Source: a virus
Reading direction: 5' to 3' (one strand)
IMG/VR virus record: IMGVR_UViG_3300046665_000589
Location: 29,508-93,507 of that record
DNA: 64,000 nucleotides
Shown here: piece after piece, positions 1-64,000 of the stretch
How the letters are laid out: every line of letters starts with the position of its first letter
Position numbering within the stretch: position 1 is the first letter of the stretch
The notes under the pieces: model-generated
What the model was told of the DNA's origin: nothing
Databases searched by the model: none
Seen by the model: only the letters and a program-made list of their open reading frames with translations
Made by a program: the position numbers and the translations under genes

Positions 1-186
1 GGCCAGGTCGAGCTGGCCTCCGCCGGGCAGGAAGTCGACCTCAACCAGCAGGTAAGGATCCTGCTGGGTGACCTGGTCAACCACGCTGCGGTTGTCGATC
101 TCGACCACCAGCGGGTAGTCGGTGAAGTCGGCCTGGATTTGCGCCACCACGGCGCGAAGGTCTCGGCTGGCCTGTGCCTGGCTCAT
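1..186 (-). CDS. Putative tail terminator/neck protein (partial, runs off window start)
   Basis: ATG at 186 overlaps the stop of the upstream gene (ATGA); reads MSQAQASRDLRAVVAQIQADFTDYPLVVEIDNR...; follows the neck genes. Confidence 0.5.
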   Translation of the reverse strand, partial: MSQAQASRDLRAVVAQIQADFTDYPLVVEIDNRSVVDQVTQQDPYLLVEVDFLPGGGQLDLA

Positions 187-683
187 GCGGTGCTCCCAAG
201 TTCGCGCGCGCGGGCGCGCAGGTACGATTCGATCCGGACGCGGCCGGGGATGATGTTTTCGGGGCGCAGCTGCTCGACACCATCGGGCCCGATCATGCGG
301 GTACCGTCGGTGAACAACTCGGTGGCGTTGACGAAGTGCACCTGCGATTTCATCGTGACGCCGCGCAGCTGGGCCGCGCCGCGCGCCATCGCCGTGGCCA
401 CTGCCTCGGGGTCGCCGGCCTTGTGCGGCATCAGCTTTTGGCCATCGTGTTCGACCGCGTGCTTGCCGGGCCACGGCTTGAACACCGGCATGTTGCCGTC
501 GACCACGATGTTCCAGTTGCTGGCGAATTCGCCTGAGAACTGGGGCGACACTACGACCCCCAGACCGTACAGGTAATACAGCTTCTGGCGAAAGCCGGCG
601 TCGCCGCGCTTGACCACGGTCTTGCGCGTTGATTGCAGCCGCGCAAGGCTGAGCTTGATGGCGTTGGCGTTGAGCGCGATCAT
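183..683 (-). CDS. Putative neck/tail-completion protein (HK97 gp10-like position)
   Basis: True start MIALNANAIK at 683 via ATGA overlap; SPQFSGEFASNW resembles the TP..TG.L..SW motif of gp10-like proteins; synteny. Confidence 0.55.
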   Translation of the reverse strand: MIALNANAIKLSLARLQSTRKTVVKRGDAGFRQKLYYLYGLGVVVSPQFSGEFASNWNIVVDGNMPVFKPWPGKHAVEHDGQKLMPHKAGDPEAVATAMARGAAQLRGVTMKSQVHFVNATELFTDGTRMIGPDGVEQLRPENIIPGRVRIESYLRARARELGSTA

Positions 684-1513
684 GCCAGACGCACGTGCAA
701 GAGCCAGGCGTCCTGTTCGCTGACGATCGTCAGCGCGCGCCACTTGGCGCCTTGCATCGTGAATTCGGCGCCGACCACCGGCATGTAGGCGGCCTTGGCG
801 ATGTAGACCGCGCGGTCGCCCGGCTGCAGGGTGCTCTCGGCCAGCGTGCGGAACTGGTAGCACTTCTGGGGGTCGGTCTGGATCGCCCAAGTCGACACGG
901 AAGTAGCGGTGCGGGTGTCGGCCACCAGGTCCAGGACCGAGCTGATAAAAGTCACCGGCTGGCGCGCGTCGGCATCAAGCTGGTCGGCCTCGGCAATGGT
1001 CAGATCCTCGATCGACGGGTAGGCGTTGCGCACCCGCAACAAGGTGGCGCCCTGACGCAGGAAGGTACCCTTGGCCACCGGCTCGCCGGGCGGGCAGAAC
1101 ACATTCCACATCACGTCCCAGTCGGCGCTGGTCTTGGCGTCCTGGGTGTCGCGGAAGTATTCCTTGTGGACGTGAAACTCGGTGCCGGCCGCCGCAAGGC
1201 AGACCTCGCCCGGGGTCAGCGCGCTGACCAGCCCGCTCGACTTCTTCAGCCCGTAGCTGCGACGGATCGGCACGCCCTGGAAGCTGTCGACGTTGCTATT
1301 GCCGACCAACCAGGTCTCGCCGTGGATCTGGACCACCGCGCGCGCCGGCGCCGCGGTACCGGGCACCGTGGTCATGGTGCGGCGGCGCGCGGTCGCGCCC
1401 GACGAGGTGTGGTCGTCGTGCGGCGTGGTGTGGCAGTGGAACAACAGCGCCCCGGTGTACGCGTCGTACACCGGGTCGTCGTCGAAGTAGCTGTCGACGT
1501 CGGCGATGTCCAT
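680..1513 (-). CDS. Putative head-tail joining/virion structural protein
   Basis: Start MDIADVDSYF at 1513, just after the upstream stop; phage-like codon usage; neck position. Confidence 0.5.
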   Translation of the reverse strand: MDIADVDSYFDDDPVYDAYTGALLFHCHTTPHDDHTSSGATARRRTMTTVPGTAAPARAVVQIHGETWLVGNSNVDSFQGVPIRRSYGLKKSSGLVSALTPGEVCLAAAGTEFHVHKEYFRDTQDAKTSADWDVMWNVFCPPGEPVAKGTFLRQGATLLRVRNAYPSIEDLTIAEADQLDADARQPVTFISSVLDLVADTRTATSVSTWAIQTDPQKCYQFRTLAESTLQPGDRAVYIAKAAYMPVVGAEFTMQGAKWRALTIVSEQDAWLLHVRLA

Positions 1514-1514
1514 G

Positions 1515-2009
1515 TCAGCTGCCGGTGATCGGGCTGGTACCCGGGGTGGCGGCCAGCGCCGCCAGCCGCTCGGCCGGCGCGGGCGGGGTGGCGTCCGGGT
1601 TGAGCCTGGCGTAGGCCGCGCGCAGGCGGGTGCGCAGGATGCTGAGCGTGGTCGGGACGTCGATGCGCAGCTGGGCATAGGCGTCGGGAACTCGCTCCGC
1701 CTCGCTCTTGCCGGCGGCGCTGATGCGCGCCGGCGCGAACATCGCCACCGCGCCCAGACACTGCTTGGCGATGTGATAGGCGGCGTAGGCCTGCACCAGG
1801 TTGACGAAGCGCTCCTGGTCGTCGGTCTTGGTCGCGAGCGGCGCGGTGGCAGCGAAGTCGGCCAACATCTGCGCGTGCAGCGCGTCGATGTCGCCGGTCA
1901 GCTGCGTGGTGTAGAGCGGCAGCAGCAGTACGTCGTCGTGCAGCTCTTTCTCGGACACGCCGAGCACGGCGCGCACTTCGGCGGTGGAGGTGATGTCGGT
2001 GAATGCCAT
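1515..2009 (-). CDS. Putative head-tail adaptor protein
   Basis: 164 aa, helical, AAGGAG RBS, downstream of the capsid gene. Confidence 0.5.
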   Translation of the reverse strand: MAFTDITSTAEVRAVLGVSEKELHDDVLLLPLYTTQLTGDIDALHAQMLADFAATAPLATKTDDQERFVNLVQAYAAYHIAKQCLGAVAMFAPARISAAGKSEAERVPDAYAQLRIDVPTTLSILRTRLRAAYARLNPDATPPAPAERLAALAATPGTSPITGS

Positions 2010-2029
2010 GAGGGCTCCTTTTGGGAAAC

Positions 2030-2049
2030 ATTATGGCACGGAAAATGCT
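2030..2049 (-). promoter_or_regulatory. Late promoter (extended -10 TGcCATAAT) overlapped by an opposite-strand sigma54-type box TGGCACG-GAAA-ATGCT
   Basis: Read directly; same core at 8138 and 49041. Confidence 0.55.
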
Positions 2050-2054
2050 TGCGC

Positions 2055-2083
2055 AAAAGAAAAGCCCGCTGGCGCGGGCTTTC
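2055..2083 (-). terminator. Intrinsic terminator
   Basis: AAAGCCCGC-tggc-GCGGGCTTT stem with a U-tract on the minus strand; near-identical to 8177-8203. Confidence 0.75.
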
Positions 2084-2117
2084 TCGGCTCAGGCGCCGCC
2101 AATGCCGTCGCGGGGCG

Positions 2118-2396
2118 TCATTTTGCGGCGGCAGGGGCCTTGGGCGCCTGCGGTGCGTCAGCTACCGGCTCTTCCTTGAAGCGGATCTCGCCATCGGTCG
2201 GGTCTTCGATCAGACGCAGCAGCGGCTGGGCCTTCAGGAAGTCCGAGCGGACAATGCGGGTCGGCACGCCCGGCTCGAGGATGACCAGGTCCGAGCCTGG
2301 GGTGTCGACCTGGCGCTGGTAATCCGGCAGGCGGACCTCGCCGGTATTGAGGACCCACTCGCCCTTCTTGTCGATGATCTTGAAGTGTTCGGACAT
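2118..2396 (-). CDS. Hypothetical virion-module protein
   Basis: AGGAG RBS, own putative promoter (TTGTCA-N16-CATACT) and downstream terminator. Confidence 0.7.
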   Translation of the reverse strand: MSEHFKIIDKKGEWVLNTGEVRLPDYQRQVDTPGSDLVILEPGVPTRIVRSDFLKAQPLLRLIEDPTDGEIRFKEEPVADAPQAPKAPAAAK

Positions 2397-2424
2397 TCTT
2401 GTTCTCCTGTGGATGAGTTCCCGA

Positions 2425-2474
2425 AGTATGCCATGAATGTTTCCTTTGACAAAGTTATTTTAAGGAGGTAGAGT
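2425..2474. promoter_or_regulatory. Divergent sigma70 promoters with overlapping -35 elements
   Basis: Plus: TTGACA(2446)-N17-TAGAGT(2469). Minus: TTGTCA(2452)-N16-CATACT(2430). Confidence 0.6.
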
Positions 2475-2507
2475 CGAGGCCGGTTAAGACTGAAGAGGAG
2501 AAGCGTC

Positions 2508-3362
2508 ATGTTGGGAGAATGGGTAGCGTTGGACGACTGGCAGCAGCTGCCAGACGTTTCCGGGATCTACGTGATCCGGCACCGGCAGAGCCAGAAGGCG
2601 TATGTGGGCCAGTCGAAAAATGTGCGTCAGCGCATCGCAAGTCACCGGTACGCGCGGTCCTGGCACTACTTCGGGCGCGCGCTGCGGCGCCACGGCCTCG
2701 CCGCGTTCGAGGTCTGCCTGCTGACCACAGGCGCACCGGAAGACCTGGGGCGCCTGGAGAAAGAAGCGATTGCCACGCTTGGCACGCTGGCGCCGGCCGG
2801 CTACAACCTGGCCGCTGGTGGCCTCGGGCCTACCGGCGTGACCTGGGCTTACGAACGCCGGCAGGCGCAGTCACTGGCGCGTACAGGCTTTCGGCACCGC
2901 CCTGACTCGATCGAGAAGATGCGCGAGGCGGCGCACAAAAACAATGGTTTCCGTGGGAAGAAGCACACGGCCGAGGCGAAAGCGAAAATCGGAGCAGCAA
3001 CCGTGCGTGTCCACACCGGGATGAAGCGGTCACCGGAGGTACGGGCAAACATCTCGGCGTCCTTGCAAGGTCGTGCGGCGCCTGTGCTGTCGCCGGAAGC
3101 CCGAGCGCGCATCGCAGAAGCCAACAGGAAGCCAAACCCGAAAAAGGCTCAGAGAGGTGAAAAGAACGGCATGCATGGGGTCAGGCTAGGTGAGCACCCG
3201 GCTGCAAAGCGGGTTGGCTTGTGGCTGCCCGAAGCCCTGACCCCGACCACCTTCGAAACAGCGACCGAAGCAGCTGCCTGGGCGGGCGTCAAAGTGTCTA
3301 CGCTATCCTGCTGGTGCTCCGGCAGACACAGGTCAACGCTGGGCGCCTGGGCCTACCTGTAA
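2508..3362 (+). CDS. Free-standing GIY-YIG homing endonuclease with NUMOD3-type repeats and a C-terminal NUMOD1/IENR1-like HTH
   Basis: SGIYVI...YVGQSKNVRQRIASH; LEKEAI; GYN; HRPDSIEKMR, HTAEAKAKI and RSPEVRANIS repeats; FETATEAAAWAGV. Confidence 0.9.
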   Translation: MLGEWVALDDWQQLPDVSGIYVIRHRQSQKAYVGQSKNVRQRIASHRYARSWHYFGRALRRHGLAAFEVCLLTTGAPEDLGRLEKEAIATLGTLAPAGYNLAAGGLGPTGVTWAYERRQAQSLARTGFRHRPDSIEKMREAAHKNNGFRGKKHTAEAKAKIGAATVRVHTGMKRSPEVRANISASLQGRAAPVLSPEARARIAEANRKPNPKKAQRGEKNGMHGVRLGEHPAAKRVGLWLPEALTPTTFETATEAAAWAGVKVSTLSCWCSGRHRSTLGAWAYL

Positions 3363-3365
3363 ATG

Positions 3366-3391
3366 AAAACGGCCCCTTTCGGGGCCGTTTT
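3366..3391. terminator. Bidirectional intrinsic terminator between the capsid and endonuclease genes
   Basis: AAAACGGCCCC-tttc-GGGGCCGTTTT. Confidence 0.9.
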
Positions 3392-3404
3392 AAGTTTGGT
3401 CAGA

Positions 3405-4637
3405 TCAGGAGATGACCAACACATCGAATGCCGTGAGGTCGGTATCACCGAATAACCTTAGGGCTTCCTCGCTCCAAGTCCAGATCATGCGACTCGAGCG
3501 GCGCAGCACGAACTCCTCGGTCGCCTTGTAATCGGCGCTGGTGTTGGTCACCAGCTTGATCGCCTGCGACTGGTCCAGGCCCCACACGGTGTTGGCCGGC
3601 ACCGGGCCACCGTTGGCGGCGTCGTCGACGATCAGCCACTTGACATCGTTGCCGAAGCCGATCGAGCCCTTGGCGGCGACCAGCTGCGGGTCGATGCGGG
3701 CCAGCGTCGGGTCGTAGTTGTTCGAACCCGGGCGGCCGGTGCGCGACTCGATCTTCAGGTAGGTGTCGAGGTCGCACATCACGTGGGTGATCTTGCGGCG
3801 GCGGCGGTTGCGCGCCAGCCACTTGACCCAGGCCTTGTGGGTGACCACGCCGCCGGTGGCAGCCGCGTCCAGCGAGTTGGTGGTCACCGCCGGCACCGCG
3901 CCGTTGTTCTGGTCCGTGTCGCCCAGGAACAGGTTGCTCAGGTAGGTGTTGACGCGCGCGTTGTGCTCGATGTCGATGTAACGCTTCATCGTCAGACCGA
4001 ACAGGTCGAGCGTGGTGCCCTTCATCGCTTCCTGGCTCATCTCGATGCCGATACCGTAGGCCGGGATGTTGAAGGCGCGCTCGGACGTGGTGATCGTCAG
4101 CATGTTCGGCAGCTCGCCCAGCTGGGTCACGCGGGCGGCCTTGGCGGCGTCGGCACCCTTGTTGGCGCCACCGGCCTTCTGGTAGCTCAGCACCGGCTGG
4201 CGGTAATAGTCGTCGGCCACCGGCACGGTGGTCTTGACCAGGTCACGGAAGCGCACGTCTTCGTCGCTGCGGCTGTCGTAGAACATGTCCTCGACCATCT
4301 CGATGACGACCGACGGGAACAGGATGCGCGACTGGTTGCCCAGCGGGTCACCACGCTCGCGGCTGTTCGAGGTGCCGCCAGCCTGGAAGCCGGCATTGCC
4401 TTCGAGGATGTCGTGGATCGACGCGGCGCGCAAGCCGAACGGGTTCTTGCCGACCAGCGACAGGCCCTCCGAGGCGGCGATCTGCTGGAACGCCGTACCC
4501 TTCTTCGGGTCGGCGTCCTTGTAGGTCATGTTGATCAGGTGCGCGACCTTGACGTTCTTGTCGACCGCTTCCTTGTAGAGAGTGTTTTCCAGCTTGACCT
4601 GCTGGACGTTCCCCTCGGCATTGATGTAAAAGCCCAT
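3405..4637 (-). CDS. Major capsid protein
   Basis: 410 aa after protease and decoration genes; strong RBS, biased codons, followed by a terminator; YGIGIEMSQEA segment is HK97-fold-like. Confidence 0.8.
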   Translation of the reverse strand: MGFYINAEGNVQQVKLENTLYKEAVDKNVKVAHLINMTYKDADPKKGTAFQQIAASEGLSLVGKNPFGLRAASIHDILEGNAGFQAGGTSNSRERGDPLGNQSRILFPSVVIEMVEDMFYDSRSDEDVRFRDLVKTTVPVADDYYRQPVLSYQKAGGANKGADAAKAARVTQLGELPNMLTITTSERAFNIPAYGIGIEMSQEAMKGTTLDLFGLTMKRYIDIEHNARVNTYLSNLFLGDTDQNNGAVPAVTTNSLDAAATGGVVTHKAWVKWLARNRRRRKITHVMCDLDTYLKIESRTGRPGSNNYDPTLARIDPQLVAAKGSIGFGNDVKWLIVDDAANGGPVPANTVWGLDQSQAIKLVTNTSADYKATEEFVLRRSSRMIWTWSEEALRLFGDTDLTAFDVLVIS

Positions 4638-4658
4638 TGTTGTTCTCCTGTTGAGGGG

Positions 4659-5147
4659 TTACTTGACGCGCTCGATGACGCCGGTGGTGCCCACGGCGCC
4701 GGTACCGACGGTGCCGAGCGACATGACGCGCCAGGCGAACGGGCTGGCCTTGGCGGCAGCCTGGTCGGTGGCCTTGCACACCTTCGCATACGTAGCCAGT
4801 TGGGTGCCCTTGGCGGTGATGGTGCCGGCCACCACGTAGTCGCCGACGGCGATCGTGCCGGTGCCCGGGGTCGCCTGCAGGCCGTCGAGCGTGACGAACA
4901 GCGCACGATCCTGCACGCGGCCGCCGACGGTGAAGCCGCCCGAGGTCGCGGTCTCGACGCCGTAGATCCAGCCTTCGATGGTGTCGCCAGCGACGCACAG
5001 GTCGTAGCGCGACTCGCCGGCCAACTTGATCAGCTTGCCTTCGTCCTTGACGGACAGATTGTTGGCCGCGCCGGCGCCGGCGCCGAGGCGGACCGGCACG
5101 ACGATCGGGGTTTCCCCGGTCGGCATGAAGTAGTGCAGTTTGGACAT
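4659..5147 (-). CDS. Putative capsid decoration protein
   Basis: 162 aa, Gly/Ala/Thr-rich beta protein between protease and MCP. Confidence 0.6.
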   Translation of the reverse strand: MSKLHYFMPTGETPIVVPVRLGAGAGAANNLSVKDEGKLIKLAGESRYDLCVAGDTIEGWIYGVETATSGGFTVGGRVQDRALFVTLDGLQATPGTGTIAVGDYVVAGTITAKGTQLATYAKVCKATDQAAAKASPFAWRVMSLGTVGTGAVGTTGVIERVK

Positions 5148-5160
5148 GCTGGCTCCTTGA

Positions 5161-6588
5161 TTAACGGTTGGCGGACGGCGCGGTTTTGAGGGCGAACTCG
5201 AAGCCGAACGGCACCGCGGCCTTGTTCGTGTCCTTGTCGTCGGCGTCGCTGGCGACCGACTGGCGGCCGACCGGGAACTTGGCCTTGAACTCGGTTTCGA
5301 CGCGGGCGTGCTCGGCGATCACGGCGGCGGCGTCCATGCCATCGACCGCGGCCTTGGTGCCGCCCAGCGGGATCAGCATCTTGGCGGTGGCGTCCTTGGC
5401 GATGGCCAGCAGGCCGTCGTGGTGCTGGGCCACCTTCTGCAGGTCGCCCACCTTGGCGGTGGCGGCGGCGGCATCGGCCTTGGCAGCGGTCAGCGCGGTG
5501 TTGGCGCTGGCCAGCTCGGCCTGGGCCGTGGTCAGCTGACCCTTGACGGTCGCCAGCTCGGCCTTGATGGTGGTCAGCTCGGCGGCTGCCTGGTTCTGGG
5601 AAGCGGCGGCGTCGCGCGCGGCGATCTCCTCGGCGCTCATCGCGGTGCCGTCTTCGTGCAGGCCGATGTCGGCCATCGACTTGCCGGCGCGCAGCAGGTT
5701 CAGTTGATCTTGAGTCAGAGTAATGGCCATAGCTTTACCTTTCGAATGGGAAGGAGTATTGCTGGAGTGTTTCTGCTTGTCAAGCAATTTTAGTGCCAGG
5801 TCGAAACTTTGCACTTTGTCCACAAGGCCGGCCTTGAGCGCCATCTGGCCGAGGAAGGTCTGGCCCTTGGTCACTTCGGCCAGCTGGTCGGCCGACAGGT
5901 TGGTACGGCCGGCCGCGACCTGCTTCTTGAACAGCTTGTGCACTTCGGCAAGCTGGGCCTGGGCGCGCTCCTTGGCGCCTTCGGTCAGCGGCTCGATGCT
6001 GTTGACCTCGGCCTTGTATTCGCCGGCGCGCAATACGGTGCGGGTCACGCCGTTCTGCTCGGCCTGCTTGCTGTTCTCGGCATGCACGCGCAGCACGCCG
6101 ATCGAGCCGACCACCGCGGTCGGGCCGGCGCTGATCGCGCCGCGAATGGCGCTGGCCATCCAGTAGCCGGCCGAGGCCATCAGCTCGGTGGTGTGCACGG
6201 CCGACGGCTTCAGGGCCGACAGCTGCGACAGCAGCGCGCTCATGTCGACCAGGCCGGCAACATCGCCGCCCGGCGTGTTGATGTGGTACAACATGGCTTT
6301 GGTGTCGGCGTGGGTCGCGGCCTCGATCGCGGCGGCCGCGATGTTGTCGTAGCCGAGCACGCCGAACAGGCGCATGAAGCCGGCATCACCCTGCACCACC
6401 GGACCGTTGATCTCGAGCACGGCGCTCGAGCCCTCGTGGCGCCAGAGCTTGGGCAGCTTGGCGATGGCCTCGTCCAGCCAGCCGGCGGTCATGCCGGGCT
6501 TGGCCAGCAGGTCGTCGACCTTGGCCTGGGCCTTGACGACCAGCTCGTACGACTCGTCCGAGCCGGCCCAGAAAAGTGGGACGCTCAT
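5161..6588 (-). CDS. S49-family head maturation protease fused to a C-terminal scaffold
   Basis: INTPGG, MASAGYW, VGSIGV and AGEYKA motifs; Ala-rich coiled-coil C-terminus. Confidence 0.85.
   Translation of the reverse strand: MSVPLFWAGSDESYELVVKAQAKVDDLLAKPGMTAGWLDEAIAKLPKLWRHEGSSAVLEINGPVVQGDAGFMRLFGVLGYDNIAAAAIEAATHADTKAMLYHINTPGGDVAGLVDMSALLSQLSALKPSAVHTTELMASAGYWMASAIRGAISAGPTAVVGSIGVLRVHAENSKQAEQNGVTRTVLRAGEYKAEVNSIEPLTEGAKERAQAQLAEVHKLFKKQVAAGRTNLSADQLAEVTKGQTFLGQMALKAGLVDKVQSFDLALKLLDKQKHSSNTPSHSKGKAMAITLTQDQLNLLRAGKSMADIGLHEDGTAMSAEEIAARDAAASQNQAAAELTTIKAELATVKGQLTTAQAELASANTALTAAKADAAAATAKVGDLQKVAQHHDGLLAIAKDATAKMLIPLGGTKAAVDGMDAAAVIAEHARVETEFKAKFPVGRQSVASDADDKDTNKAAVPFGFEFALKTAPSANR
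5755..5783 (-). promoter_or_regulatory. Internal sigma70 promoter for a nested scaffold (ATG 5730), decoration and capsid genes
   Basis: TTGACA-N17-AATACT in an AT-rich linker inside the protease gene; AAGG upstream of in-frame MAITLTQ. Confidence 0.55.
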
Positions 6589-8126
6589 TTTTTCGCGGGT
6601 CCTTTCGGTTGTTGCGGCGTCTTCTTCATCGCCGAGGTCGGCGAGGCCGGGTTGCCGGGGTTGTTGGGGTCCTGTTCGGCGGCCGGGGCCGGGGTCTTGA
6701 ACATGGTGCCGCTGAGCGGCTTGAAGGTCGGCGGCGGCAGCTGGTAGGTCAGGCGCAGGCAGGCCTCCTCGTCGCTCATCATGCCGATCGACAGCAGGTT
6801 GGTGATGCGCTCGTACTTCATGGCGCGGTAGGCCTCGAGCTCGCCTGCGGGCTTGAGCTCGATGTCGTCGAATTCGAACTCGACCGTCACGTCCATGCCC
6901 AGCAGGCGCACCGCCAGGGTCAAGGCCTTGCTGTAGAGTTCCTGCAGCTTCAGGCGGATCATGCCGTCGGCGTTCTTCAGGAACATCAGGGTCTCGGTCG
7001 AGGCCACGGTCTGCGACTTCGCGCCCATGCCCAGCACCGACGGCGGGGTCTTGGTGGCGGTGGCGATCTTGCCGTCGTAGATGCCCTTGACGGTCTCGAA
7101 GGTGTCCGGGGTGTCGCCGTTGTCGCCCTCGACGTACTTCAGGTGGAAGAAGTCGAAGTGCACCAGCGCCTCGTCCACGCCCAGGTTGCTGATGGTGTCG
7201 TTGATCTGCGTGAGCAGCGTGTTCAGGTAGGCGGTGATCTTCTCGTCGTCGCCGATGTACTCGGCCGGGATGCGCTTGAGCAGCTTCTCCTCGTCGATCT
7301 CAACGTCGTAGCGCTTGTAGACGTGGCGCTCGCAGAGCTTACGCAAGGTCGACAGGAAGTTGGTCGAGGCCAGCACCGGCTGGATCGCCGCCTCCATCGG
7401 GCTTTGCGGGTAGACGTCGTACAGGCTGGGGTCGAGCGCGACCCAGAAGAAGGTCGCGATGTCCAGGTCGATCTCGTCGCCACCCACCTTCTGCACCGGT
7501 TTGACGCCCTTGCCGTCCTGGTAAAAGATGATCGGGCCGGTTGGCACCGGCACCCACTGCAGCGGCAGGCGCTGCTTGTCGAGCACCAGTTCCAGGCCCA
7601 TCGCGCCCTGCTGCTGGATCTCCTTGGCCAAGGCCTCGGAGGTCGAGCGCAGGCTGCCGACCTGGGAAAAGCCGTTGATGTAGTCCGGCATCGTGTTCAT
7701 CGTGCGCAGCAGCTGCAGCGCCAGGCGGGTGGCGTCGACGTTGAAGTTGCCGTCCGGGTCGCGCGCGATCGCGATGTACTTTTCCGGGATGCCTACCCGG
7801 TTGTTGGCCGCGACCGAGCCGGCCAGCTCGGGCGAGATGCGCGACAGGTTGCGCACCAGGGTCGGGGTGTCCGCGGCGGTGCGGTAAGTCGCGGTCAGGT
7901 CGACGTTGGCAACGTCGAAGGCCGGCTTCTGGATCTTGGCGGTCGAGGCCACCGTGCTGGTGCGGAAACCCGGGAACGCGGCTCCGCCCGGCTTGGGCGG
8001 CTTGGGCGGCGGTGGGGACGGCAGCGCGGTTGCCGCGCTCATGCGCGAAGCGTCCGTGTTCACCGGGCTGTCAGCGTCGGTGAACCGGACCCCGCGGCGC
8101 GAGAAGATGGTCGGCAATTTCCACAT
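6585..8126 (-). CDS. Portal protein
   Basis: ~513 aa between terminase and protease; TPPSVLG motif; ATG 8126 (GTG 8132 alternative). Confidence 0.75.
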   Translation of the reverse strand: MWKLPTIFSRRGVRFTDADSPVNTDASRMSAATALPSPPPPKPPKPGGAAFPGFRTSTVASTAKIQKPAFDVANVDLTATYRTAADTPTLVRNLSRISPELAGSVAANNRVGIPEKYIAIARDPDGNFNVDATRLALQLLRTMNTMPDYINGFSQVGSLRSTSEALAKEIQQQGAMGLELVLDKQRLPLQWVPVPTGPIIFYQDGKGVKPVQKVGGDEIDLDIATFFWVALDPSLYDVYPQSPMEAAIQPVLASTNFLSTLRKLCERHVYKRYDVEIDEEKLLKRIPAEYIGDDEKITAYLNTLLTQINDTISNLGVDEALVHFDFFHLKYVEGDNGDTPDTFETVKGIYDGKIATATKTPPSVLGMGAKSQTVASTETLMFLKNADGMIRLKLQELYSKALTLAVRLLGMDVTVEFEFDDIELKPAGELEAYRAMKYERITNLLSIGMMSDEEACLRLTYQLPPPTFKPLSGTMFKTPAPAAEQDPNNPGNPASPTSAMKKTPQQPKGPAKK

Positions 8127-8133
8127 GGCCACG

Positions 8134-8162
8134 ATTTTGGCACGGAACTTGCTTTCTGTCAG
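8134..8162 (-). promoter_or_regulatory. Portal promoter CTGACA-N17-CAAAAT (leaderless geometry) overlapped by a perfect opposite-strand sigma54 box TGGCACG-GAAC-TTGCT
   Basis: 7 nt separate the -10 from ATG 8126; no RBS. Confidence 0.6.
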
Positions 8163-8176
8163 CTTTTTTGATGCGC

Positions 8177-8203
8177 AAAAGAAAAGGCCCGCTTGCGCGG
8201 GCC
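8177..8203 (-). terminator. Intrinsic terminator after terL
   Basis: GGCCCGC-ttgc-GCGGGCC plus a U-tract on the minus strand. Confidence 0.75.
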
Positions 8204-8261
8204 AAAAGCTTACGTGGAGACGGGCTTACTCTACCGCAAGCCGTGGCATTGTTCAATATCC

Positions 8262-10025
8262 TTAGGAGAGAACTCGGCCGATGCGCTGCTGCATGCGCGC
8301 GGCCAGCGCCTGGGTGGGGGACTGCTTATCGACGACTTTCAGCGCGACTGCCATCGGGAAGGTGCCAAAGCTCATGTTATGCGAGGCTACCGGCGCCAGC
8401 TCGCAGGCCACGTGCAGGTAGCCCAAGGCGTGCATGTAGTGGTCCTGGCCCTCGTTGGACTTGACCCAGGTCCAGACCAGGTCCATCAGCGAATTCATGA
8501 TCTGCTTGCGTTTCATGTCCAGGCAGTGCTCGACGAACAGGTCGTCCTCGGCGGTGCCGTCGGCCTGCCACAGGATCATGCCGGCCTTGATCTTGAACAT
8601 CACCTCGTCGAAGTTGACGTCGCGGTGGATCTTGGCCTGGTTGATCGGCAGCTTGCCCTCGGCCGGCTCGGCGCCGACCATCACCAGTTCGTAGGTGGCC
8701 AGCTTCTTGTTGCTGTGGTAGACGCCGCCGTACAGGTTCTTGTCGGTCTTTTGCAGCTGGTGCACCAGGTAGGTCTCGGGCTGGCTGTCGATGACCGTCA
8801 TTAAGACCCGAAACTGCTTCTTCAGCTCGTTCTTGCGGGTCGGCAGCTTGGCCAGCAGCACGCGCTCCTTGTGCACCACCAACAAGCGCCCAAGCTCGTC
8901 CTTGCGGCCGACCGCCACCGTGCACATCTGGCCGACGTCGATGCCCATGTTGTGCAGGCTGTTGGAGGCCAGCACGCCGTCGGTGAATTTGCAGGCGGTC
9001 AGGTCGCTGCGAGTGAGCTGGCTCTCGGACTCGTTGGCGGTCTCGCCCAGCGCCTGGTTGACGAACTCGGCCCAGGTCTTGTACTTGGTGATTTCCTGCA
9101 CCAGCGAGGGCACGGTGACCACGTTGGGCACGTCGAACGGGGTGACGTAGTAGCCGATCGCCTCGAAGTTGTCGTTCGGGTTCTCGCAGATCCAGGCGCG
9201 GTGCTCCGGCGCCAGGCTGGGCTCCTCGTCGCAGTGCGGGCAGTGCAGGCGCGCGTGCTGCCAGTCGATGGTCGGCAGGTTGTACTTGGTGATGTCGCGC
9301 AGGCGCCCGCTGTAGCCGGGGATCTTGACGTCGGTGTGAAAGCTCGGCACGAAGGTGTGGCTGCAATGGTGGCAGATCACCGCGCGGCGGTAACGCATCG
9401 CGCTCTTCATGTCCAGCGCGATGCCGTCGTCGTCGATGGTCGGGGTGCCGAACTTGCGGGTCAGCTTGTAGCGCGAGTGCTTGATGCGCGACTGGTACTG
9501 GCCCAAGGCGTCCGGATCTGAGCGGTCGACCTCGTCGTGGATCAGCATGTCGGCCGGCACCGAGATGGCCGAGGTCGTGCCCGAGCAGCCGCGGGTGTAC
9601 AAGAGGCTGGTGCCGATGCCCTTGATCTCGCTGTTGTCGAGGTCGCGGTCGACCACCTCGCGCAAGTCGGGCGACTCGTCGATAATCGGGGTCAGGCGGG
9701 TCTTGGAGAAGTTGGCCGAGTCGGCCGCGAACGGCATCGTCAGGATCACCGAGAAGTACGGCATCACGCGGCAGATCGCCAGCGCATAGCGCGCCATCGC
9801 CTCGGACATGCCGATCTGGGCGCACTTCTGGACGTACACCACGCGGCTGGTGTCGGACAGAATGTCCTTCTGGAATTCGTGGTCGACGAAGGAGAAGCGG
9901 TTGCCCTTGAGGTAGGTCTTGTCCTCGAGATAGCGCACGACGTCGCCCAGGTCGTAGCTGTTGAACAGCGCCGTTTCCAGGCGCGTCAGGTGGGCCCGGA
10001 TTTCGGGATCGTCGACCAGGTTCAT
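8262..10025 (-). CDS. terL: Terminase large subunit, lambda gpA type
   Basis: KCAQIGMSE Walker A variant, LIHDEVD Walker B, GTPT, CHHC/CPHC Zn motifs, GIDVG nuclease motif, DHYMHA. Confidence 0.9.
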   Translation of the reverse strand: MNLVDDPEIRAHLTRLETALFNSYDLGDVVRYLEDKTYLKGNRFSFVDHEFQKDILSDTSRVVYVQKCAQIGMSEAMARYALAICRVMPYFSVILTMPFAADSANFSKTRLTPIIDESPDLREVVDRDLDNSEIKGIGTSLLYTRGCSGTTSAISVPADMLIHDEVDRSDPDALGQYQSRIKHSRYKLTRKFGTPTIDDDGIALDMKSAMRYRRAVICHHCSHTFVPSFHTDVKIPGYSGRLRDITKYNLPTIDWQHARLHCPHCDEEPSLAPEHRAWICENPNDNFEAIGYYVTPFDVPNVVTVPSLVQEITKYKTWAEFVNQALGETANESESQLTRSDLTACKFTDGVLASNSLHNMGIDVGQMCTVAVGRKDELGRLLVVHKERVLLAKLPTRKNELKKQFRVLMTVIDSQPETYLVHQLQKTDKNLYGGVYHSNKKLATYELVMVGAEPAEGKLPINQAKIHRDVNFDEVMFKIKAGMILWQADGTAEDDLFVEHCLDMKRKQIMNSLMDLVWTWVKSNEGQDHYMHALGYLHVACELAPVASHNMSFGTFPMAVALKVVDKQSPTQALAARMQQRIGRVLS

Positions 10026-10195
10026 GGTTTGCGCGAGTTACGGAGCTCACACACGATGGCGCCGGTCAAATAGCTGACAGACAGACCAAGTAACCGATCG
10101 TTTTGTACGTCAAGGAGCATTAGTAGTATGAGCAGGGCAACCAGTGGCGTCAGGATCAGTGCCAGTTCGCGGATAGTGTCGAGGATGATGTTCAT
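10022..10195 (-). CDS. 57-aa predicted membrane protein (below ORF-track cutoff)
   Basis: MNIILDTIRELALILTPLVALLILLMLLDVQNDRLLGLSVSYLTGAIVCELRNSRKP; ATGA overlaps on both sides. Confidence 0.6.
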   Translation of the reverse strand: MNIILDTIRELALILTPLVALLILLMLLDVQNDRLLGLSVSYLTGAIVCELRNSRKP

Positions 10196-10620
10196 TTCGG
10201 CGTGCCGTCCGCGTTCAGGTAGTCGCTGTAGAGGTCGAAGAACCGGCGCTGCTGCGGCTCGGGCAGATCCTGGAGGGTCTTCATGAAGGCGGCCTCGTAG
10301 CGCTTGAGGCGCTCGGCGTCATACACCACGCCCATTAGCTTGGTCAGCTCCTTGAGCATGGCGCCGACCGAGTTGAACACCTGGGCGCGCTGGTTGGCCG
10401 GCACGTCGTCGTCGTCCTGGATCTTGGCCAGCAGGGCCTTGCCGGCGCGGTACTGCGCGCCCAGCTCGTCGCCCATGTTCAGGCTGCGCGGGTCCAGCTG
10501 CAGCTTCTTGTCGATCTCGTTGCGCAGGCGCAGCAGGTCGTCGTCGCTCAGGTCCTTGAGCAGGTCAACCGCGGGCGCCTTGTCGGGCTTGGGGGCCAGG
10601 CTGTGGTTTTTCAGGGTCAT
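10192..10620 (-). CDS. Putative terminase small subunit
   Basis: 142 aa helical protein upstream of terL. Confidence 0.55.
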   Translation of the reverse strand: MTLKNHSLAPKPDKAPAVDLLKDLSDDDLLRLRNEIDKKLQLDPRSLNMGDELGAQYRAGKALLAKIQDDDDVPANQRAQVFNSVGAMLKELTKLMGVVYDAERLKRYEAAFMKTLQDLPEPQQRRFFDLYSDYLNADGTPK

Positions 10621-10955
10621 GGCTTGGCGTTCCGGTAGCGGTAGATGGTGCGTTCGCTGCAGTGGGCCTGGCGCGCGGCCTCGGTCACGCTCAGGCGAGT
10701 GTCGTCGGTGGCGCGGGTGCGTGCGGCTACTTCGCGGCGCAGCGCTTCACGCGCCTCGAGCAGTTCCATTTCTTCTGGCCGTGACCGTTTGCCCTCGCGG
10801 GACGGCGGCGGCTGGCGCTGCACGTCCATTTTCTTGAGCAGGCGGCAGATGTGGCCCTCGGATACGCCCAGTTTGCGTGCGACGTCGCGGTTGGTCAGCT
10901 CGCGGCGGACGATGGCGGGGATGAGCGGCTTGAGCCGGTCGCGTAGGGTTTCCAT
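10617..10955 (-). CDS. Tandem helix-turn-helix DNA-binding protein
   Basis: LTNRDVARKLGVSEGHICRLL and LSVTEAARQAHCSERTIYRYR; ATG 10955 lies 6 nt after TTGGCA-N17-CATACT (leaderless). Confidence 0.75.
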   Translation of the reverse strand: METLRDRLKPLIPAIVRRELTNRDVARKLGVSEGHICRLLKKMDVQRQPPPSREGKRSRPEEMELLEAREALRREVAARTRATDDTRLSVTEAARQAHCSERTIYRYRNAKP

Positions 10956-10980
10956 GCAATAAGTATGCCAGCTTTGTCGG

Positions 10981-11095
10981 GATTTGCCAATTTTGTGCAA
11001 AAGTTGCGCAAAATTTTCAAAAATTTTTGAAAATCGGGTGGTTTTGGCTGTTTTGTTGCAGAAAAGCAACAAAAAGTTTGAAAAATTGCTGGAAA
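10981..11095. repeat. A/T-tract region with a perfect 22-bp palindrome (11013-11034); probable packaging/terminus zone
   Basis: ATTTTCAAAAA|TTTTTGAAAAT plus two more inverted repeats; lies at the late/early divergence next to terS. Confidence 0.6.
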
Positions 11096-11335
11096 TGGCG
11101 GAGGGACCTGGTAGGCCAGGCGCCGGCAACAGGCCAAAAGCTCCTATACGTCACCCAAGGCACGATCGGCACCGCCCGCGTGCGTTCCGTCGTCCGGGTT
11201 CGCGCGCCCCGCCACGGGCCTAAAAACGGCCTTGCTGGGCGTGGCACACTTCTTGCTTTAACCGGCCGGGCCATAGGCTAGGCCTATCAACTTGACAGTG
11301 GCCATAGCCTGGCACAGTTCATGCTTAAGCGCCGC

Positions 11336-11410
11336 TGACCAGTACAGTTACCAGTACAGTTACCAATACAGCGCCGGTACAGTGGACCAGTACAGCGGCA
11401 CTGTACGGGT
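11336..11410 (+). repeat. Tandem CCAGTACAG-like repeats (about 5 direct, 1 inverted)
   Basis: accagtacagtt accagtacagtt accaatacag cgccggtacag tggaccagtacag cggca ctgtac. Confidence 0.75.
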
Positions 11411-11634
11411 GCGCCAGCCGACCTCGCCAGCCGACCCGTGCGGCCGCACGATAGGGAAAAGCTATCACCCCGATTAATAAAATAAATTGGTAAAAGTAAG
11501 TTATTCCCGGCATACTAAGGGCTCAGTAGCGGTGCGGCTGGTCCGGCGCACCGTGGGCGCTAGCTTTTGCCCCTGTAGTTTCCCATAACCGTTGTCCGGC
11601 GCACTGTGCGCCATCTATCCAAGGAGCCCTTACC

Positions 11635-12330
11635 ATGAAACTCACCCACATCTCCGCTGTCCTGTTGTCGCAATTCGTCGCTGCCGATGCCGGTTCAGTC
11701 GAAGCGCAACACGATGCCCGCTTGTGCGCCGTCTATACCGCCTACCGCACCGCCCTCAAGGACGGCAACAAAACCCAGCTGATGCTTGTGCAGGCCGCGT
11801 GCGACAAGTACGCCACGCCCAAGGCTTGCTTGGAACTGGTTGGCGCGGCCAAGGTCAACGCCGCTGCGCGCCGCGCCCATGCCACTTATGCAGCCTACAG
11901 GCTGGCGCTGGCGCAGGTTGGCATTCCGTCGCTGATGAAGGGCGCGGACATTGACGCGGTCGAAGCGCAGGCGGCGGCGCTGGCCGGGGAATTCGTCGAA
12001 GTCATCACGGTAGCGCTGACGCCCGAAACCAAGCCGGAAGCATCGGCAGAAGAAAAGGCAGCGGCCAAGGCCGCCAAGGAAGCGGAAAAGGCCAAGGCCG
12101 CGAAGGAAGCGGAGAAAGCGCACCGTGCGGAGGTGCAGGCAGCGGCGCAGAAGATCGCCGAAACCAACGCGCTGACCTTGGACGACATGGCGCGCGCCGT
12201 CATCAACGCCATGCGCGCCGGTGCGCTGTCGGCGGAACTGTTGCAGGAGCTCGACAGCGCGCTGGACGCAGTGGCCGCTACGGTCGTGCCGGTTGTCGTC
12301 AAAGTCGAGCCGGAACACGCCCCGACCTGA
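11635..12330 (+). CDS. First early gene, Ala/Lys/Glu-rich hypothetical protein
   Basis: AAGGAG RBS; AT-rich promoter-like region ending CATACT at ~11511. Confidence 0.75.
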   Translation: MKLTHISAVLLSQFVAADAGSVEAQHDARLCAVYTAYRTALKDGNKTQLMLVQAACDKYATPKACLELVGAAKVNAAARRAHATYAAYRLALAQVGIPSLMKGADIDAVEAQAAALAGEFVEVITVALTPETKPEASAEEKAAAKAAKEAEKAKAAKEAEKAHRAEVQAAAQKIAETNALTLDDMARAVINAMRAGALSAELLQELDSALDAVAATVVPVVVKVEPEHAPT

Positions 12331-12336
12331 TCCGCT

Positions 12337-13040
12337 TGCCCCGCATGGGGCATTTACCAAGGGCCGCGCGCCCTTGGTAAGTGTCTCAAGTCCAAGCATA
12401 GCGCTTGGCCGCGTCGGGTTCCCGCTTCGCTGGCGTCGCTTCGCCACTGTCGCGTGTCTCCTTCGTGTCGCTCTTAGCTGGCAGCAGTCGCGCCAGCAGA
12501 CAATTTGATCCCGCCAACCTGACGCCAGTCGCGCCAGTGTCGCGCCCTTGCTTCGCGCCGTTTCCCTCGGTAGCGTCGCTTGGAGCGCTTCATGGGCAAC
12601 GCTGGCAGGGCGCGGGAATTGAAGCTTAAAAGCAAGAGTAGATATCGGTACAGTCAGCTAGATGAACGATGATATCGGATTGCGGAGCATAGAGCATTGA
12701 CGCGGGCAGCAACTAGGCCAGCGCACAGCGCGCCGACAGTGATACGGTCGGCTACAGGGTGGGCCAGCAAGGTCATACCGCAGCGCGTAGATGCCTGATC
12801 CTTCGGGAGCTAAACCGGCCACACCGGGCACGCAAATAACGCTAGTCACTGGACACATTCGATCCTTGCCAAGGCCAGCCACATCGGCTGGCAAATCCTA
12901 GACGGCATGCAAGCCGGACTAGGCCGCGATGAGCGGGACCGCTTTGGCAAGCGGCCATACGCCTTGCCCTCCCCGGCGTCGAAATAGGGGAGGGGGAATA
13001 CCCTGCGCATTGTGGACTGTTCAGTGCGCAGTCATTCCAG
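12337..13040 (+). ncRNA. Candidate large structured non-coding RNA or structured leader
   Basis: ~700 nt without a credible ORF; long hairpins, a multibranch junction (12865-12951) and an H-type pseudoknot (12959-12994). Confidence 0.5.
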
Positions 13041-13053
13041 ACAGGAGGACCAC

Positions 13054-13362
13054 ATGGACCTGCAATCGGCCTTGCGCGGCATCCTGCCGCAGATCACGCC
13101 AGCAACACCGGCAGCACCGGCCAAACCGAAGGCGAAGGCGAAGGCGAAGGCGAAGGCGAAACTGCCGCGGCGCCTGGCCGTCGGTAGTTTCGACTGCGGC
13201 CGCAAGGCGTTCGACACTACCGGCACGGTCGGCCGCTTCGACCCGAGCCGGCCGCCGCCGGTGCACCCGCCCGGCTATTCCGAGCACCGGTGCGACCCGC
13301 ACCGCATCCACCTGAGCACCACCCGCGCGCTGCGCCTGTGGTCGAAAACCGAAGTCAAATAG
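13054..13362 (+). CDS. Basic hypothetical protein with a (KA)n run
   Basis: AGGAGG RBS; (GAAGGC)5 in-frame repeat. Confidence 0.65.
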   Translation: MDLQSALRGILPQITPATPAAPAKPKAKAKAKAKAKLPRRLAVGSFDCGRKAFDTTGTVGRFDPSRPPPVHPPGYSEHRCDPHRIHLSTTRALRLWSKTEVK

Positions 13363-13371
13363 GAGAACATC

Positions 13372-13566
13372 ATGAAACGCATCACCGTTTTCGGCTTTGC
13401 CGTGATCCACGCGGCGCTGCTGCTGTTGCTGGACCAGATCGCCAGCGAGAATTTCCTGGGCTACGGCCTGCTGCTGCGCGGGCTGGTCATGGTCATGCTC
13501 GCGGCCGATGTCGTGGTCGCCTACGAGGCGCTGCGCGGGCTGTGGCGGGCCGAGGTGCGGGCATGA
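13372..13566 (+). CDS. Small membrane protein
   Basis: AGGAG RBS; two hydrophobic segments. Confidence 0.6.
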   Translation: MKRITVFGFAVIHAALLLLLDQIASENFLGYGLLLRGLVMVMLAADVVVAYEALRGLWRAEVRA

Positions 13567-13724
13567 ACCGCGGCCTGGCGGTGGGTTTGCTGATGCTGGC
13601 CTGCATGGCGGTACCGGCGCTGTTGCGGTTGCTGTAGAGTAAGGACAGGGGCGGTGTCGGTTTCGATTGAAACACGCCCCTGTTCGATGTAAGTTATTTA
13701 AACCAAAATAAAAGGGGAAATTGT

Positions 13725-13922
13725 ATGTACAAAGCACGCAAAATGCTGCCCAAGGAATTGCAGGCAGCAGACAACAAAGGTCGCCAGCGCGTTTTCTGCG
13801 TTGAGCACGACAGCGGCAAGGTTGTCAGGGCTAACCTGACTTGGCCGGAGGCCTGCACGGAGGCGCGCGCCCGCACGCGCAACGAGGTCGAGCGCAGCTT
13901 CGCCGACCTCTGCCCGGCCTAG
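13725..13922 (+). CDS. Hypothetical protein
   Basis: AGGGG RBS after an AT-rich tract; ends just before the ribozyme. Confidence 0.6.
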   Translation: MYKARKMLPKELQAADNKGRQRVFCVEHDSGKVVRANLTWPEACTEARARTRNEVERSFADLCPA

Positions 13923-13924
13923 CA

Positions 13925-13979
13925 GGACGAAACCCGGCCGCGCGCCGGGTCTGTGCGTGTGACGCACACTGACGAGTCC
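13925..13979 (+). ncRNA. Type II hammerhead ribozyme
   Basis: GGAC-GAAA-CCCGGC(cgcgc)GCCGGG-UC^-UGUGCGU(gug)ACGCACA-CUGACGA-GUCC: all core nucleotides and three stems present, open at stem II. Confidence 0.92.
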
Positions 13980-13998
13980 ACCCACCACGGAGCCCACC

Positions 13999-14298
13999 AT
14001 GACCACCCAAATCACCACCTTCAACACCGGCCGCCAGTACAGCGACAAGGGTCAGCGCATCGCCTGCGCGCTGCTGCCCGACGGGCGCGTGATGTTCGCC
14101 GACGTCGACCGCAACCTCGACGGCATCACGCAGGGCGCCATTGCGCCCGGCTTGCAGGCCGGCGCCGACCTGCGCGAGTTCGTGATGAACTCGTACGACT
14201 ATGGCGCGTACAACAGCGGCTGCCACGAGTGCACCAGCGGACAGGCCGCCCGCGACCAGATGATGGCCGAACTCAAGGCCGCAGCACTGAAGCTGTAA
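13999..14298 (+). CDS. Hypothetical phage protein (FNTGRQYSDKGQRI motif)
   Basis: GGAG-CCCACC-ATG start immediately 3' of the ribozyme. Confidence 0.75.
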   Translation: MTTQITTFNTGRQYSDKGQRIACALLPDGRVMFADVDRNLDGITQGAIAPGLQAGADLREFVMNSYDYGAYNSGCHECTSGQAARDQMMAELKAAALKL

Positions 14299-14390
14299 CC
14301 AGACAGCAACACCCGAGCAACAAGGCCGCCGCGAGCGGCCATTTTTACGCCACCATGAAGACACTCATCCAAAAAATACAGGGAGGCATC

Positions 14391-15469
14391 ATGCATCACC
14401 TGCTGTCGGAGCGCCTGCCGCGCCCCATGCCCACCGGCGAGAACCACCTGACCCCGCTCGACCAATTCACCATCACCGCAGGCACCACGCCGTTCGCACT
14501 GTGCAAGCAGCACGGCCACTACGACATCGTCATCAACCTTGAGCTCGAGGTGGGCTATTTCCGCCACCAGAAGGGCCTGTACGAGGGCCGCTTCTGGCTG
14601 GCCGGGCGCACCTTCCTGGCAGCCGAGCACCTGCTGCCGCGCGACGTGCAGAGCGGCCTGGCCAAGCTCGGCTACGAGGTGGCGTGATGAGCGCCGCCCG
14701 ACTTTTCCGCGGCGAGGCCCGCGAAGACATCCTCTTCCACGATGTCGCCGTCTGCCACTATTTCAGGTTCCGCGGCCACGTGTATGAGAAAGTCAGCACC
14801 GACAAGGGTCGCCCTTGGGGTTGCGGCGAGCGCGAAATTCGCACGTTTGCAGCCGACGACATCGTGCAGGTGGCGAAATGAACCCCGACTATGCCAACCT
14901 GTTTCTGCTGACCGACGCGCTCAAGCGTCTGTTCGCAGCCGAGTTCAAGGGTGAAGGCAGCCAGCGCCGCGCGATCGCCGAGTACGACTCGACCCGCGCG
15001 CGCGTCCAGAAGGTCAACCCGGAAGCCTTCACCGCGTTCTGCCAAGCCTTTATGGTGCGGCCGGACGCCACCGGCGCTGACATCCTCAAGGGAGGCTCGT
15101 GATGTTGGCCTTCGTTAGTCCTGGCAGGTGGCGCATCCCTGCGTGGAAGGGCGCCTTCGCCGTGCGCGTGCACCGCCGCCCAGCCGCATGGGAATTGCAG
15201 GACGCGCAAGGTCGCCTCACCTTCGGTGACGGCTTCGAGTCGCTCGCGCACCTGCGCGCCTGGCTGAAGGAGGCAGCATGAAACGCGCCGCCATCGCCTT
15301 CAAGCACATCGGCATTGGCCAGTGCTTCACCTGCGAGCTCCAGGTCTGGACCAAGCTCAACGAGCAGGAGGCCAGCTCGGACACCTGCCGCGCCACCTTC
15401 CCGCCCGACCACCCGGTTACTCAGGGCACCACCGTGCCGTCACCACGGAAGCCCCAGACCTCGCGGTAG
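14391..15469 (+). other. Five small coupled hypothetical CDSs (14391-14687, 14684-14881, 14878-15102, 15099-15281, 15278-15469)
   Basis: ATGA/GTGA overlaps and RBS motifs. Confidence 0.65.
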
Positions 15470-16137
15470 GTAGGCTGGAACACGAAGCGCACCGCGCCTG
15501 CCTTCCACTTGCGCAGGCGCTGCAGATAATCATCGGCCACGTGGCAGGCCACTGGCACGCTGACCCACGCGCCCTCGTACCAGTGCCACTCCATGCCCTC
15601 TACCGGGGCCGGGCGCGGCGGCAACCCCGACGCCTTGCGGCTGGCGCTGCGCGGCCTGCGCACCTTCGTCAGCACAGGCGGAGGCACCTCGACGCCGCGG
15701 CGCAGCTCGCGCTCTTCGGCCTCGATCGCCAGCACGTGGTGCAGGTCCTGCATGTAGTAGTCGCGCGCGTGCGCCTGCCAGTTGAGCAGGCACTGCTCCG
15801 GCGTGCTAAAGCCCATCTTCTCCAGCGGGTGGTAGAACTTGCCGCCGCGCGCGGTCTCGCGGTAGCGCAGCCGCTTATGGCGGGCCGGCATCAGGTTGTC
15901 GATCGAGCAGTTGAAAGGGTTGCCGTCCAGCTGCACCAGCGGGAACTTCGGCCAGTTGCCGTAGTGCAGGCACCAGGCGATATCCGGCGCCGCAAGCCGC
16001 TCGCCGTTGATCGTCGCCCACAAGCGGCCGGCGGTCACATAGGACAATTCTTGGTAGGACTTGTCCGCAAGGATGCGGTAAATCGACTTCGAGCCCGTAA
16101 AGTAGTGCGGAACATGCTCAGCAGGTAGGTTATACAT
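15421..16137 (-). CDS. HNH_3-like protein with a degenerate active site
   Basis: APDIAWCLHYGNWPKFPLVQLDGNPFNCSIDNL matches the HRLAW..HYG.WP...IDHIDGNP.NN.I.NL pattern, but the catalytic DH reads VQ. Confidence 0.65.
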   Translation of the reverse strand: MYNLPAEHVPHYFTGSKSIYRILADKSYQELSYVTAGRLWATINGERLAAPDIAWCLHYGNWPKFPLVQLDGNPFNCSIDNLMPARHKRLRYRETARGGKFYHPLEKMGFSTPEQCLLNWQAHARDYYMQDLHHVLAIEAEERELRRGVEVPPPVLTKVRRPRSASRKASGLPPRPAPVEGMEWHWYEGAWVSVPVACHVADDYLQRLRKWKAGAVRFVFQPTYREVWGFRGDGTVVP

Positions 16138-16139
16138 GG

Positions 16140-16690
16140 CAGTCTTATATAAGAGTGGAAGAAATACCACAGTACGAAAGTGGTAAGTCGTATTGTACTC
16201 CGCAAGCCTCTAGAGGGCAAGTAAGACTGTATGTAAGTCAGTATTCTACTAACTATGGTCGCATTACCCTCCCGTCAAAATTTGCCAATGGGTCATTTTC
16301 GTTTTTTCGTGATTTTTGGCCTTTTTCCGTTTTTTACCAACTTATTTTGCCCGTTTTTGGCCCACTTTTTGGCCGTACTTGCGTTTTGGCTTGCTTATAG
16401 CGTTTTTAAAAATCCCTCTCAGTTTGGTATAAAAGCCACGTAAGTGTGTGCAATGTCAGTTCAGTTATATTGACAGGGTCCGAACTGCTCAAACTTACGT
16501 GCGAGCTTATATAACTTACTTTGTCAAACTTTCGCACTTTTTGCCGGAGTTAGAAAAACAACTTGTATTGCCTTGCAAAAATGTTGTCAAAAAGTCTTGC
16601 ATTATCACCCAACATTTCGGCCTCTTACAGCACCCGCTTAAGTGCTGTTATTTTATTCCCAGCTACTTTGGTATTTTTTTGGAGCTCTTA
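16140..16690. other. AT-rich non-coding tract with phased T-tracts and an inverted repeat (16437-16501); candidate origin unwinding region
   Basis: Sharp GC drop; repeated TTTT(T)G(G/C)CC; CACGTAAGTgTGtGCA...TGCtCAaACTTACGTG. Confidence 0.55.
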
Positions 16691-16691
16691 C

Positions 16692-16898
16692 ATGTTGAAA
16701 AATTTGTTCCGTCCGCCTTCTCCGGAGGCTGTTCGCCACGAAATGATTGCCGAAACAGCAAGACAGCTACTGCACGCCGAGGGACGCTTGCGCCAGGCCC
16801 AGGCCGACCGCGACACCTATGACCAGCTGCTGACCCACCTGAAAAGCCTTAATTTTCAAGGACTTAGCTCGGAGGCCGCTGTCAATGACAGTCAATGA
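16692..16898 (+). CDS. Small coiled-coil hypothetical protein
   Basis: GGAG RBS; MLKNLFRPPSPEAVRHEMIAETARQLL; ends inside the repeat array. Confidence 0.55.
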   Translation: MLKNLFRPPSPEAVRHEMIAETARQLLHAEGRLRQAQADRDTYDQLLTHLKSLNFQGLSSEAAVNDSQ

Positions 16899-17226
16899 CA
16901 GTCAGCGATAGTCAATTCGAGTCAATGACAGTCAATACCCATCAGCCCGTCATGGGTATTGACTGTCACTGACATTGACTCGAATTGACAGTCAGTGACT
17001 GTCACTGACTCGGATTGACAGTCACTGACTACGATTGACAGCGATTGACAGCGATTGACAGCGATTGACAGAGTCATTGACAGCAATTGACAGCGATTGA
17101 CAGCGATTGACAGAGTCATTGACTGTCACTGACTACAATTGACAGCGATTGACAGCGATTGACAGCGTCATTGACTGTCAGTGACTGTCAATCGTAGTCA
17201 ATGACATTGACAGTCATTGACAGTCA
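16880..17226. repeat. 10-bp-periodic TGAC(A/T)GTCA / ATTGACAGCG array (iteron/centromere-like)
   Basis: About 15 TTGACA on the plus strand, mostly 10 bp apart; left arm inverted around ~16948. Confidence 0.9.
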
Positions 17227-17275
17227 GTTCTGCCAAGCTGTACGATGTTTGCTTTCCCTTCCTGAGGATTCTGCA

Positions 17276-17971
17276 ATGAGCATTGCACCTGGTACCGTCT
17301 TCGGCCCTTTCACCGTGGTCGGCGACGCCCCGGCCAAGTCTGGCCACCTGTACACCAGCATCACCTGCACCTGCGGCGCGCCACCCCGCGCTGTGCGTGC
17401 CTCGTGGCTGCGTAAGGGCGATATCACCTGCCCTTCGTGCGGAGCCCGTGCCCAGAGCCTCGCCCCGGCGCAGGCCGGCCAAGACCTTGGGCTACTGGTC
17501 GAGCATCTTGCCCCACTGACCAAACAGCTTGCCGAGATGGGCAAACAGCTGGTCATCTTGACCGAGCTCGTACGCTCGCTCCAGCCCCAGCCCAAGGCTC
17601 CTGGCCTGAAAAACCACAGGTTCGAACTCGACCCGACCGCCGTCACCGCAGCCGGCGCCGCGGCCCGCCTTGCCGCGCTGCCCGCCAACGCCCCGATCAC
17701 CAAGGACAGCCTGCTGGCCGGGTGCAGCAGCAAGGAGGAAGCGCGCAAAGCGCTGGACGACAACCAGCAACGCGCCCTGGAGCTCGCCGCGCTGCCGTTC
17801 GCCGAGCGCACGCCGGCCCTGAAGGAAGAGCTGCGCCAGCGCATGGTGGCCAATGCCGAGCGCCTGCACGGCCGCCTGCCCACCGACCCCGGCTACACCG
17901 ACATCGCCACCCACAACCGCACCTTGCATCGGGCCTTCGCCGACTGGGACCGCGACACCTCGAAGGATTAG
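17276..17971 (+). CDS. Protein with the N-terminal Zn module of HNH/AP2 homing endonucleases and a helical C-terminus
   Basis: GTVFGPFTVV...CTCG...VRASWLRKG..TCPSC; no nuclease motif; promoter TTGACA(17217)-N18-TACGAT uses the last array repeat. Confidence 0.65.
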   Translation: MSIAPGTVFGPFTVVGDAPAKSGHLYTSITCTCGAPPRAVRASWLRKGDITCPSCGARAQSLAPAQAGQDLGLLVEHLAPLTKQLAEMGKQLVILTELVRSLQPQPKAPGLKNHRFELDPTAVTAAGAAARLAALPANAPITKDSLLAGCSSKEEARKALDDNQQRALELAALPFAERTPALKEELRQRMVANAERLHGRLPTDPGYTDIATHNRTLHRAFADWDRDTSKD

Positions 17972-17980
17972 GGAGACATC

Positions 17981-19030
17981 ATGGGTATCCAGCAAATCAT
18001 CGAAGAATGGTTCAACGACCTGGGCATCGACATCAGCCTGCGCGACTCGCAGCGCCTGGCGGACGCCATCACGAAGGCCCTGCCGCCGGCCCCTCTCACC
18101 TTGCACTGCCCGGCCTGTCACACCTTGCACGTGGACGCGGGCGAGTGGGCCACGCGGCCGCACAAGACGCACCAGTGCCAGAACTGCCAGCACGAATGGC
18201 GACCGTACGACTACCCGACTGTGGGTGTAGCGCCGTCAGCGCTGCCCGCCGAGGCGGCCTTCGACGTTATCGTTATTGCGGGCCAAGCGTACAGCGAGAG
18301 GCTTGCAGACCATGCGTATGTGAGGGGTGAGAGCGTCGCTGCTAGCGCACCGCAAGCATGCACCTATCCGAACTGCACCTGCATTGGTGGAGGCGTGTTT
18401 AAGTCGTGCGTGAAGGCCAGCGCAACGCAAGCGCCTGCCGCCGAGAGCGTCGATTGGATGGCGTTCAGAAAAATACTGCGCGACTACGCCGACGAGAAAA
18501 ACATGGATGTCGGCTCAGGCGATGTGATCCGGTTCGTCGAATCCCTGATCGACGCGGCGGTAGCACAGGTCGCGCCTGCGGTGCGCGAAGCCCCGGGCTA
18601 TGGCCACCCCCTGCCGCTTAAGCGGGAGACAGACAAGCGCGAGGTGGTTCAAATTTGCGATGCTGACGGCCAGACGATATTCGAACTGAACACGCACACA
18701 CAGCGCTCGCTGGACGACAAAGCAGGACTGGCGGAAGAACGCAAGGCTGCCGAAGAATTTGCCGATTTCGTCGTTCAATCGGTCAACCGCGCCGCGCCTG
18801 CGTTGCAAGACGATAGCTCAATCCTTGCGCTGTCACTGGATGTTATGACACGCGCGCTTGACACCTTGGTAGGTGCTTGCATGGACGAGAACGGCAAGCC
18901 GAAAGCACCTGAGCGGCGAGAGCTAATGCAGGCACGCGGGTATCTGCCTGCCAAGTGCCGCCATGCGTTCGTGCGCACCACCAGCACCCCGGCAGACGAC
19001 AGCCAGCCCGCTGTGGGAGGTGCGGAATGA
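17981..19030 (+). CDS. Mosaic Ead/Ea22-like hypothetical protein with Zn-finger modules
   Basis: CPAC..H...H..CQNC; Ala/Pro linkers. Confidence 0.6.
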   Translation: MGIQQIIEEWFNDLGIDISLRDSQRLADAITKALPPAPLTLHCPACHTLHVDAGEWATRPHKTHQCQNCQHEWRPYDYPTVGVAPSALPAEAAFDVIVIAGQAYSERLADHAYVRGESVAASAPQACTYPNCTCIGGGVFKSCVKASATQAPAAESVDWMAFRKILRDYADEKNMDVGSGDVIRFVESLIDAAVAQVAPAVREAPGYGHPLPLKRETDKREVVQICDADGQTIFELNTHTQRSLDDKAGLAEERKAAEEFADFVVQSVNRAAPALQDDSSILALSLDVMTRALDTLVGACMDENGKPKAPERRELMQARGYLPAKCRHAFVRTTSTPADDSQPAVGGAE

Positions 19031-19317
19031 CCACGAAACCGAGCGACACCAACATCCTTGGCCTTCTGAGCAGCCGACGCGGCATGGTGATGCCGACTTA
19101 CTTCATCAAGAACCTGCTGCGCGAACACTCCCCTGGGCTGCAAACGCCGTGGGTTCTTCGTCGGCTGAAAGCGCTGGAAAAAGCTGGGTACGTTCAGCGC
19201 GCGCCGACTACCTACGCGACCATGATCTGCTGGGAGCTGGTCGCACAACTCCCCACCCAGCAGGCAGACGACAGCCAGGCAGCACCACCAGCACCGACCA
19301 ACAAGGATAAGCCATGA
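19027..19317 (+). CDS. Winged-helix-like hypothetical protein
   Basis: TPWVLRRLKALEKAGYVQR. Confidence 0.55.
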   Translation: MTTKPSDTNILGLLSSRRGMVMPTYFIKNLLREHSPGLQTPWVLRRLKALEKAGYVQRAPTTYATMICWELVAQLPTQQADDSQAAPPAPTNKDKP

Positions 19318-20756
19318 CCGACAAGACCACCGCAGGCATCGACCTAGACAAGCTGCAGCGCTTCAACATGCGAGGCGGCCTGATGAATCCCGAGCCGTGG
19401 GGCCTGTACGTGCGCTATGAAGATGTTGCCGCTCTCATCCAGCAAGCCGCGCCCGATGAGCGCCGCAACATCGCCGAGGTCAAGCGCAGCAGCGACATGG
19501 GCCTGTCGATCCGATTCCTGTCGGCTCGCGCATGCTCTGCGTTTGAACGCTTTCTCGCCGAGCCTGCGGCCACCCCGCAGGCCAGTGCAATCCCGGCGCA
19601 TGCGTGCGAAATAGGCCTTGCATCGGCGCCGGTCGTGTACTCCAAGAACGGCGGCCCCGACGAGGCCACCCAGCAAGCCGGGGCGGCTGTCGTAAGCGAA
19701 GCCTTCCTGACAGGTGCGCACGCCGAGTTCAGCGAAGCCCTGCCGCCTGGCAGCCTGACGAGTTTAGGCCACCGCCACGTCGTTAATGCGCTTCGCTCCG
19801 CGATCAGGTCCTACATCGAAGTCTCCCGCAGTTCATCCCTTGTGGCCACCACGGCAAGCGCGAGCGACGAGACCATTACCGTGCAGGAGGCATGGGAGGC
19901 GGCCGGCGGCAACCCCGGCATCAAGGCGACGAAGCAGGAATTGCTGGACGCCCTGCGCGTCATGGATGAAGCCGTCGATGAGTGCGACGATAAGCACGGA
20001 AAGGCCCCCCAGCAGGCAGGGGAGGCTGTCGACCACAGCACCATCTGCCACGACTATAGCGACCCCACGCTGGCCTGCTCATCCTGCGGTCTGATGATGG
20101 GCGAATCACGCACTCTCGGCCATATCAAGTTAGGCATCCTCGCCGTATCCCCTGCGGCCACCACGGCAAGCGCGAGCGATCGTGAGAAGTTCGACGCAGC
20201 GATAGCCCGTGCAGACCGGCCCGGCGCTGAAATTCTTGCCGATGCTATGCGCCGCGCCCCAGCAACCAGCCGTAAGGCTACACCGCTGGGGATTTCGGAT
20301 GCAATGGTCGATGCATACCTTGCTGCACAGCGTGAGCAAGTGGAGCGGAAGGATAAGCGCCCGTTCGGTGTAGTCGACCCGCGCGCCGCATGTCGTGCAG
20401 GTCTCCGCGCCGCCCTCGCCCAGCAGGGAGCAGCACCCGGTCGCTTGATTGTCCAGCGGTACACCAACGATGGCGAAGGCAACATGCTGGAGAACCCTGA
20501 GGGGGTATGGTGCTACTACCAAGATGCCGTCGCCCAGCAGGGCGCAGCACAGGCAGCGGAGGGGGATGCCGATCTGCTGAATTTCATGGACGGGCCTGAT
20601 TTCGTAAGCCTGCATCAATATGTCAGCAGTGACAAACTTTTTATCGAGGTGCAACGCGAGAACCCGGACAGCAACCACCGAGCCGACACGGCACGCGCGG
20701 CACTTGCCGCCGCCATTGCCGCCGCACCTGCAAGCCAGAAAGGAGACTGCAAATGA
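19314..20756 (+). CDS. Mosaic multi-module early protein (Ead/Ea22-like)
   Basis: Repeated linkers ATTASASD x2, QQAG.AV x2, AQQGAA x2; duplicated M...G.(Y/W).(R/Y)Y.D module. Confidence 0.65.
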   Translation: MTDKTTAGIDLDKLQRFNMRGGLMNPEPWGLYVRYEDVAALIQQAAPDERRNIAEVKRSSDMGLSIRFLSARACSAFERFLAEPAATPQASAIPAHACEIGLASAPVVYSKNGGPDEATQQAGAAVVSEAFLTGAHAEFSEALPPGSLTSLGHRHVVNALRSAIRSYIEVSRSSSLVATTASASDETITVQEAWEAAGGNPGIKATKQELLDALRVMDEAVDECDDKHGKAPQQAGEAVDHSTICHDYSDPTLACSSCGLMMGESRTLGHIKLGILAVSPAATTASASDREKFDAAIARADRPGAEILADAMRRAPATSRKATPLGISDAMVDAYLAAQREQVERKDKRPFGVVDPRAACRAGLRAALAQQGAAPGRLIVQRYTNDGEGNMLENPEGVWCYYQDAVAQQGAAQAAEGDADLLNFMDGPDFVSLHQYVSSDKLFIEVQRENPDSNHRADTARAALAAAIAAAPASQKGDCK

Positions 20757-20924
20757 GCCCCGTACAACAGATCGGCAGCATCGACCACCTGCGGCACGGC
20801 ACCTACTACATTTACTGGAACTGCAACAACGGCTGCTACGGCATCTCCCGCAAGGCCGCCGACCTTACCACCCACTGCGGCTACGTCAGCCTGGCCGCCC
20901 TGTTCGCCATGAAAGGCCTGTGAC

Positions 20925-23479
20925 ATGGACTTCCTTTACGGTATGCCCGTCGAAGTGAATCCTATCTGCCAGGATGTGCCGCGCATGCAGGTCAGCGCCG
21001 AGTTCACCCGGCTCCAGCACCCCGATCTGGTCGCCAAGACCAACGCCTGGCTTAAAGAGTTCTTCGGCGTGCATGACGTCGTCTACAAGTTCGACCACCC
21101 TGTCCTCGGCCAGTGCCTGGTCATGGGGCCGCGAACCTTGGCCCAGCTGAAAGCGCACCGAGCCAGCGCAGCATTTTTGAAAGGCCTGTGACATGCTCTA
21201 CGTAACCCACATTTCCACCGTCGTCACGCGCAGCCGCCGCGGCCTTGGCACGCACATCCGCAGCCGCACCGTGGCCCGCGTCTCGACCCGCCCGTTCGAC
21301 CACAGCGCACCGAAGCGCAGCTTTTCGCCGCAGGCTTGGGCAGACTTGATGCAGCGGCCCGACGTCATGTACCGCCCCAACAGCCGCAGCCGCTACCTGC
21401 GCGGCGAGCACCCACCCACCCTTCACCAATAAGGACCACCGATGAACATCGACCAAGCAATCGCCCAGCTGGAGCTGCTCAAGCAACAGCAGGGCACCGG
21501 CGATCTGCCGCTGCAGGTGTACGTGCAGACCGGCGCTGACAGCTGGTTGTGGAAGAAAGTCCAGAGCATTGATGTCGCCAAAGTGCCTCGCAAAGGCCTC
21601 GTGGTGAACGTCGACTACTAAGGAGGCACCATGCCCGAAACCATCAAATCCAGACGGCTCGCCGACCCGGCCTACCACTTCCTGATCGCCGCCATCACCG
21701 CGCACTTCAACGGCATTATCACGGATAACCGCTTCTGCGGACCACTCGAGGTCGAGTTCAAGTGCAACGGCGTCGAGCTGCCCTTCACTGTTGTGGTCGA
21801 GGACATCTACAACCGCTTCGACGCTGACGTCCAGAAGCGCGCGCTGGCGCTGGCCGAGCAGCTAGTCGGCGACGCCGCGCTGGACAAGCTGCTGCAAGCC
21901 TTGCAGGACGCCGAGCACGAAGTCACCGCGGCGCTGAACGAGGCGCTGGAACGGAGGTCCGCATGCAAGCCCTGAAAGACATCAGCTGGCTCCTCTGGCT
22001 GCTTGTTACCGCCGCGATCGTATTCGAGACGATCGGCTGGCGCGGTCTGGTCCGTATGTTCCCGGAAGCCCGGCGCTGGTGGCAGCTGCCAGCCCAGCTG
22101 GCCTCGCTCGCCGCGTTCGCCGCGGTCGTCCTGTTCCACCCTTTCTAAGGACCCACCATGCACACCGACACCTACGGGCGCCACTGGCGCTACCAGCCGC
22201 ACCCCGACCACGACCTGTCCCAAGCCCTGCAGGTCAGTACGCGCATCGCCGAGTTCATCACCCAGACCGACCTGCGCTTCCTCGGCCACACCCCCCACCG
22301 ACAACAGGAAGTCGACACCGACAGCGAGCCTTATCTGCTCAAGGACCGCAACGGCTGGACCTTGTGGGTCCGCGTGGACCACGGCCCGCTCGACTATTGC
22401 ATGTGGGACGACATCGACCCGCGCATCATCGCCCTCGCGATCGAGATGCACGGCAAGACCCTGGACGACCCGCGCGAAGCCAAGGCCTACGACGCGCTGG
22501 TGCCGGCACCGCTGACGGTGGGCGAGGCTTGGGCCGAGTGGGCGGGCAAGCGTCATCCGATGCTCGACACCACGCACAACCGCAACATCTTCGAGGCCGG
22601 CTTCGCCGCCGGGGAGAAGGCCAAATGAACGAGCGCCTGATTCCCGAGGGTGGCAAGAACCCCTACGCCGATCATCCCGGCTTCACCGCGGACGGCTGTC
22701 CGCTGCGCTACACCGTCACGCAGCGCGGCGCCTACGGAGGGGTGCGCGGTGGGTTCGGCTGCGAGATGACGGGCGGTCACTGCCTGCCTGGCGAGCACTG
22801 TGCCAAGCGACGCGAGGACGCCGCCCGGCAGGAGGCGTTCGCGCAATCGGTGAGGTGGGCCAAATGAAAGTCACCATCCAGCACTTCACCGGCGGTCCCT
22901 TCGCCCTGATCCAGCACGCCGGCAAGGAAGTTTCGGTCATGCTCGAGCCGTCCGTAACGCCGGCCGAGTCGCTGCGCGCCGAAGCCCAAGACCTGCGGGC
23001 CCACGCCGACAGGCTGCTGCATCGCGCCGCCCTGTACGAAATCGCCGCAACCCACCTGGAGACCACACCATGAGCATCCTGCTGCTGTCGATTTTCTTCG
23101 GCCTGCTGATCGACGCCCTGTGCTGGCTTGCGATCGGCCTGGAAATGAAGCGCTGGCCGCGCTCGCGCCCTGTCGTCGCCTGGCCGTTCATCTGGTTCAA
23201 GCGCATCGCCCTGCGGCCGCGCGGGAGGTGGATGTGAACCTCACCGACATCATCAAGGCTTCGGCCGCGCGCATGGCCCACGTCGACGTCGACATCAACA
23301 GCGGCCTGCCCACCGTCTGCATCTCGGCGCCCGGCGAGGAAGACATCTTCATGCAGGGCGAGGAGGCTGAGGCATTCATCGCTGAGGTGGGCAAGCTCTA
23401 CGACGAGTCGGGCGACGTTACCTACGACGAGTGCGCCCTGCACGCGGCCGAGGCGTACTGCGAAAACCTTTGGAGCTGA
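20925..23479 (+). other. Run of small hypothetical CDSs (20925-21191, 21193-21432, 21631-21975, 21963-22148, 22158-22628, 22625-22867, 22864-23073, 23234-23479)
   Basis: Coupled starts/stops, RBS motifs, GC3-rich codons. Confidence 0.65.
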
Positions 23480-23480
23480 C

Positions 23481-23765
23481 ATGACCCGCACCGTCCCGCC
23501 CAGCATCACCCGCGAGCAGTTCGAGGCGATCCGCCCGCTGCTCGAACGCCACAAGCGCGTCACGCGCCGCCGCAGCCACGACCTGTACGACGTGGTCAAC
23601 GCCATGCTGCACAAGCTCTACACCGGCTGCGCCTGGCGCGCCCTGCCCGGCGACATCCCGTGGCGCACCGTCCACGAGTATTACTACCAGTGGACGATGG
23701 CCACGCCCGACGGCAAACCCGGCCTGCTGCCGCAGGTCCTCAACACCTTGAAGGAGACTGTATGA
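23481..23765 (+). CDS. Stand-alone IS5-family transposase N-terminal (DUF4096-like) domain
   Basis: ITREQFEAIRPLL...DLYDVVNAMLHKLYTGCAWRALPGDIPWRTVHEYYYQW; no DDE domain follows. Confidence 0.75.
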   Translation: MTRTVPPSITREQFEAIRPLLERHKRVTRRRSHDLYDVVNAMLHKLYTGCAWRALPGDIPWRTVHEYYYQWTMATPDGKPGLLPQVLNTLKETV

Positions 23766-26607
23766 AGCCCTACACCGTCCTGCTGCTGCGCCCTGCCCGC
23801 CAGCGCGAAGACGACGCCCACCCGAGCGACTGGGTCTACCGTGCCTGGGTCGAGGCAGATAACCCTGATGACGCGGAAGTCGCCGCCTGCGAAAAGCTCG
23901 CCCGCGGCGACGAGGATGTCGAGCCCGCCGAACCCTTCGAAGTGGCCACGCTGGCCATCTACGAGGGCCACCTGTTCGACCTGTACCTGCCATGATCACA
24001 AGGAACCCACCATGCCTACCAAGAAGAGTAACGAAGCCAAGGTCACACTCTGGACCGACACCATGAAGTCCGAGTTCAGCGGCACGATCAGCGGCTGCGT
24101 CCTCGAGATGTTCGGCTACATCATGCCAAGCAAGGCCAAGACCAAGACCGCCGCCGAGATGCGCGGGCAGGTGCTCAAACTGCTGCAACGTCAACATGAG
24201 CAGCTGAAGGCCGTCGGCCGCTAACCCACCACCACAAGGAAGCCACCATGCACATCGACACCGAATTCGCCACCTCCGCCGTCGCCATCACCGTCGGCAT
24301 GTCCATCCGCGACCACGACCCGGTCTTCGACTGGGCCAGCAGTAACGGCTGGGGCGGCATCGAGCTCTACCACGAGATCGGACAGCTTGCCGCCTTCTCG
24401 TGCGATCTGGCCAACAAGGTCGCCACCTGCCCCGACTTCCTCGTCACCGGCTTCCCCGGCGTGTACGCCTACGAGGTCGAGGAACCGTTAGGCGCCTGGC
24501 TGGCCGCAGCCATGCGCAACGGCAGGCTGCCGACCGGCCCCGAGACGCCGGCCCACCTGCTCGACTACGCGCCGGTCAAGCGCGAGCTGGGCCGGCTTGC
24601 GTACGAATTCTTCCGCAAGGCGCCGCACCCGATCCCGTACACCGATGGCATCATCTTCGAGCTGACCGGCTACGACCACGGCGAGCATGTCATCGCGGTG
24701 CAGGTGGTGCCGGTCGTCGAGGACAGCGACCATAACGTGACCGCGCAGTTCGCCGGGCCCGACGAGAAGACCACCGGCTGGGCGATCTATGACCGCCTGG
24801 CCGACGGCACCGCGCGCTGGTTCTCCGACCGCTACACGGAAGAGCGCGCGATGGCCGCCGGCTTCAACCGCGCCGCCGGGCTCGGCGTGGCGATCGAGCC
24901 GCAGCCGTGGCGGGTGGCCAAATGAAGTGCCGCCCCGGCGACCTGGCGCTGGTCCTGCGCTGCCGCATTCCCGAGAACGTCGGCCGCTTCGTCATCGTCG
25001 AGCGGCGCGCCGTGGAGGGCGAAGTGCTGGCTTTCATTGGCCGCAAGTCTGTGGTGACATCTCCTGGCGCCGATTGGGTGGTGCTCCCGGTGCACGGCAC
25101 GCTGACCGGGCGCGGGAGCATCAGCGGAAAGACGTTCCAGACGACGCTTGCCACGTTCAAGGACGAGGACCTGCTGCCGATCCGCCCCGAGGACCCGGAC
25201 CAGGCCGACACCACCGACACACCAACCGAGGAGCACGCATGACCATCGACGACATCGTCGCCGAGTTCATCCGGCTGCCGGCGCCTGGCACGCCGGCAGC
25301 GGATCTGACCGACCGCGACAGGGTAGCGCTGGCACACGCCGCAGGCGTGCCCTGCGAGCTTGTGGTGGAAGGCTTGCAGGCCACGTTCCGCACCAAGGTG
25401 CCGGTCGGCGTCGCCGACCGCGGTGACGGCGGCTATCTCGTTTATCGACTGGAGGAATAAATGGAAGACCTCAAAACCCTGCTCGAACTCATCGCCCGCC
25501 TGCCGCAGATGGCCCTCTGGGTCGCCCTGGGCTTCTGGGCCTACAAGGTCGTCGTGATCGGCTCGATCTACGGCGTGATCCGCCTTGGCATCATTAAGCT
25601 GCACAGCTGGCTGACCACGCCCAAGCACGAGTTGATCTACCAAGATGTGCGCCTGCTGCTCGACGGCGAGGTGATCACCGGCTCCAAGGATGCGCTGGTC
25701 GCCCAGCTGCAGCGCATCAAGCGCTCCACTGGCCAGTACGTGCATCCGTCTGACATCGCCTGGCTGCGCGAGGCGATCGACGAGAAACTGGCCAAGGAGC
25801 AGAAATGACCGACACCGACGTCCTGTTCCGCCACTACGACCCGAACGACTGGCTGTTCGACCGCACCGGCAGCACCCTGTTCATCGACGACCAGGCCTAC
25901 GCCACCAGCGACCGCTTCAGCCCGGCCTTCGGCAGCTATACCGCCGTGCTGTACTGGCGCACCGGCTACTTCGGCTTTCACCCATAAGGACCCACCATGA
26001 AACTGATCCTGACCGACGGCTACGCTTTTCCGTGGCCGCAAGACCTTTCTCAGGCCGAGGCCGACCGCCTCTGCGACGAGGCGCACGAGCGCAGCCTGAC
26101 TCTCGAGGGCGTCAAGGCGTTCGAGATGAAGTACACCGTGACCGTCGAATTCGACGACGTCCCGTCCTACTTTGCAGCCAAGGTGAGCACCGGCTGGGCC
26201 GAGTGGGATCGTGATGGCCTGATCCTGGAAGCGACCACCAGCGCCAAGGAGGGCAACGAGTTCCCAGCACTGGTGGCGAACGGCTTCGCCTGGTGCGGCA
26301 TTTACCTGTCGGAGGACCAATGAACCGCCTGTCCGTATTTGACGCCCACGACAAGGGCCTCGTCGAGGTCGAGATCGTGCAGTGCGTCAGCCTCACCCGC
26401 ATCGTGGTGCGCGACCGGCAGGGCGGCTTGCATCGCCTGTACTCGCACCGGATGCTCGAGACCATGCTGAGCGTGCACGCCGCACGCTGCGGCATTCACG
26501 ACACCCGCGGCCTGGTCGGTACCCGCCTCAAACTCGAGCTGGTACAGCGCATGACCGGCAGGAGCCGGCCGTACCGCTGGGCTGTCGTCGAGCCGGAGGT
26601 CGCATGA
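23762..26607 (+). other. Run of small hypothetical CDSs (23762-23995, 24012-24224, 24248-24925, 24922-25242, 25239-25460, 25461-25808, 25805-25987, 25997-26323, 26320-26607)
   Basis: Coupled starts/stops and RBS motifs. Confidence 0.65.
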
Positions 26608-26975
26608 AGGCCAAGACGCGAGAGCTGACCGGCGCCGCGCTGGACTGGGCGGTGGCCGTGTGTGAGGGCGCTACAGAAGAGTGGCGTGACGATGGGCCAT
26701 TCTTTTGGAGGGGCGTACCCTGCATACGTGTTGGTGGGCATGACGTTGAATATAGTCCGGCCACCGACTGGGCTCAAGGTGGGCCGATCATCGAGCGTGA
26801 ACGTATCCATGTCTGCCCGATCGTCTATAACGACTTGCCAGCCACCGAGTGCTGGGTCGACGCCTACCATCCGAAGGGCAGCTTTTATGGCCCCACCGCC
26901 CTGATCGCCGCCATGCGCTGCTACGTCGCCAGCAAGATGGGTGAAGAGATCGACATCCCAAGGAGCCTGATATGA
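26604..26975 (+). CDS. DUF2591/NinX-like phage protein
   Basis: LTGAALDWAVA...YSPATDWAQGGPIIERERI...GPTALIAAMRCYVASK. Confidence 0.75.
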   Translation: MKAKTRELTGAALDWAVAVCEGATEEWRDDGPFFWRGVPCIRVGGHDVEYSPATDWAQGGPIIERERIHVCPIVYNDLPATECWVDAYHPKGSFYGPTALIAAMRCYVASKMGEEIDIPRSLI

Positions 26976-29900
26976 CCCCGATGACCCAGGAAGAGTACAT
27001 ACGCGACCCCAACCAGTGCCCGCATTGCCACTCGCGCGACATCGAGGGCCGGTCGGGCCTCGACGCCGAGGCCGGCACGGCCTGGCAGGACATCGGCTGC
27101 CGCGACTGCGGCGAGAAGTGGCAGGACGAGTACAAGCTCGTCGGTTATGTGGACCTCGAATAAGGAGAACAACCATGCCCACTTTCGACATCAAGATCCC
27201 CGGCGGCGCCACCGTGGCCGTCGAGGGCCAGCCGTTCCGCGCCAACGTCAAGAACGCCCGCTTCGAGTTCTTCGTGCACCAGGCGCACGACAACCTGCTG
27301 CAGTGGTGCGTCTCGCACAGGAGTGGCGTGCTGATCACCACGGTCTCGCAGCAGCGCCTGCGCCTGAACCGCGGCGACCCGTTCGAAGCCGGCAAGGAGG
27401 CGCTCAACGAGTTCGTCGCCACCACCAACCAGGACGCGCTGGTCCAGGCACTGGCGCAGCTGGAAGACACCCTGAAACGGAGCCGGGCGTGAACGCCGCC
27501 TACCGCATCACCGACGACATGCTGGTCGACGCCACGAAGATCGACGACGTCAACGAGGCGCTGCGCAGCGTGATGGACCAGGTCGGCATCGACGAGGGCG
27601 GCGTGGCCGGCCGCGTGTTTTGCGGCGAGTTCGAAGAGGACTGGCCGACGGCGGACGCGCACTACCGGCTTGCGATGCTGCGCGAATGGCACGACGTCGA
27701 GAAGGTGCACAACCTGCCCTACCCACTGAATAAGGAACCATCATGATCATCTCCTTCCCCAACGACGGTCGCGGCCTGATCTACCACATCGTCGACCTGC
27801 ACGGCCAGACCGTGCACGCCTACCGCGACTTCGACGCCGCATGGTGTGCGCGCGAGGACGACCAACGTCTCTGCATCTACGACGAAGGCTGGAAGCGATG
27901 GCTGACCGACCCGCCGGCGCCGGACCGCGATATCGCGGAGACCGAGAAGCTGCTCCGCTGGCTGGGCAACAGCTACTACGGCGTCTACAAGATCGACGGC
28001 GGACAACTTGATCCGGCCGCGAAGTTCGCTGTGGCCGACACGCAGGACGACGAGGAGGGCTTCTACCTCGAAGGGCCTGACCTGCTCCAGCTGTGCCGTG
28101 ATGCTGTCAGCCATCTGGAGATCGCATGAACCGCGAACAAGCCCTCCCCTACGTCGCCTACGCCGTCGACGACGCGCTGTCCGAGCGCCGCGTCGACGAG
28201 ATGCCGGCCAATGCCCGCCTGGTCGGCTGGCAGTGCGGCGCCGAGCCGCTGTTCGTCGCCGTCTGGAGCTACCTGGGCGGCCGACTGGACGACGACGAGG
28301 CGACTGACCTTGCGATCGACCTACTGCTTGAGAAGAACTGGTTCGCCGCCCGCCAGTTCACTGAACCCGATTACATCCTCTGAAAGGAACCCACCATGAA
28401 CACCCCCGAAAAACTGGTGCTGCTGCACACCACCCTCGCCTTCGCCATGCCGGCCGACGCTGGCCTTGACGAAGTCTTCGACAGTGCCAACATGGCCCTG
28501 GTACCGCTGCAGCGCTGCGAAGGCGGCACCAACCTGATCGACTACGCGTTTGACGGCGAGCCGGTCGTCTCGCCGACGCCGGTCGAAGCCTGGACGCTCG
28601 CTACCGGCTTCACCGCCCCGGCGCCGCGCTACGAGGTACTGACTGCGATCGGCAACGGTTGGGAGAGCGTCTGGACCCAAGACGACAAGCCGCAGACCTT
28701 CGCCTCGCCGTGCGAGGCGCTGGCCGGCCTGCTGGGGCACATCGCCGGCCTGATTGAATCCAGCATGGACTTCAATCCGTGCGACTTCAAGATCGAGCCG
28801 GTCGGAGGTGCAGCATGAGCTTCTTCAACCCGAAAGACCCGGCCCGCGCCCTCGCTTTGTTGCTGAGCCTGATGGCGCGCCGGCCGGCACCACCGCCACC
28901 GCCTACGCCCGCACAGCTGGCCCGGCGCGAGCGTGCCGACGCCATCGCCGCCCACAACGCCGCCGTCGACGCCAAGCGTCGCGAGAAGCAGGCCGCCAAG
29001 CGCGCCAGGAAGGGTCGCTGATGGAAGATGAGATCCTCCCCGGCGACAAGATCGTCTTCATGAGCGGTTCCGAGCCGACGTCACGCGAGGTACTCGATGC
29101 GATGCTTGCGGCGAACTACCAGGTCGTGACGGTGCGCCCCGGCGTCCACGGCCGGACGCAAGGTGCCCTCGCACCGTACAAACCCACTAACCCCGAGCGC
29201 GACGCGTGGAACGCCGCCGTCGACGCCAAGAAGGCTGAAAAGAAAGCCAAGAAAGGACTGAAATGACACCAAACCAGCTGATCCTGCTGCTGCAGATTTA
29301 CCGCGGCACGGAAGACCGCGAGACGGACATCGGCTCGTACCCGAACGACCTGAAGTACCTCATCCACCAGGGCTACGTGCAAACGAACCGTGACCGGCAG
29401 TATGTCACGCCGCTGGCCAACATCTGGATTCGCGACCACGTTCTGAAGGAGCCACAATGACCATCCAAATTCTCGACGCCCTGCGCGCCGCCGTCGACGC
29501 CAAGGCCGCCTACTGGGACCGCATGCACGAACTCGAGGCCGCCCTCGGCTGCGAGGACCCGCCCGACAGGGTCAACAACCACCTGGTCGACTACGTCGAC
29601 GGTCTGGCCTTCAACGTGGATGTGCCGGGCGACGTTGAGTGGATCGACGGCGTCATGGCGGACGAGATGGAAGCCAAGGTGCGCGAACTGCAGGCCAGGG
29701 AGGGCAATCATGGATGACACCATCGCCGTCGACCGCGCCGCGTTACGCCAGGTGCTGGAAGCTCTGACCGGCCCGGGCTACTACATTCGCGAGCTGCAGG
29801 TCACCATGAGCCTGCCCGACAACCCGATCGCCAAGCTGGTCGAGCAGTTCAATGCGGTCATCGAACAGGAGGCAGGCAATGCTGATTAAACTTTCCGACG

Positions 29901-30609
29901 GCTGCGCCGTGGCGGCCGACCACATCGCCGAGGTGAGCGTTAAGGAGCACGACAGAGGTGTCACCGTGCGCATGAAGGACGGCATCGGCCATCACCTGGA
30001 CAACGATTACCGCAAGAGCAGCTGGGCCACGCAGGCCCGGCTGGTCAAGGAGATCAACGAGGTGCTGGAGGGCAAGCCCACATGATGTCCGAAGCTCGCT
30101 TCAGCCAGATCATCTCCGGCCAGACCGCGATTGCACAGAAGGTCTACGAGCACGTGCCGCTGCAGGAGCACTGGAGCGTCAAGGAAGTCTACGCCGCGGC
30201 GTCCAAGTCTGGCATGGTGATTGACGCGGGTGTGCTGCACGGCTGCCTGCGCGCCCTGACCGACTGCGGCCTGCTGCGTGAGAACCGGCTTGGCTTTAAG
30301 CGCGAAGGTGTGCGCAAAAAGGTCGAGCTGTCCAACCTCAAAGAGGCCATCCAGGCCCAACCCCAAACTCAAGAGACAAAACCCATGCCTAAACCGCAAG
30401 ACACCGGGGCCAGCGCCGTCGACACGCTCGGCAATCTCGCCCAGCGCCTCGCCGCGCTGGCGCAACGTCACCAGCAGGAAATGAAGGAGCTGGCCGACCT
30501 GGTCAGCGACGCCGCGATCGAGGTGCAGGCTCAGTTCGAGCGCCACGAGGCGGACGTGGCTGACTTGGGCAAGCTGCGCCAGCTGAAGGACCTGTTGAAG
30601 ACCATCTAA
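26972..30609 (+). other. Run of small hypothetical CDSs (26972-27163 Zn-ribbon, 27175-27492, 27489-27746, 27743-28129, 28126-28383, 28396-28818, 28815-29021, 29021-29266, 29263-29460, 29457-29717, 29710-29889, 29879-30085, 30082-30609)
   Basis: Coupled starts/stops and RBS motifs. Confidence 0.65.
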
Positions 30610-30619
30610 AGGAATTCGA

Positions 30620-31780
30620 ATGAAAACCCGCACCCACTCCTACACTACCTACGTTATTCCCGGCACCGAGATCGAGGTTGAGCTGCCGGTCCAGCCCTCA
30701 CCGATCATGGACTACCACGAGACGTTGGTCAAAATCACCGACGACACGATCGTGCTCGGCTACCTGGCGCACGACGGCGACTGCGCCAACCCGCTGGACG
30801 ACGACGGTGAGGGCCACATCTACGAGGCACGGCGCCATGGCAACACGCTGGGCAAATACTGCGATGCGCTCGGCCTGCGCCACGACGGCGGCGGGCCGGA
30901 CCTGGGCCTGGTCGACGAGGAGGCGGCGGTCGAAGAAGCCGTGCGCCGGATCCTTGCCGATCCAGGGGAGACGGCCAAGGCGCTGGAGCACTGCCGTAAC
31001 TACTGGGAGCAGCCGGACGGCCGCGGTGACGACCGCTTCATCGAAGACTGCCTCGATTCCCTCAACGAGCTGAATCCGGTTTTCGACGTCGACGCCCTGC
31101 TGCGTGAGATGTGGCAGGAAGGCCGCAAGAACGGCACGATCGGCAATCGCTATGCCATCATGCTCGACGTCTACGAGCACAGCGGCATCACCTTCAGACT
31201 GTCCGGCCAGGGCATGCAGTGTCAGTTCGACACGGCGCGCGGCGGCGCGGTGTGGGTGCCGGACAAGTACGCCGAGGATGAGATCAAGCGCCGTGGCGAG
31301 GTGTACCGGAAGGGCGATATCTTCCATGAGGGCCGTGCCGACTTCAACGTGCGTACCCTCAGTCCTGACACGCTCGTCTACGACGACGTCGTGCATCCGA
31401 CGTTCGGGCACTGGCACCAGGCCTGCGCATACCTCGAGGGCCTGGCGGCGACAAACCTGCGGGACCTTGCCACCGCCGAGCACATCGCCGCCCGCGAGCT
31501 GGCCAAGGATGCCGCCGAGCAGTACACCGACTGGTGCAACGGCAACTGCTTCGGCGTGGTCGTGGTCACCTACGACAAAGAAGGCAACGAGATCGAACAC
31601 GACAGCTGCTGGGGCTTCGTCGGCGACGACTATGCCTACGAGTCGCTGAAGAACGACTACTTTCCGAAGGAAGACCCAGAGTGCGCGAAAGGCCTGCACT
31701 CCTGGATCGGCGAGACCGGCAAGCTGCCGCCCGACACGCGCTGCACCCGCTGCGGCGAGCCCTACGGCAATCCTGATTGA
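30620..31780 (+). CDS. Acidic hypothetical protein
   Basis: 386 aa, AAGGA RBS; LDVYEHSG and DSCWGFVG motifs; C-terminal Cys/His cluster. Confidence 0.7.
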   Translation: MKTRTHSYTTYVIPGTEIEVELPVQPSPIMDYHETLVKITDDTIVLGYLAHDGDCANPLDDDGEGHIYEARRHGNTLGKYCDALGLRHDGGGPDLGLVDEEAAVEEAVRRILADPGETAKALEHCRNYWEQPDGRGDDRFIEDCLDSLNELNPVFDVDALLREMWQEGRKNGTIGNRYAIMLDVYEHSGITFRLSGQGMQCQFDTARGGAVWVPDKYAEDEIKRRGEVYRKGDIFHEGRADFNVRTLSPDTLVYDDVVHPTFGHWHQACAYLEGLAATNLRDLATAEHIAARELAKDAAEQYTDWCNGNCFGVVVVTYDKEGNEIEHDSCWGFVGDDYAYESLKNDYFPKEDPECAKGLHSWIGETGKLPPDTRCTRCGEPYGNPD

Positions 31781-31789
31781 AGGACTGAC

Positions 31790-33793
31790 ATGATCCCACC
31801 CAATCTGCAGCACTACGAGGTTGGCGCCTACCTGCAGGCTGTCGGGCTGGTGATGCGCCGATACGACCTGTGCGCTGACGCCGCAGTCCAGCAGCCGACT
31901 GTCGACCTGGTGCCGGCAATGTCTGATACCGGCATCGACGCCAAGCGCGCCGAGGAGATCGCCACCAGCCTGACACTGGCCGAGGCGATCGAGTTCATCG
32001 AACCCCGCTTCACGGAGGTCTGACATGGCCTACGTCCGCAAGACCCGCGACGAGTACGAAATCGAGCAGAAGACCTGCCAGGGCTGGGAGGTCGTCTGCA
32101 GCGAAGACGACCCGGCCGAGGCGCGCCAGCGCCGCAAGGAGTACCGCGAGAACCAGCCCGAGTACCCGGTGCGCATCAAGAAGCGCCGGGTGAAAATCAA
32201 CCAGCAAGGAGCCTGACATGCAACGTCTGACCCAAGAAGAAGCCCGCGCCCAGGGCTACACCATCGACACCACTATCTACCCGCACGTCGCCTATAAGGG
32301 ACCGCGCTTCGCGCCAACCGTGTACTGCAACTGTTACACGGACCTCGAGGCCGACCTGCTCGCCCTGCGTGACGCGGTCGAGAAGCTGATCAAGGCCAAG
32401 GGCCGCTTCCACACCGAGCAAAACTACGCCGCGCTGGTTGCCGCCTTCGACAAGGTGAAGCCATGAACGACATCTGGGCACCCAAGATGCACGCAGGTTT
32501 CGCCTGCACCAAGATCCCGTACAAGGGCTACGAGATCAGCATCGCGATGAACGACAGCTGCGGCGCGTTCGACTACTACGGACGCGCCAACATCGCGGTG
32601 TACCAGGGCGACGACAACGTCGCCGTCACCCTGTTCGGTGCCGATCCTGAGCGCGGCACGCTGCCGGCCGACGCCGAAACCCTGAAGGCAATCTTCCACA
32701 AAATCGACATGCTGGAGAAACCATGAACGACCCCTACAATCCCTACACCATTTCCCTCGATGACGGCAAGTATACCGTCATCAACGACAACGGCCTGCTG
32801 ACCCTGCGCCGGCACGGTGAGGACTGGCCGGGCGGCGATAAGCTGCGCTACAGCAAGCTCGTGCTCGCGATGGCTCAGCGCATCGAGGAGCTCGAGATCG
32901 CGATCAAGTCCGTGATCGACGGCACGTTGGATAGCCGCGGTCAGCGCGAGGCGGACGGCCTCCGTTCGTACGGCACGCAGTCGCTGGACATCCCGCTGCG
33001 TTGCTGGGAGAGCCAGCTGCGCAAAGTGCTGGAGCAGAAGCCATGACCACCAAAATCCCCAAGGCCGTGCTGCGCCGCGCCGTCGAGGCGCTGCGCCACA
33101 GCGCCCGCGCCTATGCCGGCCTGAGCCAGGCGCCGTATCTCTTCACCGCCGAAGAGACCCAGGAATGGGCAGACGCCAACACCATCGCCCGCGCGCTGCG
33201 CGCTGCCGGCGACACCGACATCGAAGTGGAGGAGCCATGACCTACAAAGAAGGAGACCAGCTGACCGTCTGGGAAGTCAAGCACACCCGCACCGACTGCC
33301 AGATCGTGCAGGTGACCGGCAAGGTCGGCCTGGTCGACGCGCAGCTGCAGCGCCTCGAAGTGCACGTGCCGCGCCGGCGCCGACAGCTGTTCGTCAGTCT
33401 GTCGGCGGACCGGCCCAAGCACCACTGCGCCAACGCGTTCCTGTCGTTCGGTGGAGCCAAGCAGGAAGCCTTGCGCCTGCTGGCCTGCTCCGAGCACAAC
33501 CTCAAGGACGACCTGCGTCAGATCGCCGAGGCGCGCAAGATCATCGAGAACCTGAAAGGACCAGCATGAACCAATCCTACGAATTCAGCCTCTGGCTGCG
33601 CGTGCTTGACCCCGAGAAGCTGCTGGCCGCCGCGCTGGCCCACCCGGACGCCGCAGGCGACACGCGCGACGACTACCTCGACGAGGGCGGTGAGATCGAC
33701 ACCAACGCGTGCCTGGTCATGCTGCTCGATCCTGGCACCCTGCCGGGCTGCGAGATTCTCGACTCCGGCGCGCACTTTGGAGGCGAGGCATGA
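31790..33793 (+). other. Run of small hypothetical CDSs (31790-32023, 32025-32216, 32218-32466, 32463-32726, 32723-33046, 33043-33240, 33237-33569, 33566-33793)
   Basis: Coupled starts/stops. Confidence 0.65.
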
Positions 33794-34374
33794 CCATCAT
33801 CAGCATGCGCCGCGCCGGCTTCCTCGACCGCAAGGAGAAGTTCGAGGCGTGGTTGACGGAAGCCGGCGCCGAGGTGCTGACCTGCACCAACGAGTGGGAG
33901 CTGTGCCGCTTCCGCTGCGGCAGCGGCACCTCGATCGTGTACACCAACAAGCGCCACGAGCTTACCTACGTGGGCCAAGCGAGTACCGCGTTCGCCAGCT
34001 TCCTCGGCGCCAAGCGCTGGCGCGCCGCGCCGCGCACCAACCGCACCACCAAGTCCAACCCGACCTGCGCCACCTTGCGCCAGCGCGACGGCGACAACTG
34101 CTTCTACTGCCACCTGCCAGTGGCCGTCGAGGACGAGTCGGTCGAGCACTTGGTGGCGCTGACGCACGGCGGCCCGGATCACATCGCCAACATGGCGCTG
34201 GCCCACAAGTTGTGCAACCGCGAGGCCGGGCACCTGGCACTGATGGAGAAGATCCGCTTCCGCGAGATATGCTGGCGGCGCCTGCATACGTCCGGCACCG
34301 TCGCCAGCTTGGTGCTGCCTGGCGTTGGCGAATTCGAAACCACCGATAACAGCCCACCCTGGGAGACCACATGA
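33790..34374 (+). CDS. HNH endonuclease
   Basis: RDGDNCFYC...SVEHLVALTHGGPDHIANMALAHKLCN. Confidence 0.85.
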   Translation: MTIISMRRAGFLDRKEKFEAWLTEAGAEVLTCTNEWELCRFRCGSGTSIVYTNKRHELTYVGQASTAFASFLGAKRWRAAPRTNRTTKSNPTCATLRQRDGDNCFYCHLPVAVEDESVEHLVALTHGGPDHIANMALAHKLCNREAGHLALMEKIRFREICWRRLHTSGTVASLVLPGVGEFETTDNSPPWETT

Positions 34375-35396
34375 AAGGCTACCGCTTTTACGCCGAGATG
34401 CCGGGCATACGCAGCAGCAAGTCGGCCAGCAAACATTGGTCGGCCTTCACCCGCGAACTGCTGCAGCAGCAAGCCGCCCGCGGCTGGCACAACAACGTGA
34501 TCGCCGTGCTGCTGGGCGAAGACGGCCAGCCGCTGTGGTGCGGCAAGGATCGCAACCAGATGGACGCGTTCGTCGCCGTCAGCGGCCGCTCCAACTCGCC
34601 GGTCGAGCTTGGCGTCCCGTCGGAAGACTACCTGCGCAAGCGGTGCGTCCGGATCGACGCCGGTCTGGCCAAGAAGCTCCACCCCAACCTGTTTGCCTAC
34701 CTGGAGAAGAGCACATGAGCCCCGACCACATCGACACCTTCACCCGCCACTACCTGATCGCCGCGCTGTGGTCGAGCAGCGACGGCGACATCGAGAGCCT
34801 CGACAAGTACGGCCTGGAAGACCTTGCGCCCGAAGCGGTCGCCAAGGCCTACGAGGACTGCCTGGCATTCCAGGTCGCCAACGCCGACCTGCTGCGGCAG
34901 GCCTACCGCTTCTACAGCGAGAGCGGCATGGCCAACCACCCCGACGCCGGCAGCCCGCAAGCCTGCGCCGGCCACGACTTCTGGCTGACGCGCAACCACC
35001 ACGGCGTGGGCTTCTGGGACCGCGGCATGGGCGAGCTGGGCGACCGGCTGACAGCCGCGGCGAACACCTTCCCCGAGATCAGCCTGTACGTCGGCGACGA
35101 CGGCAAAATCTACGCCATGTGAAAGGCCCTTCATGAAAATTTCCCGCGGCTTTGTGGCCGTCCAGCCAGATGGTCAGTTCCTCTACATCAGCAGTCACCA
35201 GACGCACACCGGCCACCACGTAGACGTGTCGCCCGTCGGCGACATCGACGACGCCTCGGTGCGCAACCAGCCGGCGGCGCGCGACCGCAAGGAAGCAGCA
35301 GCCCTGCGTCGGCTGGGCGTCACCTGGGTGCCGGTCGAAGTGCGCCGTGAAGTTATCCTGCAGGGTTACGGCACTATCAAGGAGAGTACGAAATGA
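34371..35396 (+). other. Hypothetical CDSs 34371-34718, 34715-35122 (GHDFWLTRNHHGVGFWD motif) and 35133-35396
   Basis: Coupled starts/stops. Confidence 0.65.
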
Positions 35397-35743
35397 AAAA
35401 GCGCTACACCATCCGCTACGCCTGGGACTTCGACATGGTGGTCACGATCGACCACGACGTGGTGACCGACGAGAAGCTCCACGAACTCAACAACTTCTGG
35501 TCCGGCGCCGCAGAGCGCCTGGCCGACGCAAACCACGACGTCCTGAAGGCCGTGCTCACCACGCTGGCCATGAAGGCCTTTCGCATGACGATCACCGACC
35601 TCGACCCGGAAGGGCAGCTGCGCCGCGGCGAGGTCGAAGGCTGGCCGCCGCTGGACGGCTCGGAAGGTATCCAGCTGGTCCAACTCGACTATTTCGAACT
35701 GGACCAGGACGAAGTTTTCATTACATACGTCGAGGAGGTTTAA
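35393..35743 (+). CDS. DUF2528-like phage protein
   Basis: IDHDVVTDEKLHELNNFWS...EGWPPLDGS. Confidence 0.55.
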   Translation: MKKRYTIRYAWDFDMVVTIDHDVVTDEKLHELNNFWSGAAERLADANHDVLKAVLTTLAMKAFRMTITDLDPEGQLRRGEVEGWPPLDGSEGIQLVQLDYFELDQDEVFITYVEEV

Positions 35744-35744
35744 C

Positions 35745-38700
35745 ATGCCCACCACCACCGAATGGACCAGCCCCGAGCTGTTCATGACGCATAACGGCGT
35801 CAACGTCTTCCACGCCTACAACGACGACGACATGGACGCTGGCCAGCTGTACTACTGGTACACCCTCGTCGCTACCGAGGACGGTCACGCGTTCGATGTG
35901 CGTGACCTCGACGTGCCGTCCACCAGGCACGTCGAGCTCGGCGACACGGAAAGCATCCGGCAGGCCCTGCGCGAAGCGATCGACGCCGGCCTGCTCGATG
36001 CGTGCATGCCTTTCGACCCGCGGGACAACACCGACCCGGAGGCGTTTGCGCCGGGCGTCTACCACGTGCTGGTCGAGGTGCGCGGTCCGGCCACGCTGCT
36101 GCCGGGTGAAGCGCTCGCGATCGTCAACGAGATGGTCAGCGAGGGCGAGCAGCAGGCCCAGGAAAACCTCGGCAATGGCGGCGTTGGCGGCCGGGACTAT
36201 CTGGTCACCATCTGCAAATTCTCGGTGACGCTGCCATGAACATCCCGATGCTCGAGAAGTACGTCGACGAGGCGGTCGGCGTCTGGATCATCTTTGGCGA
36301 GGGCGCCGACGACATGGTCGACGTGGCCGACCAGACGCGCGACGTGTTCGCGGGGCTGCCGCGCGACGTCGCCGAGAAGGTGGTCGAGCTGCAGTCCGAG
36401 TTCCGCGATAAGCTGTACGCACTGCTGTGCGATTTCGGAGACCGGTCGTGAGGCCCGTCCTGAAGACTGGCGCCCAGGCTTACTGGGACGCCCCGAACCT
36501 TGGGCTGGTGGCCTGCATCGTGACCAGCGTCACGGCCAGCTGCATCCGGGCCCGGGTGACCACCGGCGCCGGCCCGTACCGCCCCGGGCATCCGCTCACC
36601 TGCCTGAACAAGGGTGAGCACAGCGCGATCGTGCCGGCCGAGGCGGTGCAGGTGCACAGCACCTGTGCGAGCGTGCTGCGCTTTACCGTGGAGATTGACC
36701 CGTGAAATTCAAGGAGTTGTATCAGAAGCTGCGCGCCCAGCTGTACTTCGAGCTGGAGACGTTTGCGCGCAGCTACCAATCCGCCTGGACCACGATGAGC
36801 CCGCTCGAGCGGGACAAGCTCGTGGACCAGCGCATCAACGAAATGACCAACACCGAGCTGCTCGAGCGGCTTGGGCAACTGGAGGAAATGCCATGATCCT
36901 CACCCGAGTGCATGCCAACTATTGGGCTGAGCGGCGCGGCCCGGCGGCGCTGCGTCAGTACGCGCAGAAGACCTCCATCGACGATGTGGTGAACGCCCAT
37001 GTACCGAAGCTCAAACGCGCGCACGACACTGAGCCGCACACCACGGTGAGCTTGCTGCGCTCGATGCGAAAGCGTGGCGAGGACATCGGCTTCATACTGG
37101 AGCGCGCAGCCTGGGGTATTCCCGGGGAGCGGGTGCCTGACGAGATATTCGGCTGGCAGCGCATCGACCGCCGAATCGCGTTCTGCCGCAGATGGGCGGC
37201 CAAAATTCTGAAAGGGAGACAACCATGATTACCGTTGAAGAGCTTGTGCAAAGGGAAGTCATTTACTGTGTCAGTTACCTCGTGTCCGACCTGCTCACGC
37301 TGTACAGCGCGGTGCCGTCCAGCGTGCAGAAGGAGACCGGCACCGACTACGACGAGCTGCTAAACCTGTGCAGCCAGGACGACTGGGAAGCCGCGGTCGA
37401 CACCTACATCGACAACATGGACCGCGGCGAGCTGGTCGAGGCGCTGGAGGCGGCCGGCGTCGAGGACGAGCGGAGCCAAGCCGACATTACGCTGGCCGAG
37501 GTGGAGGACCTCGAAAACGGCTTCAGCGCCGAGGCGCGTCCGTGGCCAGGCCTGCACGAGAAGACCCTGCGCGCCAAGCTGCTCGACCACCTGCGCGAGG
37601 AGGACGAGCTCGAGGACTTCGCCCGCGAGCACAACCTCGACCCGGAGCGCAACGAGGTGTACGAGCACTGGATCGTAACCCGCTGGTTTGCCGACAAGCT
37701 GGAAGAAAAGGGCGAGGTGGTCGGGCGCGACATCTGCGGCATCGGCGCCATCTGGGGCCGCACCACCACCGGCCAGGCGATCAGCATGGATTGGGTGATC
37801 CAGCAGATCCACAAGGATCTGGTGGGGGACAACTCATGATGACCGACACCACCCTGCGCCGCTTTTCGGCGCCCGCCCACTGCATGGACGCCGACTTCTG
37901 CAACGAGCTCAAGCGCCTCGGCTGCCGCGTGGCCGACGCCAGCGAGGCACCCTGGAACGTCACGTTCGAAGGCCCCGCGGCCGCGCTGCGCCAGCTGTAC
38001 GACGAGAACTGGGCCGACGGCGGCTGGCCCGGCTTCGACCCGGAGGCGTCGTGAGCGCCCCACTCCCCGACCGGGCACTGCTCGCCACGATCGAGCTGGT
38101 CGTTGTGCTGTCCATCGGCAGCGCCGCCGCGATCCTGCTGGGCGTCACCGGCCTGCTGCTGACCCTTGCGCTGCTGTCGCAGGCGTGGCAATTGGCGGCG
38201 TTCACCCTGCTGTTCTTTGGCCTGACAGTCTGGGCAGAGATCGCACTGTGCCGCTGGTACGCCCACTGGCTCTGGCTGATCTGCATCGAGCTGACCGCTG
38301 CCGGTGTCTGGCTCATCTGGCTTTCCCATCAACCCTTTAACCTTCTGGAGAAACTATGAAAATTCAACACATCATCCTCGGCACCTGCGAACACGTGCTG
38401 GTCGTCGACGGCGTGCGTGGGCCGCTGTCGCACGGCGACCTGGCCTGGCACCCGGCCGGCGTCGTCGCGATCATGGACAAGAACTATAGCTACGCTGTGC
38501 CCGCGGACGCGAAGGGCAAGGTGTTCGTGCTGGCGCCGGAAGCGGATGTCGAACGCATCGAAGACCTGGCCTGCGAGGCTAAGAACGAAGCGTGGCAGCA
38601 CTTCACCGAGGTGGCCGACGCTTGCGTGCAGGTCAAGCTGGCGCGCTACGGCGTGGCGCCGGAGGAAGCCAAATGACCGAGCCTGTCAAATCCGACTACG

Positions 38701-40368
38701 CCGACCTGCTCAACGCCCTGGTCGACATGCAGGGCAGTCCGGCGTACGCGCTGCGCCGGCGCGTGCTGGAGCGCGCCGAGAGCGTGATCATCGGCCTGGA
38801 GCAGGAGAATCGCCAGCTCAAGGCGCTGCTCGAGAAGGAGAAGGCCGAACCGCTGAAGACGACCATCGACGGGTACGAGGTCGAGATGATGGACTGCGAC
38901 GGCTGTATGGGCTGTTTCGTGTCGAGCGAGCAGCACCACGCTGCGGCAGGCCTGGCCTCACTCGTGGCTGAAGGCGTGCTAACGCCGTACAACGGCGCCC
39001 ACGGTGCCGACCACCCAGTGGCGTCGGCCACCATCGACCGTATCGTGGAGTGGGCGACCGCCCACGGCTACTGAAAGGAGACCAAATGAAAACCTACAAT
39101 CGCCACCGCACCTCGGCCGAGGTGCTGGCCGCGTCCAGGGCGCAAAACATCCTGGTCGATACGGAGCGGTTCGACCAGGGCTGGGATCATCTGCTGCTGT
39201 TCATGCCGGGACCGAATGGCCTGCGCTGCCCGGTGCTGTACAACGTGTGCAACGGCCGCTTCTTCTGCGCCAGCGAAGGCTACCCGCAGTTCAGTTCTGA
39301 CCAGGCCCAGTACGACGGCCAGCCCTGGTTCGACGCACTGCTCGACTTCTTTTACACCAACGAGGACCTGCCAAAATGAAACCACCCTTTGCCTTACCTG
39401 TACGCATGGATGGCGGCATGCTTGTTGCCGCTGACTGCGAGCTGATCACCTCGATGCATGACGCCACCGCGGAAGAGTGTGCTTACATCGTCAAGGCGAT
39501 CAACGCTTACCCGCTGCTGGTCGCGCTGCGCGGCTGCTGCGAGCTGAATCTGGATGAAGGTGTCGAGCCGGCGACGATCGCACTGCTCGACCGGATCGAC
39601 GAGGTGATCTGATGAGCAAAACGATCTGGAAATTCCCGCTGTCCCTGGTCGACCAACAAGTGATCGAACTGCGCCAGGGCGCCCACGTACTGTCCGTCGG
39701 CCTCGACTCGCAGAGCGACCTGTGCCTGTGGGCGCATCTCGATCCGCACGAAGGACCCCTGACCGCCAAGGTGCGCATCGTCGGCACCGGCCGCCCGGCC
39801 GAAGGCCTGGAGCGCTACCGTTTCCTCGGCAGCGTCCTGCAGGGGTCGTTCGTCTGGCACGTGTTCGTGGAGGGCGTATGAGCCGCGAGCAATTCGAGCA
39901 GGTGCTCAAGCTGGTGCCGAGCGACGACCGCGGCGTCTACTGGTTCGGCCTGCAGCGCTTCACCAACGGCAAGGTCGTCACCACCCGCAAAGGTACGGTC
40001 AAGGTACCGCTCGAGCTGAATCTTGCCGACCTGACCGACCGACCGAACGCCGACCTGCGCGACGTGTTCATGCCGACGGCCGCCGACAACACCAAGCTGG
40101 TACCGCTGATCGTGTTCGTCGACCCTGAGAAGTTCCTTGCCACCCAGCCCAAGGAGCCTGAATGACCAAGCCCAAAATCTCCACCGTCGTCCGGGCCCAG
40201 GTCACGCTCGACATCTACGTTGGCACCTGGGGCGGCAACTCCAATTTCGTCGACCTGCACGAGACGGCGCAGCGCGAGGCGCTTCAGCAGCTGACGCACA
40301 AGCTTGGACACGGCTTGAAAGTGGTCGGCAAGCCGAAGATCGAGTTCGTCACCCACACCGAGAAATAG
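35745..40368 (+). other. Run of small hypothetical CDSs (35745-36239, 36236-36451, 36448-36705, 36702-36896, 36893-37228, 37225-37839 acidic, 37836-38054, 38051-38359 membrane, 38356-38676, 38673-39074, 39086-39379, 39376-39612, 39612-39881, 39878-40165, 40162-40368)
   Basis: Coupled starts/stops and RBS motifs. Confidence 0.65.
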
Positions 40369-40422
40369 CAAACTCTTGCGCTTTTGGCGTATAGTAGTTG
40401 CCTACCGCCAAGGAGAAATTTT

Positions 40423-40638
40423 ATGGAAAACATCGACTGGGAACGCCTTTCGGCGAGCGTACTGGCGCCTGAGGCGCTGGAACAGCTGGCCCGGGAGCTT
40501 GGCCTGCCGAAGATCGAGCCAGGACAGGATGTGCACCGGCTGGTCGCCGCCAAAATGTTCAGTGTGGCGTATGACGACGTCACGCCGGAGCAGCGGCGAG
40601 CCGCCAAGATCGCGAACTTCCGTAGCCTGTACCCATGA
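40423..40638 (+). CDS. 71-aa protein carrying an isolated family-A DNA polymerase fingers/motif B segment
   Basis: GQDVHRLVAAKMFSVAYDDVTPEQRRAAKIANFRSLY versus PolA-type G.D.H..TA...FG.....VT.EQRR.AK..NFG..YG; AAGGAG RBS. Confidence 0.7.
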   Translation: MENIDWERLSASVLAPEALEQLARELGLPKIEPGQDVHRLVAAKMFSVAYDDVTPEQRRAAKIANFRSLYP

Positions 40639-41105
40639 CCACCGCCAAGGAGAACCTTATGAACGTTCCGACTATCCGCATCGAGATCGAGCGGATGCGA
40701 CAGACCATGTCAACGATGCTCACCGAGCAGGCGGCGCTGGTCGATGCCGAACTGCAGGCCGCGCTCGACAAGTTCTGCCAGCCTGACAACATCAAGCGCG
40801 TCGTGCAGGAAGCGGCGCACAGTGCGCTCGAAGCTGCGGTCAAGGGTGAGATCAGCAGCTTTTTCAGCTACGGAGGTGCTGGCCGGAAGTCGGTCGCTGC
40901 TGCCGTGCAGGACGGCCTGGCCAAGATGGGCCTGCTCGAGAAGGACATCACCGACGAGGACCTGTGGCGGGCGCTTTCGTGGGCCCAGGATCTGGGCAGT
41001 CTCAAGCCCGATGCGCTGGCCGACGAAGATTACGAACTGGCCAGGCGCCTGTGCAGGCGCCTGGGCATGCCTGAGCCCTTCTGGGTCACGGAGCGGCAGC
41101 CATGA
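40635..41105 (+). CDS. Hypothetical protein
   Basis: Coupled ORF; alternative start at MNVPT with AAGGAG. Confidence 0.6.
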   Translation: MTTAKENLMNVPTIRIEIERMRQTMSTMLTEQAALVDAELQAALDKFCQPDNIKRVVQEAAHSALEAAVKGEISSFFSYGGAGRKSVAAAVQDGLAKMGLLEKDITDEDLWRALSWAQDLGSLKPDALADEDYELARRLCRRLGMPEPFWVTERQP

Positions 41106-41920
41106 TCGACACTAGCTACCCCAAGAAGATCGGCGATCTGATCGCCCGCGGCGCCCTGTTCGTCGAGAACCACAGCGGCGGCAAGGACAGCCAGGCGATG
41201 CACCTGAAGCTGCGCGAGATCGTGCCGAAGGAGCAGCGCGTGATCGTGCACGCCGACCTCGGGCGCGTCGAGTGGGCCGGCGCGCTGGCCCACATCGAGG
41301 CCACCACCGACGGCGAGCCGATCCACGTCTGCCGCGCGCGGCGCGATCTGCTGCAAGTGGTTGGTGAGCGCGGCATGTTTCCGTCGCCGGCGAATCGCTG
41401 GTGTACCTCGGACTTGAAGCGCGGCCCGATCGAGAAGGTGATCCGCCACCTGACCTACGCGCGCAAGGCCGCCGGCCACCCAGCCTGGCACCTGGTCGTG
41501 AACTGCGAAGGCCTGCGCGCCGAGGAGTCGACCAAGCGTAAGAAGATGAAGCCGTTTGTGTTCGATGAGGGCAACAGCAAGGCTGGGCGCGAGTGGTACC
41601 AGTGGCTGCCGGTGCACGAGTGGACCGAGGCCGAGGTGTACGCCACGATCAAGGCCGCCGGCCAGCAGCCGCACATCGTCTACCGCAGGGGCATGAAGCG
41701 CTTCTCGTGCGTGTTTTGCATCTACGCCGACAAGGATAGCCTGACCACCGCGGCGCGGCTGGTGCGCGACGAGCCGCACCTGGTCAACGATCCGAACGTT
41801 TATCGCGACTACTGCGACCACGAGCGCAGCACCGGCCAGGTCATGATCATGCCGTCCAAGCAGCACGGCCGACGCACGCTCGAAGAGATCACTGGCATCC
41901 CGGCCCGGGAGGTCGCATGA
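41102..41920 (+). CDS. PAPS reductase-family (PP-loop, Fe-S) protein
   Basis: HSGGKDS, RWCTSDLK, GLRAEES..R, RFSCVFCI. Confidence 0.85.
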   Translation: MIDTSYPKKIGDLIARGALFVENHSGGKDSQAMHLKLREIVPKEQRVIVHADLGRVEWAGALAHIEATTDGEPIHVCRARRDLLQVVGERGMFPSPANRWCTSDLKRGPIEKVIRHLTYARKAAGHPAWHLVVNCEGLRAEESTKRKKMKPFVFDEGNSKAGREWYQWLPVHEWTEAEVYATIKAAGQQPHIVYRRGMKRFSCVFCIYADKDSLTTAARLVRDEPHLVNDPNVYRDYCDHERSTGQVMIMPSKQHGRRTLEEITGIPAREVA

Positions 41921-42137
41921 AGATCCGCGTCACCATGACCCACGAAGTCGAGGCGCCCGGCTGGGACTTCGCGGTCCAGGCAGTGCTCAAGGCGCCGGTC
42001 GCCCACCTGATCGACTGCCGCGTCAAGGAGCCCGGCAAGCGGCTGGTGCACGTCGCACCGAGCAATGTGCAGCTGGCCCACGAGACGCTGTACAAGGCGT
42101 ACGAATAACCCACCCACCCACCACAAGGAGAAACCCT

Positions 42138-43229
42138 ATGGCTTTGCCACGCCCGGACACCGGGCAAACCACTTTCCTCCAGCGCGTCGACGTCAACGGC
42201 CTCGACCGCTTCTGCTACCGGAGCTGCTACCCAAATCTGTACCCCGGCACACAGGTCGAGCTGCGCGCCCAGCCCTACAACCCGGGCGACTCGAACGCGA
42301 TCGAGGTGCGCTTCGACGGGGCGCAGATCGGATGGGTCCCGCGAGCACAGAACAAGGACCTCGCACGACGCCTGCGCAATGGTCAGAAGCTCGTGGCCAA
42401 GGCCCTCAACGTTTCGCTTGAAACCCTTGAGCTGAACGTGTATGTGGAGCGCGGGGCGGAGCCGGCGACGGTGCAGGCACCGCAGGGGTTGCGGGTGCAC
42501 CTGCAGGAAGGTGAGTCAGGAGGGCTTGCGCGGATCCGGACTTACCCTCCAGCCACGCAGTTCCCGCTGTCGACCACCAGCACTCGTACCTCGGTCTCCG
42601 TGCTGGACCCGGAGACGCGCGAGCAGCAGCTCGCCTGGTTCCGCAAGTCCGACGTCGACGGCCAGCACCTCCCTGTCTGGGAACGCACCGTAGTCGTACG
42701 CACTTCGACCGGCCACTACGTGCTGGTCCCGAAGACCGAGACGTTCTACGCCGCACCTCTCGCAATACCTCGTGACGTACAGGACAGCCTCGCTGCCCGC
42801 ATCAACACCAATTCCATCATCACCACCACCAAGGAAACCACCATGAAAAACCTGACCGCCAACCTGATCGCCACCAACCAGTCCGCCGCCACCCAGGCCG
42901 GCTACCTCGAAGCAGGCCGCATCGCCAACAACCAGATCGTGCGCCTGTCGTCCAAGGCGCTGCCGATGATGGTGCGCGGCTACGCCGACACCCCGGTCGG
43001 CAAGCTCGTGCTGGCCAACGTCGCTCAGCTGGCCGCCAGCCACCTGCGTGCCGGCGACGCCACGCTGGCCCGCCTGACCAATGCGATGACGGTCGCCGCC
43101 TACCAGGAACTGATCCAGACCTTCGACATCGAAGGCTGGCTGAACCAGGTGCTCGAGATGCCGGAGATCAAGCGCGCCGTGTCCAAGCTGGGCGAGGCGC
43201 CGGCCGAGCGCCCAGTCCACAAAGAATAA
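42138..43229 (+). CDS. HIRAN-domain protein in frame with a separately initiated C-terminal protein (ATG 42843)
   Basis: VELRAQPYNPGDSNAIEVRFDGAQIGWVPR; internal AAGGAAACCACCATG. Confidence 0.7.
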   Translation: MALPRPDTGQTTFLQRVDVNGLDRFCYRSCYPNLYPGTQVELRAQPYNPGDSNAIEVRFDGAQIGWVPRAQNKDLARRLRNGQKLVAKALNVSLETLELNVYVERGAEPATVQAPQGLRVHLQEGESGGLARIRTYPPATQFPLSTTSTRTSVSVLDPETREQQLAWFRKSDVDGQHLPVWERTVVVRTSTGHYVLVPKTETFYAAPLAIPRDVQDSLAARINTNSIITTTKETTMKNLTANLIATNQSAATQAGYLEAGRIANNQIVRLSSKALPMMVRGYADTPVGKLVLANVAQLAASHLRAGDATLARLTNAMTVAAYQELIQTFDIEGWLNQVLEMPEIKRAVSKLGEAPAERPVHKE

Positions 43230-43563
43230 GGAGCCTGCCGTGGGCATCGACGAACCTGATCCGCTGCCCCGCCGCCGTCGCCTGGCCTGCCAGTGCGACG
43301 GCGCCGCCGTCGGCCCTTGCCCGGGGCCGCTGAACTGCCCGTACTCCGGCTTTGGGCCGGAGGACCCACCACAAGGAGAAGAGCATGAAGAAGACGAAGA
43401 CTGCGTACCTCAATCCCGACCTGAACAATAAGCCGTTTCCGCTGAGCCAGGTGTTGGCGGACGCCTCGTTCGAGGCATTCCGCTCGTTCGGACACTACAC
43501 GGAAACCCACCCGGCCAAGGGCCGACGCAAGGTGCGCATCACCGTGACGGTGGAGGCAGTCGA

Positions 43564-44157
43564 ATGAAGAAGCTGACCGCGCCAGAACTTGACCTGTGCG
43601 AACGAATCCTTGCAATGGAGGCGAACGGTGCCGGCTGGGAGAATGTAGCCCGGTGCCTTGCCTACCCACCCCTAGCTGATATGCTGATCGAGCGCGCGCT
43701 CAAGACGCCGTACACGCACCTCGAAGGCTGCATGGAGCGCTTCTGGCTCCTGAATCCGTACGATTTCGACGCGCCCAAGGGCGCCCGCGAGCTGCCCAGC
43801 GCACGCATCCACCACATCCTGCGCAAGGACCTCGACCAGTATTGTCACGACCATCCGTGGGACGCGCGTACCGTGATTCTGAAGGGCTGGTACGTCGAGG
43901 AGCGCCTGATGCCCGACGGCAGCCTACAGACCTTCCGGCGTCAGCCGGGCGACACCGCACCGCTCAATTTCGGTGAGTACCACCGCATCGTTGAAGTCTC
44001 GGAAGGAGGCGTATGGACGCTGTTCATCACGTACCGCTACCAGGGCACGTGGGGCTTCCTGGTCGACGGCAAGAAAGTGCCATACCGCGAGTACCTGGCC
44101 AGCCCGAAACCCGGGCGCAGTGGTACGCCCGCCACCACGGCGGCGGCTGGCGCGTAG
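43564..44157 (+). CDS. Cupin-fold phage protein
   Basis: HDHPWD...ILKGWYVEE...YHRI...WTLFIT. Confidence 0.65.
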   Translation: MKKLTAPELDLCERILAMEANGAGWENVARCLAYPPLADMLIERALKTPYTHLEGCMERFWLLNPYDFDAPKGARELPSARIHHILRKDLDQYCHDHPWDARTVILKGWYVEERLMPDGSLQTFRRQPGDTAPLNFGEYHRIVEVSEGGVWTLFITYRYQGTWGFLVDGKKVPYREYLASPKPGRSGTPATTAAAGA

Positions 44158-44687
44158 CCCGCAAGGCCTTCACCTGCATGCAGGCGCTGTGCCTGCGCCG
44201 GGTGGAGGCTGGCACTGAATATTTCGACACCAATCAAACCACAGCTTGGCCCAAGACCAAGCGCATCTGCGCCCAGTGCGCCCAGGAGAAAATATGAGCG
44301 AGAAGGTTTCCCGCGAAATGGTTAAGCGTGCCAGCGAAATCTTGGCACAGAAGCGTCAAGCCGACGAATTTGCCTGCCTGCAGGAGATGACCAAGCTGCT
44401 CGAGTGCCTGGAGGCGCTCGACCAGGCCCTTGGCGAAGAAGAGGCCGAAGCATGAGCCCGCTCCAAATCGAGGCGCTGCTGCGCCTGCACAGCCGCGTCG
44501 ACCCGTTCGAGGGCTACACTCGCGAGCAGCGCTATTCCCCGGCGATGCACGAAGCCTATGCGATGTTCCACCGGTATAGGTTGGTGCAGCCGTGGGTCGA
44601 GATCGGCCTGTGCTGGCCGGCGGCTTCGCGGGAGCGGCTGACTGAGGCCGGCATCGACCTGATCTACCGGCTCGTGACGGTGCAGCC

Positions 44688-45317
44688 ATGACCCTTTACG
44701 AGACTCTGGGCGTCGCACCCGATGCGGACGCCACGACCATCAAGCAGGCGTATCGGCGCAAGGCGATGGAACACCATCCGGACCGTGGCGGCGACAAGGC
44801 AACTGCGGCAGCCATCAACGACGCCTACGCCGTGCTGTCCGACCCGGCGCGCCGCCAGCATTACGACGAGACCGGCAGCACCGACCAGAAGCCAGGCATC
44901 GAGGCGAAGGCGCGCCAGGCGCTGACGCAGCTGATCAACGAGGTGATCGACCACCTTGACAGGGGCGAGGGCGACGACCTGCATGTGCGCGACCCGCTGG
45001 AGGCAGTGCGTGACCAGCTGGACGAGAACGAGCGCACCAACGCCCGCGCGATCAAACAGCTGCAGCGCCGCATCGAGCAGCGTGAGGTGGTGTTAGGGCG
45101 TCTGGTGCGCAAGGGTGGCGACACCTTGCTGCTGGATGCCCTGACCGGAGCCATCGCACACCTGCGTGGGGAAATCGCCAAGGCTGAGCAGCTGCAGGAT
45201 CTGCTCAAGGCGGTGCGCGACCTGCTCGAGGGCTACGACTACAAGGCCGACGCCCCGACGCAGGCCTCCGCGGCGGACTTCGAGCAGATATTCAGGAGCT
45301 TCCGGTTCGGACCTTGA
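44688..45317 (+). CDS. J-domain (DnaJ-like) protein
   Basis: LYETLGV...IKQAYRRKAMEHHPDRGG...INDAYAVLSDP..R..YD; coiled-coil C-terminus. Confidence 0.9.
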   Translation: MTLYETLGVAPDADATTIKQAYRRKAMEHHPDRGGDKATAAAINDAYAVLSDPARRQHYDETGSTDQKPGIEAKARQALTQLINEVIDHLDRGEGDDLHVRDPLEAVRDQLDENERTNARAIKQLQRRIEQREVVLGRLVRKGGDTLLLDALTGAIAHLRGEIAKAEQLQDLLKAVRDLLEGYDYKADAPTQASAADFEQIFRSFRFGP

Positions 45318-45464
45318 TGCCGACCCGCGGTGAAGCCGGCCGCGGCGTGCCGGCAGCATCCGCCACTTGGGGCGCAGGTGCCGCCGGCGCCTGCGCCCCA
45401 CTGTCAGCCAGCTGTTTTTGGCGCGCTGGGAGCACGATCACGCGCCCCGGGATAGGCGAGGCGC

Positions 45465-46049
45465 TCATTGCTGCACCCGGCGCAAGACGATCGTGCGGTC
45501 CAGGATCCGCGACGGTACGCTGGCGGTGGTGGCGCGGAAGGTGATCTCCATCTCCGGGTCGGTACCGCCACCGACGAACACCGTGGTCAGCATGCCGTCG
45601 GCATAGTGCCCGGCGTCGGTCAGGCCACCACTCACCAGGTAGTCGCAGCGGTCGATGGTGTCCGTAATATCCGCCATCACATCGGTCCAGTCGAGCGTGA
45701 CGTCGATCACCGAGTCCGGATCCTTGATTCCGATCGGGCGGGTCGGGTCGGTCAGATCCCAGCCGGGACCGCCCTCGAAGCGGTCAGGGCCGACCAGCAC
45801 CTTGAGGGTGCGGGACTTGGAAGGTACGAAGCTCATAGGTCCTCTCGGAGCAAGTGCGATGGCGGCCGTCCGGCCGGTGGCGGCTGCGGTGCCGGGGCTG
45901 CAGCCAATCGTAAGCGTGTCACTCAGTAGCAAGGTGGCGCGCGCGCCGGCCGCGCCGGCCGTACCGACCGCACAGCTGACGGTCAGGGTGGTGCTCGAGT
46001 CGGTCGACGCACCCAGTGCGTCGTCGCCGATGGGGGCGTCGCCGATCAT
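45465..46049 (-). CDS. Virion accessory/fibre-associated protein
   Basis: KDPDSVIDVTLDW adaptor-like motif; last gene of the inverted cassette. Confidence 0.55.
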   Translation of the reverse strand: MIGDAPIGDDALGASTDSSTTLTVSCAVGTAGAAGARATLLLSDTLTIGCSPGTAAATGRTAAIALAPRGPMSFVPSKSRTLKVLVGPDRFEGGPGWDLTDPTRPIGIKDPDSVIDVTLDWTDVMADITDTIDRCDYLVSGGLTDAGHYADGMLTTVFVGGGTDPEMEITFRATTASVPSRILDRTIVLRRVQQ

Positions 46050-46052
46050 CGC

Positions 46053-48518
46053 TTAGGACAACCCAACGTGGCCGGCAGGCGGCGTGTAGGCGAATGCGGA
46101 TGCACCGAAGTTGGCCGTCCACTTGAAATTGTTGCCATTCACGCTGCACATCGGGAAATAGGTTCCCGACAGGCCTGTGTACGCCACGCCCTGCGATACG
46201 CCGTTCTTGGAGAACGTAACCGTACCGGCGTCCATGTCGAGTGCCACACCGATCACATCGCCCGCGACAAAGGCTGCGCCGTACGGGGCACTCGAGCCCG
46301 ACGTAAATTTCATGCCACTGTAGTAGTAGCCGTTGCCGTTGGCGTCGCCGCCTGGGAAGCTTGCGAGGTTCGCAGCCGCTTTGCCGATACCTGCCATGCA
46401 GGTGTCGCCGGCATTGAGCGTGACCTCCCAGTACCACTTCCCGGCCGACTTTCCGATCGTGGCGCGCGCCGACTGGTGCCCACTGATTCCGGCCGCCCCC
46501 GCCATCGACAGGTTCGCCGCCGACAGGGTAATGTTGGCTCCCTTGTCTGCAGGGTTCCAAGTGGCGAAGACTTGCGCCACTACGGGGGTGACACTGTTCG
46601 ATGCGGCCGACTCGGGGCCGGTGCCGGCGCTGTTGGTCGCCTTGACTTTGGCGTAGACCGCAGTCCCGTTGACCGCAGCGACGGGGATCGGGCTCGACGC
46701 ACCCGAGGCACTGCCGGCCGCCGTGTTGTCCGATACCTTGTACAGCGTTGCGGTGTAGCTGCTGATCGCCGCGCCACCAGTGTTGGCCGGCGCGGTGAAC
46801 GCCACCGACACCGTGCCGTCGCCCGGGGTCGCCGCGCCAATGGTCGGCGCATCCGGTGCGGTCACGACCGGGGCGGCCGTAGTGACGCTGGCGGCGAGCG
46901 CGGTCGAGCGATTCCCGGCGGCGTCGTAGGCGCGTACGCGGAGTTGATACGTAGTCCCGGCCGTGGCCCCGGTTATTGCGCGGCTGGTCACGTTACCCGC
47001 ATCGCTGTACGTGGTGCCGCCGTCGGTGCTCGTTTCGTAGCCGGTGACGGCGACGTTATCCGATGCTGCAGGCCAGTTCATCGTGTAGCCGGTCTGCGTA
47101 ACGCTGCTTGTGGTGAGGCTGCCCGCCATCGTCGGCGCGACCGTGTCAGCCGATGCGGAAGTGGTGACTGCCAGCGAGAGCGGCGTCGAGCGGTTTCCGG
47201 CGGGGTCGTAGGCGCGCACACGGACGTTGTAGACCGTGCCTGCGGTGAGGCCCGCAAACGCCTTGCTCAGCACGCTTCCGGCGTTCGTATAGGTCGCGCC
47301 GCCGTCGATGCTCGTTTCGTAGCCGGTCACGCTGGTGTCGTCGCTTGCCGCCGCCCATGTGACGGTAAAGCCGGTTTGCGTGACGCTCGACGAGGTGAGT
47401 GCGCCGCTCATGGTCGGCGCGGTCGTGTCGGCTGCCGGTGCGGGGGCTGCGGCAGCGGCACCCACCTTCGCGACCGCCAGCCCGGCACGCGTCCCGAGGA
47501 TGCGCACCCCCGGAGCGGTGTAGTGGACGTCGTTGGCAAAGCCAGTCGGGCCGGCCACGAAGACGCAGCGGTCCACCTCGGCGGCGACCTGTTTGTGCGC
47601 GGCGTCGATGGCTGCGTAGTTTGCGTTGGCGGCGATCTTTTCAGGGACCATGCCGTTGATGATGAACCACGAATTCGCGGCGCCAGTGATGCGCGAGCGA
47701 AAACCTGCGATAAGCGCCTTGAGCGCCGTGACGTAGGTGGCCTGCGGGATGTTGTAATTGGCGTCCTGTTCGCCTTGTCCCCATATCACACCGACGACTC
47801 GGGAGTTCGGGTACAGCGCGATTGCGGCGGCATACGCCAGGTTGGTTTGCGTGACCGCCAGTTCGCACAGGTAGCCGCCTGGTGCCCACGGCGGGTTGTT
47901 GGCGACCAGTCCGGTGCTGCCCTCTGCTACCGGCACCAGCAACACGCGGCGGTTACTCGGGATCGAGTTGGCGTAGGCCTTGCCGAACCAAGTGCTCGGA
48001 CCGATCAAGCCGGTACGTGGGCCGTTGTACATCAGCATCGGGTCGGAGCCCGCCACGATCTTGCGGTACGTGTTGGCGTCGGAGTTGGAACCGCCGAACT
48101 GCATCAGGCGCGGGTCGTACACGTCGATGTACTGGTCCCACGGAGGATTGCCCTCCATGTTCGATTGGCCCGCGCACAGTACGATGTCGTAACCCACGTC
48201 GTCGGGGTTGACCAGGCCGCGGCGCAGCGAGCGCCCGCTGGCCACCTCGAACACCATCTTGGTGCCCGCCGCAAGCGTCACATCGCCGTCGTTATTCGAG
48301 CTCGACAGGATTTGGGTGCGGGTCAGCGTGGTGGTAGCAGTCAGCGTGTAGACGCCTTCCAGCCAATTGCCGGCGCCGTCGACGATCACCAGCTCGATGC
48401 CGGTCTCGCCCACCGTATGCCGCTTGGAGAACGGCAGGTAGCCTGACATGGCGCCGCCCAAGCTGATCGTCGCCGACGAGGTGGAGGTGGAGGTCTCTTT
48501 GATGCGTGAATAGGCCAT
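46053..48518 (-). CDS. Putative receptor-binding protein: SGNH acetylesterase (SASA/DUF303-like) + 3 FN3 + SPRY
   Basis: AGQSNM, WGQGEQD and DVHY catalytic motifs; VRAYD.AGNRS FN3 repeats; GKWYWEV...GDVIGVALDMDAGTVTFSKNG SPRY. Confidence 0.8.
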   Translation of the reverse strand: MAYSRIKETSTSTSSATISLGGAMSGYLPFSKRHTVGETGIELVIVDGAGNWLEGVYTLTATTTLTRTQILSSSNNDGDVTLAAGTKMVFEVASGRSLRRGLVNPDDVGYDIVLCAGQSNMEGNPPWDQYIDVYDPRLMQFGGSNSDANTYRKIVAGSDPMLMYNGPRTGLIGPSTWFGKAYANSIPSNRRVLLVPVAEGSTGLVANNPPWAPGGYLCELAVTQTNLAYAAAIALYPNSRVVGVIWGQGEQDANYNIPQATYVTALKALIAGFRSRITGAANSWFIINGMVPEKIAANANYAAIDAAHKQVAAEVDRCVFVAGPTGFANDVHYTAPGVRILGTRAGLAVAKVGAAAAAPAPAADTTAPTMSGALTSSSVTQTGFTVTWAAASDDTSVTGYETSIDGGATYTNAGSVLSKAFAGLTAGTVYNVRVRAYDPAGNRSTPLSLAVTTSASADTVAPTMAGSLTTSSVTQTGYTMNWPAASDNVAVTGYETSTDGGTTYSDAGNVTSRAITGATAGTTYQLRVRAYDAAGNRSTALAASVTTAAPVVTAPDAPTIGAATPGDGTVSVAFTAPANTGGAAISSYTATLYKVSDNTAAGSASGASSPIPVAAVNGTAVYAKVKATNSAGTGPESAASNSVTPVVAQVFATWNPADKGANITLSAANLSMAGAAGISGHQSARATIGKSAGKWYWEVTLNAGDTCMAGIGKAAANLASFPGGDANGNGYYYSGMKFTSGSSAPYGAAFVAGDVIGVALDMDAGTVTFSKNGVSQGVAYTGLSGTYFPMCSVNGNNFKWTANFGASAFAYTPPAGHVGLS

Positions 48519-48533
48519 GCGGGCGCTCCCGGG

Positions 48534-49007
48534 TTACGACGCGGTCAGGGTCAGGATGTCGTTGGTGGCGCCGTTCCAGTCGATTTGTACCTGGCCAGCC
48601 ACCAGCGAGGCGGTTCCCGCCGAGGACAGCTCGACATAGCCAAGGCAACGCTTGTTGGCGTCGGTGTTGTCGAAGATCCAGCCGTAGGCGCCGTTGGTAA
48701 AGCCCGAGGCGTCCTGCGCCAGGGTGAGGATGTCGGCGCGCAGCTTCGGCCCAGTGCGACCCACGTCGGCGAAGGTGACGTTGGTCAGCGTGATAGGCCC
48801 GGTGTAGCTGGTACCTGTGGTCGCCACCTGGTTGGCGGCGGCGTTGGTGGTGCCGGTGCCGCCCCAGTGCGGGACCGCGGTGCCGATGGTCGGCACGACG
48901 GCGTTGGTCGTGATGCCCAGCTTGAGCACGTCCGCGCTCAGGTCGAACTGCTTCTTACCGAGCGCGACTAGCGCATCGGCGAACCATTTGACGTCACCCG
49001 TTGCCAT
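48534..49007 (-). CDS. Virion structural protein (first gene of the inverted cassette)
   Basis: Thr/Gly/Ala-rich beta protein; late-type promoter upstream. Confidence 0.6.
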   Translation of the reverse strand: MATGDVKWFADALVALGKKQFDLSADVLKLGITTNAVVPTIGTAVPHWGGTGTTNAAANQVATTGTSYTGPITLTNVTFADVGRTGPKLRADILTLAQDASGFTNGAYGWIFDNTDANKRCLGYVELSSAGTASLVAGQVQIDWNGATNDILTLTAS

Positions 49008-49036
49008 TATTTAATCTCTCAAGTTGATTTTTCGCA

Positions 49037-49089
49037 AGTCTGGCACGGTTCTTGCCTCATGTAAAGTGCCGCATGGCACGATTATTGCC
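49037..49089. promoter_or_regulatory. Minus-strand late promoter TTTACA-N17-CAGACT plus two plus-strand sigma54-type boxes (49041-49056, 49074-49089)
   Basis: TGGCACG-GTTC-TTGCC and TGGCACG-ATTA-TTGCC. Confidence 0.6.
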
Positions 49090-49123
49090 TATGGTGAAGG
49101 AGTTACAACTCAGAAAAATAGTT

Positions 49124-49152
49124 TTGACACAGCCAAGAAGTTTGCCTACCCT
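49124..49152 (+). promoter_or_regulatory. Replication-module promoter TTGACA-N17-TACCCT with a CAAGAAGTTTG spacer
   Basis: Spacer motif shared with the promoter at 57241. Confidence 0.65.
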
Positions 49153-49187
49153 AGTAGTCCCATTCCTACACCCAAGAGACCATAAAA

Positions 49188-50030
49188 ATGTTCAAAAGTA
49201 CAACGATCATCGGCTGCAGCCCGAAGGCTACGTTCAGCGCCATCCCTGCCGACCAGGAATTCATGCCGCCGCTCGATCTCGAGGCCCAGCGCGGCGGCTG
49301 GTCGCCGGTGCGCGACGACGAGTACGTCTACATCAACAACGGCCAGATCCTGCTCCACTACACGATCGAGAAGAAGCACGTGCCGGCCGGCGCCGTGAAG
49401 CTGGTGGCCGCGGCCAAGCAGGCCGAGCAGGCAGAGCAGCAGGGCTTCCCGATGGGCAAGAAGGCGAAGAAGGAGCTGATCGAGCGGGTGCGCGACGAGC
49501 TGCTGCCGCGGGCGCTGTCTTCGCGCAGCACGACGAAAGTCTGGATCGACCCCAAGGCAGGACGCATCGTGATCGACTCGTGCGCCAACTCGGTGGTCGA
49601 ATCGGTCCAGCGCGCGCTGATCAAGACCTTCGGCAACATCGGCCTGCAGGACGTGGCCTGGCCGCGCGCCAAGGTGATGACCGAGTGGATGGCCGAGCGC
49701 CCGATTGGCTTTTCGCTGGATGACCAGGTGCACCTGCAGTACCCGGGCGAGCGGGGCAAGGTGGTGAAATTCGCCAACGCTGATGTCACCGGCGGCGATG
49801 TCTGGACCCACGTGAAGGCTGGCGCCTACGTGCAGTCGCTGGCCATGACCTACGACTCGCGCATCTCGTTCGTCATGACCGACGGCGCCCAGCTGCGCCG
49901 CATTAAGGCGCTCGACATCCTGAAGGAGACCGCCGACGCGGCCAAGGACGTCGACCGCTTCGACAACGACTTCGTGCTGATGACGGGCGAGCTGACCCGC
50001 CTGTTCGACGCGCTGGCGGCGGAGGCGTGA
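49188..50030 (+). CDS. rdgC: Recombination-associated protein RdgC
   Basis: GWSP, EKKHVPA, KKAKKELIERVRDELLPRA, FDNDFVLMTGEL. Confidence 0.9.
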   Translation: MFKSTTIIGCSPKATFSAIPADQEFMPPLDLEAQRGGWSPVRDDEYVYINNGQILLHYTIEKKHVPAGAVKLVAAAKQAEQAEQQGFPMGKKAKKELIERVRDELLPRALSSRSTTKVWIDPKAGRIVIDSCANSVVESVQRALIKTFGNIGLQDVAWPRAKVMTEWMAERPIGFSLDDQVHLQYPGERGKVVKFANADVTGGDVWTHVKAGAYVQSLAMTYDSRISFVMTDGAQLRRIKALDILKETADAAKDVDRFDNDFVLMTGELTRLFDALAAEA

Positions 50031-50371
50031 TGGAAGGCACCAACAACCTCATCGGCCGGCTGCGTAACGGGCATGGCCTGACCTTCGACGAAATGCGCGC
50101 GGTACGCCTTGCCGCGGCGGAGCAGCTGGAAGCGTACCAGCAGGCGCTGCAAAGCCTGCGCGAATACGCCCAAGCGCAGGGCATCGACACGGCCTCCCAT
50201 CCGATGGGCAAGCCGTTGCCGGAGGTGCGCGCCGAGCTGCTCAAGCGCGTCGACGGTCTGGCAAAGTTCGCCTACACCTACTGGACCGAGTGCGACGTCG
50301 GCCCGGAGCGCACCTGGGGCGCCAACCTGTACGAGATCATCCGTACGGCACCGCGCGAGGCGCGCGAATGA
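50027..50371 (+). CDS. Hypothetical protein
   Basis: Coupled to rdgC and the methyltransferase. Confidence 0.6.
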   Translation: MMEGTNNLIGRLRNGHGLTFDEMRAVRLAAAEQLEAYQQALQSLREYAQAQGIDTASHPMGKPLPEVRAELLKRVDGLAKFAYTYWTECDVGPERTWGANLYEIIRTAPREARE

Positions 50372-51288
50372 GGGCCGTCGACCTGTTTGCCGGCGCCGGC
50401 GGCTTCTCGACCGGCGCCAAGATGGCCGGCTGCGAAGTGGTGTGGGCAGCCAACCACTGGCCTACCGCGGTGGAAGTCCATGCGAAGAACCACCCCGACA
50501 CGCTGCACGCCTGTCAGGACCTGCACCAGGCGAACTGGGCGGAGGTGCCGGATCACGACCTGCTGCTGGCCTCGCCCTGCTGCCAGGGGCACTCGAAGGC
50601 ACGCGGCAAGGCTTCAGGCAATCCGCAGCACGACGCCAGCCGCTCGACGGCCTGGGCGCCGGTGGCTGCGCTGGAGGTGCACCGCCCCAAGGTCGCGTTG
50701 ATCGAGAACGTGCCCGAGTTTCTCGAGTGGGCGCTGTACCCGGCCTGGAAGATGGCGGTCGAGGCGCTGGGCTACAGCGTGGGCGTGCACGTGGAGGACA
50801 CCGCCGACCACGGCGTGCCACAGAACCGCGAGCGCATGATCCTGGTGCTGACCAAAAGCCGCGCGCCGATCCAGCTGCGGCTGGAGAAGGAAGAGCACAT
50901 CCCGGCGTCGACCTTCGTCGACTTCGATGGCGGCAGCTGGACGCCGGTCAATAAGCCGGGCCGGGCCCAGGCGACGCTGGAGCGTATCGCCGCCGGCCGC
51001 CGCCAGTTTGGCGAGCGCTTCATCATGCCGTATTACGGCAGCGGCTCCGGCCTGACCGGCCGCAGCCTGGACCGTCCGGTGGGCACGATCACCACCAAGA
51101 ACCGCTGGGGCGTGGTGGACGGCGGCCGCATGCGCATGTTCACCGCGGCCGAGAGCCGCGCCGCGATGAGCTTCCCGGACGATTACATCCTGACCGGCGG
51201 CGTCACGCTCGACACCCACCTGCTCGGCAACGCCGTCCCTCCCAAATTCGCTCAGAAGGTGATCAACGCCTTGCGCGCCCAGCACTGA
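50368..51288 (+). CDS. C5 cytosine DNA methyltransferase (orphan)
   Basis: DLFAGAGG (I), SPCCQ (IV), ENV (VI), QNRER (VIII), GNAV (X). Confidence 0.92.
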   Translation: MRAVDLFAGAGGFSTGAKMAGCEVVWAANHWPTAVEVHAKNHPDTLHACQDLHQANWAEVPDHDLLLASPCCQGHSKARGKASGNPQHDASRSTAWAPVAALEVHRPKVALIENVPEFLEWALYPAWKMAVEALGYSVGVHVEDTADHGVPQNRERMILVLTKSRAPIQLRLEKEEHIPASTFVDFDGGSWTPVNKPGRAQATLERIAAGRRQFGERFIMPYYGSGSGLTGRSLDRPVGTITTKNRWGVVDGGRMRMFTAAESRAAMSFPDDYILTGGVTLDTHLLGNAVPPKFAQKVINALRAQH

Positions 51289-51298
51289 AAGGAACTGA

Positions 51299-52117
51299 AT
51301 GAAGACCTACGTCAACAAGAACTGCCCGTGGGAATACTTCGAGCAACCGCCGCTGAACACCAAGATACTGCTGCTGACCAAGGACAATCAGTGCGTGGTC
51401 GGCGTGTTCAAGGGTGAGCCGCTGCCGGACAACCGCACCTACAAGGCTTGGCAAGGCCTGCCTGACCGGTGCCAGGCGTTCGAGCGCCATTTGGGGTACC
51501 TGTGATGATTGCCGATCCCGATCTGGCCAAGGTGCGCGCGTTGTGTAGCCGCCTCGAGCAGCCGTTTTGGATGCCCGACCCGGACAAGTGGGTGTGGCTG
51601 CAGCCGGACGGCCGGCCGCAGGGCCCCGGCCTGGTCAGCTACGCTAGCCCCGGGCTGACCAACCTGCTGTGGCTGGCACTGGACCTGCCGGCGCCGCCGC
51701 CGGTATTCCAGATGACGGACAACCTGCTGGCCGGGCTGGTACTGCTGCTGGCTGGCTCGTCCCGGCTGGTAGGCCAGCCGCTGCTGGACATGGCGGCGCT
51801 GCACCCGCTCGACGAATTCGCGGCGCTGCTGCCGGAGGCGCGCGCGCCGGGGAGCAACTCGCTGGAGGGTGCGTACCAGGTGCTGCGACTGCTTGCGCTG
51901 CGGAGGCTGCGACATGGTTGAGACGATGACGATCTACAAGGCCTCCGCCGTCGGTCTGTCAACGGTGCTGCCGAACGTCGTGATGGCGAAGGCCTGCCAG
52001 CTGGGCATGCACCGCATGCACTTCGCCTGGCTGGAGTACCTGCTGGCTAACAGAGGGCCGCAGCTGTGTCTGCCGGCGCGCGCCGTGCGCTTCGCACTGG
52101 AGCACTGGCATGCGTAG
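51299..52117 (+). other. Hypothetical CDSs 51299-51505, ~51502-51921 and 51914-52117
   Basis: Coupled ORFs. Confidence 0.55.
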
Positions 52118-53537
52118 CCTCGACGAAGTCCTGGCCGCCCACCCGCTGCCGCATCCGCTGGGCGGCACCATGACGCTTGATCCGATGCAGGTCGAGGACA
52201 TCCTGCAGGCGGTCGAGTGGCGCCGCGCGCTGCTCGACCTGCCGGTCGGCTACGGCAAGACGGTGATCCTGACCTGCATCGCGCTGATGCTGCAGCCCGA
52301 CCTGACGATCGTGCTGGTGCCGCCGATCCTGATTCCGCAGTGGGTCGCCTGGCTCAACAGCATCCCGGGTGCCGGCCTCGCGCTGGCGTACGCCGGTAGC
52401 CCGAAGCAGCGCAAGGCCTTGCCGGTGTTCGAGGCCGACTGGCTGGTGATGAGCTACCAGGTGTTTAACAACGATATCGGCACGCTGCGCAAGCTGTGCG
52501 CCAATGCCGAGGTGCTGTTGGAGGTGGACGAGGCGCAGAACCTGAAGGGCCGCGGCGTCCTGTTCAAGAACGTGCGCGACTTCGCGATGGGGCGCCCGCT
52601 GATGCAGGCCTCCGGCACCACGATGAGCAAGGTGGGCGACGCCTACGCCTACATCAAGCTCAACACGCCGGAGGTGTACGGCACCTACTACCAGTTCGAG
52701 AATATCCACGTCAAGGAGCGCGACTTCTTCAAGCAGCCGATCGAGTGGCACAATCTCGACCTGCTGCAGCAGAACTTCAGCCTGCGCCGGATCCACCGCA
52801 CCAAGGAAGAGGTGCACGCGGCGCTGCCCAAGGCCAACGTGATCCCGATCTACTACGACCTGGACAAGGAGCACATGGCGCTGTATCGGCGGCTGATGGA
52901 AGAGCAGCTGCTGCTGCTGGACGACGGCGGCAAGATCGACGCCACCACCGCCACCCGACTGTACCATGCGGCGCAGCAGATCGTGATCGACTACGGCTAC
53001 TTCGCCGGGGACCCGGACAAGCGTTCGGCGATTTTTGACCTGGTCGACGGCGTGGCCGACGAGATCGGCCTGGGCGAGGACAGTGACGAGCCGCGCAGCA
53101 AGCTGATTCTGTGGACCACCCATCGCAGCGTGTCGCGCCTGATCCACACCCACATGGAGACCCGGCTTGCCAAGGTCGGTCGGCGCGCGGTGGCGGCGTT
53201 CTCGGAAGTCGACTCGAACAAGTCGATCAAGGCCTTCATGGAAGATCCGTTGACGGTCGAGCTGACCGCCCAGCCCGGGTCGGGCGGCGCCGGCCGGAAC
53301 CCGCAGTACCTGTGCTGGGAGTGCGGCTATATCCAGATCCCGACCACCACGATCCCGTTCGTGCAGTCGTCGGGCCGGATTGATCGCAAGGGGCAGCGCT
53401 ACAACCCAAACATCCGGCTGTTCATCGCGCGCGGCACGATCCAGGAGCAGCTGCTGCGCAACCTGCTCAGCAATGACGAACTCGTGCGGAAAGCCTCCGG
53501 ATCGAGACAAGGCATCAAGGACTTGATTTTCCCGTAG
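52110..53537 (+). CDS. SF2/SNF2-like helicase
   Basis: GYGKT, DEAQ, SGT, QSSGRIDRKGQ. Confidence 0.85.
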   Translation: MRSLDEVLAAHPLPHPLGGTMTLDPMQVEDILQAVEWRRALLDLPVGYGKTVILTCIALMLQPDLTIVLVPPILIPQWVAWLNSIPGAGLALAYAGSPKQRKALPVFEADWLVMSYQVFNNDIGTLRKLCANAEVLLEVDEAQNLKGRGVLFKNVRDFAMGRPLMQASGTTMSKVGDAYAYIKLNTPEVYGTYYQFENIHVKERDFFKQPIEWHNLDLLQQNFSLRRIHRTKEEVHAALPKANVIPIYYDLDKEHMALYRRLMEEQLLLLDDGGKIDATTATRLYHAAQQIVIDYGYFAGDPDKRSAIFDLVDGVADEIGLGEDSDEPRSKLILWTTHRSVSRLIHTHMETRLAKVGRRAVAAFSEVDSNKSIKAFMEDPLTVELTAQPGSGGAGRNPQYLCWECGYIQIPTTTIPFVQSSGRIDRKGQRYNPNIRLFIARGTIQEQLLRNLLSNDELVRKASGSRQGIKDLIFP

Positions 53538-53591
53538 GAATCGGAGGTAGAATCATTGCCTCCGGTCAGTATCCTTTAAGAAAGATAACAA

Positions 53592-54080
53592 ATGAATAAC
53601 GAAGCGCCCGACGCCCTGGTGTCGCTCCAGCGGCTGTGGAACGACCACCGGATGAGTCATTCGATCAATTGGAACCTGTTCCAGTCGTACCACCTGATGT
53701 TCGTCGAGGAGGGCACCGAGCTGGTGGTCTGGAATCACATGCCCAATGGTCCCCAGGTAGTGCAGGTGGCCAAGGTAACCAAGGTCGGCCTGTCGTTCCA
53801 TTCAGGGTTGCTTATCGGCCTGACTGATGCCGCTGGCGCCTACTACACCGTCAAGGCCTACCCGCGCGAGGCGCTGCCCGGCGTGTTCCTGTGGACCCCG
53901 GCGTTTTCCGACGTGCGCTTCGCGCCGCGCAAGTTCGCCGACCCGGACTCGCCGCGCGTGCTATCGCTGGCCCTGTGCGCCAAGATGCGCTCGCGCTTCG
54001 ACCGCCCGGTCGAGGGCCACCGCTACGTCTCGACAATGAAAGAATTCCGCGCCGTCTGGCCAACCACACCCATCCTGTAA
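53592..54080 (+). CDS. Hypothetical protein
   Basis: 162 aa between helicase and primase. Confidence 0.6.
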   Translation: MNNEAPDALVSLQRLWNDHRMSHSINWNLFQSYHLMFVEEGTELVVWNHMPNGPQVVQVAKVTKVGLSFHSGLLIGLTDAAGAYYTVKAYPREALPGVFLWTPAFSDVRFAPRKFADPDSPRVLSLALCAKMRSRFDRPVEGHRYVSTMKEFRAVWPTTPIL

Positions 54081-54088
54081 AGGCCCTC

Positions 54089-57037
54089 ATGTTCCATTAC
54101 TACCAAATTGCCGGCGGTGAAGAACAGTGGGAGCCGGTACCGGCCGGGCACCTGGACAAGATCCGCGCGCTGCAGCCGATGTTCGTCACCGTGCTGGCGG
54201 TATCGAAGCTGGTGGCCGACCTGTCGCACGAGGAGAAGCTCAAACTAGCCTACGCCGGTCCGTTCTACGTCGACTGGGACTCGAAAGACGAAGTGCTGGT
54301 GATCGAGAAGGTCAACGCCTTCCTCGACAAGCTGGTCGACCTGGGCGTGGACCTGGAGATGTGCCGCCTGTACGCCACCGGCGGGCGCGGCTATCACCTC
54401 GAGGTGCCTCAGGATCTGTTTATGGACAAGATCCCGAAGAATGGTTACATCGGGCTGCCTGCGGTGTATCGCGAGATGGCGCTCAAGTTGTGCGTCGACA
54501 CGCTCGACTTGACCGTCTATTCGTCTGGGCGCGGCCGCATGTGGCGCCAGCCCAACGTCAAGCGCACCAACGGCCGCTACAAGGTGCCGGTCACAGTGCA
54601 GGAAATGCGCGAGATGACGCCCGAGCTGAATCAGGCACTGACCAGCGCGCCACGCGACCCGCTGCCGGTGCGTTCGCCCGAGCTGTGTGTCAAGCTGTCG
54701 GTCGAGTTCTCGGCTTGCGCCCAGAAGGTCGAGGAGCTGCTCAAGAAGCGCGCCAAGTTCAAGCCCGATCCGGCGCTGCGTGAGAAGGCCACCAGCCACT
54801 CGATCCTGTACGCGATGGCCGGCATCGGCATCAAGCCGGGCGTCGGCTTTCACCAGCTGGCGCTGCAGCTGGCCAGCGCCGCGGTCACCGCCGGCTGGAC
54901 CGAGGAGCGCCTGGTCGAGGAGTGCGAGGGCCTGATCAACAACCACCAGAGCGACGGCGACCGCTACAACTCCCCAGCCAAGCGACGCGAGGAGCTGGCG
55001 CGGATGCACCGCTACGTCTCCGGCAACATCTGCTACGAGTTTTCGATCGGCGCGATCAAGGTGCTGCTCGACCACCCGGCCGTTGACCTGGACGGCATCG
55101 CCGCCTCCAAGGAAGAGGTGCAGGAGGTGATCACCGAGTCGGCCGCGCAGCGCGAGATGGAGGTCACCGGCGAGGTGCAGCAGGACGAATACCACGACGT
55201 CGCCCGCGGCATCACCCTGAACAAGCACGGCGTCTACATGGACACCGAGTTCGGCAAAAAGCGGATTTGCTCGGTGTCCTTCGCCAACGCCCGCGTGCTG
55301 ATGTCGTGCAGCGACAGCCAGATCATCGGCTACGACAGCGACATCCTCGTCAATGGCGCCCGCATCGGCAACCAGACCCTGGAGCTGGACGTGTTCTCGG
55401 GCCTGGTGCCGTTCAATCGCTTCGCCAGTAAATACGGGCACGCCTTCCAAGGCTCCGACGCCCAGGTAAGGACAGTCATGATGCGTTTTGTTGAGCAGTC
55501 GAAAAAGAACCGCAAGGTCAGTTACGTCGTCACCCGCGAAGGGCTCGACATCATCCAGATCGGTGGCCATCCGCAGGAACGGCTGCAGCTGCCGTTCATG
55601 GTGTGGGCCGACAACAACGGCGTCATGCTCGAGCCGGAGGCGGCCGCCACCGAGGTCACCCTGAAGTTCGCCGGCTTTCCGGATCCGCGCGGCGTGTTCC
55701 GCTCGGACATCGCCAAGGCGCCGCAGCTGGCCACCTGGCTGCAGGTGCCCGGCAACAAGCCCCTGCTGCGCGAAACCTTGCATAACATGTTGACCTGTCA
55801 GCGCCCCGAGGTCTTGGGCAAGCTGATCGGCTGGTACACGGCCTGCTTCTGGAAACAACTGTTCCAGAAAATGTACGGCAAGTTCCCGCTGCTGCACGTG
55901 AACGGCCCGGCCGGCTTGGGCAAGACCGAGCTCAACATCGCGCTGGCCTCGCTGTTCTTCTACCAGAACGAGGCCCGGCCCCTGAGCCCGGGATCGACCA
56001 ACTTCGCGATCGTGCAGCACCTGACCGCCTCGTCCTCGATTCCGCTGATCCTGGACGAATACAAGCCGCACGAGATGCGCAAGGAGCGCCACGACTCGCT
56101 CAAAGCCCTGTTCCGCGACGCCTACAACCAGCGCGACGTGGTGCGCGGCGGCGGCTCGCGCGACTCGGACGACTACCGTTCGCTGCAGTTCACCCAGCTG
56201 GCCGCGCCGCTGGCCTTCATCGCCGAGGCAGCCGAGGAGGAGGCGGCGGTGATGGAGCGCGTGGTGCTGGTCACGCTGGCCCGCCCGCCGCAGTCGCAGG
56301 GCGTCAAGAACTACGCGCGCTTCCAGGCCTTCCAGCGCCATCACCAGCTGCTCGGCATCCTCGGCCAGTACCTGGCCGGCGAGGTGCTCAACGAGACCAC
56401 CTTCGACAGCTTCGTGACCGACTTCGACGAGGTCTATAACGCTGCGCGCAAGCGCTTCATGCTCTCCGAAGAGAACCTTGCGGCTGGCCTGAGCGACGAG
56501 GAGCTGCTCGAGCGCCAGAACACCAAGGAGCGTCCGGTGTTCAACCACGCGGTAGCGATGTACGGGTTCCGCCAGTTCAGGAAGCTGGTGACCGCTGCGC
56601 TGGGTGCCGACGCCGAGCTGGATGATCTGATGACCGAGATGGAAGACGGCGTCTATGCTCGCCTGGCCGACCTGCACGCGGCTACCACGCCGGAATACGT
56701 CAAGGTGCTGCGTGAGATCGCGGCGATGAGCTACACGGTCGACAGCGAGCGCCCCGAGGCGATCCGGCGCGGCACCGAGTACGGTCTGGTGCATCTGGGC
56801 GCGCGCTCGTGCATCGAGATCGCGGTGCGCACCGCCTACACCCACTATCGGATGTACTGCCGCGGCGCGCAGATCAACCCGCTGTTCGGCGGCGCCGAGG
56901 CGTTCGCCCACGCGATCCAGGACAGCCCGGCCTTCATCAAGAAGGGCACCGGCGAGGTGCTGAAGATGCCGGGCGTGTACACCTTCGACGTGGAAGAACT
57001 GGCACGCCTGGGCGTTGACTTGTTTAAAAGTAATTGA
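54089..57037 (+). CDS. AEP primase-polymerase fused to a P-loop helicase
   Basis: YVDWD and TGGRGYH AEP motifs, RMWRQPN; GPAGLGKT Walker A, LILDE Walker B. Confidence 0.85.
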   Translation: MFHYYQIAGGEEQWEPVPAGHLDKIRALQPMFVTVLAVSKLVADLSHEEKLKLAYAGPFYVDWDSKDEVLVIEKVNAFLDKLVDLGVDLEMCRLYATGGRGYHLEVPQDLFMDKIPKNGYIGLPAVYREMALKLCVDTLDLTVYSSGRGRMWRQPNVKRTNGRYKVPVTVQEMREMTPELNQALTSAPRDPLPVRSPELCVKLSVEFSACAQKVEELLKKRAKFKPDPALREKATSHSILYAMAGIGIKPGVGFHQLALQLASAAVTAGWTEERLVEECEGLINNHQSDGDRYNSPAKRREELARMHRYVSGNICYEFSIGAIKVLLDHPAVDLDGIAASKEEVQEVITESAAQREMEVTGEVQQDEYHDVARGITLNKHGVYMDTEFGKKRICSVSFANARVLMSCSDSQIIGYDSDILVNGARIGNQTLELDVFSGLVPFNRFASKYGHAFQGSDAQVRTVMMRFVEQSKKNRKVSYVVTREGLDIIQIGGHPQERLQLPFMVWADNNGVMLEPEAAATEVTLKFAGFPDPRGVFRSDIAKAPQLATWLQVPGNKPLLRETLHNMLTCQRPEVLGKLIGWYTACFWKQLFQKMYGKFPLLHVNGPAGLGKTELNIALASLFFYQNEARPLSPGSTNFAIVQHLTASSSIPLILDEYKPHEMRKERHDSLKALFRDAYNQRDVVRGGGSRDSDDYRSLQFTQLAAPLAFIAEAAEEEAAVMERVVLVTLARPPQSQGVKNYARFQAFQRHHQLLGILGQYLAGEVLNETTFDSFVTDFDEVYNAARKRFMLSEENLAAGLSDEELLERQNTKERPVFNHAVAMYGFRQFRKLVTAALGADAELDDLMTEMEDGVYARLADLHAATTPEYVKVLREIAAMSYTVDSERPEAIRRGTEYGLVHLGARSCIEIAVRTAYTHYRMYCRGAQINPLFGGAEAFAHAIQDSPAFIKKGTGEVLKMPGVYTFDVEELARLGVDLFKSN

Positions 57038-57049
57038 TAAGGAGGCCAC

Positions 57050-57244
57050 ATGACCTACCTGCTGATTTTCGTGTTCATGAGCGACCCTGAGATAAGGGCG
57101 CCTCTCTCCACAGGCGTTGCGGAGTTCAACGGCCTGGAAGCATGCCTGAGCGCGGCGAAGGAGATTCGCCGTCAGGCGACTGCCACCTCCAGCGCGCTGC
57201 CGCTGGTGTTGTGCGCCGCCAAGGGCATGCCTAAAAGTAATTGA
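57050..57244 (+). CDS. Small inserted hypothetical protein flanked by 13-bp direct repeats
   Basis: TAAAAGTAATTGA at 57025-57037 and 57232-57244. Confidence 0.65.
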   Translation: MTYLLIFVFMSDPEIRAPLSTGVAEFNGLEACLSAAKEIRRQATATSSALPLVLCAAKGMPKSN

Positions 57245-57269
57245 CACTGATCAAGAAGTTTGACATACT
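57241..57269 (+). promoter_or_regulatory. Strong sigma70 promoter TTGACA-N17-CATACT
   Basis: Near consensus, extended TG, CAAGAAGTTTG spacer. Confidence 0.75.
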
Positions 57270-57275
57270 GAGTTC

Positions 57276-57311
57276 TCCCTAAGACCGGACAGGGAACAGA
57301 AAGTTCCGGTC
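57276..57311 (+). promoter_or_regulatory. 5'-leader H-type pseudoknot
   Basis: S1 TCCCT/AGGGA; S2 GACCGGA/TCCGGTC. Confidence 0.6.
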
Positions 57312-57349
57312 AAAACGATGACGATGACTTTAACTTAAAGGAAAACAAC

Positions 57350-58138
57350 ATGGCACTGAATAAACAAACCCCTGCTGCTACGACCTTCGAGGATCCGGAC
57401 AGCGACGACGTCGCCGTCGAAACCCGCCAGCCGGCGTCGGCACAGGAGCGCCTCGCTGCCGCTGCTGCCGAGCGTGCTGCAGCCTCTGCATCCCAGCAGG
57501 AATCGACCCAGACCGCAGTGGCGGCCAAGCCGGCCGGTGCCGTGGCCGTTCACCGCAAGATGGAAGACCCGTTCAAGCAGCTCGAGAACGCCTTCCCGGT
57601 CGAATGGGACACGCTGCGCAACTTGGTCATTACCCAGGGCAACGTGGTCGACAAGGACACCGACAAGCCGCTCGGCGACGAGATCGGCCTGGAGCTGCTG
57701 TCGTTCCAGAAGCAGTGGGTGGTTTCGCCTGGTGTCGATGGCGAGGCGGCCAAGGAGCACGTGCGCTACTCGGACGACGGCCAGATCACGACCAAGGGCG
57801 ACGATGTGCGCGATTACCTGCAGCACCTGAAGAACACCGGCTACCCGAAGGCCAACCTGTCCGAACGCCTGGTGATCGTCGGCTCGGTGTTCGACATCGG
57901 TGTCAAGGGCCGGAAGGACCTGAAGGACCTGCAGGACGCGCTGGTGCAGATCAACCTGCCGCCGACCTCGAAGGCGACCTTCTCGCGTTACCGCATGGAC
58001 CAGGCCTACCAGATTGGCAAGGGGCTGGCAAATGCCGATGGCGCCGACCGCATCCGCATCAACTGCAACCTGAAGAAGAACGGCGACAACACCTACACGC
58101 TGGCCAACTTCAGCCGCTACGACGCCGCCGCCGCGTAA
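57350..58138 (+). CDS. Putative single-stranded DNA-binding protein
   Basis: Own strong promoter and terminator within the replication module; beta-rich core; QINLPPTS motif. Function inferred from context. Confidence 0.5.
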   Translation: MALNKQTPAATTFEDPDSDDVAVETRQPASAQERLAAAAAERAAASASQQESTQTAVAAKPAGAVAVHRKMEDPFKQLENAFPVEWDTLRNLVITQGNVVDKDTDKPLGDEIGLELLSFQKQWVVSPGVDGEAAKEHVRYSDDGQITTKGDDVRDYLQHLKNTGYPKANLSERLVIVGSVFDIGVKGRKDLKDLQDALVQINLPPTSKATFSRYRMDQAYQIGKGLANADGADRIRINCNLKKNGDNTYTLANFSRYDAAAA

Positions 58139-58156
58139 TCCCTCCCTGCGCAGTAC

Positions 58157-58181
58157 AGAGCGACCTTCGGGTCGCTCTTTT
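58157..58181 (+). terminator. Intrinsic terminator
   Basis: AGAGCGACC-TTCG-GGTCGCTCT-TTT. Confidence 0.85.
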
Positions 58182-58196
58182 CATGGAACCTACCAC

Positions 58197-58898
58197 ATGG
58201 ACCAACAAGTACAAGAAGCCGAGCGCCCGATCGCCTGGGTGATCGCCGACACCGAGACCACCGGACTGACCGGCCCGGCCTGCGAGATCGCGCTGCACGA
58301 GATTTGCCCGGACACGCTGGACATGATCTGGGAGATCGACTCGCTGATCGACCCGGAGTGCGAGATCGAACCGGGCGCCGCTGCCATCCACGGCATCACC
58401 GACAAGATGGTGGCCGACGAGCCGACGATGGCCGAATTCGTCGAATACCGCCTGGGCGACCGCTTCGCCGGCCGCGACATCGTGCTGATCTGCCACAACG
58501 CCGTGTTCGACGTCAAGCGGCTGCACGCGATCGGCGACATCACGGCCTCGATCTGCACGCTGTTCCACGCGCGCCAGCTGATCCCCGAGGCGCCGAACCA
58601 CAAGCTGCAGACCTTGCGCGAGCACTTCGGCTTCCCGGTCAACGAGGCACACCGCGCGCTGGCCGACGTCTACACCACCAAGCGCCTGCTGCGCGAGATC
58701 CTCGGCCGCACCCACCGCGGCTTGCGCGAGTTCCTGGCGACGATGGACACCACGGTCCACAGAATGCCGTGGGGCAAGCACAAGGGTACGCTGCTGCACC
58801 AGGTGCCGCGCGACTACCTGTTGTGGCTGAAGAAGGAATGCAAGGACCTCGAGCCGAACCTGCTGAAGTCGGTCGAGAAGGCGCTGAAGGTCAAATAA
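58197..58898 (+). CDS. DEDDh 3'-5' exonuclease (ExoX-like)
   Basis: DTETTG, HNAVFD, HRALAD; C-terminal MPWGKHKG. Confidence 0.9.
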   Translation: MDQQVQEAERPIAWVIADTETTGLTGPACEIALHEICPDTLDMIWEIDSLIDPECEIEPGAAAIHGITDKMVADEPTMAEFVEYRLGDRFAGRDIVLICHNAVFDVKRLHAIGDITASICTLFHARQLIPEAPNHKLQTLREHFGFPVNEAHRALADVYTTKRLLREILGRTHRGLREFLATMDTTVHRMPWGKHKGTLLHQVPRDYLLWLKKECKDLEPNLLKSVEKALKVK

Positions 58899-58936
58899 CA
58901 ACCACAACCACAACAACCACAACCAAGAGGAACAGC

Positions 58937-59551
58937 ATGAACTTTGCAGAATACCCCGCCCTCGCGGCCCGCACCGAAAAACAGTTGCCGACCATTTTCG
59001 CCCGGCTGGAGCACGCCGCGCTCGGTATCGGCACCGAAGTCGGCGAGATCGCGACCCCGATCAAGCGCATCGCCATCTACGACAAGCAGCTGACCGACCT
59101 CGAGAAGAACGGCAAAACGCTCCTGCAGAACCTCGCCGAAGAGATCGGCGATGTGCTGTGGTACCTGGCCATCATCGACAACGTCGGCCCGCGCGACATC
59201 TTCCAGGCCGCGTCACTGCGTCCGAACCGCGCGCTGGCCGATGACCTCCAGGTCAGCGCCCTGAAGTCGACCTCGCGCCGCCTGCAGGTGTTTGCCGGTG
59301 CCATCTCGATGCAGGTCGAAGACCTGTACGTGGGCCTGTACGTGGGCGACGATCCGACGGACTCTGTCAGTGCTGACGCGCGGGGGCTGCTGCAGGAGCT
59401 GGTGAACCTGGCCTACCTCCTCGGCCTGGACATCGTCCAGATCGCAGCCGACAACATCGCCAAGCTGCGCGAACGCTTCCCTGACGCCTACAGCAACGAG
59501 GCGGCCGAGGCGCGTGCCGACAAGGGCGGCCTGGATGCGCGGAACTCGTAA
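58937..59551 (+). CDS. MazG-like nucleotide pyrophosphohydrolase
   Basis: LGIGTEVGEI...EEIGDVLWY...NIAKLRERFP. Confidence 0.85.
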   Translation: MNFAEYPALAARTEKQLPTIFARLEHAALGIGTEVGEIATPIKRIAIYDKQLTDLEKNGKTLLQNLAEEIGDVLWYLAIIDNVGPRDIFQAASLRPNRALADDLQVSALKSTSRRLQVFAGAISMQVEDLYVGLYVGDDPTDSVSADARGLLQELVNLAYLLGLDIVQIAADNIAKLRERFPDAYSNEAAEARADKGGLDARNS

Positions 59552-60616
59552 ATGGCGACCCACCTGGTAACTGCGGCAGCGCAGGTCCGGGCCCTGGCAA
59601 AAGCGGTTTCGGCCGCTTTTGCCGCGTCTGTGCTGACCGACGCCGAGAAGTCGCCCGGGAAGATCGAGATCACCGACCTGCCGTGGCAGGCGCCGCCGCT
59701 GATCACGCCGCAGCTGCTGTCCGGCGCCGCGCTGCAGGACTACTACGACGCCCCGCTCCCGCTCGACCAGCACGCCCTGCACGCGTTTTGGGTCAAGACG
59801 CTGACCGACATGTGGTACCGGCCGTCGTCGCTGTACGTGCGTGGGCGCGGCGCCTTGACCAACTGCGGCAAGGCGATGCCGCATGTGCGCGTCGGCCAGC
59901 GCGTGTTCCGCTTTGCGCGCCCGGCCGGCTGGCCAGTGCTCGACGAGATGGCCGGCGCCATGTTCTCGCTCGAAGTGGCGCACGCGGCGCGCACCTCGCT
60001 GCCGGTCAAGGACGTGATCGAGGACGACGACAACTATTTCGTCGAGTTCGAGGACGGCATGCAGATCGGGGTCAAGGCTGGGCGCCCAGCCTGCGAGTCG
60101 CCGTGGCAGGCCCCGGTCGCCGGTATGGTGCCGGACCTCCTGACCATGCCGCGCGGCGCAGCCGACCACCAGTGCTACTACGACCAGCTGGCCTCGGTGC
60201 GCTCGGTGCTGCACGTACACCGTGACCGCTTCCCGCACAACTTCCAGGCGCTCGACGACGCGCTGCAAGCCTTGCGCCTGCTCTCGTTCGGCGGCTACTG
60301 CCCGGAGCTCTTGCAGGCGATGCAGGTCTCGCCGATCGAGATGGCCCGCCACCGGGAGCACGAACGCGCGTTGGCCGACTGCCTGGAGGTGATCGAGCTC
60401 GAAGCCATGAGCGACCGCGCCAAGCTGCAGTCGCTGCGCGCGGTGCTGGTGCCGGCCGTACTGTCGGTCTCGGCCTTCAAGAAGTACGTGTTCGCCGGTG
60501 ACCAGTTCCCGTTCACGCTGGCGCGGGGGCGCATCGACGCGATTCGCAGCTGGCTGCAGACGCGCTACCTGGCACTGCCGGACGACGTCCAGCGGGAGGG
60601 CGTATGCAGTCGGTGA
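59552..60616 (+). CDS. Hypothetical protein
   Basis: 354 aa coupled ORF. Confidence 0.65.
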   Translation: MATHLVTAAAQVRALAKAVSAAFAASVLTDAEKSPGKIEITDLPWQAPPLITPQLLSGAALQDYYDAPLPLDQHALHAFWVKTLTDMWYRPSSLYVRGRGALTNCGKAMPHVRVGQRVFRFARPAGWPVLDEMAGAMFSLEVAHAARTSLPVKDVIEDDDNYFVEFEDGMQIGVKAGRPACESPWQAPVAGMVPDLLTMPRGAADHQCYYDQLASVRSVLHVHRDRFPHNFQALDDALQALRLLSFGGYCPELLQAMQVSPIEMARHREHERALADCLEVIELEAMSDRAKLQSLRAVLVPAVLSVSAFKKYVFAGDQFPFTLARGRIDAIRSWLQTRYLALPDDVQREGVCSR

Positions 60617-60822
60617 GGCACACCGTGCTCGAAGTGCTGATCAGTACCGGGGCGGCGTTCATCATCAGCGCGCTGCTGCAGCACTTCGTGGTCAACCCGC
60701 TCTGGCACCTGCAATCGAGTGCGAGCGACAGCATCGGCATCACGGTGTTCTTCACCGTGGTTTCGCTGGTGCGTTCGTACATTTTCAGAAGAATATTCAA
60801 CAAATTAGGGAGTAGCAAATGA
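60604..60822 (+). CDS. Small two-TM phage protein
   Basis: MQS..HTVLE...ITVFFTVVSLVRSYIFRRIFN. Confidence 0.7.
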   Translation: MQSVRHTVLEVLISTGAAFIISALLQHFVVNPLWHLQSSASDSIGITVFFTVVSLVRSYIFRRIFNKLGSSK

Positions 60823-61352
60823 TATTAGTTGGAATCACCGGCAAGGCCGGTGCCGGTAAGGACACCATTGCCGACTACCTCGAGACTGGGCATGGTTTCA
60901 TCAGGCTGTCGTTCGCCAGCACGCTCAAGGCCATGATGGCTGCCGCCGGCATGCCGGAACCGGCCCGCCGCGAGAACAAGGAGCTGCCGGTGCCGGGCTT
61001 CGGCTTCACCTGGCGCGAGGCGGCGCAACGCCTCGGCACCGAGTGGGGTCGCGGCCTGGACCAGGACATTTGGGTCAAGCTCGTGGAGCAGCGCCTGCGC
61101 ACCGAGTTCCAAGGCTCACGTGTCGTGCTGTCCGACGTGCGCTTCGAAAACGAAGCAGCGATGATCCGGCACCTGGGCGGCATCTTGCTGCATGTGGTCG
61201 GTCGGGCGGCGGACCTGGGAGCCAACGCGGCCCACGCGTCGGAGGCCGGTGTCAAGTTCTCCTTTTCCGGCGGCGACCGTTACATCGACAACAGCGGCAG
61301 ACTCACCGACACAATTTGCCGCGTGGACCGGGCACTGTGGGGTACGCGATGA
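60819..61352 (+). CDS. Deoxynucleoside monophosphate kinase
   Basis: GKAGAGKDT, QRLGTEWGR, SDVRFENE, HASE. Confidence 0.9.
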   Translation: MILVGITGKAGAGKDTIADYLETGHGFIRLSFASTLKAMMAAAGMPEPARRENKELPVPGFGFTWREAAQRLGTEWGRGLDQDIWVKLVEQRLRTEFQGSRVVLSDVRFENEAAMIRHLGGILLHVVGRAADLGANAAHASEAGVKFSFSGGDRYIDNSGRLTDTICRVDRALWGTR

Positions 61353-61591
61353 TCGAGCGTACCGCGGACGAAGTGGAACTGGCTGGTCAGATCGAGATGC
61401 TGCAGCGCGACGGCGGCTTGGCCGCGGTGCGCGAGGCCTTGCGCCCGCAGGCGCCGGCCGGCGTCACGGTATGCGCCTGCATCGGCTGCGGCGAGCCGCT
61501 GCCGGCGGTACGGGTCGCCTACAGGTGGGTGCGCTGCGCGCCTTGCCAAGACGAGGTCGAGAAGCGGCTGAAGCTGCGAGGGAGGCGGTGA
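61349..61591 (+). CDS. TraR/DksA C4 zinc-finger protein
   Basis: ADEVELA N-terminal helix; CIGCGEPLP.VR......RCAPCQ. Confidence 0.85.
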   Translation: MIERTADEVELAGQIEMLQRDGGLAAVREALRPQAPAGVTVCACIGCGEPLPAVRVAYRWVRCAPCQDEVEKRLKLRGRR

Positions 61592-61970
61592 TGCATTTTG
61601 ACGGCTTTGTCTTCTGTATCACGATGGCGCTCTTCCAATTCATCCGGGACTGCCGCCTGTACTGGAAGAGCCGCCAGACGACCGGGCCAAAACGGCTTGG
61701 GTATCTCTGGGTAGGTATGCAGTGCACTCACCTGACGCACATCTGGGCGGCCGCCGCCGTCATTATCGGAGCACTCAAATGATGATGAAACTAATACTGC
61801 TGGGCGTCTTCGTGCTCCTGGCGCTGATTGTTGCCAGCGTGAACCTGCGCGCGGCAGGACGAGCTCAAGAAGAACAGACGCCTTGGACACGCTATTTCCT
61901 GCTTACGACGAACATCTGGGCCGCAGCCGCCCTCGTGATCGGTGCGCAGATATTGGGGAGCATTCAATGA
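61591..61970 (+). other. Two small paralogous membrane CDSs (61591-61782, 61779-61970)
   Basis: Both contain IWAAAA.(I/V)IGA near the C-terminus. Confidence 0.55.
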
Positions 61971-64000
61971 AAAAACGACTCGCCTACGACATGTCCAGCT
62001 TCATGTGGACCATGCTCTCGTGGGGCAAGGACAAAGAGAACGGCTACACCGTCCAGCACGAAGGCAAGGACGTCTACGTCAACAGTGCGCTGTACGGCTT
62101 CGACAACACGATGGGCCGGATGCTGGACGTGCTGACCTGGGCCAAGCTCAACCCGATTAACTGCATCCTGGTGTTCGAGGGCGCCAACTCCAAGTCGCGC
62201 CGCCTGCTGATCGACAACAGCTACAAGGGCGGCGCCGGCTCGAGCCGGCCGCCCGAGGCCTACGAGGAATTCGTCAAGCTGCGCGAGATGCTCAAGCAGG
62301 CCTGGAAGGACCTCGGCGCCCAGACCATGTGGCAGGACGCGGCCGAGGGCGACGACGTGCTGGCCTGGCTGGCGCACAACACCGAGGATGACCTGATCGT
62401 CGCCACCTTCGACAACGACCTGACGGTACTGAACCTGGACCCGAACGCCTACGGCGCCAAGGTCACGACCTGGATCAACGAGATGGTCGGGTTCAACAAG
62501 TACGGCGTGTTCGACTACGACCTGGTCACCACCTACAAGGCGCTGGTGGGCGACTCGTCTGACAAGATCAAGGGTTGCCCGGGATTCGGCCCGTCGGCCT
62601 GGGAGCAGCTGCGCTCCCAGTACGGTGACGACGGTGTGCGCGAGATCCACAACATGCTGCTGGAGTCGAACCTGAACAAGTTGGCCGAGTACATCGGCGG
62701 CCCGCAGGACAAGCTGCTGCAGAAGATCCTCGACAACGCGCCGCAGGTGCAGTGTTGCTTCGATCTTGCCCGGGTGCGCCCCGAGTGGGTCAGCACGATG
62801 CGCATGCCGATCTGCTGGGAGCCGGGCATGGTGCGCCAGTTGGCGCCAAGCGACCGCGACCCGCGCCTGAAGAAGTGGTACGGGAAGACGCGCCTGATCA
62901 CGGCTGAGAACTTCGACGAGGCGGTGGCCTGGGCCATGCCGCACATCCTGGCCTCGGAAGAAATCGCGCTCGACATCGAGACCTCGACCCAGGACGAGTC
63001 GGACGAATGGCTGGCCAACATGAGCAAGACGGGCGACTCGGAAGACGCGGGCGTGGACGTGTTCGGCTCCTATCTGGTCGGCCTGGGCCTGACCTTCGGC
63101 GCCAACAACCAGTTCACGTTCTACATCTCGGTCAAGCACGCCGATACCAACAACGTTGACAGCGAGAAGGTGCGCCAGTTCATCGCCGCGATCCCGCAGG
63201 ACAGGCAGCTGGTCATCCAGAACGTGTCGTTCGAGCTGGCCGTGCTGTTCAACGAATGGGGCGCGCGCCAGCTGGACAACGGCTACCACGGCTTCCTGCC
63301 CAACGTGCGCGACACCGCGCTGGAGGCGTCCTACGTCGACGAGAACAGCCGGCGCGGCCTGAAGGAGCGCTCGCACAGCATCCTCGGCTACCGCCAGCAG
63401 ACCTTCGACGAGACCGTGCGCCTGACCGCCCACCCGTCCGAGCTGTTCCCGGGCGGGCGCCTGCTGTCGGAAGATTACGAAACGCGCCTGGTCGGCACCG
63501 GCCGCTTCGAGCCGCTCACCGAGGAAGAGATCGCCGCCGGCCTGCAGCCGGTCGAGATCATGAAGACCGAGACGGTGATGGAGGAGACCGGCGAGTTCGA
63601 GACGGTCGAGGAGCCTGTGCTCGACTCGCGCCTCATCCCACTGCTTGACGGGGAGGGGCAGCCGATGTACCGCGAGGTGCAGAAGCCGGTGCTGCGCCCG
63701 AAGGTGAAGACCCAGACCCGCCGCTACAAGATGCACGAGCTGCCGGCCTGGCACGTGCTCGGCTACGGCGCCGACGACCCGATCTGCACCATCGCGCTGC
63801 ACAACTACTACAAGCTGCACATGCAGCTCGAGCACCACTATACGGTGTACGAGGAGGTCGAACTCAACGCCGCCTACCAGCACGCCAAGAACTTCATCGA
63901 CGGCTGCGACATCTCGCTGGAGAAGATGAACGAGCTGTCGGCCGAGGACGACGTCACCTACGACCAGGCCGGGGGCGTGCTGCGCGGGTACCTGATCGAC
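61967..64000 (+). CDS. Family A DNA polymerase with 5'-3' and 3'-5' exonuclease domains (partial)
   Basis: EGDD, DND and LVGDSSDKIKGCPGFG (FEN/H3TH); LDIETS Exo I, QNVSFE Exo II, YGADD Exo III; open to window end. Confidence 0.85.
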   Translation, partial: MKKRLAYDMSSFMWTMLSWGKDKENGYTVQHEGKDVYVNSALYGFDNTMGRMLDVLTWAKLNPINCILVFEGANSKSRRLLIDNSYKGGAGSSRPPEAYEEFVKLREMLKQAWKDLGAQTMWQDAAEGDDVLAWLAHNTEDDLIVATFDNDLTVLNLDPNAYGAKVTTWINEMVGFNKYGVFDYDLVTTYKALVGDSSDKIKGCPGFGPSAWEQLRSQYGDDGVREIHNMLLESNLNKLAEYIGGPQDKLLQKILDNAPQVQCCFDLARVRPEWVSTMRMPICWEPGMVRQLAPSDRDPRLKKWYGKTRLITAENFDEAVAWAMPHILASEEIALDIETSTQDESDEWLANMSKTGDSEDAGVDVFGSYLVGLGLTFGANNQFTFYISVKHADTNNVDSEKVRQFIAAIPQDRQLVIQNVSFELAVLFNEWGARQLDNGYHGFLPNVRDTALEASYVDENSRRGLKERSHSILGYRQQTFDETVRLTAHPSELFPGGRLLSEDYETRLVGTGRFEPLTEEEIAAGLQPVEIMKTETVMEETGEFETVEEPVLDSRLIPLLDGEGQPMYREVQKPVLRPKVKTQTRRYKMHELPAWHVLGYGADDPICTIALHNYYKLHMQLEHHYTVYEEVELNAAYQHAKNFIDGCDISLEKMNELSAEDDVTYDQAGGVLRGYLID

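Follow-up and report, generated by a model that had tools for sequence, protein, structure and literature searches.

Sigma-54-type -24/-12 boxes interlocked with sigma-70-type promoters across a family of uncultured phages: putative docking sites for the host sigma-54 holoenzyme

The window analysed here is a 64,000-nt stretch (positions 29,508 to 93,507) of the 93.5-kb genome of an uncultured phage, IMG/VR record IMGVR_UViG_3300046665_000589. It includes a neck operon (gene 1515-2009, -), a protease-scaffold gene (5161-6588) with a nested scaffold start, the portal gene, an operon in which the gene for a 112-aa tandem helix-turn-helix (HTH) protein (10617..10955, -) precedes those for a 142-aa protein and the large terminase, an early plus-strand operon whose first gene lies at 11635, and a divergent region between a fibre cassette (48534-49007, -) and an RdgC operon (49188, +). 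The initial annotation listed seven sigma-54-type boxes, at 2034, 8138, 11242, 11310, 49041 and 49074 on the plus strand and at 10970 on the minus strand. All seven are real and lie at these positions and strands, but the list overlooked an eighth window box at 5783-5798(-). Five more are located outside the window, including those at genome 13063(-), 16632(+) and 29284(-) and an AGGCAT variant at 27101(-), which brings the genome to about 13 boxes in both orientations.

Several boxes point away from the genes whose promoters they overlap. The box at 2034..2049 (+) is directed away from the neck operon and has an orthologue in seven relatives; read on the minus strand, its TGGCA belongs to the neck-operon extended -10 (TGc + CATAAT, 2030-2038, -), and a terminator is found just upstream at about 2063-2085 (-). 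The box at 8138..8153 (+) is directed away from the portal gene, whose promoter (TGc + CAAAAT, 8134-8142, -) has a CTGACA -35 element 17 nt upstream. In the divergent region, the box at 49041..49056 (+) gives, on the minus strand, the fibre-cassette promoter (49037-49045, -; TGc + CAGACT, with TGc + CAGAAT in orthologues). As had been claimed, these three boxes sit on the extended -10 elements of the operons for neck, portal and fibre and face the other way. In a second box of the same region, at 49074..49089 (+), the spacer includes AATAAT, which is the -10 of another minus-strand promoter (49108-49081, -; TTGTAA, 16 nt, AATAAT).

The remaining boxes of the window run in the direction of the adjacent genes. 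Upstream of the early operon, the forward box at 11242..11257 (+) doubles as a TGg + CACACT extended -10, and its orthologues in relatives all have T at box position 9; a second forward box at 11310..11325 (+) doubles as TGg + CACAGT with TTGACA 15 nt upstream and is followed by CCAGTACAGT repeats. A weak early-promoter candidate, TTGGTA/CATACT, lies near 11484-11513. The box at 5783..5798 (-) has the same orientation as the genes and is positioned inside the protease-scaffold gene at a domain junction, where it is kept in relatives L003-L006 and L008. Its final base is the first T of the TTGACA -35 (5783-5778) of the nested-scaffold promoter, which continues through a 17-nt spacer to AATACT (5760-5755) and the scaffold ATG at 5730 (all -). 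The box at 10955..10970 (-), also in gene orientation, spans -10 to +1 of the sigma-70-type promoter of the HTH gene (10962..10990, -; TTGGCA, 17-nt spacer, TG-extended CATACT; 9/12 matches, TG present). Its final base is the A of the start codon at 10955, which is also the predicted +1, and the proposal that this box covers the ATG of a leaderless gene is borne out. The features expected of leaderless extended -10 promoters (TG at -15/-14, A at -11, T at -7 and ATG at the predicted +1) are present in both the HTH and portal genes. Since the conserved portal ATG at 8126 coincides with the predicted transcript start, the portal mRNA is predicted to be leaderless, a geometry found in the window and in relatives.

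The strict pattern TGGCAY-N5-WTGC occurs nine times in the window against 0.80 +/- 0.96 expected (100 dinucleotide shuffles; largest 4), so that a lack of enrichment, which would have spoken against the motif, is not what we find. The whole 93.5-kb genome has 12 copies, 9 of them fully intergenic although the non-coding share by our own gene calls is only 13.7% (binomial tail 2.5e-6). A match at 31143..31157 (-), inside and antisense to the early gene 30620-31780, is probably a chance occurrence outside the box system, since about 0.8 such matches are expected per window. TGGCA is followed by TTGC at a gap of 6 in ten cases, compared with zero to two at each other gap from 0 to 20, and the GG and GC doublets within TGGCAC-N5-TTGC are exactly 10 bp apart with a spike only at the canonical gap, confirming the GG-N10-GC spacing as a single fixed gap across boxes.

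Boxes are kept at equivalent places in 13 complete or partial IMG/VR relatives, at protein identities as low as 37-45%. The eight complete relatives contain 43 boxes versus 5 for a reversed control pattern, and within each orthologous class box conservation is 0.88-0.98 versus 0.49-0.75 for the flanks. The -12 TTGC is among the retained positions, and the motif is thus not dismissed for want of conservation; enrichment, strict spacing and conservation together support its reading as the sigma-54 -24/-12 consensus. A logo of 44 phage sites gives TGGCA-Y-R, an A/T-rich spacer and TTGC-T/A/C. Both its core and its degenerate positions equal those of the 135-site E. coli sigma-54 ChIP-seq set described in PMC4591121; the degenerate preferences agree with bound E. 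coli sites in having Y then R after TGGCA and W or C after TTGC. In relative L035, the lysis box agrees at 17/17 positions with the hypA site, the top-scoring among the E. coli table rows consulted in that source. A dimeric palindromic operator was considered and rejected, because the box has symmetry over only 3-4 bp and its invariant positions T1, G2, Y6 and T12 lack symmetric counterparts.

Most boxes overlap a sigma-70 core element, either an extended -10 (on either strand) or a -35, with varying position and orientation. Inverted boxes cover the extended -10 at four operons (neck, portal, fibre cassette and tail fibre), and forward boxes abut the -35 at three promoters (nested scaffold, lysis and tape measure). 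Forward boxes precede the early operon as well as genes for lysis, tape measure and tail tube, and one stands at the nested scaffold start. Overall, 4 of the 13 boxes face away from the adjacent operon, one lies on a start codon and the others are compatible with driving genes. In L009, L010, L013 and L014 the portal box has moved off the -10 and its TTGCCA now forms the -35; in L054 the HTH box is inverted and the -10 is still covered; and the GCAA half is invariant even though it falls in sigma-70 spacer or discriminator sequence, on which sigma-70 makes no demands. On these grounds, the box appears to behave as an independent operator superposed on sigma-70 elements.

The phage appears to lack transcription machinery of its own. 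Searches of the phage gave no PF00158 activator ATPase over the cut-off, no PF04552, PF04542 or PF00940 match, no sigma-54 or sigma-70-type factor, and no T7-type polymerase; the PF00940 negative is weak, since its control matched no control genome. No shared upstream activator site was found in the box flanks of the 44-site logo. When 24 kb of window sequence were compared with INPHARED by megablast, no close cultured relative emerged, the nearest cultured phages having only ~30% identity in TerL or portal, and a portal search of bacterial genome contigs for the host gave no match. The host is Gram-negative, judging from a proline-rich lipoprotein o-spanin and the Proteobacteria hosts of distant cultured relatives, and the same Gram-negative lysis genes and proteobacterial hosts make it likely that the host encodes rpoN.

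Based on this anatomy, we propose, with a probability of roughly 45%, that the boxes are putative docking sites at which the host sigma-54 holoenzyme competes with sigma-70. A phage family without its own polymerase, sigma factor or activator would thereby interlock RpoN sites with sigma-70-type core elements. Because sigma-54 holoenzyme remains in a closed complex, stable but silent, unless it is acted on by an ATPase activator, its occupancy should exclude sigma-70 holoenzyme and keep the promoters down. Relief could come about in two ways: replicated phage DNA may exceed a small sigma-54 pool, or a host activator may fire so that the complexes are cleared. Binding by sigma-54, repression and the mode of relief are all inferred. 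More doubtful is the extension that sigma-54 holoenzyme serves as a ready-made repressor titratable by DNA copy number, for whose boxes the tandem-HTH protein may compete; virion, lysis and regulator genes would then be shut until sigma-54 is outnumbered or the complexes are cleared. The suggestion that host sigma-54 represses or times late genes fits the anatomy; the boxes also extend beyond late promoters. The early-operon and tail-tube forward boxes may in addition be true enhancer-dependent or dual sigma-70/sigma-54 promoters. Occlusion at single copy would also affect the early forward boxes, whose promoters must fire first, so that other early promoters or dual use would be needed. Two further points count against competition by sigma-54: some phage promoters are boxless, such as 2425-2452(-) and 57241-57269(+), and intragenic bound sigma-54 sites in E. 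coli are described in PMC4591121 as having no roadblock effect.

Alternatively, a phage protein could be the real reader of the boxes, since boxes and the tandem-HTH gene always co-occur in this family and neither occurs in the nearest cultured phages. The 112-aa protein, as a monomer whose two HTH units are separated by roughly one helical turn, would bind the asymmetric bipartite site, repressing its own leaderless promoter and modulating the other boxed promoters, with repression where the box lies on the -10 and possible activation where it lies at -38 to -53; the sigma-54 likeness would be either selected, through competition with sigma-54, or coincidental. We consider this main rival less likely than docking by sigma-54. 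Several observations favour it. The gene heads the terminase operon, the usual place of late regulators, and its product matches PHROG 836 'late transcriptional activator' (2e-9, residues 61-111 only) as well as the Pfam families HTH_23, HTH_29, HTH_17 and HTH_28. An AlphaFold model (pLDDT 87) has two three-helix units joined via a long helix. The box-ATG junction is kept in all family members, down to 37% identity in L067, and the two distant cultured relatives SHOU24 and TCUP2199 have neither boxes nor the gene. We examined distant homologue contexts at five loci (L065-L069), and single-protein scans and tblastn for further ones gave no matches; the synteny of HTH, small protein, TerL and portal is retained even in the most distant, L068 and L069, where the first HTH is different, the boxes are absent and another small dyad lies over the start codon. 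However, independent convergence on the sigma-54 consensus, with about 11 specified positions, spacing and degeneracy, would be very unlikely unless sigma-54 is involved. Moreover, the co-occurrence reflects a single clade and lacks independent events, the box positions (-12..-27, -15..+1, -31..-46 and -38..-53) fit no one activator geometry, and the recognition helices are invariant and hence uninformative for covariation. The protein is the candidate phage regulator and may bind the box as a bipartite HTH. The more specific idea that it mimics sigma-54 is unsupported and was rejected: ten orthologues gave no Sigma54_DBD Pfam match at E<=10, a six-frame search for this domain found no match, no sigma-54 chain appeared among PDB sequence-profile or Foldseek matches, and the SERTIYRYR helix compared with the RpoN box contains SERTIYRY, a generic HTH_23/HTH_28 recognition helix.

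It is less probable still that every box serves as a functional enhancer-dependent sigma-54 promoter under the control of a host activator, with forward boxes driving early, scaffold, lysis, tape-measure and tail-tube units and backward ones producing short or antisense RNAs that regulate neighbouring late operons. Their consensus quality equals or exceeds that of proven E. coli promoters, 8-9 of the 13 face downstream genes with space for a 5' UTR, and rpoN-dependent promoters are known from the virion and lysis region of phage YuA. Against this stand the lack of both a phage activator and a shared upstream activator site in the flanks, and a good sigma-70 promoter already attached to nearly every forward box. 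Transcription from the HTH box would also begin inside its own gene, that from the 2034 box would meet a hairpin after about 25 nt, and that from the 8138 box would run into the terminase gene at its 3' end. We consider it very improbable that sigma-70 elements (TGnCAnnnT extended -10, TTGNCA -35) produce the motif as a by-product and that no separate factor reads it. Such an origin would account for the 8-9 sites at which TGGCA or TGCCA doubles as a TG-extended -10 and for the four relatives in which TTGCCA is a -35, but leaves unexplained an invariant TTGC half at a fixed distance where sigma-70 needs nothing, the boxes fully upstream of the -35 (5798, genome 13063 and genome 27101) and the absence of the pattern from distant relatives.

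Sigma-54 is usually discussed as a positive, activator-gated route. Phage use of it rests on one cultured case, the Pseudomonas phage YuA, which depends on host sigma-54 (Ceyssens et al. 2008, as cited in PMC10914365 and PMC5053324). YuA is likewise a virulent siphophage of a high-GC Gram-negative host, with host sigma-54 -24/-12 sites in its virion/lysis region according to these sources, and encodes no activator of its own. However, its genome (NC_010116) has three annotated sites, all in gene direction, and TGGCA-N7-TGC has no match in it, the annotated -24/-12 regions included. We therefore rejected YuA as a sequence model and take it as a precedent in principle only; the phages are unrelated, and here about 13 near-consensus boxes, facing either way, are joined to core elements of sigma-70 promoters. 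A parallel is found in E. coli, where sigma-54 binds in a transcriptionally inactive form and acts as a repressor at sites that overlap other promoters (Bonocora et al. 2015, PMC4591121), and where 8 of 50 intergenic sites face away from genes according to the same article. Motif, silent bound holoenzyme, overlap repression and some outward-facing intergenic sites are thus shared, as far as that article describes them. Unlike the scattered single cases in E. coli, the overlaps here recur systematically from operon to operon within one phage family and are conserved through sequence turnover. Reichenbach et al. in 2009 are said to have described overlapping sigma-54 and sigma-70 promoters at glmY. 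Throughout this lineage, ordinary promoters are combined with sigma-54 sites of top quality, of which one in three faces backwards. This points to sigma-factor competition as a possible viral control layer, which, if true, would couple late expression to genome replication or host signalling state without a phage-encoded activator.

The tandem-HTH protein resembles Mu Mor/C and the PHROG 836 late regulators in being small, having a C-terminal HTH and being encoded at the head of packaging and virion genes. It differs in having two HTH units, and Mor (1rr7) ranks only 29th by Foldseek (E 1.7), with no significant PDB match overall; the late promoters here also share no dyad site upstream of the -35. 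As in the Tc3 transposase DNA-binding domain (1u78) and AraC-type Rns, two HTH units per chain would read an asymmetric two-part site of fixed spacing, but these fold matches are weak and non-significant (E about 0.8-0.9, TM about 0.3), and the HTH gene here has no transposase context. The protein belongs to a widespread, uncharacterised family of 100-aa tandem-HTH proteins (284 clusters at 50% identity) that head terminase operons.

All seven sigma-54-type (RpoN) -24/-12 boxes reported in the initial annotation were recovered, six on the plus strand (2034, 8138, 11242, 11310, 49041 and 49074) and one on the minus strand (10970), and the motif is enriched: TGGCAY-N5-WTGC occurs nine times in the window versus 0.80 ± 0.96 times in shuffled sequence. 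The whole genome contains 12 copies, nine of them wholly intergenic at a non-coding share of 13.7% by our gene calls (binomial tail 2.5e-6), and TGGCA is followed by TTGC ten times at the canonical gap and zero to two times at each other gap. One further real box at 5783-5798 (-) had been overlooked, the copy at 31143-31157 (-) is probably a chance match, and a variant box, AGGCAT, is present at genome 27101 (-) (positions marked "genome" refer to the whole virus record).

Conservation in related phages was likewise borne out. A portal search of IMG/VR yielded 13 loci with 93-44% identity, to which a search with the 112-aa tandem helix-turn-helix (HTH) protein added further relatives, and boxes recur in these at the same places: at the starts of the HTH gene and the nested scaffold, upstream of the portal and neck genes, in the divergent region between fibre and RdgC, and within the lysis cassette and early region. 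Eight complete relatives carry 43 boxes versus five matches to a reversed control pattern, while Vibrio phage SHOU24 has no copy and Acinetobacter phage TCUP2199 has one, which is the control level. Conservation per orthologous class was 0.88-0.98 in the boxes versus 0.49-0.75 in their flanks, a comparison that is partly circular in that the search pattern fixed 11 of 16 positions.

The record (93.5 kb, 65% G+C; the window spans bases 29508-93507) is a circular assembly, since its two ends overlap by 157 bp. Codon-bias gene calls with PHROG and Pfam scans place a minus-strand virion module at 1-10955, comprising the HTH protein (10617-10955), a 142-aa protein, the large terminase (8262-10025), portal (6585-8132 as called), protease-scaffold (5161-6588) and major head protein (3405-4637), with neck and tail genes extending beyond the window. 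Small early genes then fill a long stretch of the plus strand (11635-45317), followed by a minus-strand fibre cassette (45465-49007) and, from 49188 onward, a plus-strand replication/recombination operon that continues round the record's origin and encodes RdgC, a C5-methylase, an SNF2 helicase, a primase and polymerase parts. Antisense to the late operon, between the major head gene and a 92-aa gene, lies the gene for a GIY-YIG-type homing endonuclease of 284 aa in which NUMOD3-like motifs are repeated (2508-3362 (+)); its GC3 of 0.74 is below that of neighbouring genes.

The boxes adopt three recurrent geometries relative to sigma-70-type promoters. Inverted boxes, at the minus-strand late promoters of the neck (2034), portal (8138), fibre cassette (49041) and tail fibre (genome 16632), contribute their TGGCA, read on the gene strand, as a TG-extended -10 (TGc + CAnnnT); an intrinsic terminator directly precedes those of neck and portal. 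The portal most likely starts at ATG 8126 (-), a codon that relatives share and that lies at the predicted +1, rather than at the upstream GTG at 8132. Outside the window, the open reading frame of a tail gene (genome 15253-16593 (-)) extends as far as an ATG at about 16593, with the inverted box of genome 16632 some 40 nt upstream. In the second geometry, forward boxes at the HTH gene and in the early region (11242, 11310) themselves form the extended -10 (TGg + CAYnnT), with TTGC occupying -4 to -1; the HTH promoter reads TTGGCA, a 17-nt spacer and CATACT, with the ATG predicted exactly at +1. An A/T-rich tract with nested palindromes (10983-11096), including a perfect 14-nt palindrome pair at 11013-11034, separates this promoter from the early boxes. 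Just downstream of the second early box, CCAGTACAGT is directly repeated four or five times (11338-11397 (+), spacings 12-13 and 23 nt); at this place relatives have other repeats (GGTCCAACCA), and such repeats may be sites for another regulator.

In the third geometry, a forward box adjoins a -35; this class comprises the box at 5798, by the nested scaffold start (TTGACA-17-AATACT), and those of the lysis (genome 13063) and tape-measure (genome 27101) genes. No clear sigma-70 partner accompanies the box that precedes the tail-tube gene (genome 29284). Protease and scaffold are encoded in a single frame, within which the scaffold has its own nested ATG at 5730, similar to lambda C/Nu3, and the putative promoter and ribosome-binding site of this start both lie within coding sequence.

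A logo of 44 phage sites agrees with the E. coli sigma-54 ChIP-seq motif in both its core and its degenerate positions, and the lysis box of one relative (L035) is a 17-mer identical to hypA, the top-scoring of the E. coli sites compared from the table in PMC4591121. A dimeric operator was considered and is disfavoured because the site is asymmetric. Domain searches of the phage genome detected neither a sigma-54 domain nor an AAA+ activator, nor a sigma-70 region 2 or a T7-type polymerase, the control for the last being uninformative. Given the consensus match and this gene content, any host with rpoN would be expected to load sigma-54 holoenzyme on the boxes. Retention of the exact consensus across phages with <50% protein identity would imply selection for binding of this holoenzyme.

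Based on these data, we tentatively propose (probability about 0.45) that sigma-54 and sigma-70 holoenzymes compete at the promoters of the virion, lysis and HTH genes, which is the simplest way to read boxes that float in position and orientation yet keep overlapping a -10 or -35. In four relatives (L009, L010, L013 and L014) the portal box is displaced, its TTGCCA serving as the -35 of a leaderless portal promoter, and L054 carries its HTH box in reverse orientation with the -10 still covered; these two cases show the box to be an element in its own right. That it is a by-product of sigma-70 elements is very improbable, since its GCAA/TTGC half is invariant although it always falls where sigma-70 has no sequence requirement. 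According to PMC4591121, DNA-bound sigma-54 holoenzyme is silent and acts as a repressor where its site overlaps another promoter, and some intergenic sites face away from genes. Silently bound host holoenzyme would similarly compete with sigma-70 holoenzyme at the boxed promoters, and this brake could be released through titration by replicated DNA, by a host activator or through displacement by the HTH protein. A weak point of such competition is that the boxes in the early region would be occupied as well. It seems improbable that every box is instead a working sigma-54 promoter, the backward ones yielding short or antisense RNAs.

The only phage-encoded candidate reader of the boxes is the HTH protein, which has two HTH units, matches PHROG 836 and carries a box over its own start, although we consider this role doubtful. 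Its family comprises 284 clusters at 50% identity; a public protein collection lists the protein at 150 aa (P0002), while the conserved start gives 112 aa. The suggestion that it mimics sigma-54 found no backing in Pfam, PDB profile or Foldseek comparisons, and its last helix, previously likened to the RpoN box, is of the generic HTH_23/28 recognition type. L068 and L069, which encode distant homologues whose first HTH differs, keep the synteny of HTH, small protein and TerL (in L069 also the portal) and have no boxes; instead, a small dyad, ATGAC-N3-GTCAT, covers the HTH gene's own start codon (L068:406-418, L069:3214-3226), at one copy per contig. As this pattern reflects one clade, it weakly supports a link between protein and box.

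Dependence of a phage on host sigma-54 is already known, with a published precedent in YuA (PMC10914365, PMC5053324). The YuA record (NC_010116) has three annotated -24/-12 promoters, all sense, and a pattern search of its genome found no consensus box, whereas the phage described here carries consensus boxes in both orientations; what is new is their systematic interlocking with sigma-70 elements, again in both orientations. The nearest cultured phages, which infect Vibrio, Acinetobacter, Pseudomonas and Achromobacter, share only ~30% terminase or portal identity. The lysis cassette, which lies outside the window, encodes a proline-rich, lipobox-bearing lipoprotein of 66 aa (genome 10992-11192 (-)) downstream of the endolysin (genome 11789-12442); this lipoprotein is likely an o-spanin and, being typical of these proteins, indicates a Gram-negative host.

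Follow-up and report, generated by a model that had tools for sequence, protein, structure and literature searches.

Behind the first rightward gene (X, 11635-12330) of the phage genome studied here lies a gap of 724 nt, running from the X stop codon at 12328-12330 to the ATG of the second rightward gene (Y, 13054-13362), and we asked what such a gap encodes, and whether it acts within the message that carries it or as a molecule of its own. The initial annotation had taken it for a large structured RNA. The source record, IMGVR_UViG_3300046665_000589, is 93.5 kb long and is rated complete by CheckV; the window, by which we mean the whole 64,000-nt stretch of DNA analysed, comprises bases 29508-93507 of that record, and positions are those of the window unless another locus is named.

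A gene-free gap between the first two rightward genes

Virion genes of the phage are read leftward and the genes from 11635 onward are read rightward, so that the gap is framed by the following features:

8262-10025, leftward: large terminase
10617-11129, leftward: helix-turn-helix protein, possibly the small terminase
11487-11492 and 11511-11516, + strand: sigma-70-like promoter by consensus match (-35 TTGGTA, 18-nt spacer, -10 CATACT)
11635..12330, + strand: gene X, 231 aa, an all-helical predicted protein, mildly acidic
13043-13048, + strand: ribosome site AGGAGG
13054-13362, + strand: gene Y, 102 aa, very basic (pI 10.8)
13925-13986, + strand: type II hammerhead-like motif (29.6 bits, E 0.0018, below the Rfam gathering score of 37)

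The stretch 12331-13053 is non-coding, as had been proposed for a gap of about 700 nt. In this genome of 63-65% G+C the genes flanking the gap showed the usual excess of G+C at codon position 3, and codon periodicity was absent over 12310-12850 (the three phases differing by no more than 0.2 in G+C by codon position). ORFs within 12331-13053 were short, with rare starts and odd composition, and none was plausible. No promoter or terminator site was found within the gap by scanning, a tRNA/tmRNA search returned nothing, with no tRNA gene in the 64-kb window, and no second copy of the RNA was present in the phage's own 93.5-kb record.

Homologous gaps and covariation

A terminase search retrieved 34 IMG/VR loci, 19 of them 52-81% identical, and blastn revealed a conserved nucleotide core (window 12893-13036) that was syntenic in ten relatives, each of which displayed an upstream gene ending where X ends, then a gene-free stretch of about 450-820 nt, then a ribosome site. 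At the DNA level most of the flanking protein genes could not be detected, the RNA core being better conserved. In at least 12 related IMG/VR phages, 85-93 kb in size, an equally gene-free stretch homologous to the RNA occupies the corresponding position, giving a family of 13 loci from few lineages, within one clade of uncultivated soil and rhizosphere phages. Among 50,697 GenBank phages no match to the gap or to X was obtained by blastn and tblastn, and terminases were at most 32% identical; single flanking proteins used as queries in IMG/VR viral contigs returned nothing. Four rhizosphere DNA runs contained identical, low-depth contig pieces only, with no variants.

A DNA pattern of the 3' domain, made from its invariant positions, recovered 11/11 known copies and gave 5 extra matches in IMG/VR, at least 120 in species genomes and 76 in JGI/ENA metagenome contigs. 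The extra matches lay in coding sequence and had no hairpin complementarity, which marks them as chance, and the sole true one, L196, is the same contig as L007. No prophage copy was seen in 185,579 species genomes among the matches listed for this exact pattern, which would miss a diverged one.

Three covariance models were built from main-clade relatives only, with the window held out, and all three matched it:

12893-13040: R1, 3' domain, 149 positions, 60.1 bits, E 3e-16 (L006 75 bits, L007 61 bits)
12326-12478: R2, 5' domain, 183 positions, 47.8 bits, E 1e-11
12538-12593: R3, domain II, 172 positions, 38.6 bits, E 1e-7, at model positions 45-99 (L012 71 bits)

Two new loci, L016 (49.5 bits) and L019 (35.5 bits), were added by R2, which also matched L006 and L007; none of R1, R2 and R3 matched in L003-L005, L010, L017, L018 or L021-L036. 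Pairing in the three alignments was then compared with shuffled and slid controls:

3' domain (alignment A7): 94.1% of cells paired; shuffled 77.2%; slid 33-43%; both-sided change in 29/45 pairs
5' domain (A10): 90.6% of cells paired; shuffled 66.5%; slid 29-45%; both-sided change in 39/49 pairs
Domain II (A12): 89.4% of cells paired; shuffled 71.8%; slid 30-48%; both-sided change in 23/35 pairs

Percentages of paired cells are inflated here, since the counted alignments were fitted to the models, and both the margin over the slid controls and the distinct pair types go far beyond a model-fitting effect. Compensatory change was found in 91/129 modelled pairs of the three domains. Covariation scores exceeded those of shuffled alignments (0.482 vs 0.178 for A7, 0.583 vs 0.202 for A10, 0.402 vs 0.166 for A12), with 0/500 shuffles of each alignment attaining any observed measure and slid controls scoring 0.118 or less, and RNAalifold on plain MAFFT alignments gave compensatory pairs at 22/35, 28/49 and 20/35. 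Covariation among homologues, the check that the initial annotation had suggested for its candidate, was far above both kinds of control.

G.U pairs occupied 108 cells of the three alignments and A.C pairs 27, an excess showing that the folded strand is the + strand, the sense of X and Y, and bearing out an earlier argument from G-U-tolerant pairs. Folding energy against dinucleotide shuffles, also suggested at the outset, gave a mixed answer: the whole gap was more stable than shuffles on the + strand (z -3.25), whereas the - strand was similar (z -2.88; 20 shuffles each) and the middle part, domain III alone, reached only -0.77. The 5' domain gave z -4.02, domain II -1.77 and the 3' domain -2.92, and the minimum free energy (MFE) fold of the isolated 3' domain recovered the comparative helices. 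As the two strands score alike, energy decides little, and it is covariation that carries the case.

No model of Rfam 15 (4227 models, including GOLLD, ROOL, OLE, HEARO, raiA, group I and II introns, RNase P, tmRNA and 6S) reached its gathering score in the window. With matches up to E 10 admitted, the gap drew chance-level ones only (COG3860 16.5 bits, Mu-gpT-DE 15.8 bits), and the relatives L013 and L016 drew only miRNA/sRNA-like hairpin noise far below threshold. The RNA is a new family, not in Rfam, which agrees with the initial annotation's failure to recognise a known one in it.

Fold of the RNA, domain by domain

The RNA begins 8-10 nt past the X stop and stops about 5 nt short of the next ribosome site. 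Its parts in the window are:

12338-12351, + strand: H1 (GCCCC/GGGGC), starting 8 nt after the X stop
12352-12382, + strand: H2, long hairpin TTACCAAGGGC/GCCCTTGGTAA (A10 helix 1, 17/20 pairs changed on both sides)
12392-12408, + strand: H3, hairpin CCAAGC-AUAGC-GCUUGG
within 12326..12478, + strand: H4, long irregular hairpin with top UGGCG/CGCCA
12326..12478, + strand: 5' domain, comprising H1, H2, H3 and H4 (R2 match, A10 covariation)
12538..12593, + strand: domain II core, nested stems (R3 match, A12 covariation)
12650..12860, + strand: variable domain III, type B, homologous to L011 only
12893..13040, + strand: 3' domain (R1 match, A7 covariation)
12897-12923, + strand: Pa, CCUAG../..CUAGG
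12924-12936, + strand: Pb, CCGC/GCGG with loop GAUGA
12939-12954, + strand: Pc, ACCGCUU-UGGC-AAGCGGU with invariant UUUGGCAA, kept in 11/11 copies of the 3' domain
12959-12963 with 12975-12979, + strand: pseudoknot stem 1, ACGCC/GGCGU
12967-12974 with 12987-12994, + strand: pseudoknot stem 2, CCCTCCCC/GGGGAGGG
12995-12999 with 13034-13038, + strand: Pf
13004-13010 with 13025-13031, + strand: Pe, CTGCGCA/TGCGCAG (9/10 pairs compensatory)

All sequence elements that the initial annotation had named are present in the window, and most of them recur as conserved parts of the family: its first hairpin is H2, its hairpin ahead of the next ribosome site is Pe, and its nested stems at about 12540-12615 are the core of domain II. 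The multibranch junction that it had drawn at 12865-12951 survived in part. The hairpins Pa and Pb are supported by A7, while CCAGCC/GGCTGG was found in the window only and the closing helix CTTGCCAAGG/CTTTGGCAAG was not supported: this complementarity is present, also in the MFE fold of the window, but its 5' arm has no counterpart in relatives and its 3' arm is taken up by Pc, whose loop and stem are invariant.

Across the family H2 is 17-21 bp long and H3 is a two-part hairpin with the loop CA(C/G/U)AACGC, and a conserved single strand, CUUUAACAAU, follows H4. In the main clade a 10-bp hairpin, 8 of its pairs compensatory, comes after domain II. Domain III has a closing helix of 8 bp; type B, as in the window, is closed by CAGU..GCUAG (12651-12661) paired with CUAGU..ACUG (12843-12853), and the two-sequence consensus fold of the window and L011 holds 46 pairs in this domain, 11 of them changed on both sides, closing helix included. 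With a single homologue, and folding no better than shuffles, the domain III of the window is the least certain part of the RNA. L012 (3259-3724, - strand) is cleanly without this domain (about 260 nt), has an RNA of about 460 nt and keeps the 5' domain, domain II and the 3' domain, making it a natural domain-deletion variant; a closed domain that is missing in L012 and exchanged between types is as expected of a modular RNA.

The 3' domain consists of three hairpins with invariant loops (GAUGA and that of Pc among them), an H-type pseudoknot and a long terminal hairpin, and the position of the invariant loops between covarying stems suggests that they make specific contacts. In the main clade the terminal hairpin contains an inner hairpin with the loop GGUUGAUACG, which is absent from the window and L006. 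Pf ends 5-10 nt ahead of the Shine-Dalgarno sequence in every copy, and the ribosome site is never part of the conserved pairing.

The pseudoknot, proposed at the start from complementarity in the window, was confirmed, with both stems covarying. Stem 1 was paired in 98.2% of cells. Stem 2 is formed between the 3' end of the stem-1 loop and the bases directly after a conserved AAUA; in a fixed register 46/55 of its cells were paired, compared with 33.8 +/- 3.0 for shuffled partners (0/2000 partner shuffles attaining the observed value), with compensatory change in 5/5 positions. Eight different sequences were found for it among the 11 copies, each with its complement (CCCUCCCC, UUUACCG, UUUCCC, GUUCC, GUCCC, UGUCC, UCUCG and GACUG).

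A candidate kissing contact was also seen, between the H3 loop CA(C/U)AAC and the GUU(G/A) loop of the inner 3' hairpin. L020 changes both sides of this candidate (UAAC with GUUA) and three sequences would mismatch; the window and L006 are without the inner 3' hairpin and have a different H3 loop.

Gene X, the proposed early transcript and the possible role of the RNA

An X-type gene stands directly upstream of the RNA in 13/13 loci, ending within a few bases of the RNA start, and the RNA is linked to this gene: X sequences have diverged to the limit of detection, yet the linkage is constant. The X1 subfamily was found in ten loci and X2 in L007, L016 and L019, the two being homologous (hhalign probability 96%, E 3e-9). 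X proteins have a pI of 5.2-5.9, and the AF2 model of X is helical (pLDDT 73). X gave no Pfam or PHROG family match and no PDB sequence match, its AF2 model gave no PDB fold match, and the ESM Atlas returned nothing. Homologues of X fell into 37 clusters from metagenomes, every one hypothetical and some of them 45-69% identical to the X of the window, and an alignment-based search of IMG/VR viral contigs with X returned only loci already in the set.

The promoter upstream of X is preceded by an A/T-rich tract, and its layout (TTGnnn, 17-18 nt, CATAAT) aligns in L006, L008 and L011-L014. Its conservation places X and the RNA as the first items of the rightward unit, with the start assigned by consensus match. 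The "early" character proposed in the initial annotation fits this placement, in what appears to be the first transcription unit behind a conserved host-type promoter. The 60 nt preceding the X start (11577-11637) are 88% identical even in L003 and L004, which have another X type.

Downstream of the RNA the genes vary. The Y of the window resembles only the gene in the same position of L006, and weakly (E 5e-5), with no demonstrable relationship to the Y of the main clade. Only in 8 loci was main-clade Y found; a query with it matched none of the genes behind the RNA in L007, L016 and L019, and in L009 and L012 an additional ORF lies between the RNA and Y. A 12-nt tandem repeat within Y of the window (13119-13160, + strand) encodes a (Lys-Ala)n run. 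The hammerhead-like motif lies between two small early genes, 0.9 kb downstream of the gap. A G+C-rich palindrome at 14324-14340, with a T run on the + strand (weaker on the - strand), follows the gene at 13999-14298, and may be the end of a unit holding X, the RNA, Y and the hammerhead.

We favour, with a probability of about 0.6, the reading that the gap gives rise to a large "ornate" ncRNA that is cut from the early X transcript and is functionally tied to X. The first early transcript would run from the host-type promoter through X and the RNA to Y; since there is no room for a separate promoter between the X stop and the ribosome site, the RNA would be made within that transcript. By analogy with T7 early RNA, cuts at its long terminal hairpins would probably set it free, and it would act as a folded molecule, probably with X and perhaps with the small basic downstream protein, as an early-expressed particle and not as a switch for the next gene. 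As X is acidic and has no recognisable RNA-binding fold, a direct complex of X with the RNA is only a guess from gene linkage; caution over X as an RNA binder is warranted by this acidity, and the basic Y may be an alternative partner. It is a more speculative, rather doubtful extension that X, the RNA and perhaps the small basic downstream protein make up a dedicated particle of the first minutes of infection, which could be an RNA machine, a cage or a ribozyme, serving host takeover or acting against host defence. The suggestions of the initial annotation, that the RNA is a decoy, scaffold or ribozyme and is linked to the hammerhead downstream, are likewise guesses.

In T7 early mRNA, RNase III hairpins lie between the genes, and the spacers are single hairpins of 30-60 nt. 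The likeness to the present locus lies in long hairpins set immediately behind a stop codon and immediately ahead of a ribosome site, in an early transcript of the host polymerase, and H2 and Pe/Pf could serve like the T7 RNase III hairpins; the T7 spacers differ in having no 700-nt multi-domain fold with a pseudoknot and invariant loops.

That the RNA is never free, and acts in cis as an intercistronic leader of a polycistronic early mRNA, stabilising the X message, insulating the next ribosome site or setting downstream translation, we regard as unlikely. Such a leader would account for the exact filling of the spacer between X and Y and for the constant 5-10 nt between Pf and the Shine-Dalgarno sequence, and neither an own promoter nor a clear terminator was seen in the window; a 3' domain that always abuts the ribosome site also fits a cis role. 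However, the RNA is ten times larger than known bacterial leaders and stays while the downstream gene varies, there being no constant downstream gene family across the loci of the kind that marks a cis leader or riboswitch. Its conserved pairing leaves the ribosome site out in all copies, whole domains are swapped or lost with the 3' end untouched, and the invariant loops point to contacts in trans. Four features favour a folded RNA tied to X over a leader of Y: its linkage to X, its indifference to which gene follows, the invariant loops and the modularity of the domains.

A dedicated protein gene adjoining the RNA, as found here with X, is also the arrangement of OLE (RF01071) and its Oap proteins. 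OLE is an ornate RNA of about 600 nt whose gene lies beside those of dedicated partner proteins, with which it forms a particle (PMC9723947 and PMC12265935). Both are large ornate RNAs; OLE differs in being a chromosomal RNA of Gram-positive extremophiles and anaerobes with membrane partners, whereas X is a soluble-looking helical phage protein, and the two RNAs have no sequence similarity. Here a partnership of the RNA with X is putative, drawn from gene linkage.

GOLLD (RF01998) and ROOL (RF03087) are ornate RNAs carried by phages and prophages, and together with OLE they make up the small group nearest in kind to the present RNA. Both are phage-borne and form nanocages (bioRxiv 10.1101/2024.12.08.627333). 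Like the present RNA they are several hundred nt long and phage-carried, with many covarying helices, pseudoknots and a conserved part beside a variable part (bioRxiv 10.1101/2024.12.08.627333). In an assembly of RNA only, copies would join through loop-loop and A-minor contacts to build a cage or scaffold, with X a mere neighbour. Such a reading is suggested by the RNA's size, its ornate fold of several domains and its origin in phages, as well as by the invariant loops and the numerous A-rich single strands, but seems to us quite improbable. The GOLLD and ROOL models match neither the window nor its relatives, there is no sequence or model similarity to OLE either, and no self-complementary conserved loop was seen by eye. 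GOLLD and ROOL often lie beside tRNA islands, whereas no tRNA gene lies near this RNA within the 64-kb window, and it sits within an operon, immediately between one conserved protein gene and a ribosome site, a strict linkage to X that RNA-only assembly leaves unexplained.

Compared with structured-RNA candidates of IMG/VR viruses, which were 29-151 nt long (Fremin, Bhatt, Kyrpides 2023, PMC10690425), the RNA comes from the same source and was recognised by the same logic, covariation in intergenic regions. It adds a family that is unrelated to known large phage RNAs, and extends the carriage of such RNAs to high-G+C soil phages, beyond gut and aquatic ones. Three handles for further work are provided by the fixed place in the first early unit, the protein gene that is never absent and the natural variants with lost or swapped domains; GOLLD and ROOL offer no comparable ones. 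To our knowledge few RNAs of this size and complexity are described in bacteria or phages, and we know of no phage-borne one with a known function. If the particle suggested above were real, no large ornate RNA of phages before it would have combined a defined time of expression with an obligate protein partner that co-evolves with it, and the long-standing question of the roles of ornate RNAs would become directly testable.

A large ribozyme or self-processing RNA, intron-like or self-cleaving, has a complexity comparable to that of the RNA, and the hammerhead-like motif (13925-13986) lies in the same operon; with the group I, group II, RNase P and small-ribozyme models all giving no match, we consider this highly improbable. 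A self-splicing intron was rejected: in the ten loci of type X1 the X gene closes with a stop codon (TGA/TAA), and the gene after the RNA is equipped with its own Shine-Dalgarno sequence and start codon. No exons are left to be joined, since X has a stop codon and Y starts from an ATG with a separate ribosome site.

To a single-stranded DNA structure or primer RNA of a replication origin, in place of an ncRNA, we give hardly any chance. The gap does lie near the strand switch of the genome and holds short direct repeats (GTCGCG-type), and a site of single-strand initiation would be well served by strand-specific folding. Against an origin speak the pseudoknot, the more than 25 helices and the G.U pairs kept in evolution; the site has no iteron array, AT-rich unwinding element or replication genes, and an AT-rich repeat region at 15.4-18 kb seems the more origin-like place. 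A neutral spacer or decayed gene, its hairpins arising by chance from high G+C, would fit the modest folding z-scores, alike on both strands, and is already refuted by the 91 compensatory pairs, the held-out model matches (E 1e-7 to 3e-16) and a nucleotide core better conserved than the flanking genes, which leave it practically no probability.

In L016 (3150-3780, - strand) and L003 (1540-2300, - strand) the gap ends with one or two G+C-rich hairpins and a U run, resembling a terminator and standing just ahead of the next ribosome site, where the window copy has no U run; this ending fits a discrete RNA 3' end. The same stretch of L003, together with L017 (2840-3820, - strand) and L018 (2880-3780, - strand), displays an X2-type gene followed by a gap of 700-950 nt. 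No convincing ORF was found in the gaps of L003/L004, L017 and L018, and similar long hairpins were seen by eye at their start, that of L003 sharing a CGUG apex with H2 and one of L017, with the loop GCACAACGA, resembling H3. The gaps in L003, L017 and L018 may be further subtypes of the same RNA, and from this comparison by eye the whole clade may carry the module of X and RNA, the RNA itself diverging fast.

Follow-up and report, generated by a model that had tools for sequence, protein, structure and literature searches.

Type II hammerhead ribozymes have been described from bacteria, prophages and phages (PMC3088659; Rfam family RF02276, clan CL00010), and phage and prophage examples have been found to cleave both in vitro and in vivo (PMC3088659, PMC8782182). 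Hammerhead cleavage leaves a 2',3'-cyclic phosphate on one product and a 5'-OH on the other (PMC8782182). Perreault et al. reported that loop I and the 3' tail can pair over at least 4 bp in most type II hammerheads, giving a pseudoknot (PMC3088659), and that such pseudoknots are needed for fast cleavage (PMC3088659). The role proposed for these ribozymes is the processing of long phage transcripts into single-gene messages; in reviews, the purpose of bacterial and phage hammerheads is left unresolved (PMC6765202). Another relevant system is engineered. RiboJ and related synthetic insulators (PMC6206723) place a hammerhead just before the ribosome-binding site (RBS), so that upstream RNA is removed and the message starts with a defined hairpin. 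With RiboJ, the transcript level of the downstream gene rises about twofold and its protein level two- to tenfold (PMC6206723).

The element analyzed here lies in what we call the window, the final 64 kb (64,000 nucleotides) of a 93.5-kb IMG/VR virus record derived from an uncultured phage of about 93 kb. Elements of this kind have been known in phages since 2011, and the new example shares with them the catalytic core, the permutation, the position in a phage intergenic spacer between co-oriented genes and the proposed role. It departs from the RF02276 consensus in several respects: its stem II has 4 bp (GGAC/GUCC) where the consensus has 2 bp, its stem-loop I is 17 nt long and the consensus loop I is larger, and it has no supported counterpart of the consensus pseudoknot, in which a conserved 3' tail takes part with at least 4 bp. 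It is also present as a single copy rather than in a cluster. With RiboJ it shares the position just before an RBS, the predicted removal of the upstream RNA and the defined hairpin at the 5' end. However, RiboJ is engineered, derived from sTRSV, equipped with an added hairpin and placed after a promoter, whereas the window element is natural, of type II and located between two cistrons, so the 3' end of the upstream product would also carry a hairpin. A single further hammerhead on a long list carries little weight alone. Our overall reading, which we consider very probable, is that a genuine type II hammerhead is carried in the transcript of a 65-aa and a 99-aa gene, where it is predicted to cut itself and thereby to uncouple the two cistrons.

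Anatomy of the element and its flanking genes

The features of the locus are collected in Table 1. Judged from its sequence, the segment 13925-13979 of the plus strand is a genuine type II hammerhead in which every core position is intact. The sequence-only reading had placed a type II hammerhead here, on the sense strand, with a CUGACGA and GAAA core, a GUC triplet cut after C13951, a stem I of 7 bp, a stem III of 6 bp plus an A-U pair and an open 4-bp stem II GGAC/GUCC. The core, the helices and their order can all be read directly, and these structural details proved correct at the positions it gave. Its extent needs a small revision: the motif does span 13925-13979, but the functional unit is better set at 13924-13980, since the A residues flanking stem II are conserved across the subclass described below.

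Table 1. Features of the ribozyme locus, in window coordinates.
Feature	Position	Strand	Basis or remark
Upstream gene P0001, 65 aa	13725..13922	+	ORF; TAG stop 13920-13922
Ribozyme, full unit including A13924 and A13980	13924..13980	+	core, fold, model, descriptor
Stem II 5' strand GGAC, positions 11.4-11.1	13925..13928	+	pairs with 13976-13979
Core G12 A13 A14 and A15.1	13929..13932	+	direct reading
Stem-loop III: A15.1-U16.1 (A13932-U13950) and six G-C pairs, loop CGCGC	13932..13950	+	reading and fold
Predicted cleavage site C17 (13951) / U1.1 (13952)	13951..13952	+	hammerhead consensus, GUC triplet
Stem-loop I, 17 nt (6-7 bp), loop GUG	13952..13968	+	U13952-A13968 to U13958-A13962
Core C3 U4 G5 A6 C7 G8 A9	13969..13975	+	direct reading
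Stem II 3' strand GUCC, positions 10.1-10.4	13976..13979	+	fold
Shine-Dalgarno GGAG of P0002	13989-13992	+	6 nt before ATG 13999, 37 nt from predicted new 5' end
Downstream gene P0002, 99 aa, conserved small phage protein family	13999..14298	+	homologue alignment
Intrinsic-terminator-like hairpin: 6 G-C pairs, 5-nt loop, then A and TTTTT	14324..14346	+	scan and fold

Read along the plus strand from 13920 to 14001, the order is TAG, C, A, GGAC, GAAA, CCCGGC-CGCGC-GCCGGG, U, C, UGUGCGU-GUG-ACGCACA, CUGACGA, GUCC, ACCCACCAC, GGAG, six bases and the ATG. Stem II is built from the pairs G13925-C13979, G13926-C13978, A13927-U13977 and C13928-G13976, and the six G-C pairs of stem III run from C13933-G13949 to C13938-G13944. 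U13958 is the first loop position of stem-loop I. On both sides the core agrees with the consensus, as CUGACGA with C at N7 and as GAA (13929-13931) followed by the A13932-U13950 pair, and the residue at the cleavage site, C13951, is not a G. Perreault et al. (2011) rejected candidates with non-Watson-Crick pairs next to the core, at 10.1-11.1 and 1.1-2.1 (PMC3088659); here both pairs are Watson-Crick, namely G13976-C13928 and U13952-A13968. [quoted passage not shown]

The unconstrained minimum free energy (MFE) fold of 13915-13998 is exactly the hammerhead three-way junction. Shuffled sequences fold just as stably (z = 0.2), as expected at a GC content of about 64-70%. In a longer context of 151 nt, the hammerhead-constrained fold is 1.4 kcal/mol less stable than the MFE. 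Two copies of the heptamer CCCGGCC stand 20 nt apart at this site, at 13913-13919 and 13933-13939. The first falls within the final codons of the upstream gene and can compete for the 3' strand of stem III; when the 5' cleavage product is folded, its MFE structure has this copy in place of the 5' strand of that stem. The heptamer is found 23 times in the window where about 22 occurrences are expected, and an upstream competitor helix was rejected as a trait of the subclass (4.91 vs 4.89 for permuted pairs).

The intergenic gap between the two flanking genes is 76 bases. Both ORFs are taken to be real, co-oriented genes because homologues of both stand side by side in two viral contigs, where those of the 65-aa protein (48% identity) adjoin those of the downstream one. 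The alignment of the 99-aa family holds 10 homologues and 27 invariant columns. Two long ORFs that run over the ribozyme site (13953-14687 on the plus strand and 13831-14364 on the minus strand) were dismissed as spurious high-GC frames, since the frame kept in the homologues is that of the 99-aa protein. Searches of Pfam, PHROG and PDB with both flanking proteins returned no match, and a protein-atlas comparison gave scores of at most 0.87 and assigned no function. In the centroid structure of the 3' cleavage product, the Shine-Dalgarno sequence of the downstream gene remains unpaired. Beyond this gene, the terminator-like hairpin folds with -19 kcal/mol (z = -3.0) and is likely to form the 3' end of the processed message.

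A GGAC/GUCC subclass below the Rfam threshold

To judge the element against chance, a loose descriptor of our own was used, covering type I, II and III topologies with an exact core and stems of at least 2-4 bp. It found one site in the 93.5-kb genome, the ribozyme, with stems of 4, 7 and 7 pairs; 60 genomes of matching composition, simulated by a first-order Markov model, gave none. A covariance model, R1, was built from 74 other phage hammerhead copies with the window left out, and gave the window element 64.2 bits (E ~1e-16); this score is not fully independent, as the core and stem II, by which those copies had been searched for, contribute much of it. Together, the descriptor and the model scores make a chance origin highly improbable. 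No second hammerhead was detected in the genome by RF02276, model R1 or the type I/II/III descriptor.

The sequence-only reading had named the Rfam Hammerhead_II model as a check. With permissive filters, RF02276 matches the element over its full length with 29.6 bits (E = 2.1e-5 over the whole genome), but this is under the 37-bit gathering cut-off, and at gathering thresholds Rfam reported nothing in the whole window. The same model, applied to ten sampled loci of the subclass with about 30 copies, gave 26-33 bits among the matches listed and never 37. Since these copies fall short too, the low Rfam score is a property of the model's seed and not a defect of the window copy. The subclass is thereby missed by routine annotation, because it scores below the Hammerhead_II cut-off.

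The subclass was collected by a pattern scan of IMG/VR for GGAC-GAAAC...GUC...CUGANGA-GUCC, with stems I and III left free. The pattern gave at least 171 matches in at least 119 viral contigs; both hairpins were formed in 152 of the 171 matches listed, and more than 140 distinct copies were obtained. The denominators used below for distinct copies come from the matches listed and range from 137 to 141, depending on the flank required. Stems I and III covary: in 74 copies, 11 of the 13 variable pairs change on both sides, with a covariation score of 0.72 vs 0.14 for shuffles. As these rows had been pre-filtered for hairpins, the 99% pairing is partly due to selection, while the both-sided changes are not. 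The commonest form, a 17-nt stem-loop I (93 of 138 among the matches listed), is also that of the window, and C is the base at N7 in 42 of the 141 copies listed.

Three residues that are absent from the search pattern, and are thus independent features, stand out in the copies listed. An A lies directly 5' of GGAC in 137 of 141 copies, and in 56 of the 60 where no stop codon overlaps it. Directly 3' of GUCC, an A is found in 104 of 141. The seventh base of stem-loop I is a U in nearly all copies of both length classes among the matches listed (91/93 for 17 nt, 38/39 for 18 nt). The window element has all three, as A13924, A13980 and the loop-I U13958.

The placement between genes is equally regular. 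In 117 of the 122 copies listed, a same-strand ORF precedes the ribozyme, its end a median of 2 nt away, with modes of 0 and -1, at which the stop codon overlaps the conserved A; the distance in the window is 2 nt. An RBS and start codon follow at a median of 21 nt after the ribozyme in 107 of the 122 copies listed, and after 19 nt in the window.

Many subclass contigs carry 2-5 copies, and in L007, L011, L016, L040, L046, L073, L098, L118 and L124 there are 3-5 within a few kb. In such multi-copy contigs stem I is often near-identical between copies while the stem III sequences differ, a pattern that suggests duplication within the genome. A further motif, G[AG]CU, is seen exactly 6-7 nt after the ribozyme in 20 of the 137 copies listed (~15%; consensus AG-N3-GACU), for example at L124:4219-4294, L009:2658-2741 and L058:1933-2003, and is absent from the window. 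Its complement, AGUC, lies in the 3' strand of stem II, so the two could pair into a competing hairpin or one that forms after cleavage.

The sequence-only reading had further suggested that loop I (GUG) could pair with a downstream CAC. This idea was not borne out: the helix has only 3 Watson-Crick pairs, less than the 4 bp of the published pseudoknots, and is at chance level by permutation. Across the subclass, a loop I pseudoknot was rejected as unsupported when the apex of stem I was compared with the 14 nt downstream of the ribozyme (mean longest Watson-Crick helix 2.65 vs 2.77 for permuted pairs). A different contact is suggested by the conserved residues. Most natural type I and III hammerheads have a 4-bp helix II and a loop 2 that begins with a purine and ends with A (PMC2632901), and this 3' A forms a reverse-Hoogsteen pair with the U at the 5' side of loop 1, as reported by Dufour et al. 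(2009), who cite the crystal structures of the sTRSV and Schistosoma hammerheads (PMC2632901). In the subclass, the conserved A's flank the 4-bp stem II at what would be the 3' side and the 5' side of an opened 'loop 2', and loop 1 starts with U, in agreement with the motif seen in natural hammerheads, loop 1 U / loop 2 R...A. The likeness to the motif of Dufour et al. comprises the 4-bp helix II, the 5' purine, the 3' A and a helix I of about 6 bp followed by U. There are also differences, as loop 2 of the window element is not closed and its ends run into the mRNA, loop 1 has 3-5 nt instead of being a heptaloop, and no extrahelical pyrimidine is evident at its 3' side. From the conservation of the residues and their match to the published motif, we infer that in the subclass stem I docks to stem II by contact of the loop 1 U with the flanking A's, with loop 2 opened into the mRNA. 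For type II hammerheads with no pseudoknot, the conserved A and U residues provide a docking model that can be tested.

Predicted cleavage and competing explanations

Most likely, the ribozyme cuts the shared transcript in two. The transcribed RNA would fold into the three-way junction, U13958 of loop I would dock to A13924 and A13980 on either side of the open stem II, and the bicistronic RNA would then cut itself between C13951 and U13952. At the 3' end of the upstream RNA would be the G-C-rich stem III hairpin, and C13951 would carry a 2',3'-cyclic phosphate. The downstream RNA would start with a 5'-OH on U13952, flush with the stem I hairpin, and would have a free RBS; such a 5'-OH hairpin end had been foreseen in the sequence-only reading and, if cleavage occurs, it follows from hammerhead chemistry and the sequence. 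Extended to the terminator-like hairpin at 14324-14346, this RNA would be about 395 nt long and carry a single cistron. Stability and translation of the two genes would thereby be uncoupled, as with synthetic ribozyme insulators. Decay by RNase E depends on a 5'-monophosphate, and 5' hairpins stabilize RNA. By analogy with this and with RiboJ, a 5'-OH hairpin end and a hairpin at the 3' end may slow decay. One could also speculate about timing: while a ribosome terminates at 13920-13922, the 5' part of the ribozyme would be hidden beneath it, so folding may have to wait until the ribosome is released.

From the topology of the three permutations, type II would be the only one to leave hairpins on both new ends. 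This leads to a wider proposal, which we put forward tentatively as possible rather than probable. The capping of both products may be what favours type II at the junctions between phage genes, where it would act as a 'post-transcriptional terminator plus 5' cap'; at this locus it may have replaced the G-C hairpin and T-run of the relatives; docking may proceed through the opened loop 2; and a large subclass built in this way may lie under the Rfam cut-off.

The relatives bear on how the ribozyme came to be here. No hammerhead was found near the gene at seven loci with homologues of the downstream gene (43-61% identity), a set from which the closest homologues (66-67% identity) and three contigs encoding an identical protein are excluded. 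Two of the seven relatives are complete genomes of about 90 kb with terminal repeats, and the records of four relatives, searched in full with both models, contained no hammerhead anywhere. Single-protein scans for the 99-aa protein in genome and metagenome contigs gave no relatives, and an alignment-based scan found three short metagenome loci, none of them with the ribozyme. Among the relatives reached, the ribozyme therefore appears to be specific to the lineage of the window, and with the ribozyme missing from them there is no orthologous conservation or covariation at the site.

This distribution is what would be expected of a neutral passenger, a cleavage-competent hammerhead gained by recombination that cuts without benefit or selected role. 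Its single copy in the genome, its absence from the seven relatives, the two complete genomes included, and the scattering of its form of stem II over many viral contigs, often in multiple copies as if it spread, are all compatible with such an origin. Against it, the core and the tertiary-motif positions are all intact, the tight, subclass-like spacing to the stop codon and RBS argues for selection on position, and the downstream gene with a terminator of its own makes a tidy processed unit. We therefore regard a neutral passenger as rather unlikely.

In two of the relatives, L005 and L006, the orthologous spacer holds a plain hairpin instead (3220-3247 in L005, identical in L006), a G-C hairpin with the same loop as stem III, CGCGC, followed by TTTT. 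A consensus terminator scan did not flag it, since there are just 4 T's, and when the two spacers were aligned, only the RBS and start codon were convincingly homologous. In a second alternative, stems III and I might primarily be structures for RNA stability or for pausing and attenuation, with cleavage slow or marginal for want of pseudoknot docking. The ribozyme-free spacer with its CGCGC-loop hairpin and TTTT, the chance-level complementarity of the pseudoknot and the competing fold within 1.4 kcal/mol would fit such a scenario. Hairpins, on the other hand, have no need of CUGACGA, GAAA, GUC and GGAC/GUCC in exact register, the probability of that register arising by chance is negligible, the conserved U and A residues offer an alternative docking contact, and no U tract follows stem III; we consider this explanation improbable. 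That the site is a chance look-alike with no ribozyme activity is hardly credible: an Rfam score below the gathering cut-off, a fold energy no better than shuffles and the lack of conservation in relatives could be cited for it, but against it stand the descriptor count of one real site to none in 60 simulated genomes, the E ~1e-16 of the subclass model, three conserved features that played no part in the discovery, an orientation and spacing typical of the subclass, and sampled subclass copies that, among the matches listed, all fall under the same Rfam cut-off.

For the reading we prefer, a self-cutting hammerhead that separates the two cistrons, the locus offers a clean single-copy case with a defined terminator and relatives that carry a plain hairpin, and thus a natural system for studying cistron stability and translation.

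Genomic surroundings

The genes for terminase, portal, protease and the major head protein run leftward from about 10 kb of the window, and the ribozyme lies about 2.3 kb inside a rightward cluster of ORFans that is divergent from this terminase and head module. Helicase and primase genes are found at 52-57 kb. The sequence-only reading had called the flanking genes early, which is plausible. A blastn comparison of 13000-15000 with 50,697 phage records matched nothing, and a consensus promoter scan found none upstream of the gene pair.

Between the leftward packaging and head module and the rightward ORFan cluster, the non-coding segment 11338-11410 contains iteron-like direct repeats, about five copies of CCAGTACAG and its variants, together with an inverted ACTGTAC. 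The array is a candidate for protein binding and could be an origin, an operator or a partition site. Nearby, 10960-11100 is very A+T-rich with repeated CAAAA/TTTTG words, upstream of a leftward gene that starts near 10956. One promoter-like match is located there on the minus strand (10990-10962), and the segment is likely a divergent promoter region. Closer to the ribozyme, in the 87-nt gap before the 65-aa gene, there is a 9-bp hairpin at 13645-13683 (ACAGGGGCG ... CGCCCCTGT, with a 21-nt loop), which may be the 'structured element' that the earlier reading had alluded to in the upstream RNA. It overlaps a weak promoter-like pair, TTGAAA (13667-13672) and TAAGTT (13690-13695), separated by a 17-nt spacer.

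Follow-up and report, generated by a model that had tools for sequence, protein, structure and literature searches.

A zinc-module protein and the box array preceding its gene as a putative, optional and type-specific cassette in an uncultured phage

What is the function of a ~350-bp array of tetramer boxes that lies beside an AT-rich tract, between two genes reminiscent of homing endonucleases, in the genome of a phage? The array is found in a 64,000-nucleotide stretch (the window) of the complete, 93.5-kb genome of an uncultured phage, where two genes (15421-16137/16170 on the minus strand and 17276-17971 on the plus strand) diverge from ~1.1 kb of DNA. The first-pass annotation proposed an origin or partition module, with nuclease-dead DNA-binding domains acting at the array. 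The divergent pair is as described, and both the AT-rich tract (16138-16691) and the repeat array (16877-17230) are real; the DNA between the two genes, annotated as mostly non-coding, holds a conserved 68-aa gene (16692-16898). None of 50,697 GenBank phages matched the DNA from 15000 to 19100 or, in protein searches, the right-hand protein, P0012 or P0093, and the nearest TerL comparison (Vibrio phage SHOU24) reached only 31% identity. The 93.5-kb genome encodes neither integrase nor resolvase, no prophage copies were found among 185,579 bacterial species genomes, and bacterial genome contigs yielded no relatives; the phage is probably virulent. The locus was compared among eight phages (the window, L005 to L010 and L039), and protein and array together at five loci (the window, L005, L007, L010 and L039).

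The array comprises 49 TGAC/GTCA tetramers between 16877 and 17230, where 3.5 would be expected, at spacings of 5 or 10 bp, and no second such cluster exists anywhere in the genome. The window has 23 copies of TTGACAG (5.8 +/- 2.4 expected), 19 of them at 16470-17223. The left arm of the array is inverted and carries GTCAAT six times, while the right arm is built of ATTGACAGCG decamers and TGACWGTCA palindromes; the dyad between the two arms is a central palindrome (16921-16973; inverted repeat I24) in which a 9-nt loop separates 22-nt arms that are 95% complementary. TRF returned periods of 10, 42 and 52, and the 42- and 52-bp higher-order repeats, 85% matched, preserve the helical phase. Phase coherence is maximal at 10.2 bp (R 0.65-0.72), 2-bp insertions every 4-5 units keeping the phase near 10.5 bp; in L005 the maximum falls at 10.6 bp (R 0.73). 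Such spacing would place the boxes on the same side of the helix. The single-strand fold of 16875-17056 is strong (-61.5 kcal/mol, z -11.7); the central palindrome is not conserved in L005, and since the boxes of the L005 array all share one orientation, a cruciform as the functional core was ruled out. Rfam matches within the array were sub-threshold microRNA hairpins, artefacts of the inverted repeats. A packaging site is unlikely, the protein and array being optional (see below) and TerL lying 6-7 kb away.

The array ends 46 bp ahead of the gene for a 231-aa zinc-module protein (17276-17971, plus strand), which was analysed with alignments A2, A4 and A5, structure models and an exhaustive HMMER search; homology places its start at 17276 (MSIAPGT...), and 17201 was rejected as a start. 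The final full unit of the array serves as the -35 hexamer of a sigma-70-like promoter (TTGACA-18-TACGAT, 17217-17246, plus strand; score 10/12), the top plus-strand sigma-70 match between 10.5 and 30.4 kb. The annotated transcription from the last TTGACA is supported by this promoter-like sequence, and the last unit thereby overlaps the promoter of the putative binder's own gene, as the site of an autoregulated repressor does. The protein is predicted to consist of a small, Zn-clasped beta-barrel (residues 1-60), a coiled-coil helix (67-101), a disordered linker and a helical C-domain (143-222) with an RTPxLKEELRxR motif, in line with the annotated CxCG...CxxC Zn module plus coiled coils; a long helix comes after the CxC...CxxC module. 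The cysteines C31, C33, C52 and C54/55 vary little or not at all. In the structure model of residues 1-65 (pLDDT 89.9), three strands and one helix surround the four Cys; the structures closest to it are small barrels of the Tudor, chromo and SH3-like kinds (Z <= 5.2), and neither a ribbon-helix-helix nor an HTH fold is seen in it. Foldseek/VIA searches with the whole model returned generic helical-bundle matches only. As the best match among solved structures reaches no more than Z 5.2, we infer the DNA-binding role of the module, and the TGAC boxes are most likely what the protein binds.

The module belongs to a large family. The exhaustive HMMER search matched at least 2,759 representative proteins or clusters at E<=1e-3, many of them with 3-11 tandem copies, and the 231-aa protein has both the CxC(G)...CxC/CxxC spacing and the profile match of the family. 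No Pfam model exists for it. The module is also carried, presumably for DNA targeting, by HNH, HNH_3, HNH_5 and EndoVII nucleases, a distribution that agrees with the annotation of the right-hand protein as a nuclease-free domain and supports, by sequence, its being a derivative of a module found elsewhere on nucleases.

Comparison among the relatives associates the protein with the array. In all five phages encoding the zinc protein, a box cluster lies directly upstream of its gene (observed versus expected: window 49/3.5, L005 36/6.8, L007 10/0.9, L010 7/2.6 and L039 11/1.5), ranging in size from three palindromes to 49 boxes. The box type is TGAC in the window, L007 and L039 and CGAC in L005 and L010, whose arrays are made of GTCGNC units, and box number and orientation differ between relatives. 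By eye, the last box also overlaps a -35 element in L005 (TTGTCG-17-ATATAT) and L010 (TTGTCG-17-TATGCT). The three remaining phages (L006, L008 and L009) lack both the array and the zinc protein at the locus and keep the HNH-like gene and the tract; the protein is absent genome-wide from L006 and L008, and L009 has only a weak match to the module elsewhere in its genome. No array precedes the other zinc-module genes of L007, L010 and L009. Since three of the eight phages do without it while retaining the HNH-like gene and the tract, the cassette is dispensable. The phage protein P0002 shares 95% identity with the window's zinc protein over residues 101-231 and 43% over residues 1-100, a pattern that may reflect the swap of a specificity module. 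Protein and array thus look like an optional, type-specific cassette made up of a binder and its cognate sites, and the earlier proposal that the protein is paired with the array and autoregulates through its last TTGACA fits these comparative data (clusters at all five loci, with varying box type).

The other elements of the locus behave differently. The AT-rich tract (GC minimum 0.36, against ~0.65 genome-wide) is the biggest AT-rich island of the genome and occupies the same position in L005 to L010 and L039, with shared sequence patches in alignment A1. It contains phased T-runs (16296-16407) and, in a promoter scan, a leftward promoter-like site (16220-16192); the scans found no canonical plus-strand promoter in it. 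The 68-aa protein, a small coiled-coil protein, is encoded on the plus strand by the gene that opens the rightward operon and whose last ~20 bases overlap the array. Positional homologues in L039, L006, L009 and L010 are 21-32% identical and have an N-terminal M-x-K..F-PP pattern in common with it. A PHROG search with the 68-aa protein gave no match, nor did BLASTP against the 156-aa protein of L010; homology to these positional counterparts is suggested by position and multiple alignment.

The left-hand gene (15421-16137, minus strand) encodes 238 aa from the ATG at 16137, with an ORF reaching a GTG at 16170, and is kept in all eight phages, its homologues being 36-64% identical (alignment A3; in L039 the homologue lies at 2416-3144). 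It was annotated as an HNH_3-type protein with its catalytic DH replaced by VQ. The loss of the His stands: where the motif is expected the window protein reads ...PLVQLDGNP..., and all eight homologues have Q or T/I (LVQLDGNP, IVQLSEDP, LTILDGDP, ITQLNGDP) at the residue that we take, from the HNH_3 consensus, to align with the catalytic His of the beta-beta-alpha-metal motif. The family assignment is less secure, the Pfam HNH_3 (PF13392) match scoring 20.3 bits (E 4.4e-4), below the gathering cut-off of 24.8, and only two of seven homologues matching HNH_3 at E<0.01. The protein also matched phrog_99 (E 7.7e-6) and scored 0.92 in Atlas features against HNH_3 clusters; a PDB profile search gave no match, and hhalign of A3 with the intact HNH_3 gene adjacent in L039 returned a probability of 0.4%. 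The gene does not co-vary with the cassette, as three of the eight phages keep the gene and miss the cassette, which argues against the proposed action of this protein at the array.

Overall, we put at about even probability the reading that protein and array form a self-contained, optional, two-part cassette of the early region, which combines autorepression with a type-specific gate on rightward transcription. Dimers or oligomers of the protein, formed through its coiled coil, would read boxes of 4-6 bp by means of the Zn module and would bind cooperatively along a single face of the 350-bp array. This coat would switch off the protein's own promoter (17217-17246) and act as a roadblock, or gate, to transcription that leaves the AT-rich early region and enters the rightward gene block of 28 kb. 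From one relative to another, box sequence and N-terminal half vary in concert, for which reason the gate would be type-specific and could work in trans against co-infecting relatives, as a determinant resembling immunity or incompatibility. The gate presupposes a start of rightward transcription upstream of the array, and there may be internal promoters downstream. Few sites are enough for autoregulation, and the presence of 24-49 boxes per array in two lineages suggests a further, or another, function.

A precedent for autorepression is I-TevI, which represses its own gene by way of its DNA-binding domain and an operator that covers the promoter (PMC2988022). By analogy, the zinc protein would likewise employ a module of homing-endonuclease origin at an operator overlapping the promoter of its own gene; I-TevI, in contrast, keeps its nuclease domain and has a single operator, whereas the zinc protein has no nuclease domain and its operator is repeated up to 49 times.

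Among the alternatives, we consider a replication origin unlikely. The array would then represent iterons, the tract an unwinding element and the zinc protein an initiator, with a C-domain recruiting the helicase or primase. Short repeats do adjoin the 550-bp AT-rich tract in the window, L005, L007 and L039, and the phage encodes its own helicase (52110-53537) and primase-helicase (53891-57037), both inside the window. Lambda O with the iterons of ori, and SaPI Rep with its iterons, combine a type-specific N-terminal DNA-binding half and a conserved C-terminal half with repeats beside an AT-rich tract. The split between variable and conserved halves seen with P0002 resembles that of lambdoid O proteins, and short repeats near an AT-rich tract are likewise shared. 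The cassette differs from these systems in being dispensable among close relatives, in its lack of similarity to initiators and in having its sites outside the gene. It is missing from three of eight phages that retain the tract, a distribution in relatives that speaks against an origin or a centromere alike, and L010 has three palindromic operators as its sites, separated from the tract by two genes and 0.9 kb. DnaA boxes (<=1 mismatch) and the IHF consensus are absent from 15400-17300, and GC skew, which had been proposed as a check, tracks the direction of transcription and is featureless at the array. The annotated absence of a Rep/O-type initiator and of ParAB from the window agrees with our searches (no initiator match in Pfam or PHROG, and no ParA/ParB); replication genes are nevertheless present, in the form of the helicase and the primase-helicase. 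These data do not favour an initiator role.

Just as unlikely, in our estimate, is a type-specific nucleoprotein hub of a virulent phage, that is, a filament that organises an origin or positions the genome through an uncharacterised DNA-reading fold, the swappable N-terminal half of which would set incompatibility.

It is improbable that only the promoter-proximal boxes matter, as a small functional operator, and that the rest of the array is neutral minisatellite growth by slippage or unequal crossing-over. The 85% match of the 42- and 52-bp repeats indicates recent block duplication, and 7-11 boxes suffice in L007, L010 and L039; on the other hand, large arrays have arisen with different boxes in two lineages (the window and L005), and both hold a long-range phase near 10.5 bp.

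A centromere-like site, coated as by ParR, ParG or omega so that phage genomes are tethered or positioned, is very improbable, close as the architecture comes to parH/OF of TP228. There, ParG coats ~20 four-bp boxes, direct and inverted, upstream of the binder's operon, which serve as both operator and centromere (PMC3130281). As in that system, and likewise with omega of pSM19035 and ParR-parC, very short boxes of mixed orientation and variable number (number and orientation also vary among our relatives) precede the binder's own operon, and all five loci place a short-repeat array beside the gene of a putative binder. Common to ParG-parH/OF and our locus is also an operator overlapping the promoter; the cooperative coating belongs to ParG and would have to extend to the zinc protein. 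ParG is a ribbon-helix-helix protein, whereas the zinc protein is predicted to fold as a Zn-clasped beta-barrel plus coiled coil; there are 49 boxes instead of the ~20 of parH, and a ParA/ParF partner is lacking in a phage that is probably virulent. The whole 93.5-kb genome encodes no ParA or ParB, and neither PF01656 nor PF00091 (tubulin) was matched; the lack of integrase, resolvase and prophages argues in the same direction. Different genes follow the zinc gene in every relative, with no conserved partner. Thus, with no NTPase motor found, no conserved partner gene and a dispensable cassette, the proposed centromere-binding role is not upheld.

Least probable is a sink for host factors, in which 17 perfect -35 hexamers would titrate region 4 of sigma-70, or CTGTCAA repeats would mimic OmpR/PhoB-type sites: TTGACA is the -35 consensus, and 17 viral contigs carry, ahead of genes, 3-6 TTGACAG units repeated every 10 bp (unrelated systems, since no Zn-module ORF lies near their TTGACAG x3), but the GTCGNC units at the same place in L005 and L010 are not -35-like, the box type shifts with the phage protein, and the period is 10, whereas that of Pho boxes is 11.

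In a phage that has genes for neither lysogeny nor partition, the locus thus presents an operator-like array of very large size and in helical phase, and one may ask what a lytic phage would gain from covering 350 bp at the start of its early genes with protein. Were the nucleoprotein hub to prove true, the N-terminal half of the protein would decide the incompatibility of co-infecting relatives. Although without a Pfam model, the Zn module is widespread among proteins, often as tandem copies, and is also found on several kinds of HNH-family nucleases; the five natural pairs of protein and site, which cover both the TGAC and the CGAC box, make its DNA-reading rule directly testable.

All the elements listed for this region by the first-pass annotation are present in the sequence. 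Two points need correcting: the 1.1-kb gap between two divergent genes, described as mostly non-coding, contains a real first gene of 68 aa (16692-16898), and the right-hand gene (17276-17971, + strand), encoding the 231-aa Zn protein, starts at ATG 17276, preceded by a GAGGA ribosome-binding site, as assigned by homology with relatives. Ahead of it, TGAC/GTCA tetramers occur 49 times across the 350 bp of the array (16877-17230) versus 3.5 expected, which is far above chance, and the array is the sole such cluster in the whole genome. TTGACAG was counted 23 times in the window (5.8 +/- 2.4 expected), with 19 copies lying between 16470 and 17223. The array consists of two kinds of 10-bp units, ATTGACAGCG, carrying one box, and ATTGACWGTC, carrying two (palindrome TGACWGTCA); its left arm (16879-16937) is inverted around a 22-nt palindrome. 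At a higher order, TRF detects repeats of 42 and 52 bp, equal to four or five decamers with 2 bp added. This puts the peak of the boxes' long-range phase coherence at 10.2 bp and not 10.0 (R 0.65-0.72; chance would give roughly 0.23 for that number of sites), so that the boxes keep roughly one helix face over 350 bp.

TTGACAG units were also observed in 17 unrelated IMG/VR contigs (L022-L038), where 3-6 of them, spaced at exactly 10 bp, lie shortly before genes; a rough estimate puts the number of such contigs expected by chance below one, far fewer than observed. The gene after the units begins MTVLSRTEYAASKGWSRQYVGKLAKQGRL in L025, L031 and L038 and looks like that of an HTH or small-terminase protein. 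No Zn-module ORF was found near the units in any of the 17.

Using the HNH-like protein encoded by the left gene (15421-16137/16170, - strand) as query, we recovered six IMG/VR phages of 63-93 kb (L005-L010; 38-64% identity), and a remote Zn-protein homologue led to a seventh relative, L039. All seven carry the HNH-like gene and, directly upstream of it, a 500-600-bp AT-rich tract (16138-16691 in the window) with shared sequence patches. The Zn protein is present in four (L005, L007, L010 and L039), and in each of these short boxes crowd the region before its start codon: ~24 GTCG(A/C/G)C units in L005, in a single orientation and 10-11-bp steps over 300 bp (best period 10.6; 36 CGAC/GTCG tetramers upstream of the Zn gene versus 6.8 expected); about nine CTGACA/TTGACA hexamers in L007 (10 observed versus 0.9 expected); three 26-bp palindromes, ACACTGTCGACAATTGTCGACAGTGT, in L010 (7 versus 2.6); and TGAC boxes then GTCA boxes around a dyad in L039 (11 versus 1.5). 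Thus, on a comparative argument based on five loci, protein and array adjoin and co-occur, and the box sequence differs among relatives. Other Zn-module genes in L007, L009 and L010 are devoid of upstream arrays, so the pairing is specific to this Zn protein family. As the complete genomes of L006 and L008 have neither Zn protein nor array, and L009 shows just a weak match to a different Zn-module gene elsewhere, the cassette is an optional element in this clade. For the two genes that follow the Zn gene (17981-20756), one encoding 349 aa with a CPxC...CxxC ribbon and the other 480 aa, none of the related loci fetched contains a homologue, and the early region is highly mosaic.

The Zn protein was modelled as an N-terminal module of confident fold (residues 1-60; four Cys surrounded by three strands and one helix; pLDDT 89.9 when modelled by itself), followed by a 35-residue helix, a disordered linker and a helical C-domain. 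In structure searches, the module matched only small barrels of a generic kind (Tudor, chromo, SH3-like; best Z 5.2) and the C-domain only generic bundles, so no function can be claimed from the fold. The module (17276-17455) has no Pfam model; an exhaustive profile search found it in 2,759 representative proteins, in many of which it is repeated 3-11 times in tandem (P0007, P0013 and P0016, for example). A minority also carry HNH, HNH_3, HNH_5, Endonuclease VII or HTH domains, and the Atlas puts residues 1-59 beside an HNH_3 cluster; both observations support the proposal that homing-type nucleases use the module for DNA targeting and that it stands here with no nuclease attached. About fifteen clusters have the full architecture, including a C-terminal RTPxLKEELRxR motif. 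The closest relative is P0002, encoded on a contig of 93,546 bp; identity between the two proteins is 95% across residues 101-231 and just 43% across residues 1-100. So sharp a mosaic boundary would be expected if a specificity exchanged between near-identical phages resides in the N-terminal half.

The IMG/VR record (93,507 bp, rated 100% complete, GC ~65%; the window is bases 29508-93507) has ends overlapping by ~155 bp with one or two mismatches (1-170 versus 93350-93507, the window end), so the assembly, although recorded as "linear", is either closed or terminally redundant. Terminase, portal, protease and major head genes (3.4-10 kb, - strand) are accompanied by a long run of small + strand genes (11.6-45.3 kb) and a replication and nucleotide module (49188-63997) encoding RdgC, a C5 cytosine methylase, an SF helicase, a 1048-aa primase-helicase, an RNase T-like exonuclease, a dNMP kinase and a protein with 5'-3' exonuclease domains at its start. 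The genome encodes no tyrosine or serine recombinase, ParA, ParB or tubulin, the Zn protein has no relative among 185,579 bacterial species (one genome each), and no cultured phage is close. We therefore take the source to be a phage that is uncultured and probably virulent.

The proposed origin or centromere function is not supported: the cassette is missing from three of the eight phages, which keep everything around it; the L010 sites lie two genes distant from the AT-rich tract; the region has no DnaA or IHF consensus sites; the Zn protein matches no initiator family and, as the genes downstream differ in every relative, has no conserved partner; and the genome encodes no partition NTPase. 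GC skew follows transcription direction and was uninformative. Should any origin lie in the region, the conserved AT-rich tract is a better candidate than the array. Within this tract, T-runs of 4-6 recur every 9-12 bp on the + strand (16296-16407), which suggests intrinsically curved DNA; similar runs were seen in L005 and L039. The HNH-like protein, also assigned to the proposed module, does not vary in step with the array. Conserved across all eight phages, it shows 40 invariant columns among seven aligned homologues, pointing to clear constraint, and the catalytic His is absent throughout, which argues against random decay; its match to HNH_3 stays below threshold. In L039, the His-less gene directly adjoins an intact gene of HNH_3 type (1899-2471, - strand), which carries the canonical ...VNHKDFDKANNHVNNLEWVTPKEN... 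motif.

The last box of the array provides the -35 of a promoter at 17217-17246 (score 10 of 12), the best sigma-70-like + strand match from 10.5 to 30.4 kb, and comparable overlaps of -35 and box can be read in L005 and L010. We propose that the Zn protein would bind the boxes as coiled-coil oligomers, coat the array and repress its own promoter, and that the array-bound protein may block or tune transcription that runs rightward into the long block of early genes. Coating has a precedent in ParG, which coats tetramer-box arrays acting as its operator (PMC3130281), and self-repression in the autorepression of I-TevI (PMC2988022). The weak points of this mechanism are that autoregulation would need just a handful of boxes, that arrays of 24-49 boxes in helical phase, built independently in two lineages, hint at a further role, and that the AT-rich tract yielded no canonical rightward promoter. 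The swap of the N-terminal half suggests, as a speculation, that the protein may act in trans against co-infecting relatives in an immunity-like and type-specific manner.

Follow-up and report, generated by a model that had tools for sequence, protein, structure and literature searches.

A stand-alone mini-protein corresponding to the fingers of DNA polymerase I, encoded by a single-gene cassette in a phage genome

INTRODUCTION

Why should a phage that encodes a full-length DNA polymerase also carry, far from that gene, a 71-codon reading frame that reproduces little more than the triphosphate-gripping tip of such an enzyme? The question arises at one locus of a virus genome. The window analyzed here is a 64-kb stretch of DNA (64,000 nucleotides) that spans 29508-93507 in a virus record 93,507 bp long, which CheckV rates as 100% complete. 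A 156-bp repeat common to both ends of the record indicates that the genome from which it was assembled was circular or circularly permuted. An earlier note on this DNA, made from the letters alone, had drawn attention to the small open reading frame (mini-ORF) and proposed several checks on it. Here, we report the outcome of a computational follow-up that combines homology searches, structure prediction, comparison with close relatives and a census of similar proteins in other phages, and we weigh the explanations that could account for them.

RESULTS

An intact reading frame collinear with the fingers of Pol I

The mini-ORF occupies 40423..40638 on the plus strand, runs from an ATG start to a TGA stop and encodes a protein of 71 amino acids, hereafter P0002. 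The strong ribosome-binding site claimed for it is borne out by a Shine-Dalgarno sequence, AAGGAG, at 40411-40416, which leaves a spacing of six bases to the ATG. GC contents of 0.71/0.42/0.76 at the three codon positions are coding-like in this frame only, in a genome with 64% GC, and the third-position value lies at the low end of the range seen in neighboring genes.

When P0002 was compared with the Pfam DNA_pol_A profile (PF00476), one of the proposed checks, the match spanned residues 31-70 and positions 180-219 of the 381 in the profile, at an E value of 2e-8 and a score (34.1 bits) just below the curated cut-off of 34.3. A six-frame search of the genome with the same profile returned one short match at the mini-ORF locus, covering 117 bases of motif B. 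Searches of phages with tblastn and of 1.84 billion proteins with phmmer matched polymerases and short homologues, with best E values between 1e-8 and 1e-11. Judged from these alignments, the homology of P0002 to family A polymerases lies far above chance level. PHROG matches were weak and comprised polymerase families plus three small families, i.e., phrog_38792 (62 aa, of unknown function), phrog_30466 (122 aa) and phrog_6982 (269 aa). Megablast of the 38-43 kb region against phages gave zero matches.

The earlier note had placed the likeness to PolA in the C-terminal 38 or so residues. The homology is not limited to this part, since local alignments with nine full-length bacterial-type PolA proteins are collinear over residues 1-70, from motif A to the end of the O-helix. 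Near the N terminus, PolA motif A DYSQIELRVLAH is aligned to IDWERLSASVLA in P0002, and these collinear alignments delimit a degenerate motif A remnant at residues 5-12 (DWERLSAS; 40435..40458, plus strand). IDWERLSAS aligns to the motif A stretch DYSQIELR with the catalytic Asp retained and both the steric-gate Glu and the Arg replaced by Ser. Next come the D-V-H signature and helix N (residues 36-46; 40528..40560, plus strand), delimited by a predicted helix at residues 37-45 and by family conservation, in which D36 and A42 are invariant and H38 nearly so, and then motif B within the O-helix (residues 53-70, VTPEQRRAAKIANFRSLY; 40579..40632, plus strand), where Pfam, the alignments and a predicted helix at 55-69 agree. 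The O-helix core is 57-66% identical to PolA proteins of bacterial length over 35-37 residues.

At the level of single residues, the Klenow equivalents retained are D705 (D5), D732 (D36), H734 (H38), R754 (R58), K758 (K62), F762 (F66) and Y766 (Y70). The two dNTP-contacting residues highlighted at the outset, an Arg and a Lys, are thus both present, as are His38, Phe66 and Tyr70. The equivalents of E710, R712, G763 and G767 are substituted, R67 and P71 standing at the two glycine sites. Residues 53-70 accordingly display the motif B pattern RRxAKxxNFGxxYG with its dNTP-binding R, K, F/Y and Y, both glycines being replaced. P0002 has no counterpart of motif C (HDE, with the second catalytic Asp), of the remaining palm, of the thumb or of either exonuclease, and the ORF stops one residue past the O-helix Tyr. 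The claim that no palm is present therefore holds for motif C and the remainder of that subdomain, but not for motif A, which persists in degenerate form with its Asp. Lacking motif C, thumb and exonuclease domains, P0002 cannot polymerize DNA, and by its domain content as well as its Pfam score below the cut-off, it does not qualify as a functional family A polymerase.

Predicted structure of the mini-protein

An AlphaFold2 model built from a 43-sequence family alignment contains four helices (residues 6-11, 16-26, 37-45 and 55-69) with a mean pLDDT of 89 and a pTM of 0.71. In a Foldseek search of the PDB, all top matches of the model were Klenow, Taq, Bst or mycobacterial Pol I chains, aligned at the fingers, with E values that are weak because the query is short. 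The N/O hairpin of the model superimposes on Pol I structures at 0.6-0.9 A (0.6-0.8 A for Klenow) over 33-37 columns with about 50% identity. The structural check thus returned what the sequence had suggested, that is, the fingers of Pol I. The O-helix presents two adjacent conserved faces: positions 57/61/65/69 pack on helix N, and positions 58/62/66/70 correspond to the face that in polymerases handles the triphosphate and base stacking.

P0002 therefore has the same collinear motif A-B homology, the same N/O hairpin and the same H/R/K/F/Y set as the fingers of Pol I proper (Klenow residues ~705-767, the corresponding parts of Taq and Bst, and PF00476 positions ~150-220). It differs from Pol I in having 71 residues, compared with a polymerase domain of ~400 residues, and in being encoded alone, 21 kb from the real gene. 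Together, these data identify an intact accessory gene with its own ribosome site that encodes a four-helix excerpt of bacterial-type Pol I.

The phage's own polymerase is not the parent

The 5' part of the real polA gene, encoding the 5'-3' exonuclease and following domains (Pfam 5_3_exonuc_N and 5_3_exonuc), lies at 61883..64000 on the plus strand. The gene continues over the record ends into genome positions 1-1905, with DNA_pol_A matches at 841-1794, and the joined frame comprises 1289 codons once the 156-bp terminal repeat is removed. The polymerase domain falls past the end of the window because, in this circularly permuted record, polA straddles the two ends. The separation of 21 kb given in the earlier note is hence correct for the distance to the polA start, the exonuclease part, and not for the polymerase domain itself.

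In the phage's own enzyme, the motif B region reads DQHTLTASAIAM, followed by ~25 inserted residues and then IRGLGKKLNFTAEYG, with R, K, F and Y present. Smith-Waterman alignment of P0002 with this polymerase did not pick the motif B region (score 34, spurious), and an HMM of the mini-protein family gave no match to it at E<=0.01. With a motif B that has this insertion and is divergent enough to be missed by both methods, the resident polA is ruled out as the source of a recent copy or duplicate. The proposed comparison of the two genes thus separated them. A fingers subunit that complements a fingerless polymerase was also considered and ruled out, as the resident enzyme retains R, K, F and Y and needs no such help.

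A single-gene cassette between conserved neighbors

Two copies of a 14-bp direct repeat, ACCGCCAAGGAGAA, flank the mini-ORF on the plus strand. The left copy (40404..40417) contains its Shine-Dalgarno sequence, and the right copy (40641..40654) provides the ribosome site of the next gene downstream. Even with two mismatches allowed, a search of the 64-kb window finds this 14-mer exactly twice, against a chance expectation of 0.27. The copies mark the limits of an insertion/deletion unit of 237 bp that holds the mini-ORF.

The genes on either side belong to an older arrangement. The upstream neighbor (68 aa; 40162..40368, plus strand; no Pfam or PHROG match) and a downstream PAPS-reductase-like gene are 90% and 85% identical, respectively, to their counterparts in L011 and L012, which are viral contigs related to this genome. 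The immediate downstream neighbor (148 aa; 40659..41105, plus strand; no family match) has a 48% identical homologue there. In both contigs, the stop of the upstream gene is followed by the same intergenic sequence and then by the homologue of the downstream gene, with a single copy of the junction sequence. Alignment of both contigs places the absence of the mini-ORF precisely at this junction. Its position between 14-bp repeats, together with its exact absence from two relatives, defines a single-gene cassette. The gene is optional and horizontally mobile. The 237-bp unit was either gained here or lost from the relatives, two relatives being too few to set the direction. A sibling phage genome (93,546 bp) holds a copy of the mini-protein identical at 68 of 71 positions, and all three changes (R59Q, I63V and S68N) fall at positions that vary in the family.

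The intergenic stretch preceding the left repeat (40369..40403, plus strand) includes the hexamer TATAGT at 40390-40395, which had been put forward as a possible promoter of the mini-ORF. That suggestion fails: a sigma-70 scan called no promoter at this hexamer, and the stretch is conserved in the relatives without the mini-ORF, where the hexamer reads TAAAGT. Any promoter there would thus be that of the ancestral downstream gene, and a sigma-70 promoter imported by the cassette can be dismissed on both counts.

Decay of a polA gene in place had been named in the earlier note as one finding that would overturn its view. In tblastn comparisons of the nine full-length PolA proteins with the 37-44 kb region, the match was confined to 40393-40632. 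Neither flank aligns to polA or holds pieces of it, the flanking genes are conserved and unrelated to polA, and the frame carries neither stops nor frameshifts, so that an in-place pseudogene is ruled out. The alternative idea of a captured fragment survives in part: the 237-bp cassette is foreign to the resident polA and resembles bacterial Pol I. Its conservation as a family, described below, speaks against a mere fragment or scar.

Similar mini-proteins in other phages

A phmmer search of 1.84 billion representative proteins yielded 91 matches at E<=1e-3, most of them Met-initiated proteins of 53-146 aa that stop shortly past the O-helix, and when 5.8 billion clusters were searched with a profile, 109 short proteins were found at E<=1e-5. 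Many of these short homologues are encoded on contigs of 43-288 kb and therefore are not contig-end fragments; some matches of 195-253 aa on 1-2-kb contigs are ordinary polymerase fragments. The proposed search for stand-alone relatives was in this way productive, with dozens found and conserved, and a lack of conserved short homologs, which the earlier note had also listed as a refutation, is not what is seen. Other searches were less informative. A metagenome scan added one full polymerase and one further mini-protein, a search with a 10-sequence alignment retrieved mostly full polymerases, and an Atlas search gave weak leads with scores of 0.83-0.84. P0002 alone or a two-sequence alignment found no relatives among viral contigs. 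Structure matches in BFVD were small uncharacterized proteins of Acinetobacter, Maribacter and Pseudomonas phages; most matches in tblastn with P0052 were full polymerases, and the Acinetobacter phage members from BFVD were not among them.

Among 43 curated members, the median length is 68 residues, the head preceding D-x-H spans 5 to 105 residues, and the Y766 equivalent is followed by 0-18 residues (median 7; 1 residue in P0002). The closest relative of P0002 is a metagenomic protein of 67 aa (P0003) with 67% identity. Named members occur in Pectobacterium phages PPWS2 (ORF5, BBD74637, annotated 'DNA polymerase') and CX5 (QFP93595), with 60 aa each and located in a group of small early genes close to the left end of the genome, in Ralstonia jumbo phage RP13 (ORF9, BCG50027, 66 aa), adjoining exonuclease III and ligase genes, and in Vibrio phage 1.215.A (gene 017, NVP1215A_017), where the protein reaches 132 aa with a Cys-rich tail. 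The RP13 record also has a second matching place near its opposite end. P0002 shares with these four the architecture, the C-terminal boundary, the invariant residues and the status of a single gene alongside a full polA. It is 38-58% identical to the named mini-proteins over the alignable part and has a longer N-terminal segment than the forms of 55-60 aa.

Longer relatives combine the same elements differently. In gp12 of the phiKMV group (phrog_6982) and in P0049, motif B precedes a motif A-like segment, i.e., the order is swapped; P0055 and P0009 have two motif B copies each; and P0089 (168 aa) contains A, B and an HDE-like motif C. The gp12 proteins, e.g., LKD16 gp12, which is automatically named 'DNA polymerase', share with the mini-proteins the motif B segment and a motif A-like CDYAELETRVAASL. 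They differ in their size of ~270-290 aa, in the order B then A and in their fixed site ahead of the primase gene. Their extra C-terminal region has no family or solved relative.

All six carriers checked, the five named ones and the present phage, also encode a full-length PolA. Within 3.5 kb in eight genomic contexts, no neighboring protein is shared except the mini-protein itself, which argues that the partner or ligand is not encoded next door. A two-gene system with a fixed partner is ruled out on the same grounds.

P0002 displays the features that unite this group. It has its own start and stop, a length between 50 and 150 aa and a C terminus within ~20 residues of the O-helix Tyr. The D..H, VT, QR, K, aromatic 762 and Y766 positions are occupied by D36, H38, V53, T54, Q57, R58, K62, F66 and Y70, with R67 in place of Gly, and the gene is a single-gene module away from polA without a conserved partner. 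The family HMM scores P0002 at 87.5 bits (E 9e-26), P0002 itself being in the seed alignment. By all these similarities, P0002 is a member of an unnamed but widespread mini-protein family of phages, of the PHROG 38792/30466 type.

Conserved and drifting positions

Across the 43 members (Klenow numbering), D732, A738, V749, T750 and K758 are present in all, Q753, R754 and the aromatic at 762 in 42, H734 in 40 and Y766 in 36, and since the family was gathered by motif B similarity, part of this apparent invariance reflects ascertainment. The triphosphate-gripping set of H734, R754, K758, aromatic 762 and Y766 is nearly invariant. Positions G763, G767, I760 and L764, which in the enzyme pack against the parts missing here and the O1/O2 helices, are variable; the residue at 763 is Gly in 8/43 mini-proteins versus 9/9 matches in full-length PolA (Fisher p 7e-6). 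Among members that have the motif A segment, D, E and R appear in its columns 19, 25 and 13 times, respectively. The shortest members, reduced to helices N and O, still hold the H, R, K and aromatic residues, so that the triphosphate face is not retained merely for pairing with motif A.

DISCUSSION

In public databases, these proteins figure as automatically annotated 'DNA polymerase' or hypothetical proteins and as three PHROGs. Our literature search retrieved no described function or paper for stand-alone fingertip mini-proteins, also in a reclassification of PolA subfamilies from 2023 and a study on polymerase swapping from 2024; a paper on the deletion of gp1-gp12 in PE3 is about different early genes. 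This work newly defines the exact limits of the cassette and its presence or absence in close relatives, shows that the whole ORF is collinear with PolA, takes a census of the named members in phages and finds no conserved neighbor.

What such a protein does is best approached from the residues it keeps. The reading we favor, held tentatively and with somewhat less than even confidence, is that of a non-catalytic binder that uses the conserved O-helix face to hold an NTP or a related phosphate-rich nucleotide without turnover. The exposed conserved face would bind some ligand, which may be a nucleoside triphosphate or another phosphate-rich nucleotide that is held and not turned over, and binding would probably occur as an oligomer or on a partner. 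The protein might then serve an optional role in host takeover or counter-defense, e.g., the buffering or sequestering of a nucleotide or a nucleotide-derived signal, and not in core replication. A nucleotide ligand is suggested because the retained residues are the triphosphate-gripping set, because the module travels alone and because a Pol I peptide offers a precedent. A synthetic 50-residue peptide of the same segment of E. coli Pol I, described by Mullen, Shenbagamurthi and Mildvan in the Journal of Biological Chemistry in 1989, reportedly bound dNTP substrates and DNA. That peptide, taken up again by Mullen, Vaughn and Mildvan in 1993, covers about the same segment as residues ~32-71 of P0002 and is a laboratory product, not a natural gene.

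Two considerations narrow the favored reading of a nucleotide binder. Stoichiometric sponging of bulk dNTPs at millimolar concentrations is implausible, and the ligand would therefore be a scarcer nucleotide or a signal. In addition, the loss of the E710-equivalent carboxylate and of R712 in P0002 makes a metal-nucleotide site like that of polymerases less likely. No sequence relation to P0002 was seen for anti-defense nucleotide sponges of the Tad1, Tad2 and Acb2 type, small oligomeric proteins that sequester a nucleotide signal of immunity.

The same conserved face would be equally expected if it were recognized by a protein partner, as in the next explanation, which we regard as rather unlikely. 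According to it, the mini-protein is a polymerase-mimicking decoy or antagonist that presents the least changeable surface of a Pol I-type enzyme. It would thereby occupy a protein that docks on or modifies this surface, such as a host defense sensor, an inhibitor or a modifying toxin, without activating it, and so shield phage replication. The accessory, single-gene presence/absence pattern is typical of counter-defense genes, the PPWS2 and CX5 members lie in early regions, every carrier checked has a family A polymerase of its own, and the conserved active-site residues are exposed. Against a decoy, the mini-protein looks like generic bacterial-type Pol I, unlike the carrier's own polymerase, which here has a 25-residue insertion in the O-helix region. 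The polymerases of the Autographiviridae carriers, which are of the T7 type, count against a decoy as well. One would moreover expect a fragment that resembles the trigger to switch a sensor on, not to silence it, and PADLOC gave no match, which we also count against this explanation. Defense responses to phage family A polymerases have been documented in published work on Borvo and on AbiQ escape mutants, but the escape mutations mapped for Borvo affect the proofreading cleft and not the fingers.

Interference with a polymerase, instead of protection of one, is improbable in our view. Here, the mini-protein would act as a dominant negative toward host Pol I or a competitor polymerase, competing for template/primer DNA or a factor required by host Pol I and thereby damping host repair or Okazaki processing in the course of takeover. 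To our knowledge, no interaction between Pol I fingers and a cellular factor has been reported. The bacterial type of the motif, the early-gene position in Corkvirinae phages, the fused, motif-permuted LKD16 gp12 (phrog_6982) at the head of the replication module in phiKMV-like phages, the exonuclease III and ligase genes next to the RP13 member and the mention of DNA binding in the title of the 1989 Pol I peptide study are all in line with such an effect. Against it, P0002 has neither thumb nor palm, the source of most DNA contacts, and no data demand a host target.

Finally, a functionless hitch-hiker, i.e., a short-lived and inert polA fragment born of illegitimate recombination, would fit the dispensability of the gene and its absence from close relatives, as well as a dN/dS of about 0.38 for CX5 versus PPWS2 (the only close pair) that, on 9 substitutions, is too weak to prove selection, but it is very improbable given dozens of intact, Met-initiated homologues with 40-67% identity and the same C-terminal boundary in unrelated phage lineages, the near invariance of specific residues while others drift, and a strong ribosome site of its own in a frame with neither frameshifts nor stops and no polA debris nearby.

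MicroProteins of plants and animals are small single-domain paralogues that compete with larger parent proteins, and classically they consist of dimerization domains that poison the complexes of the parent. The phage mini-proteins are alike in that one excerpt of a multi-domain protein is separately encoded. They are unlike microProteins in that the fingers are not a known interaction domain and that P0002 is not a paralogue of the resident polymerase.

Whether nucleotide or protein proves to be the ligand, the mobile fingertip module could constitute a new class of counter-defense or takeover proteins in phages of many lineages that either soak up a nucleotide-type immune or regulatory signal by means of the triphosphate grip of the polymerase or blind a host factor that recognizes polymerase active sites, a proposal that we put forward as doubtful at present. 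An immediate implication concerns annotation. Dozens of these proteins are listed as 'DNA polymerase' (e.g., PPWS2 ORF5 and, in RefSeq, LKD16 gp12), so that polymerases are overcounted in viromes and phage genomes.

The mini-proteins are spread over podo-, sipho-, myo- and jumbo-phages, and the family includes members in cultured, genetically tractable phages, i.e., Pectobacterium phages PPWS2 and CX5 and Ralstonia phage RP13. If they are functional binders, the most conserved active-site element of an essential enzyme would have been excised and mobilized as a free-standing tool. This would reveal a new origin for small phage effectors and provide a natural nucleotide-holding scaffold of 55-70 residues.

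Genomic context of the mini-gene

The gene immediately 3' of the mini-gene, which encodes 148 aa (window 40659-41105), resembles its counterpart in the two related viral contigs that carry the same flanking genes and lack the mini-ORF (compared with L012, 5301-5998) only over the N-terminal ~94 residues (48% identity). The C-terminal half of its product is unlike that of the counterpart in the relatives, which also have an additional 78-aa ORF 5' of the PAPS-reductase-like gene. Together, this partial homology and the extra ORF indicate further mosaicism at the same spot.

Two notable genes lie just downstream of the mini-ORF region. The PAPS-reductase-like gene (window 41102-41920) also matches the BrxP, SspD, and DndC models (DNA phosphorothioation or BREX type), and the second gene (window 42138-43229) encodes a protein with HIRAN and DUF7566 domains, of which the HIRAN part matches the PADLOC candidate PDC-M03B. 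These two genes may constitute a phage module for DNA modification or fork processing. A 197-aa ORF matching phrog_4786, "cysteine dioxygenase" (window 43564-44157; E 4e-35), is an unusual auxiliary gene in the neighborhood of the PAPS-reductase-like gene.

In Ralstonia phage RP13 (LC554890), the mini-gene occurs as two copies with identical scores (3299-3433 and 167941-168075 of the record). Both sit close to the ends of the 171-kb record and probably fall inside a long terminal repeat.

Full-length polymerase and shorter relatives

The full-length polA of the phage itself comprises about 1289 codons (window 61883-64000, continuing outside the window at genome positions 1-1905) and crosses the ends of the record; a 156-bp terminal repeat is common to both ends. 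Its product contains 5'-3' exonuclease domains together with a weak Mrr_cat-like match at residues 380-440 (E 0.0012) and an insertion of ~25 residues that separates helix N from the O-helix.

LKD16 gp12 of Pseudomonas phage LKD16 (NC_009935, 3501-4325), named "DNA polymerase" in RefSeq, has an in-frame motif B match that starts 18 codons 5' of the annotated ATG; as annotated, the protein is probably truncated at its N-terminus. Motif B comes first in this protein, followed by the motif A-like CDYAELETRVAASL. Two tandem motif B modules are found in each of the family members P0009 (98 aa) and P0055 (334 aa), the latter ending in the motif A-like NYGQLEARVLAS. In the compact metagenomic protein P0089, only 168 aa long, motif A (DYAEAERRLLA) and motif B occur together with a motif C of the HDE-like type (TVIHDEFIFDD). 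P0089 may be a PolA core that has been cut down drastically, or an intermediate in the reduction to the mini-proteins.
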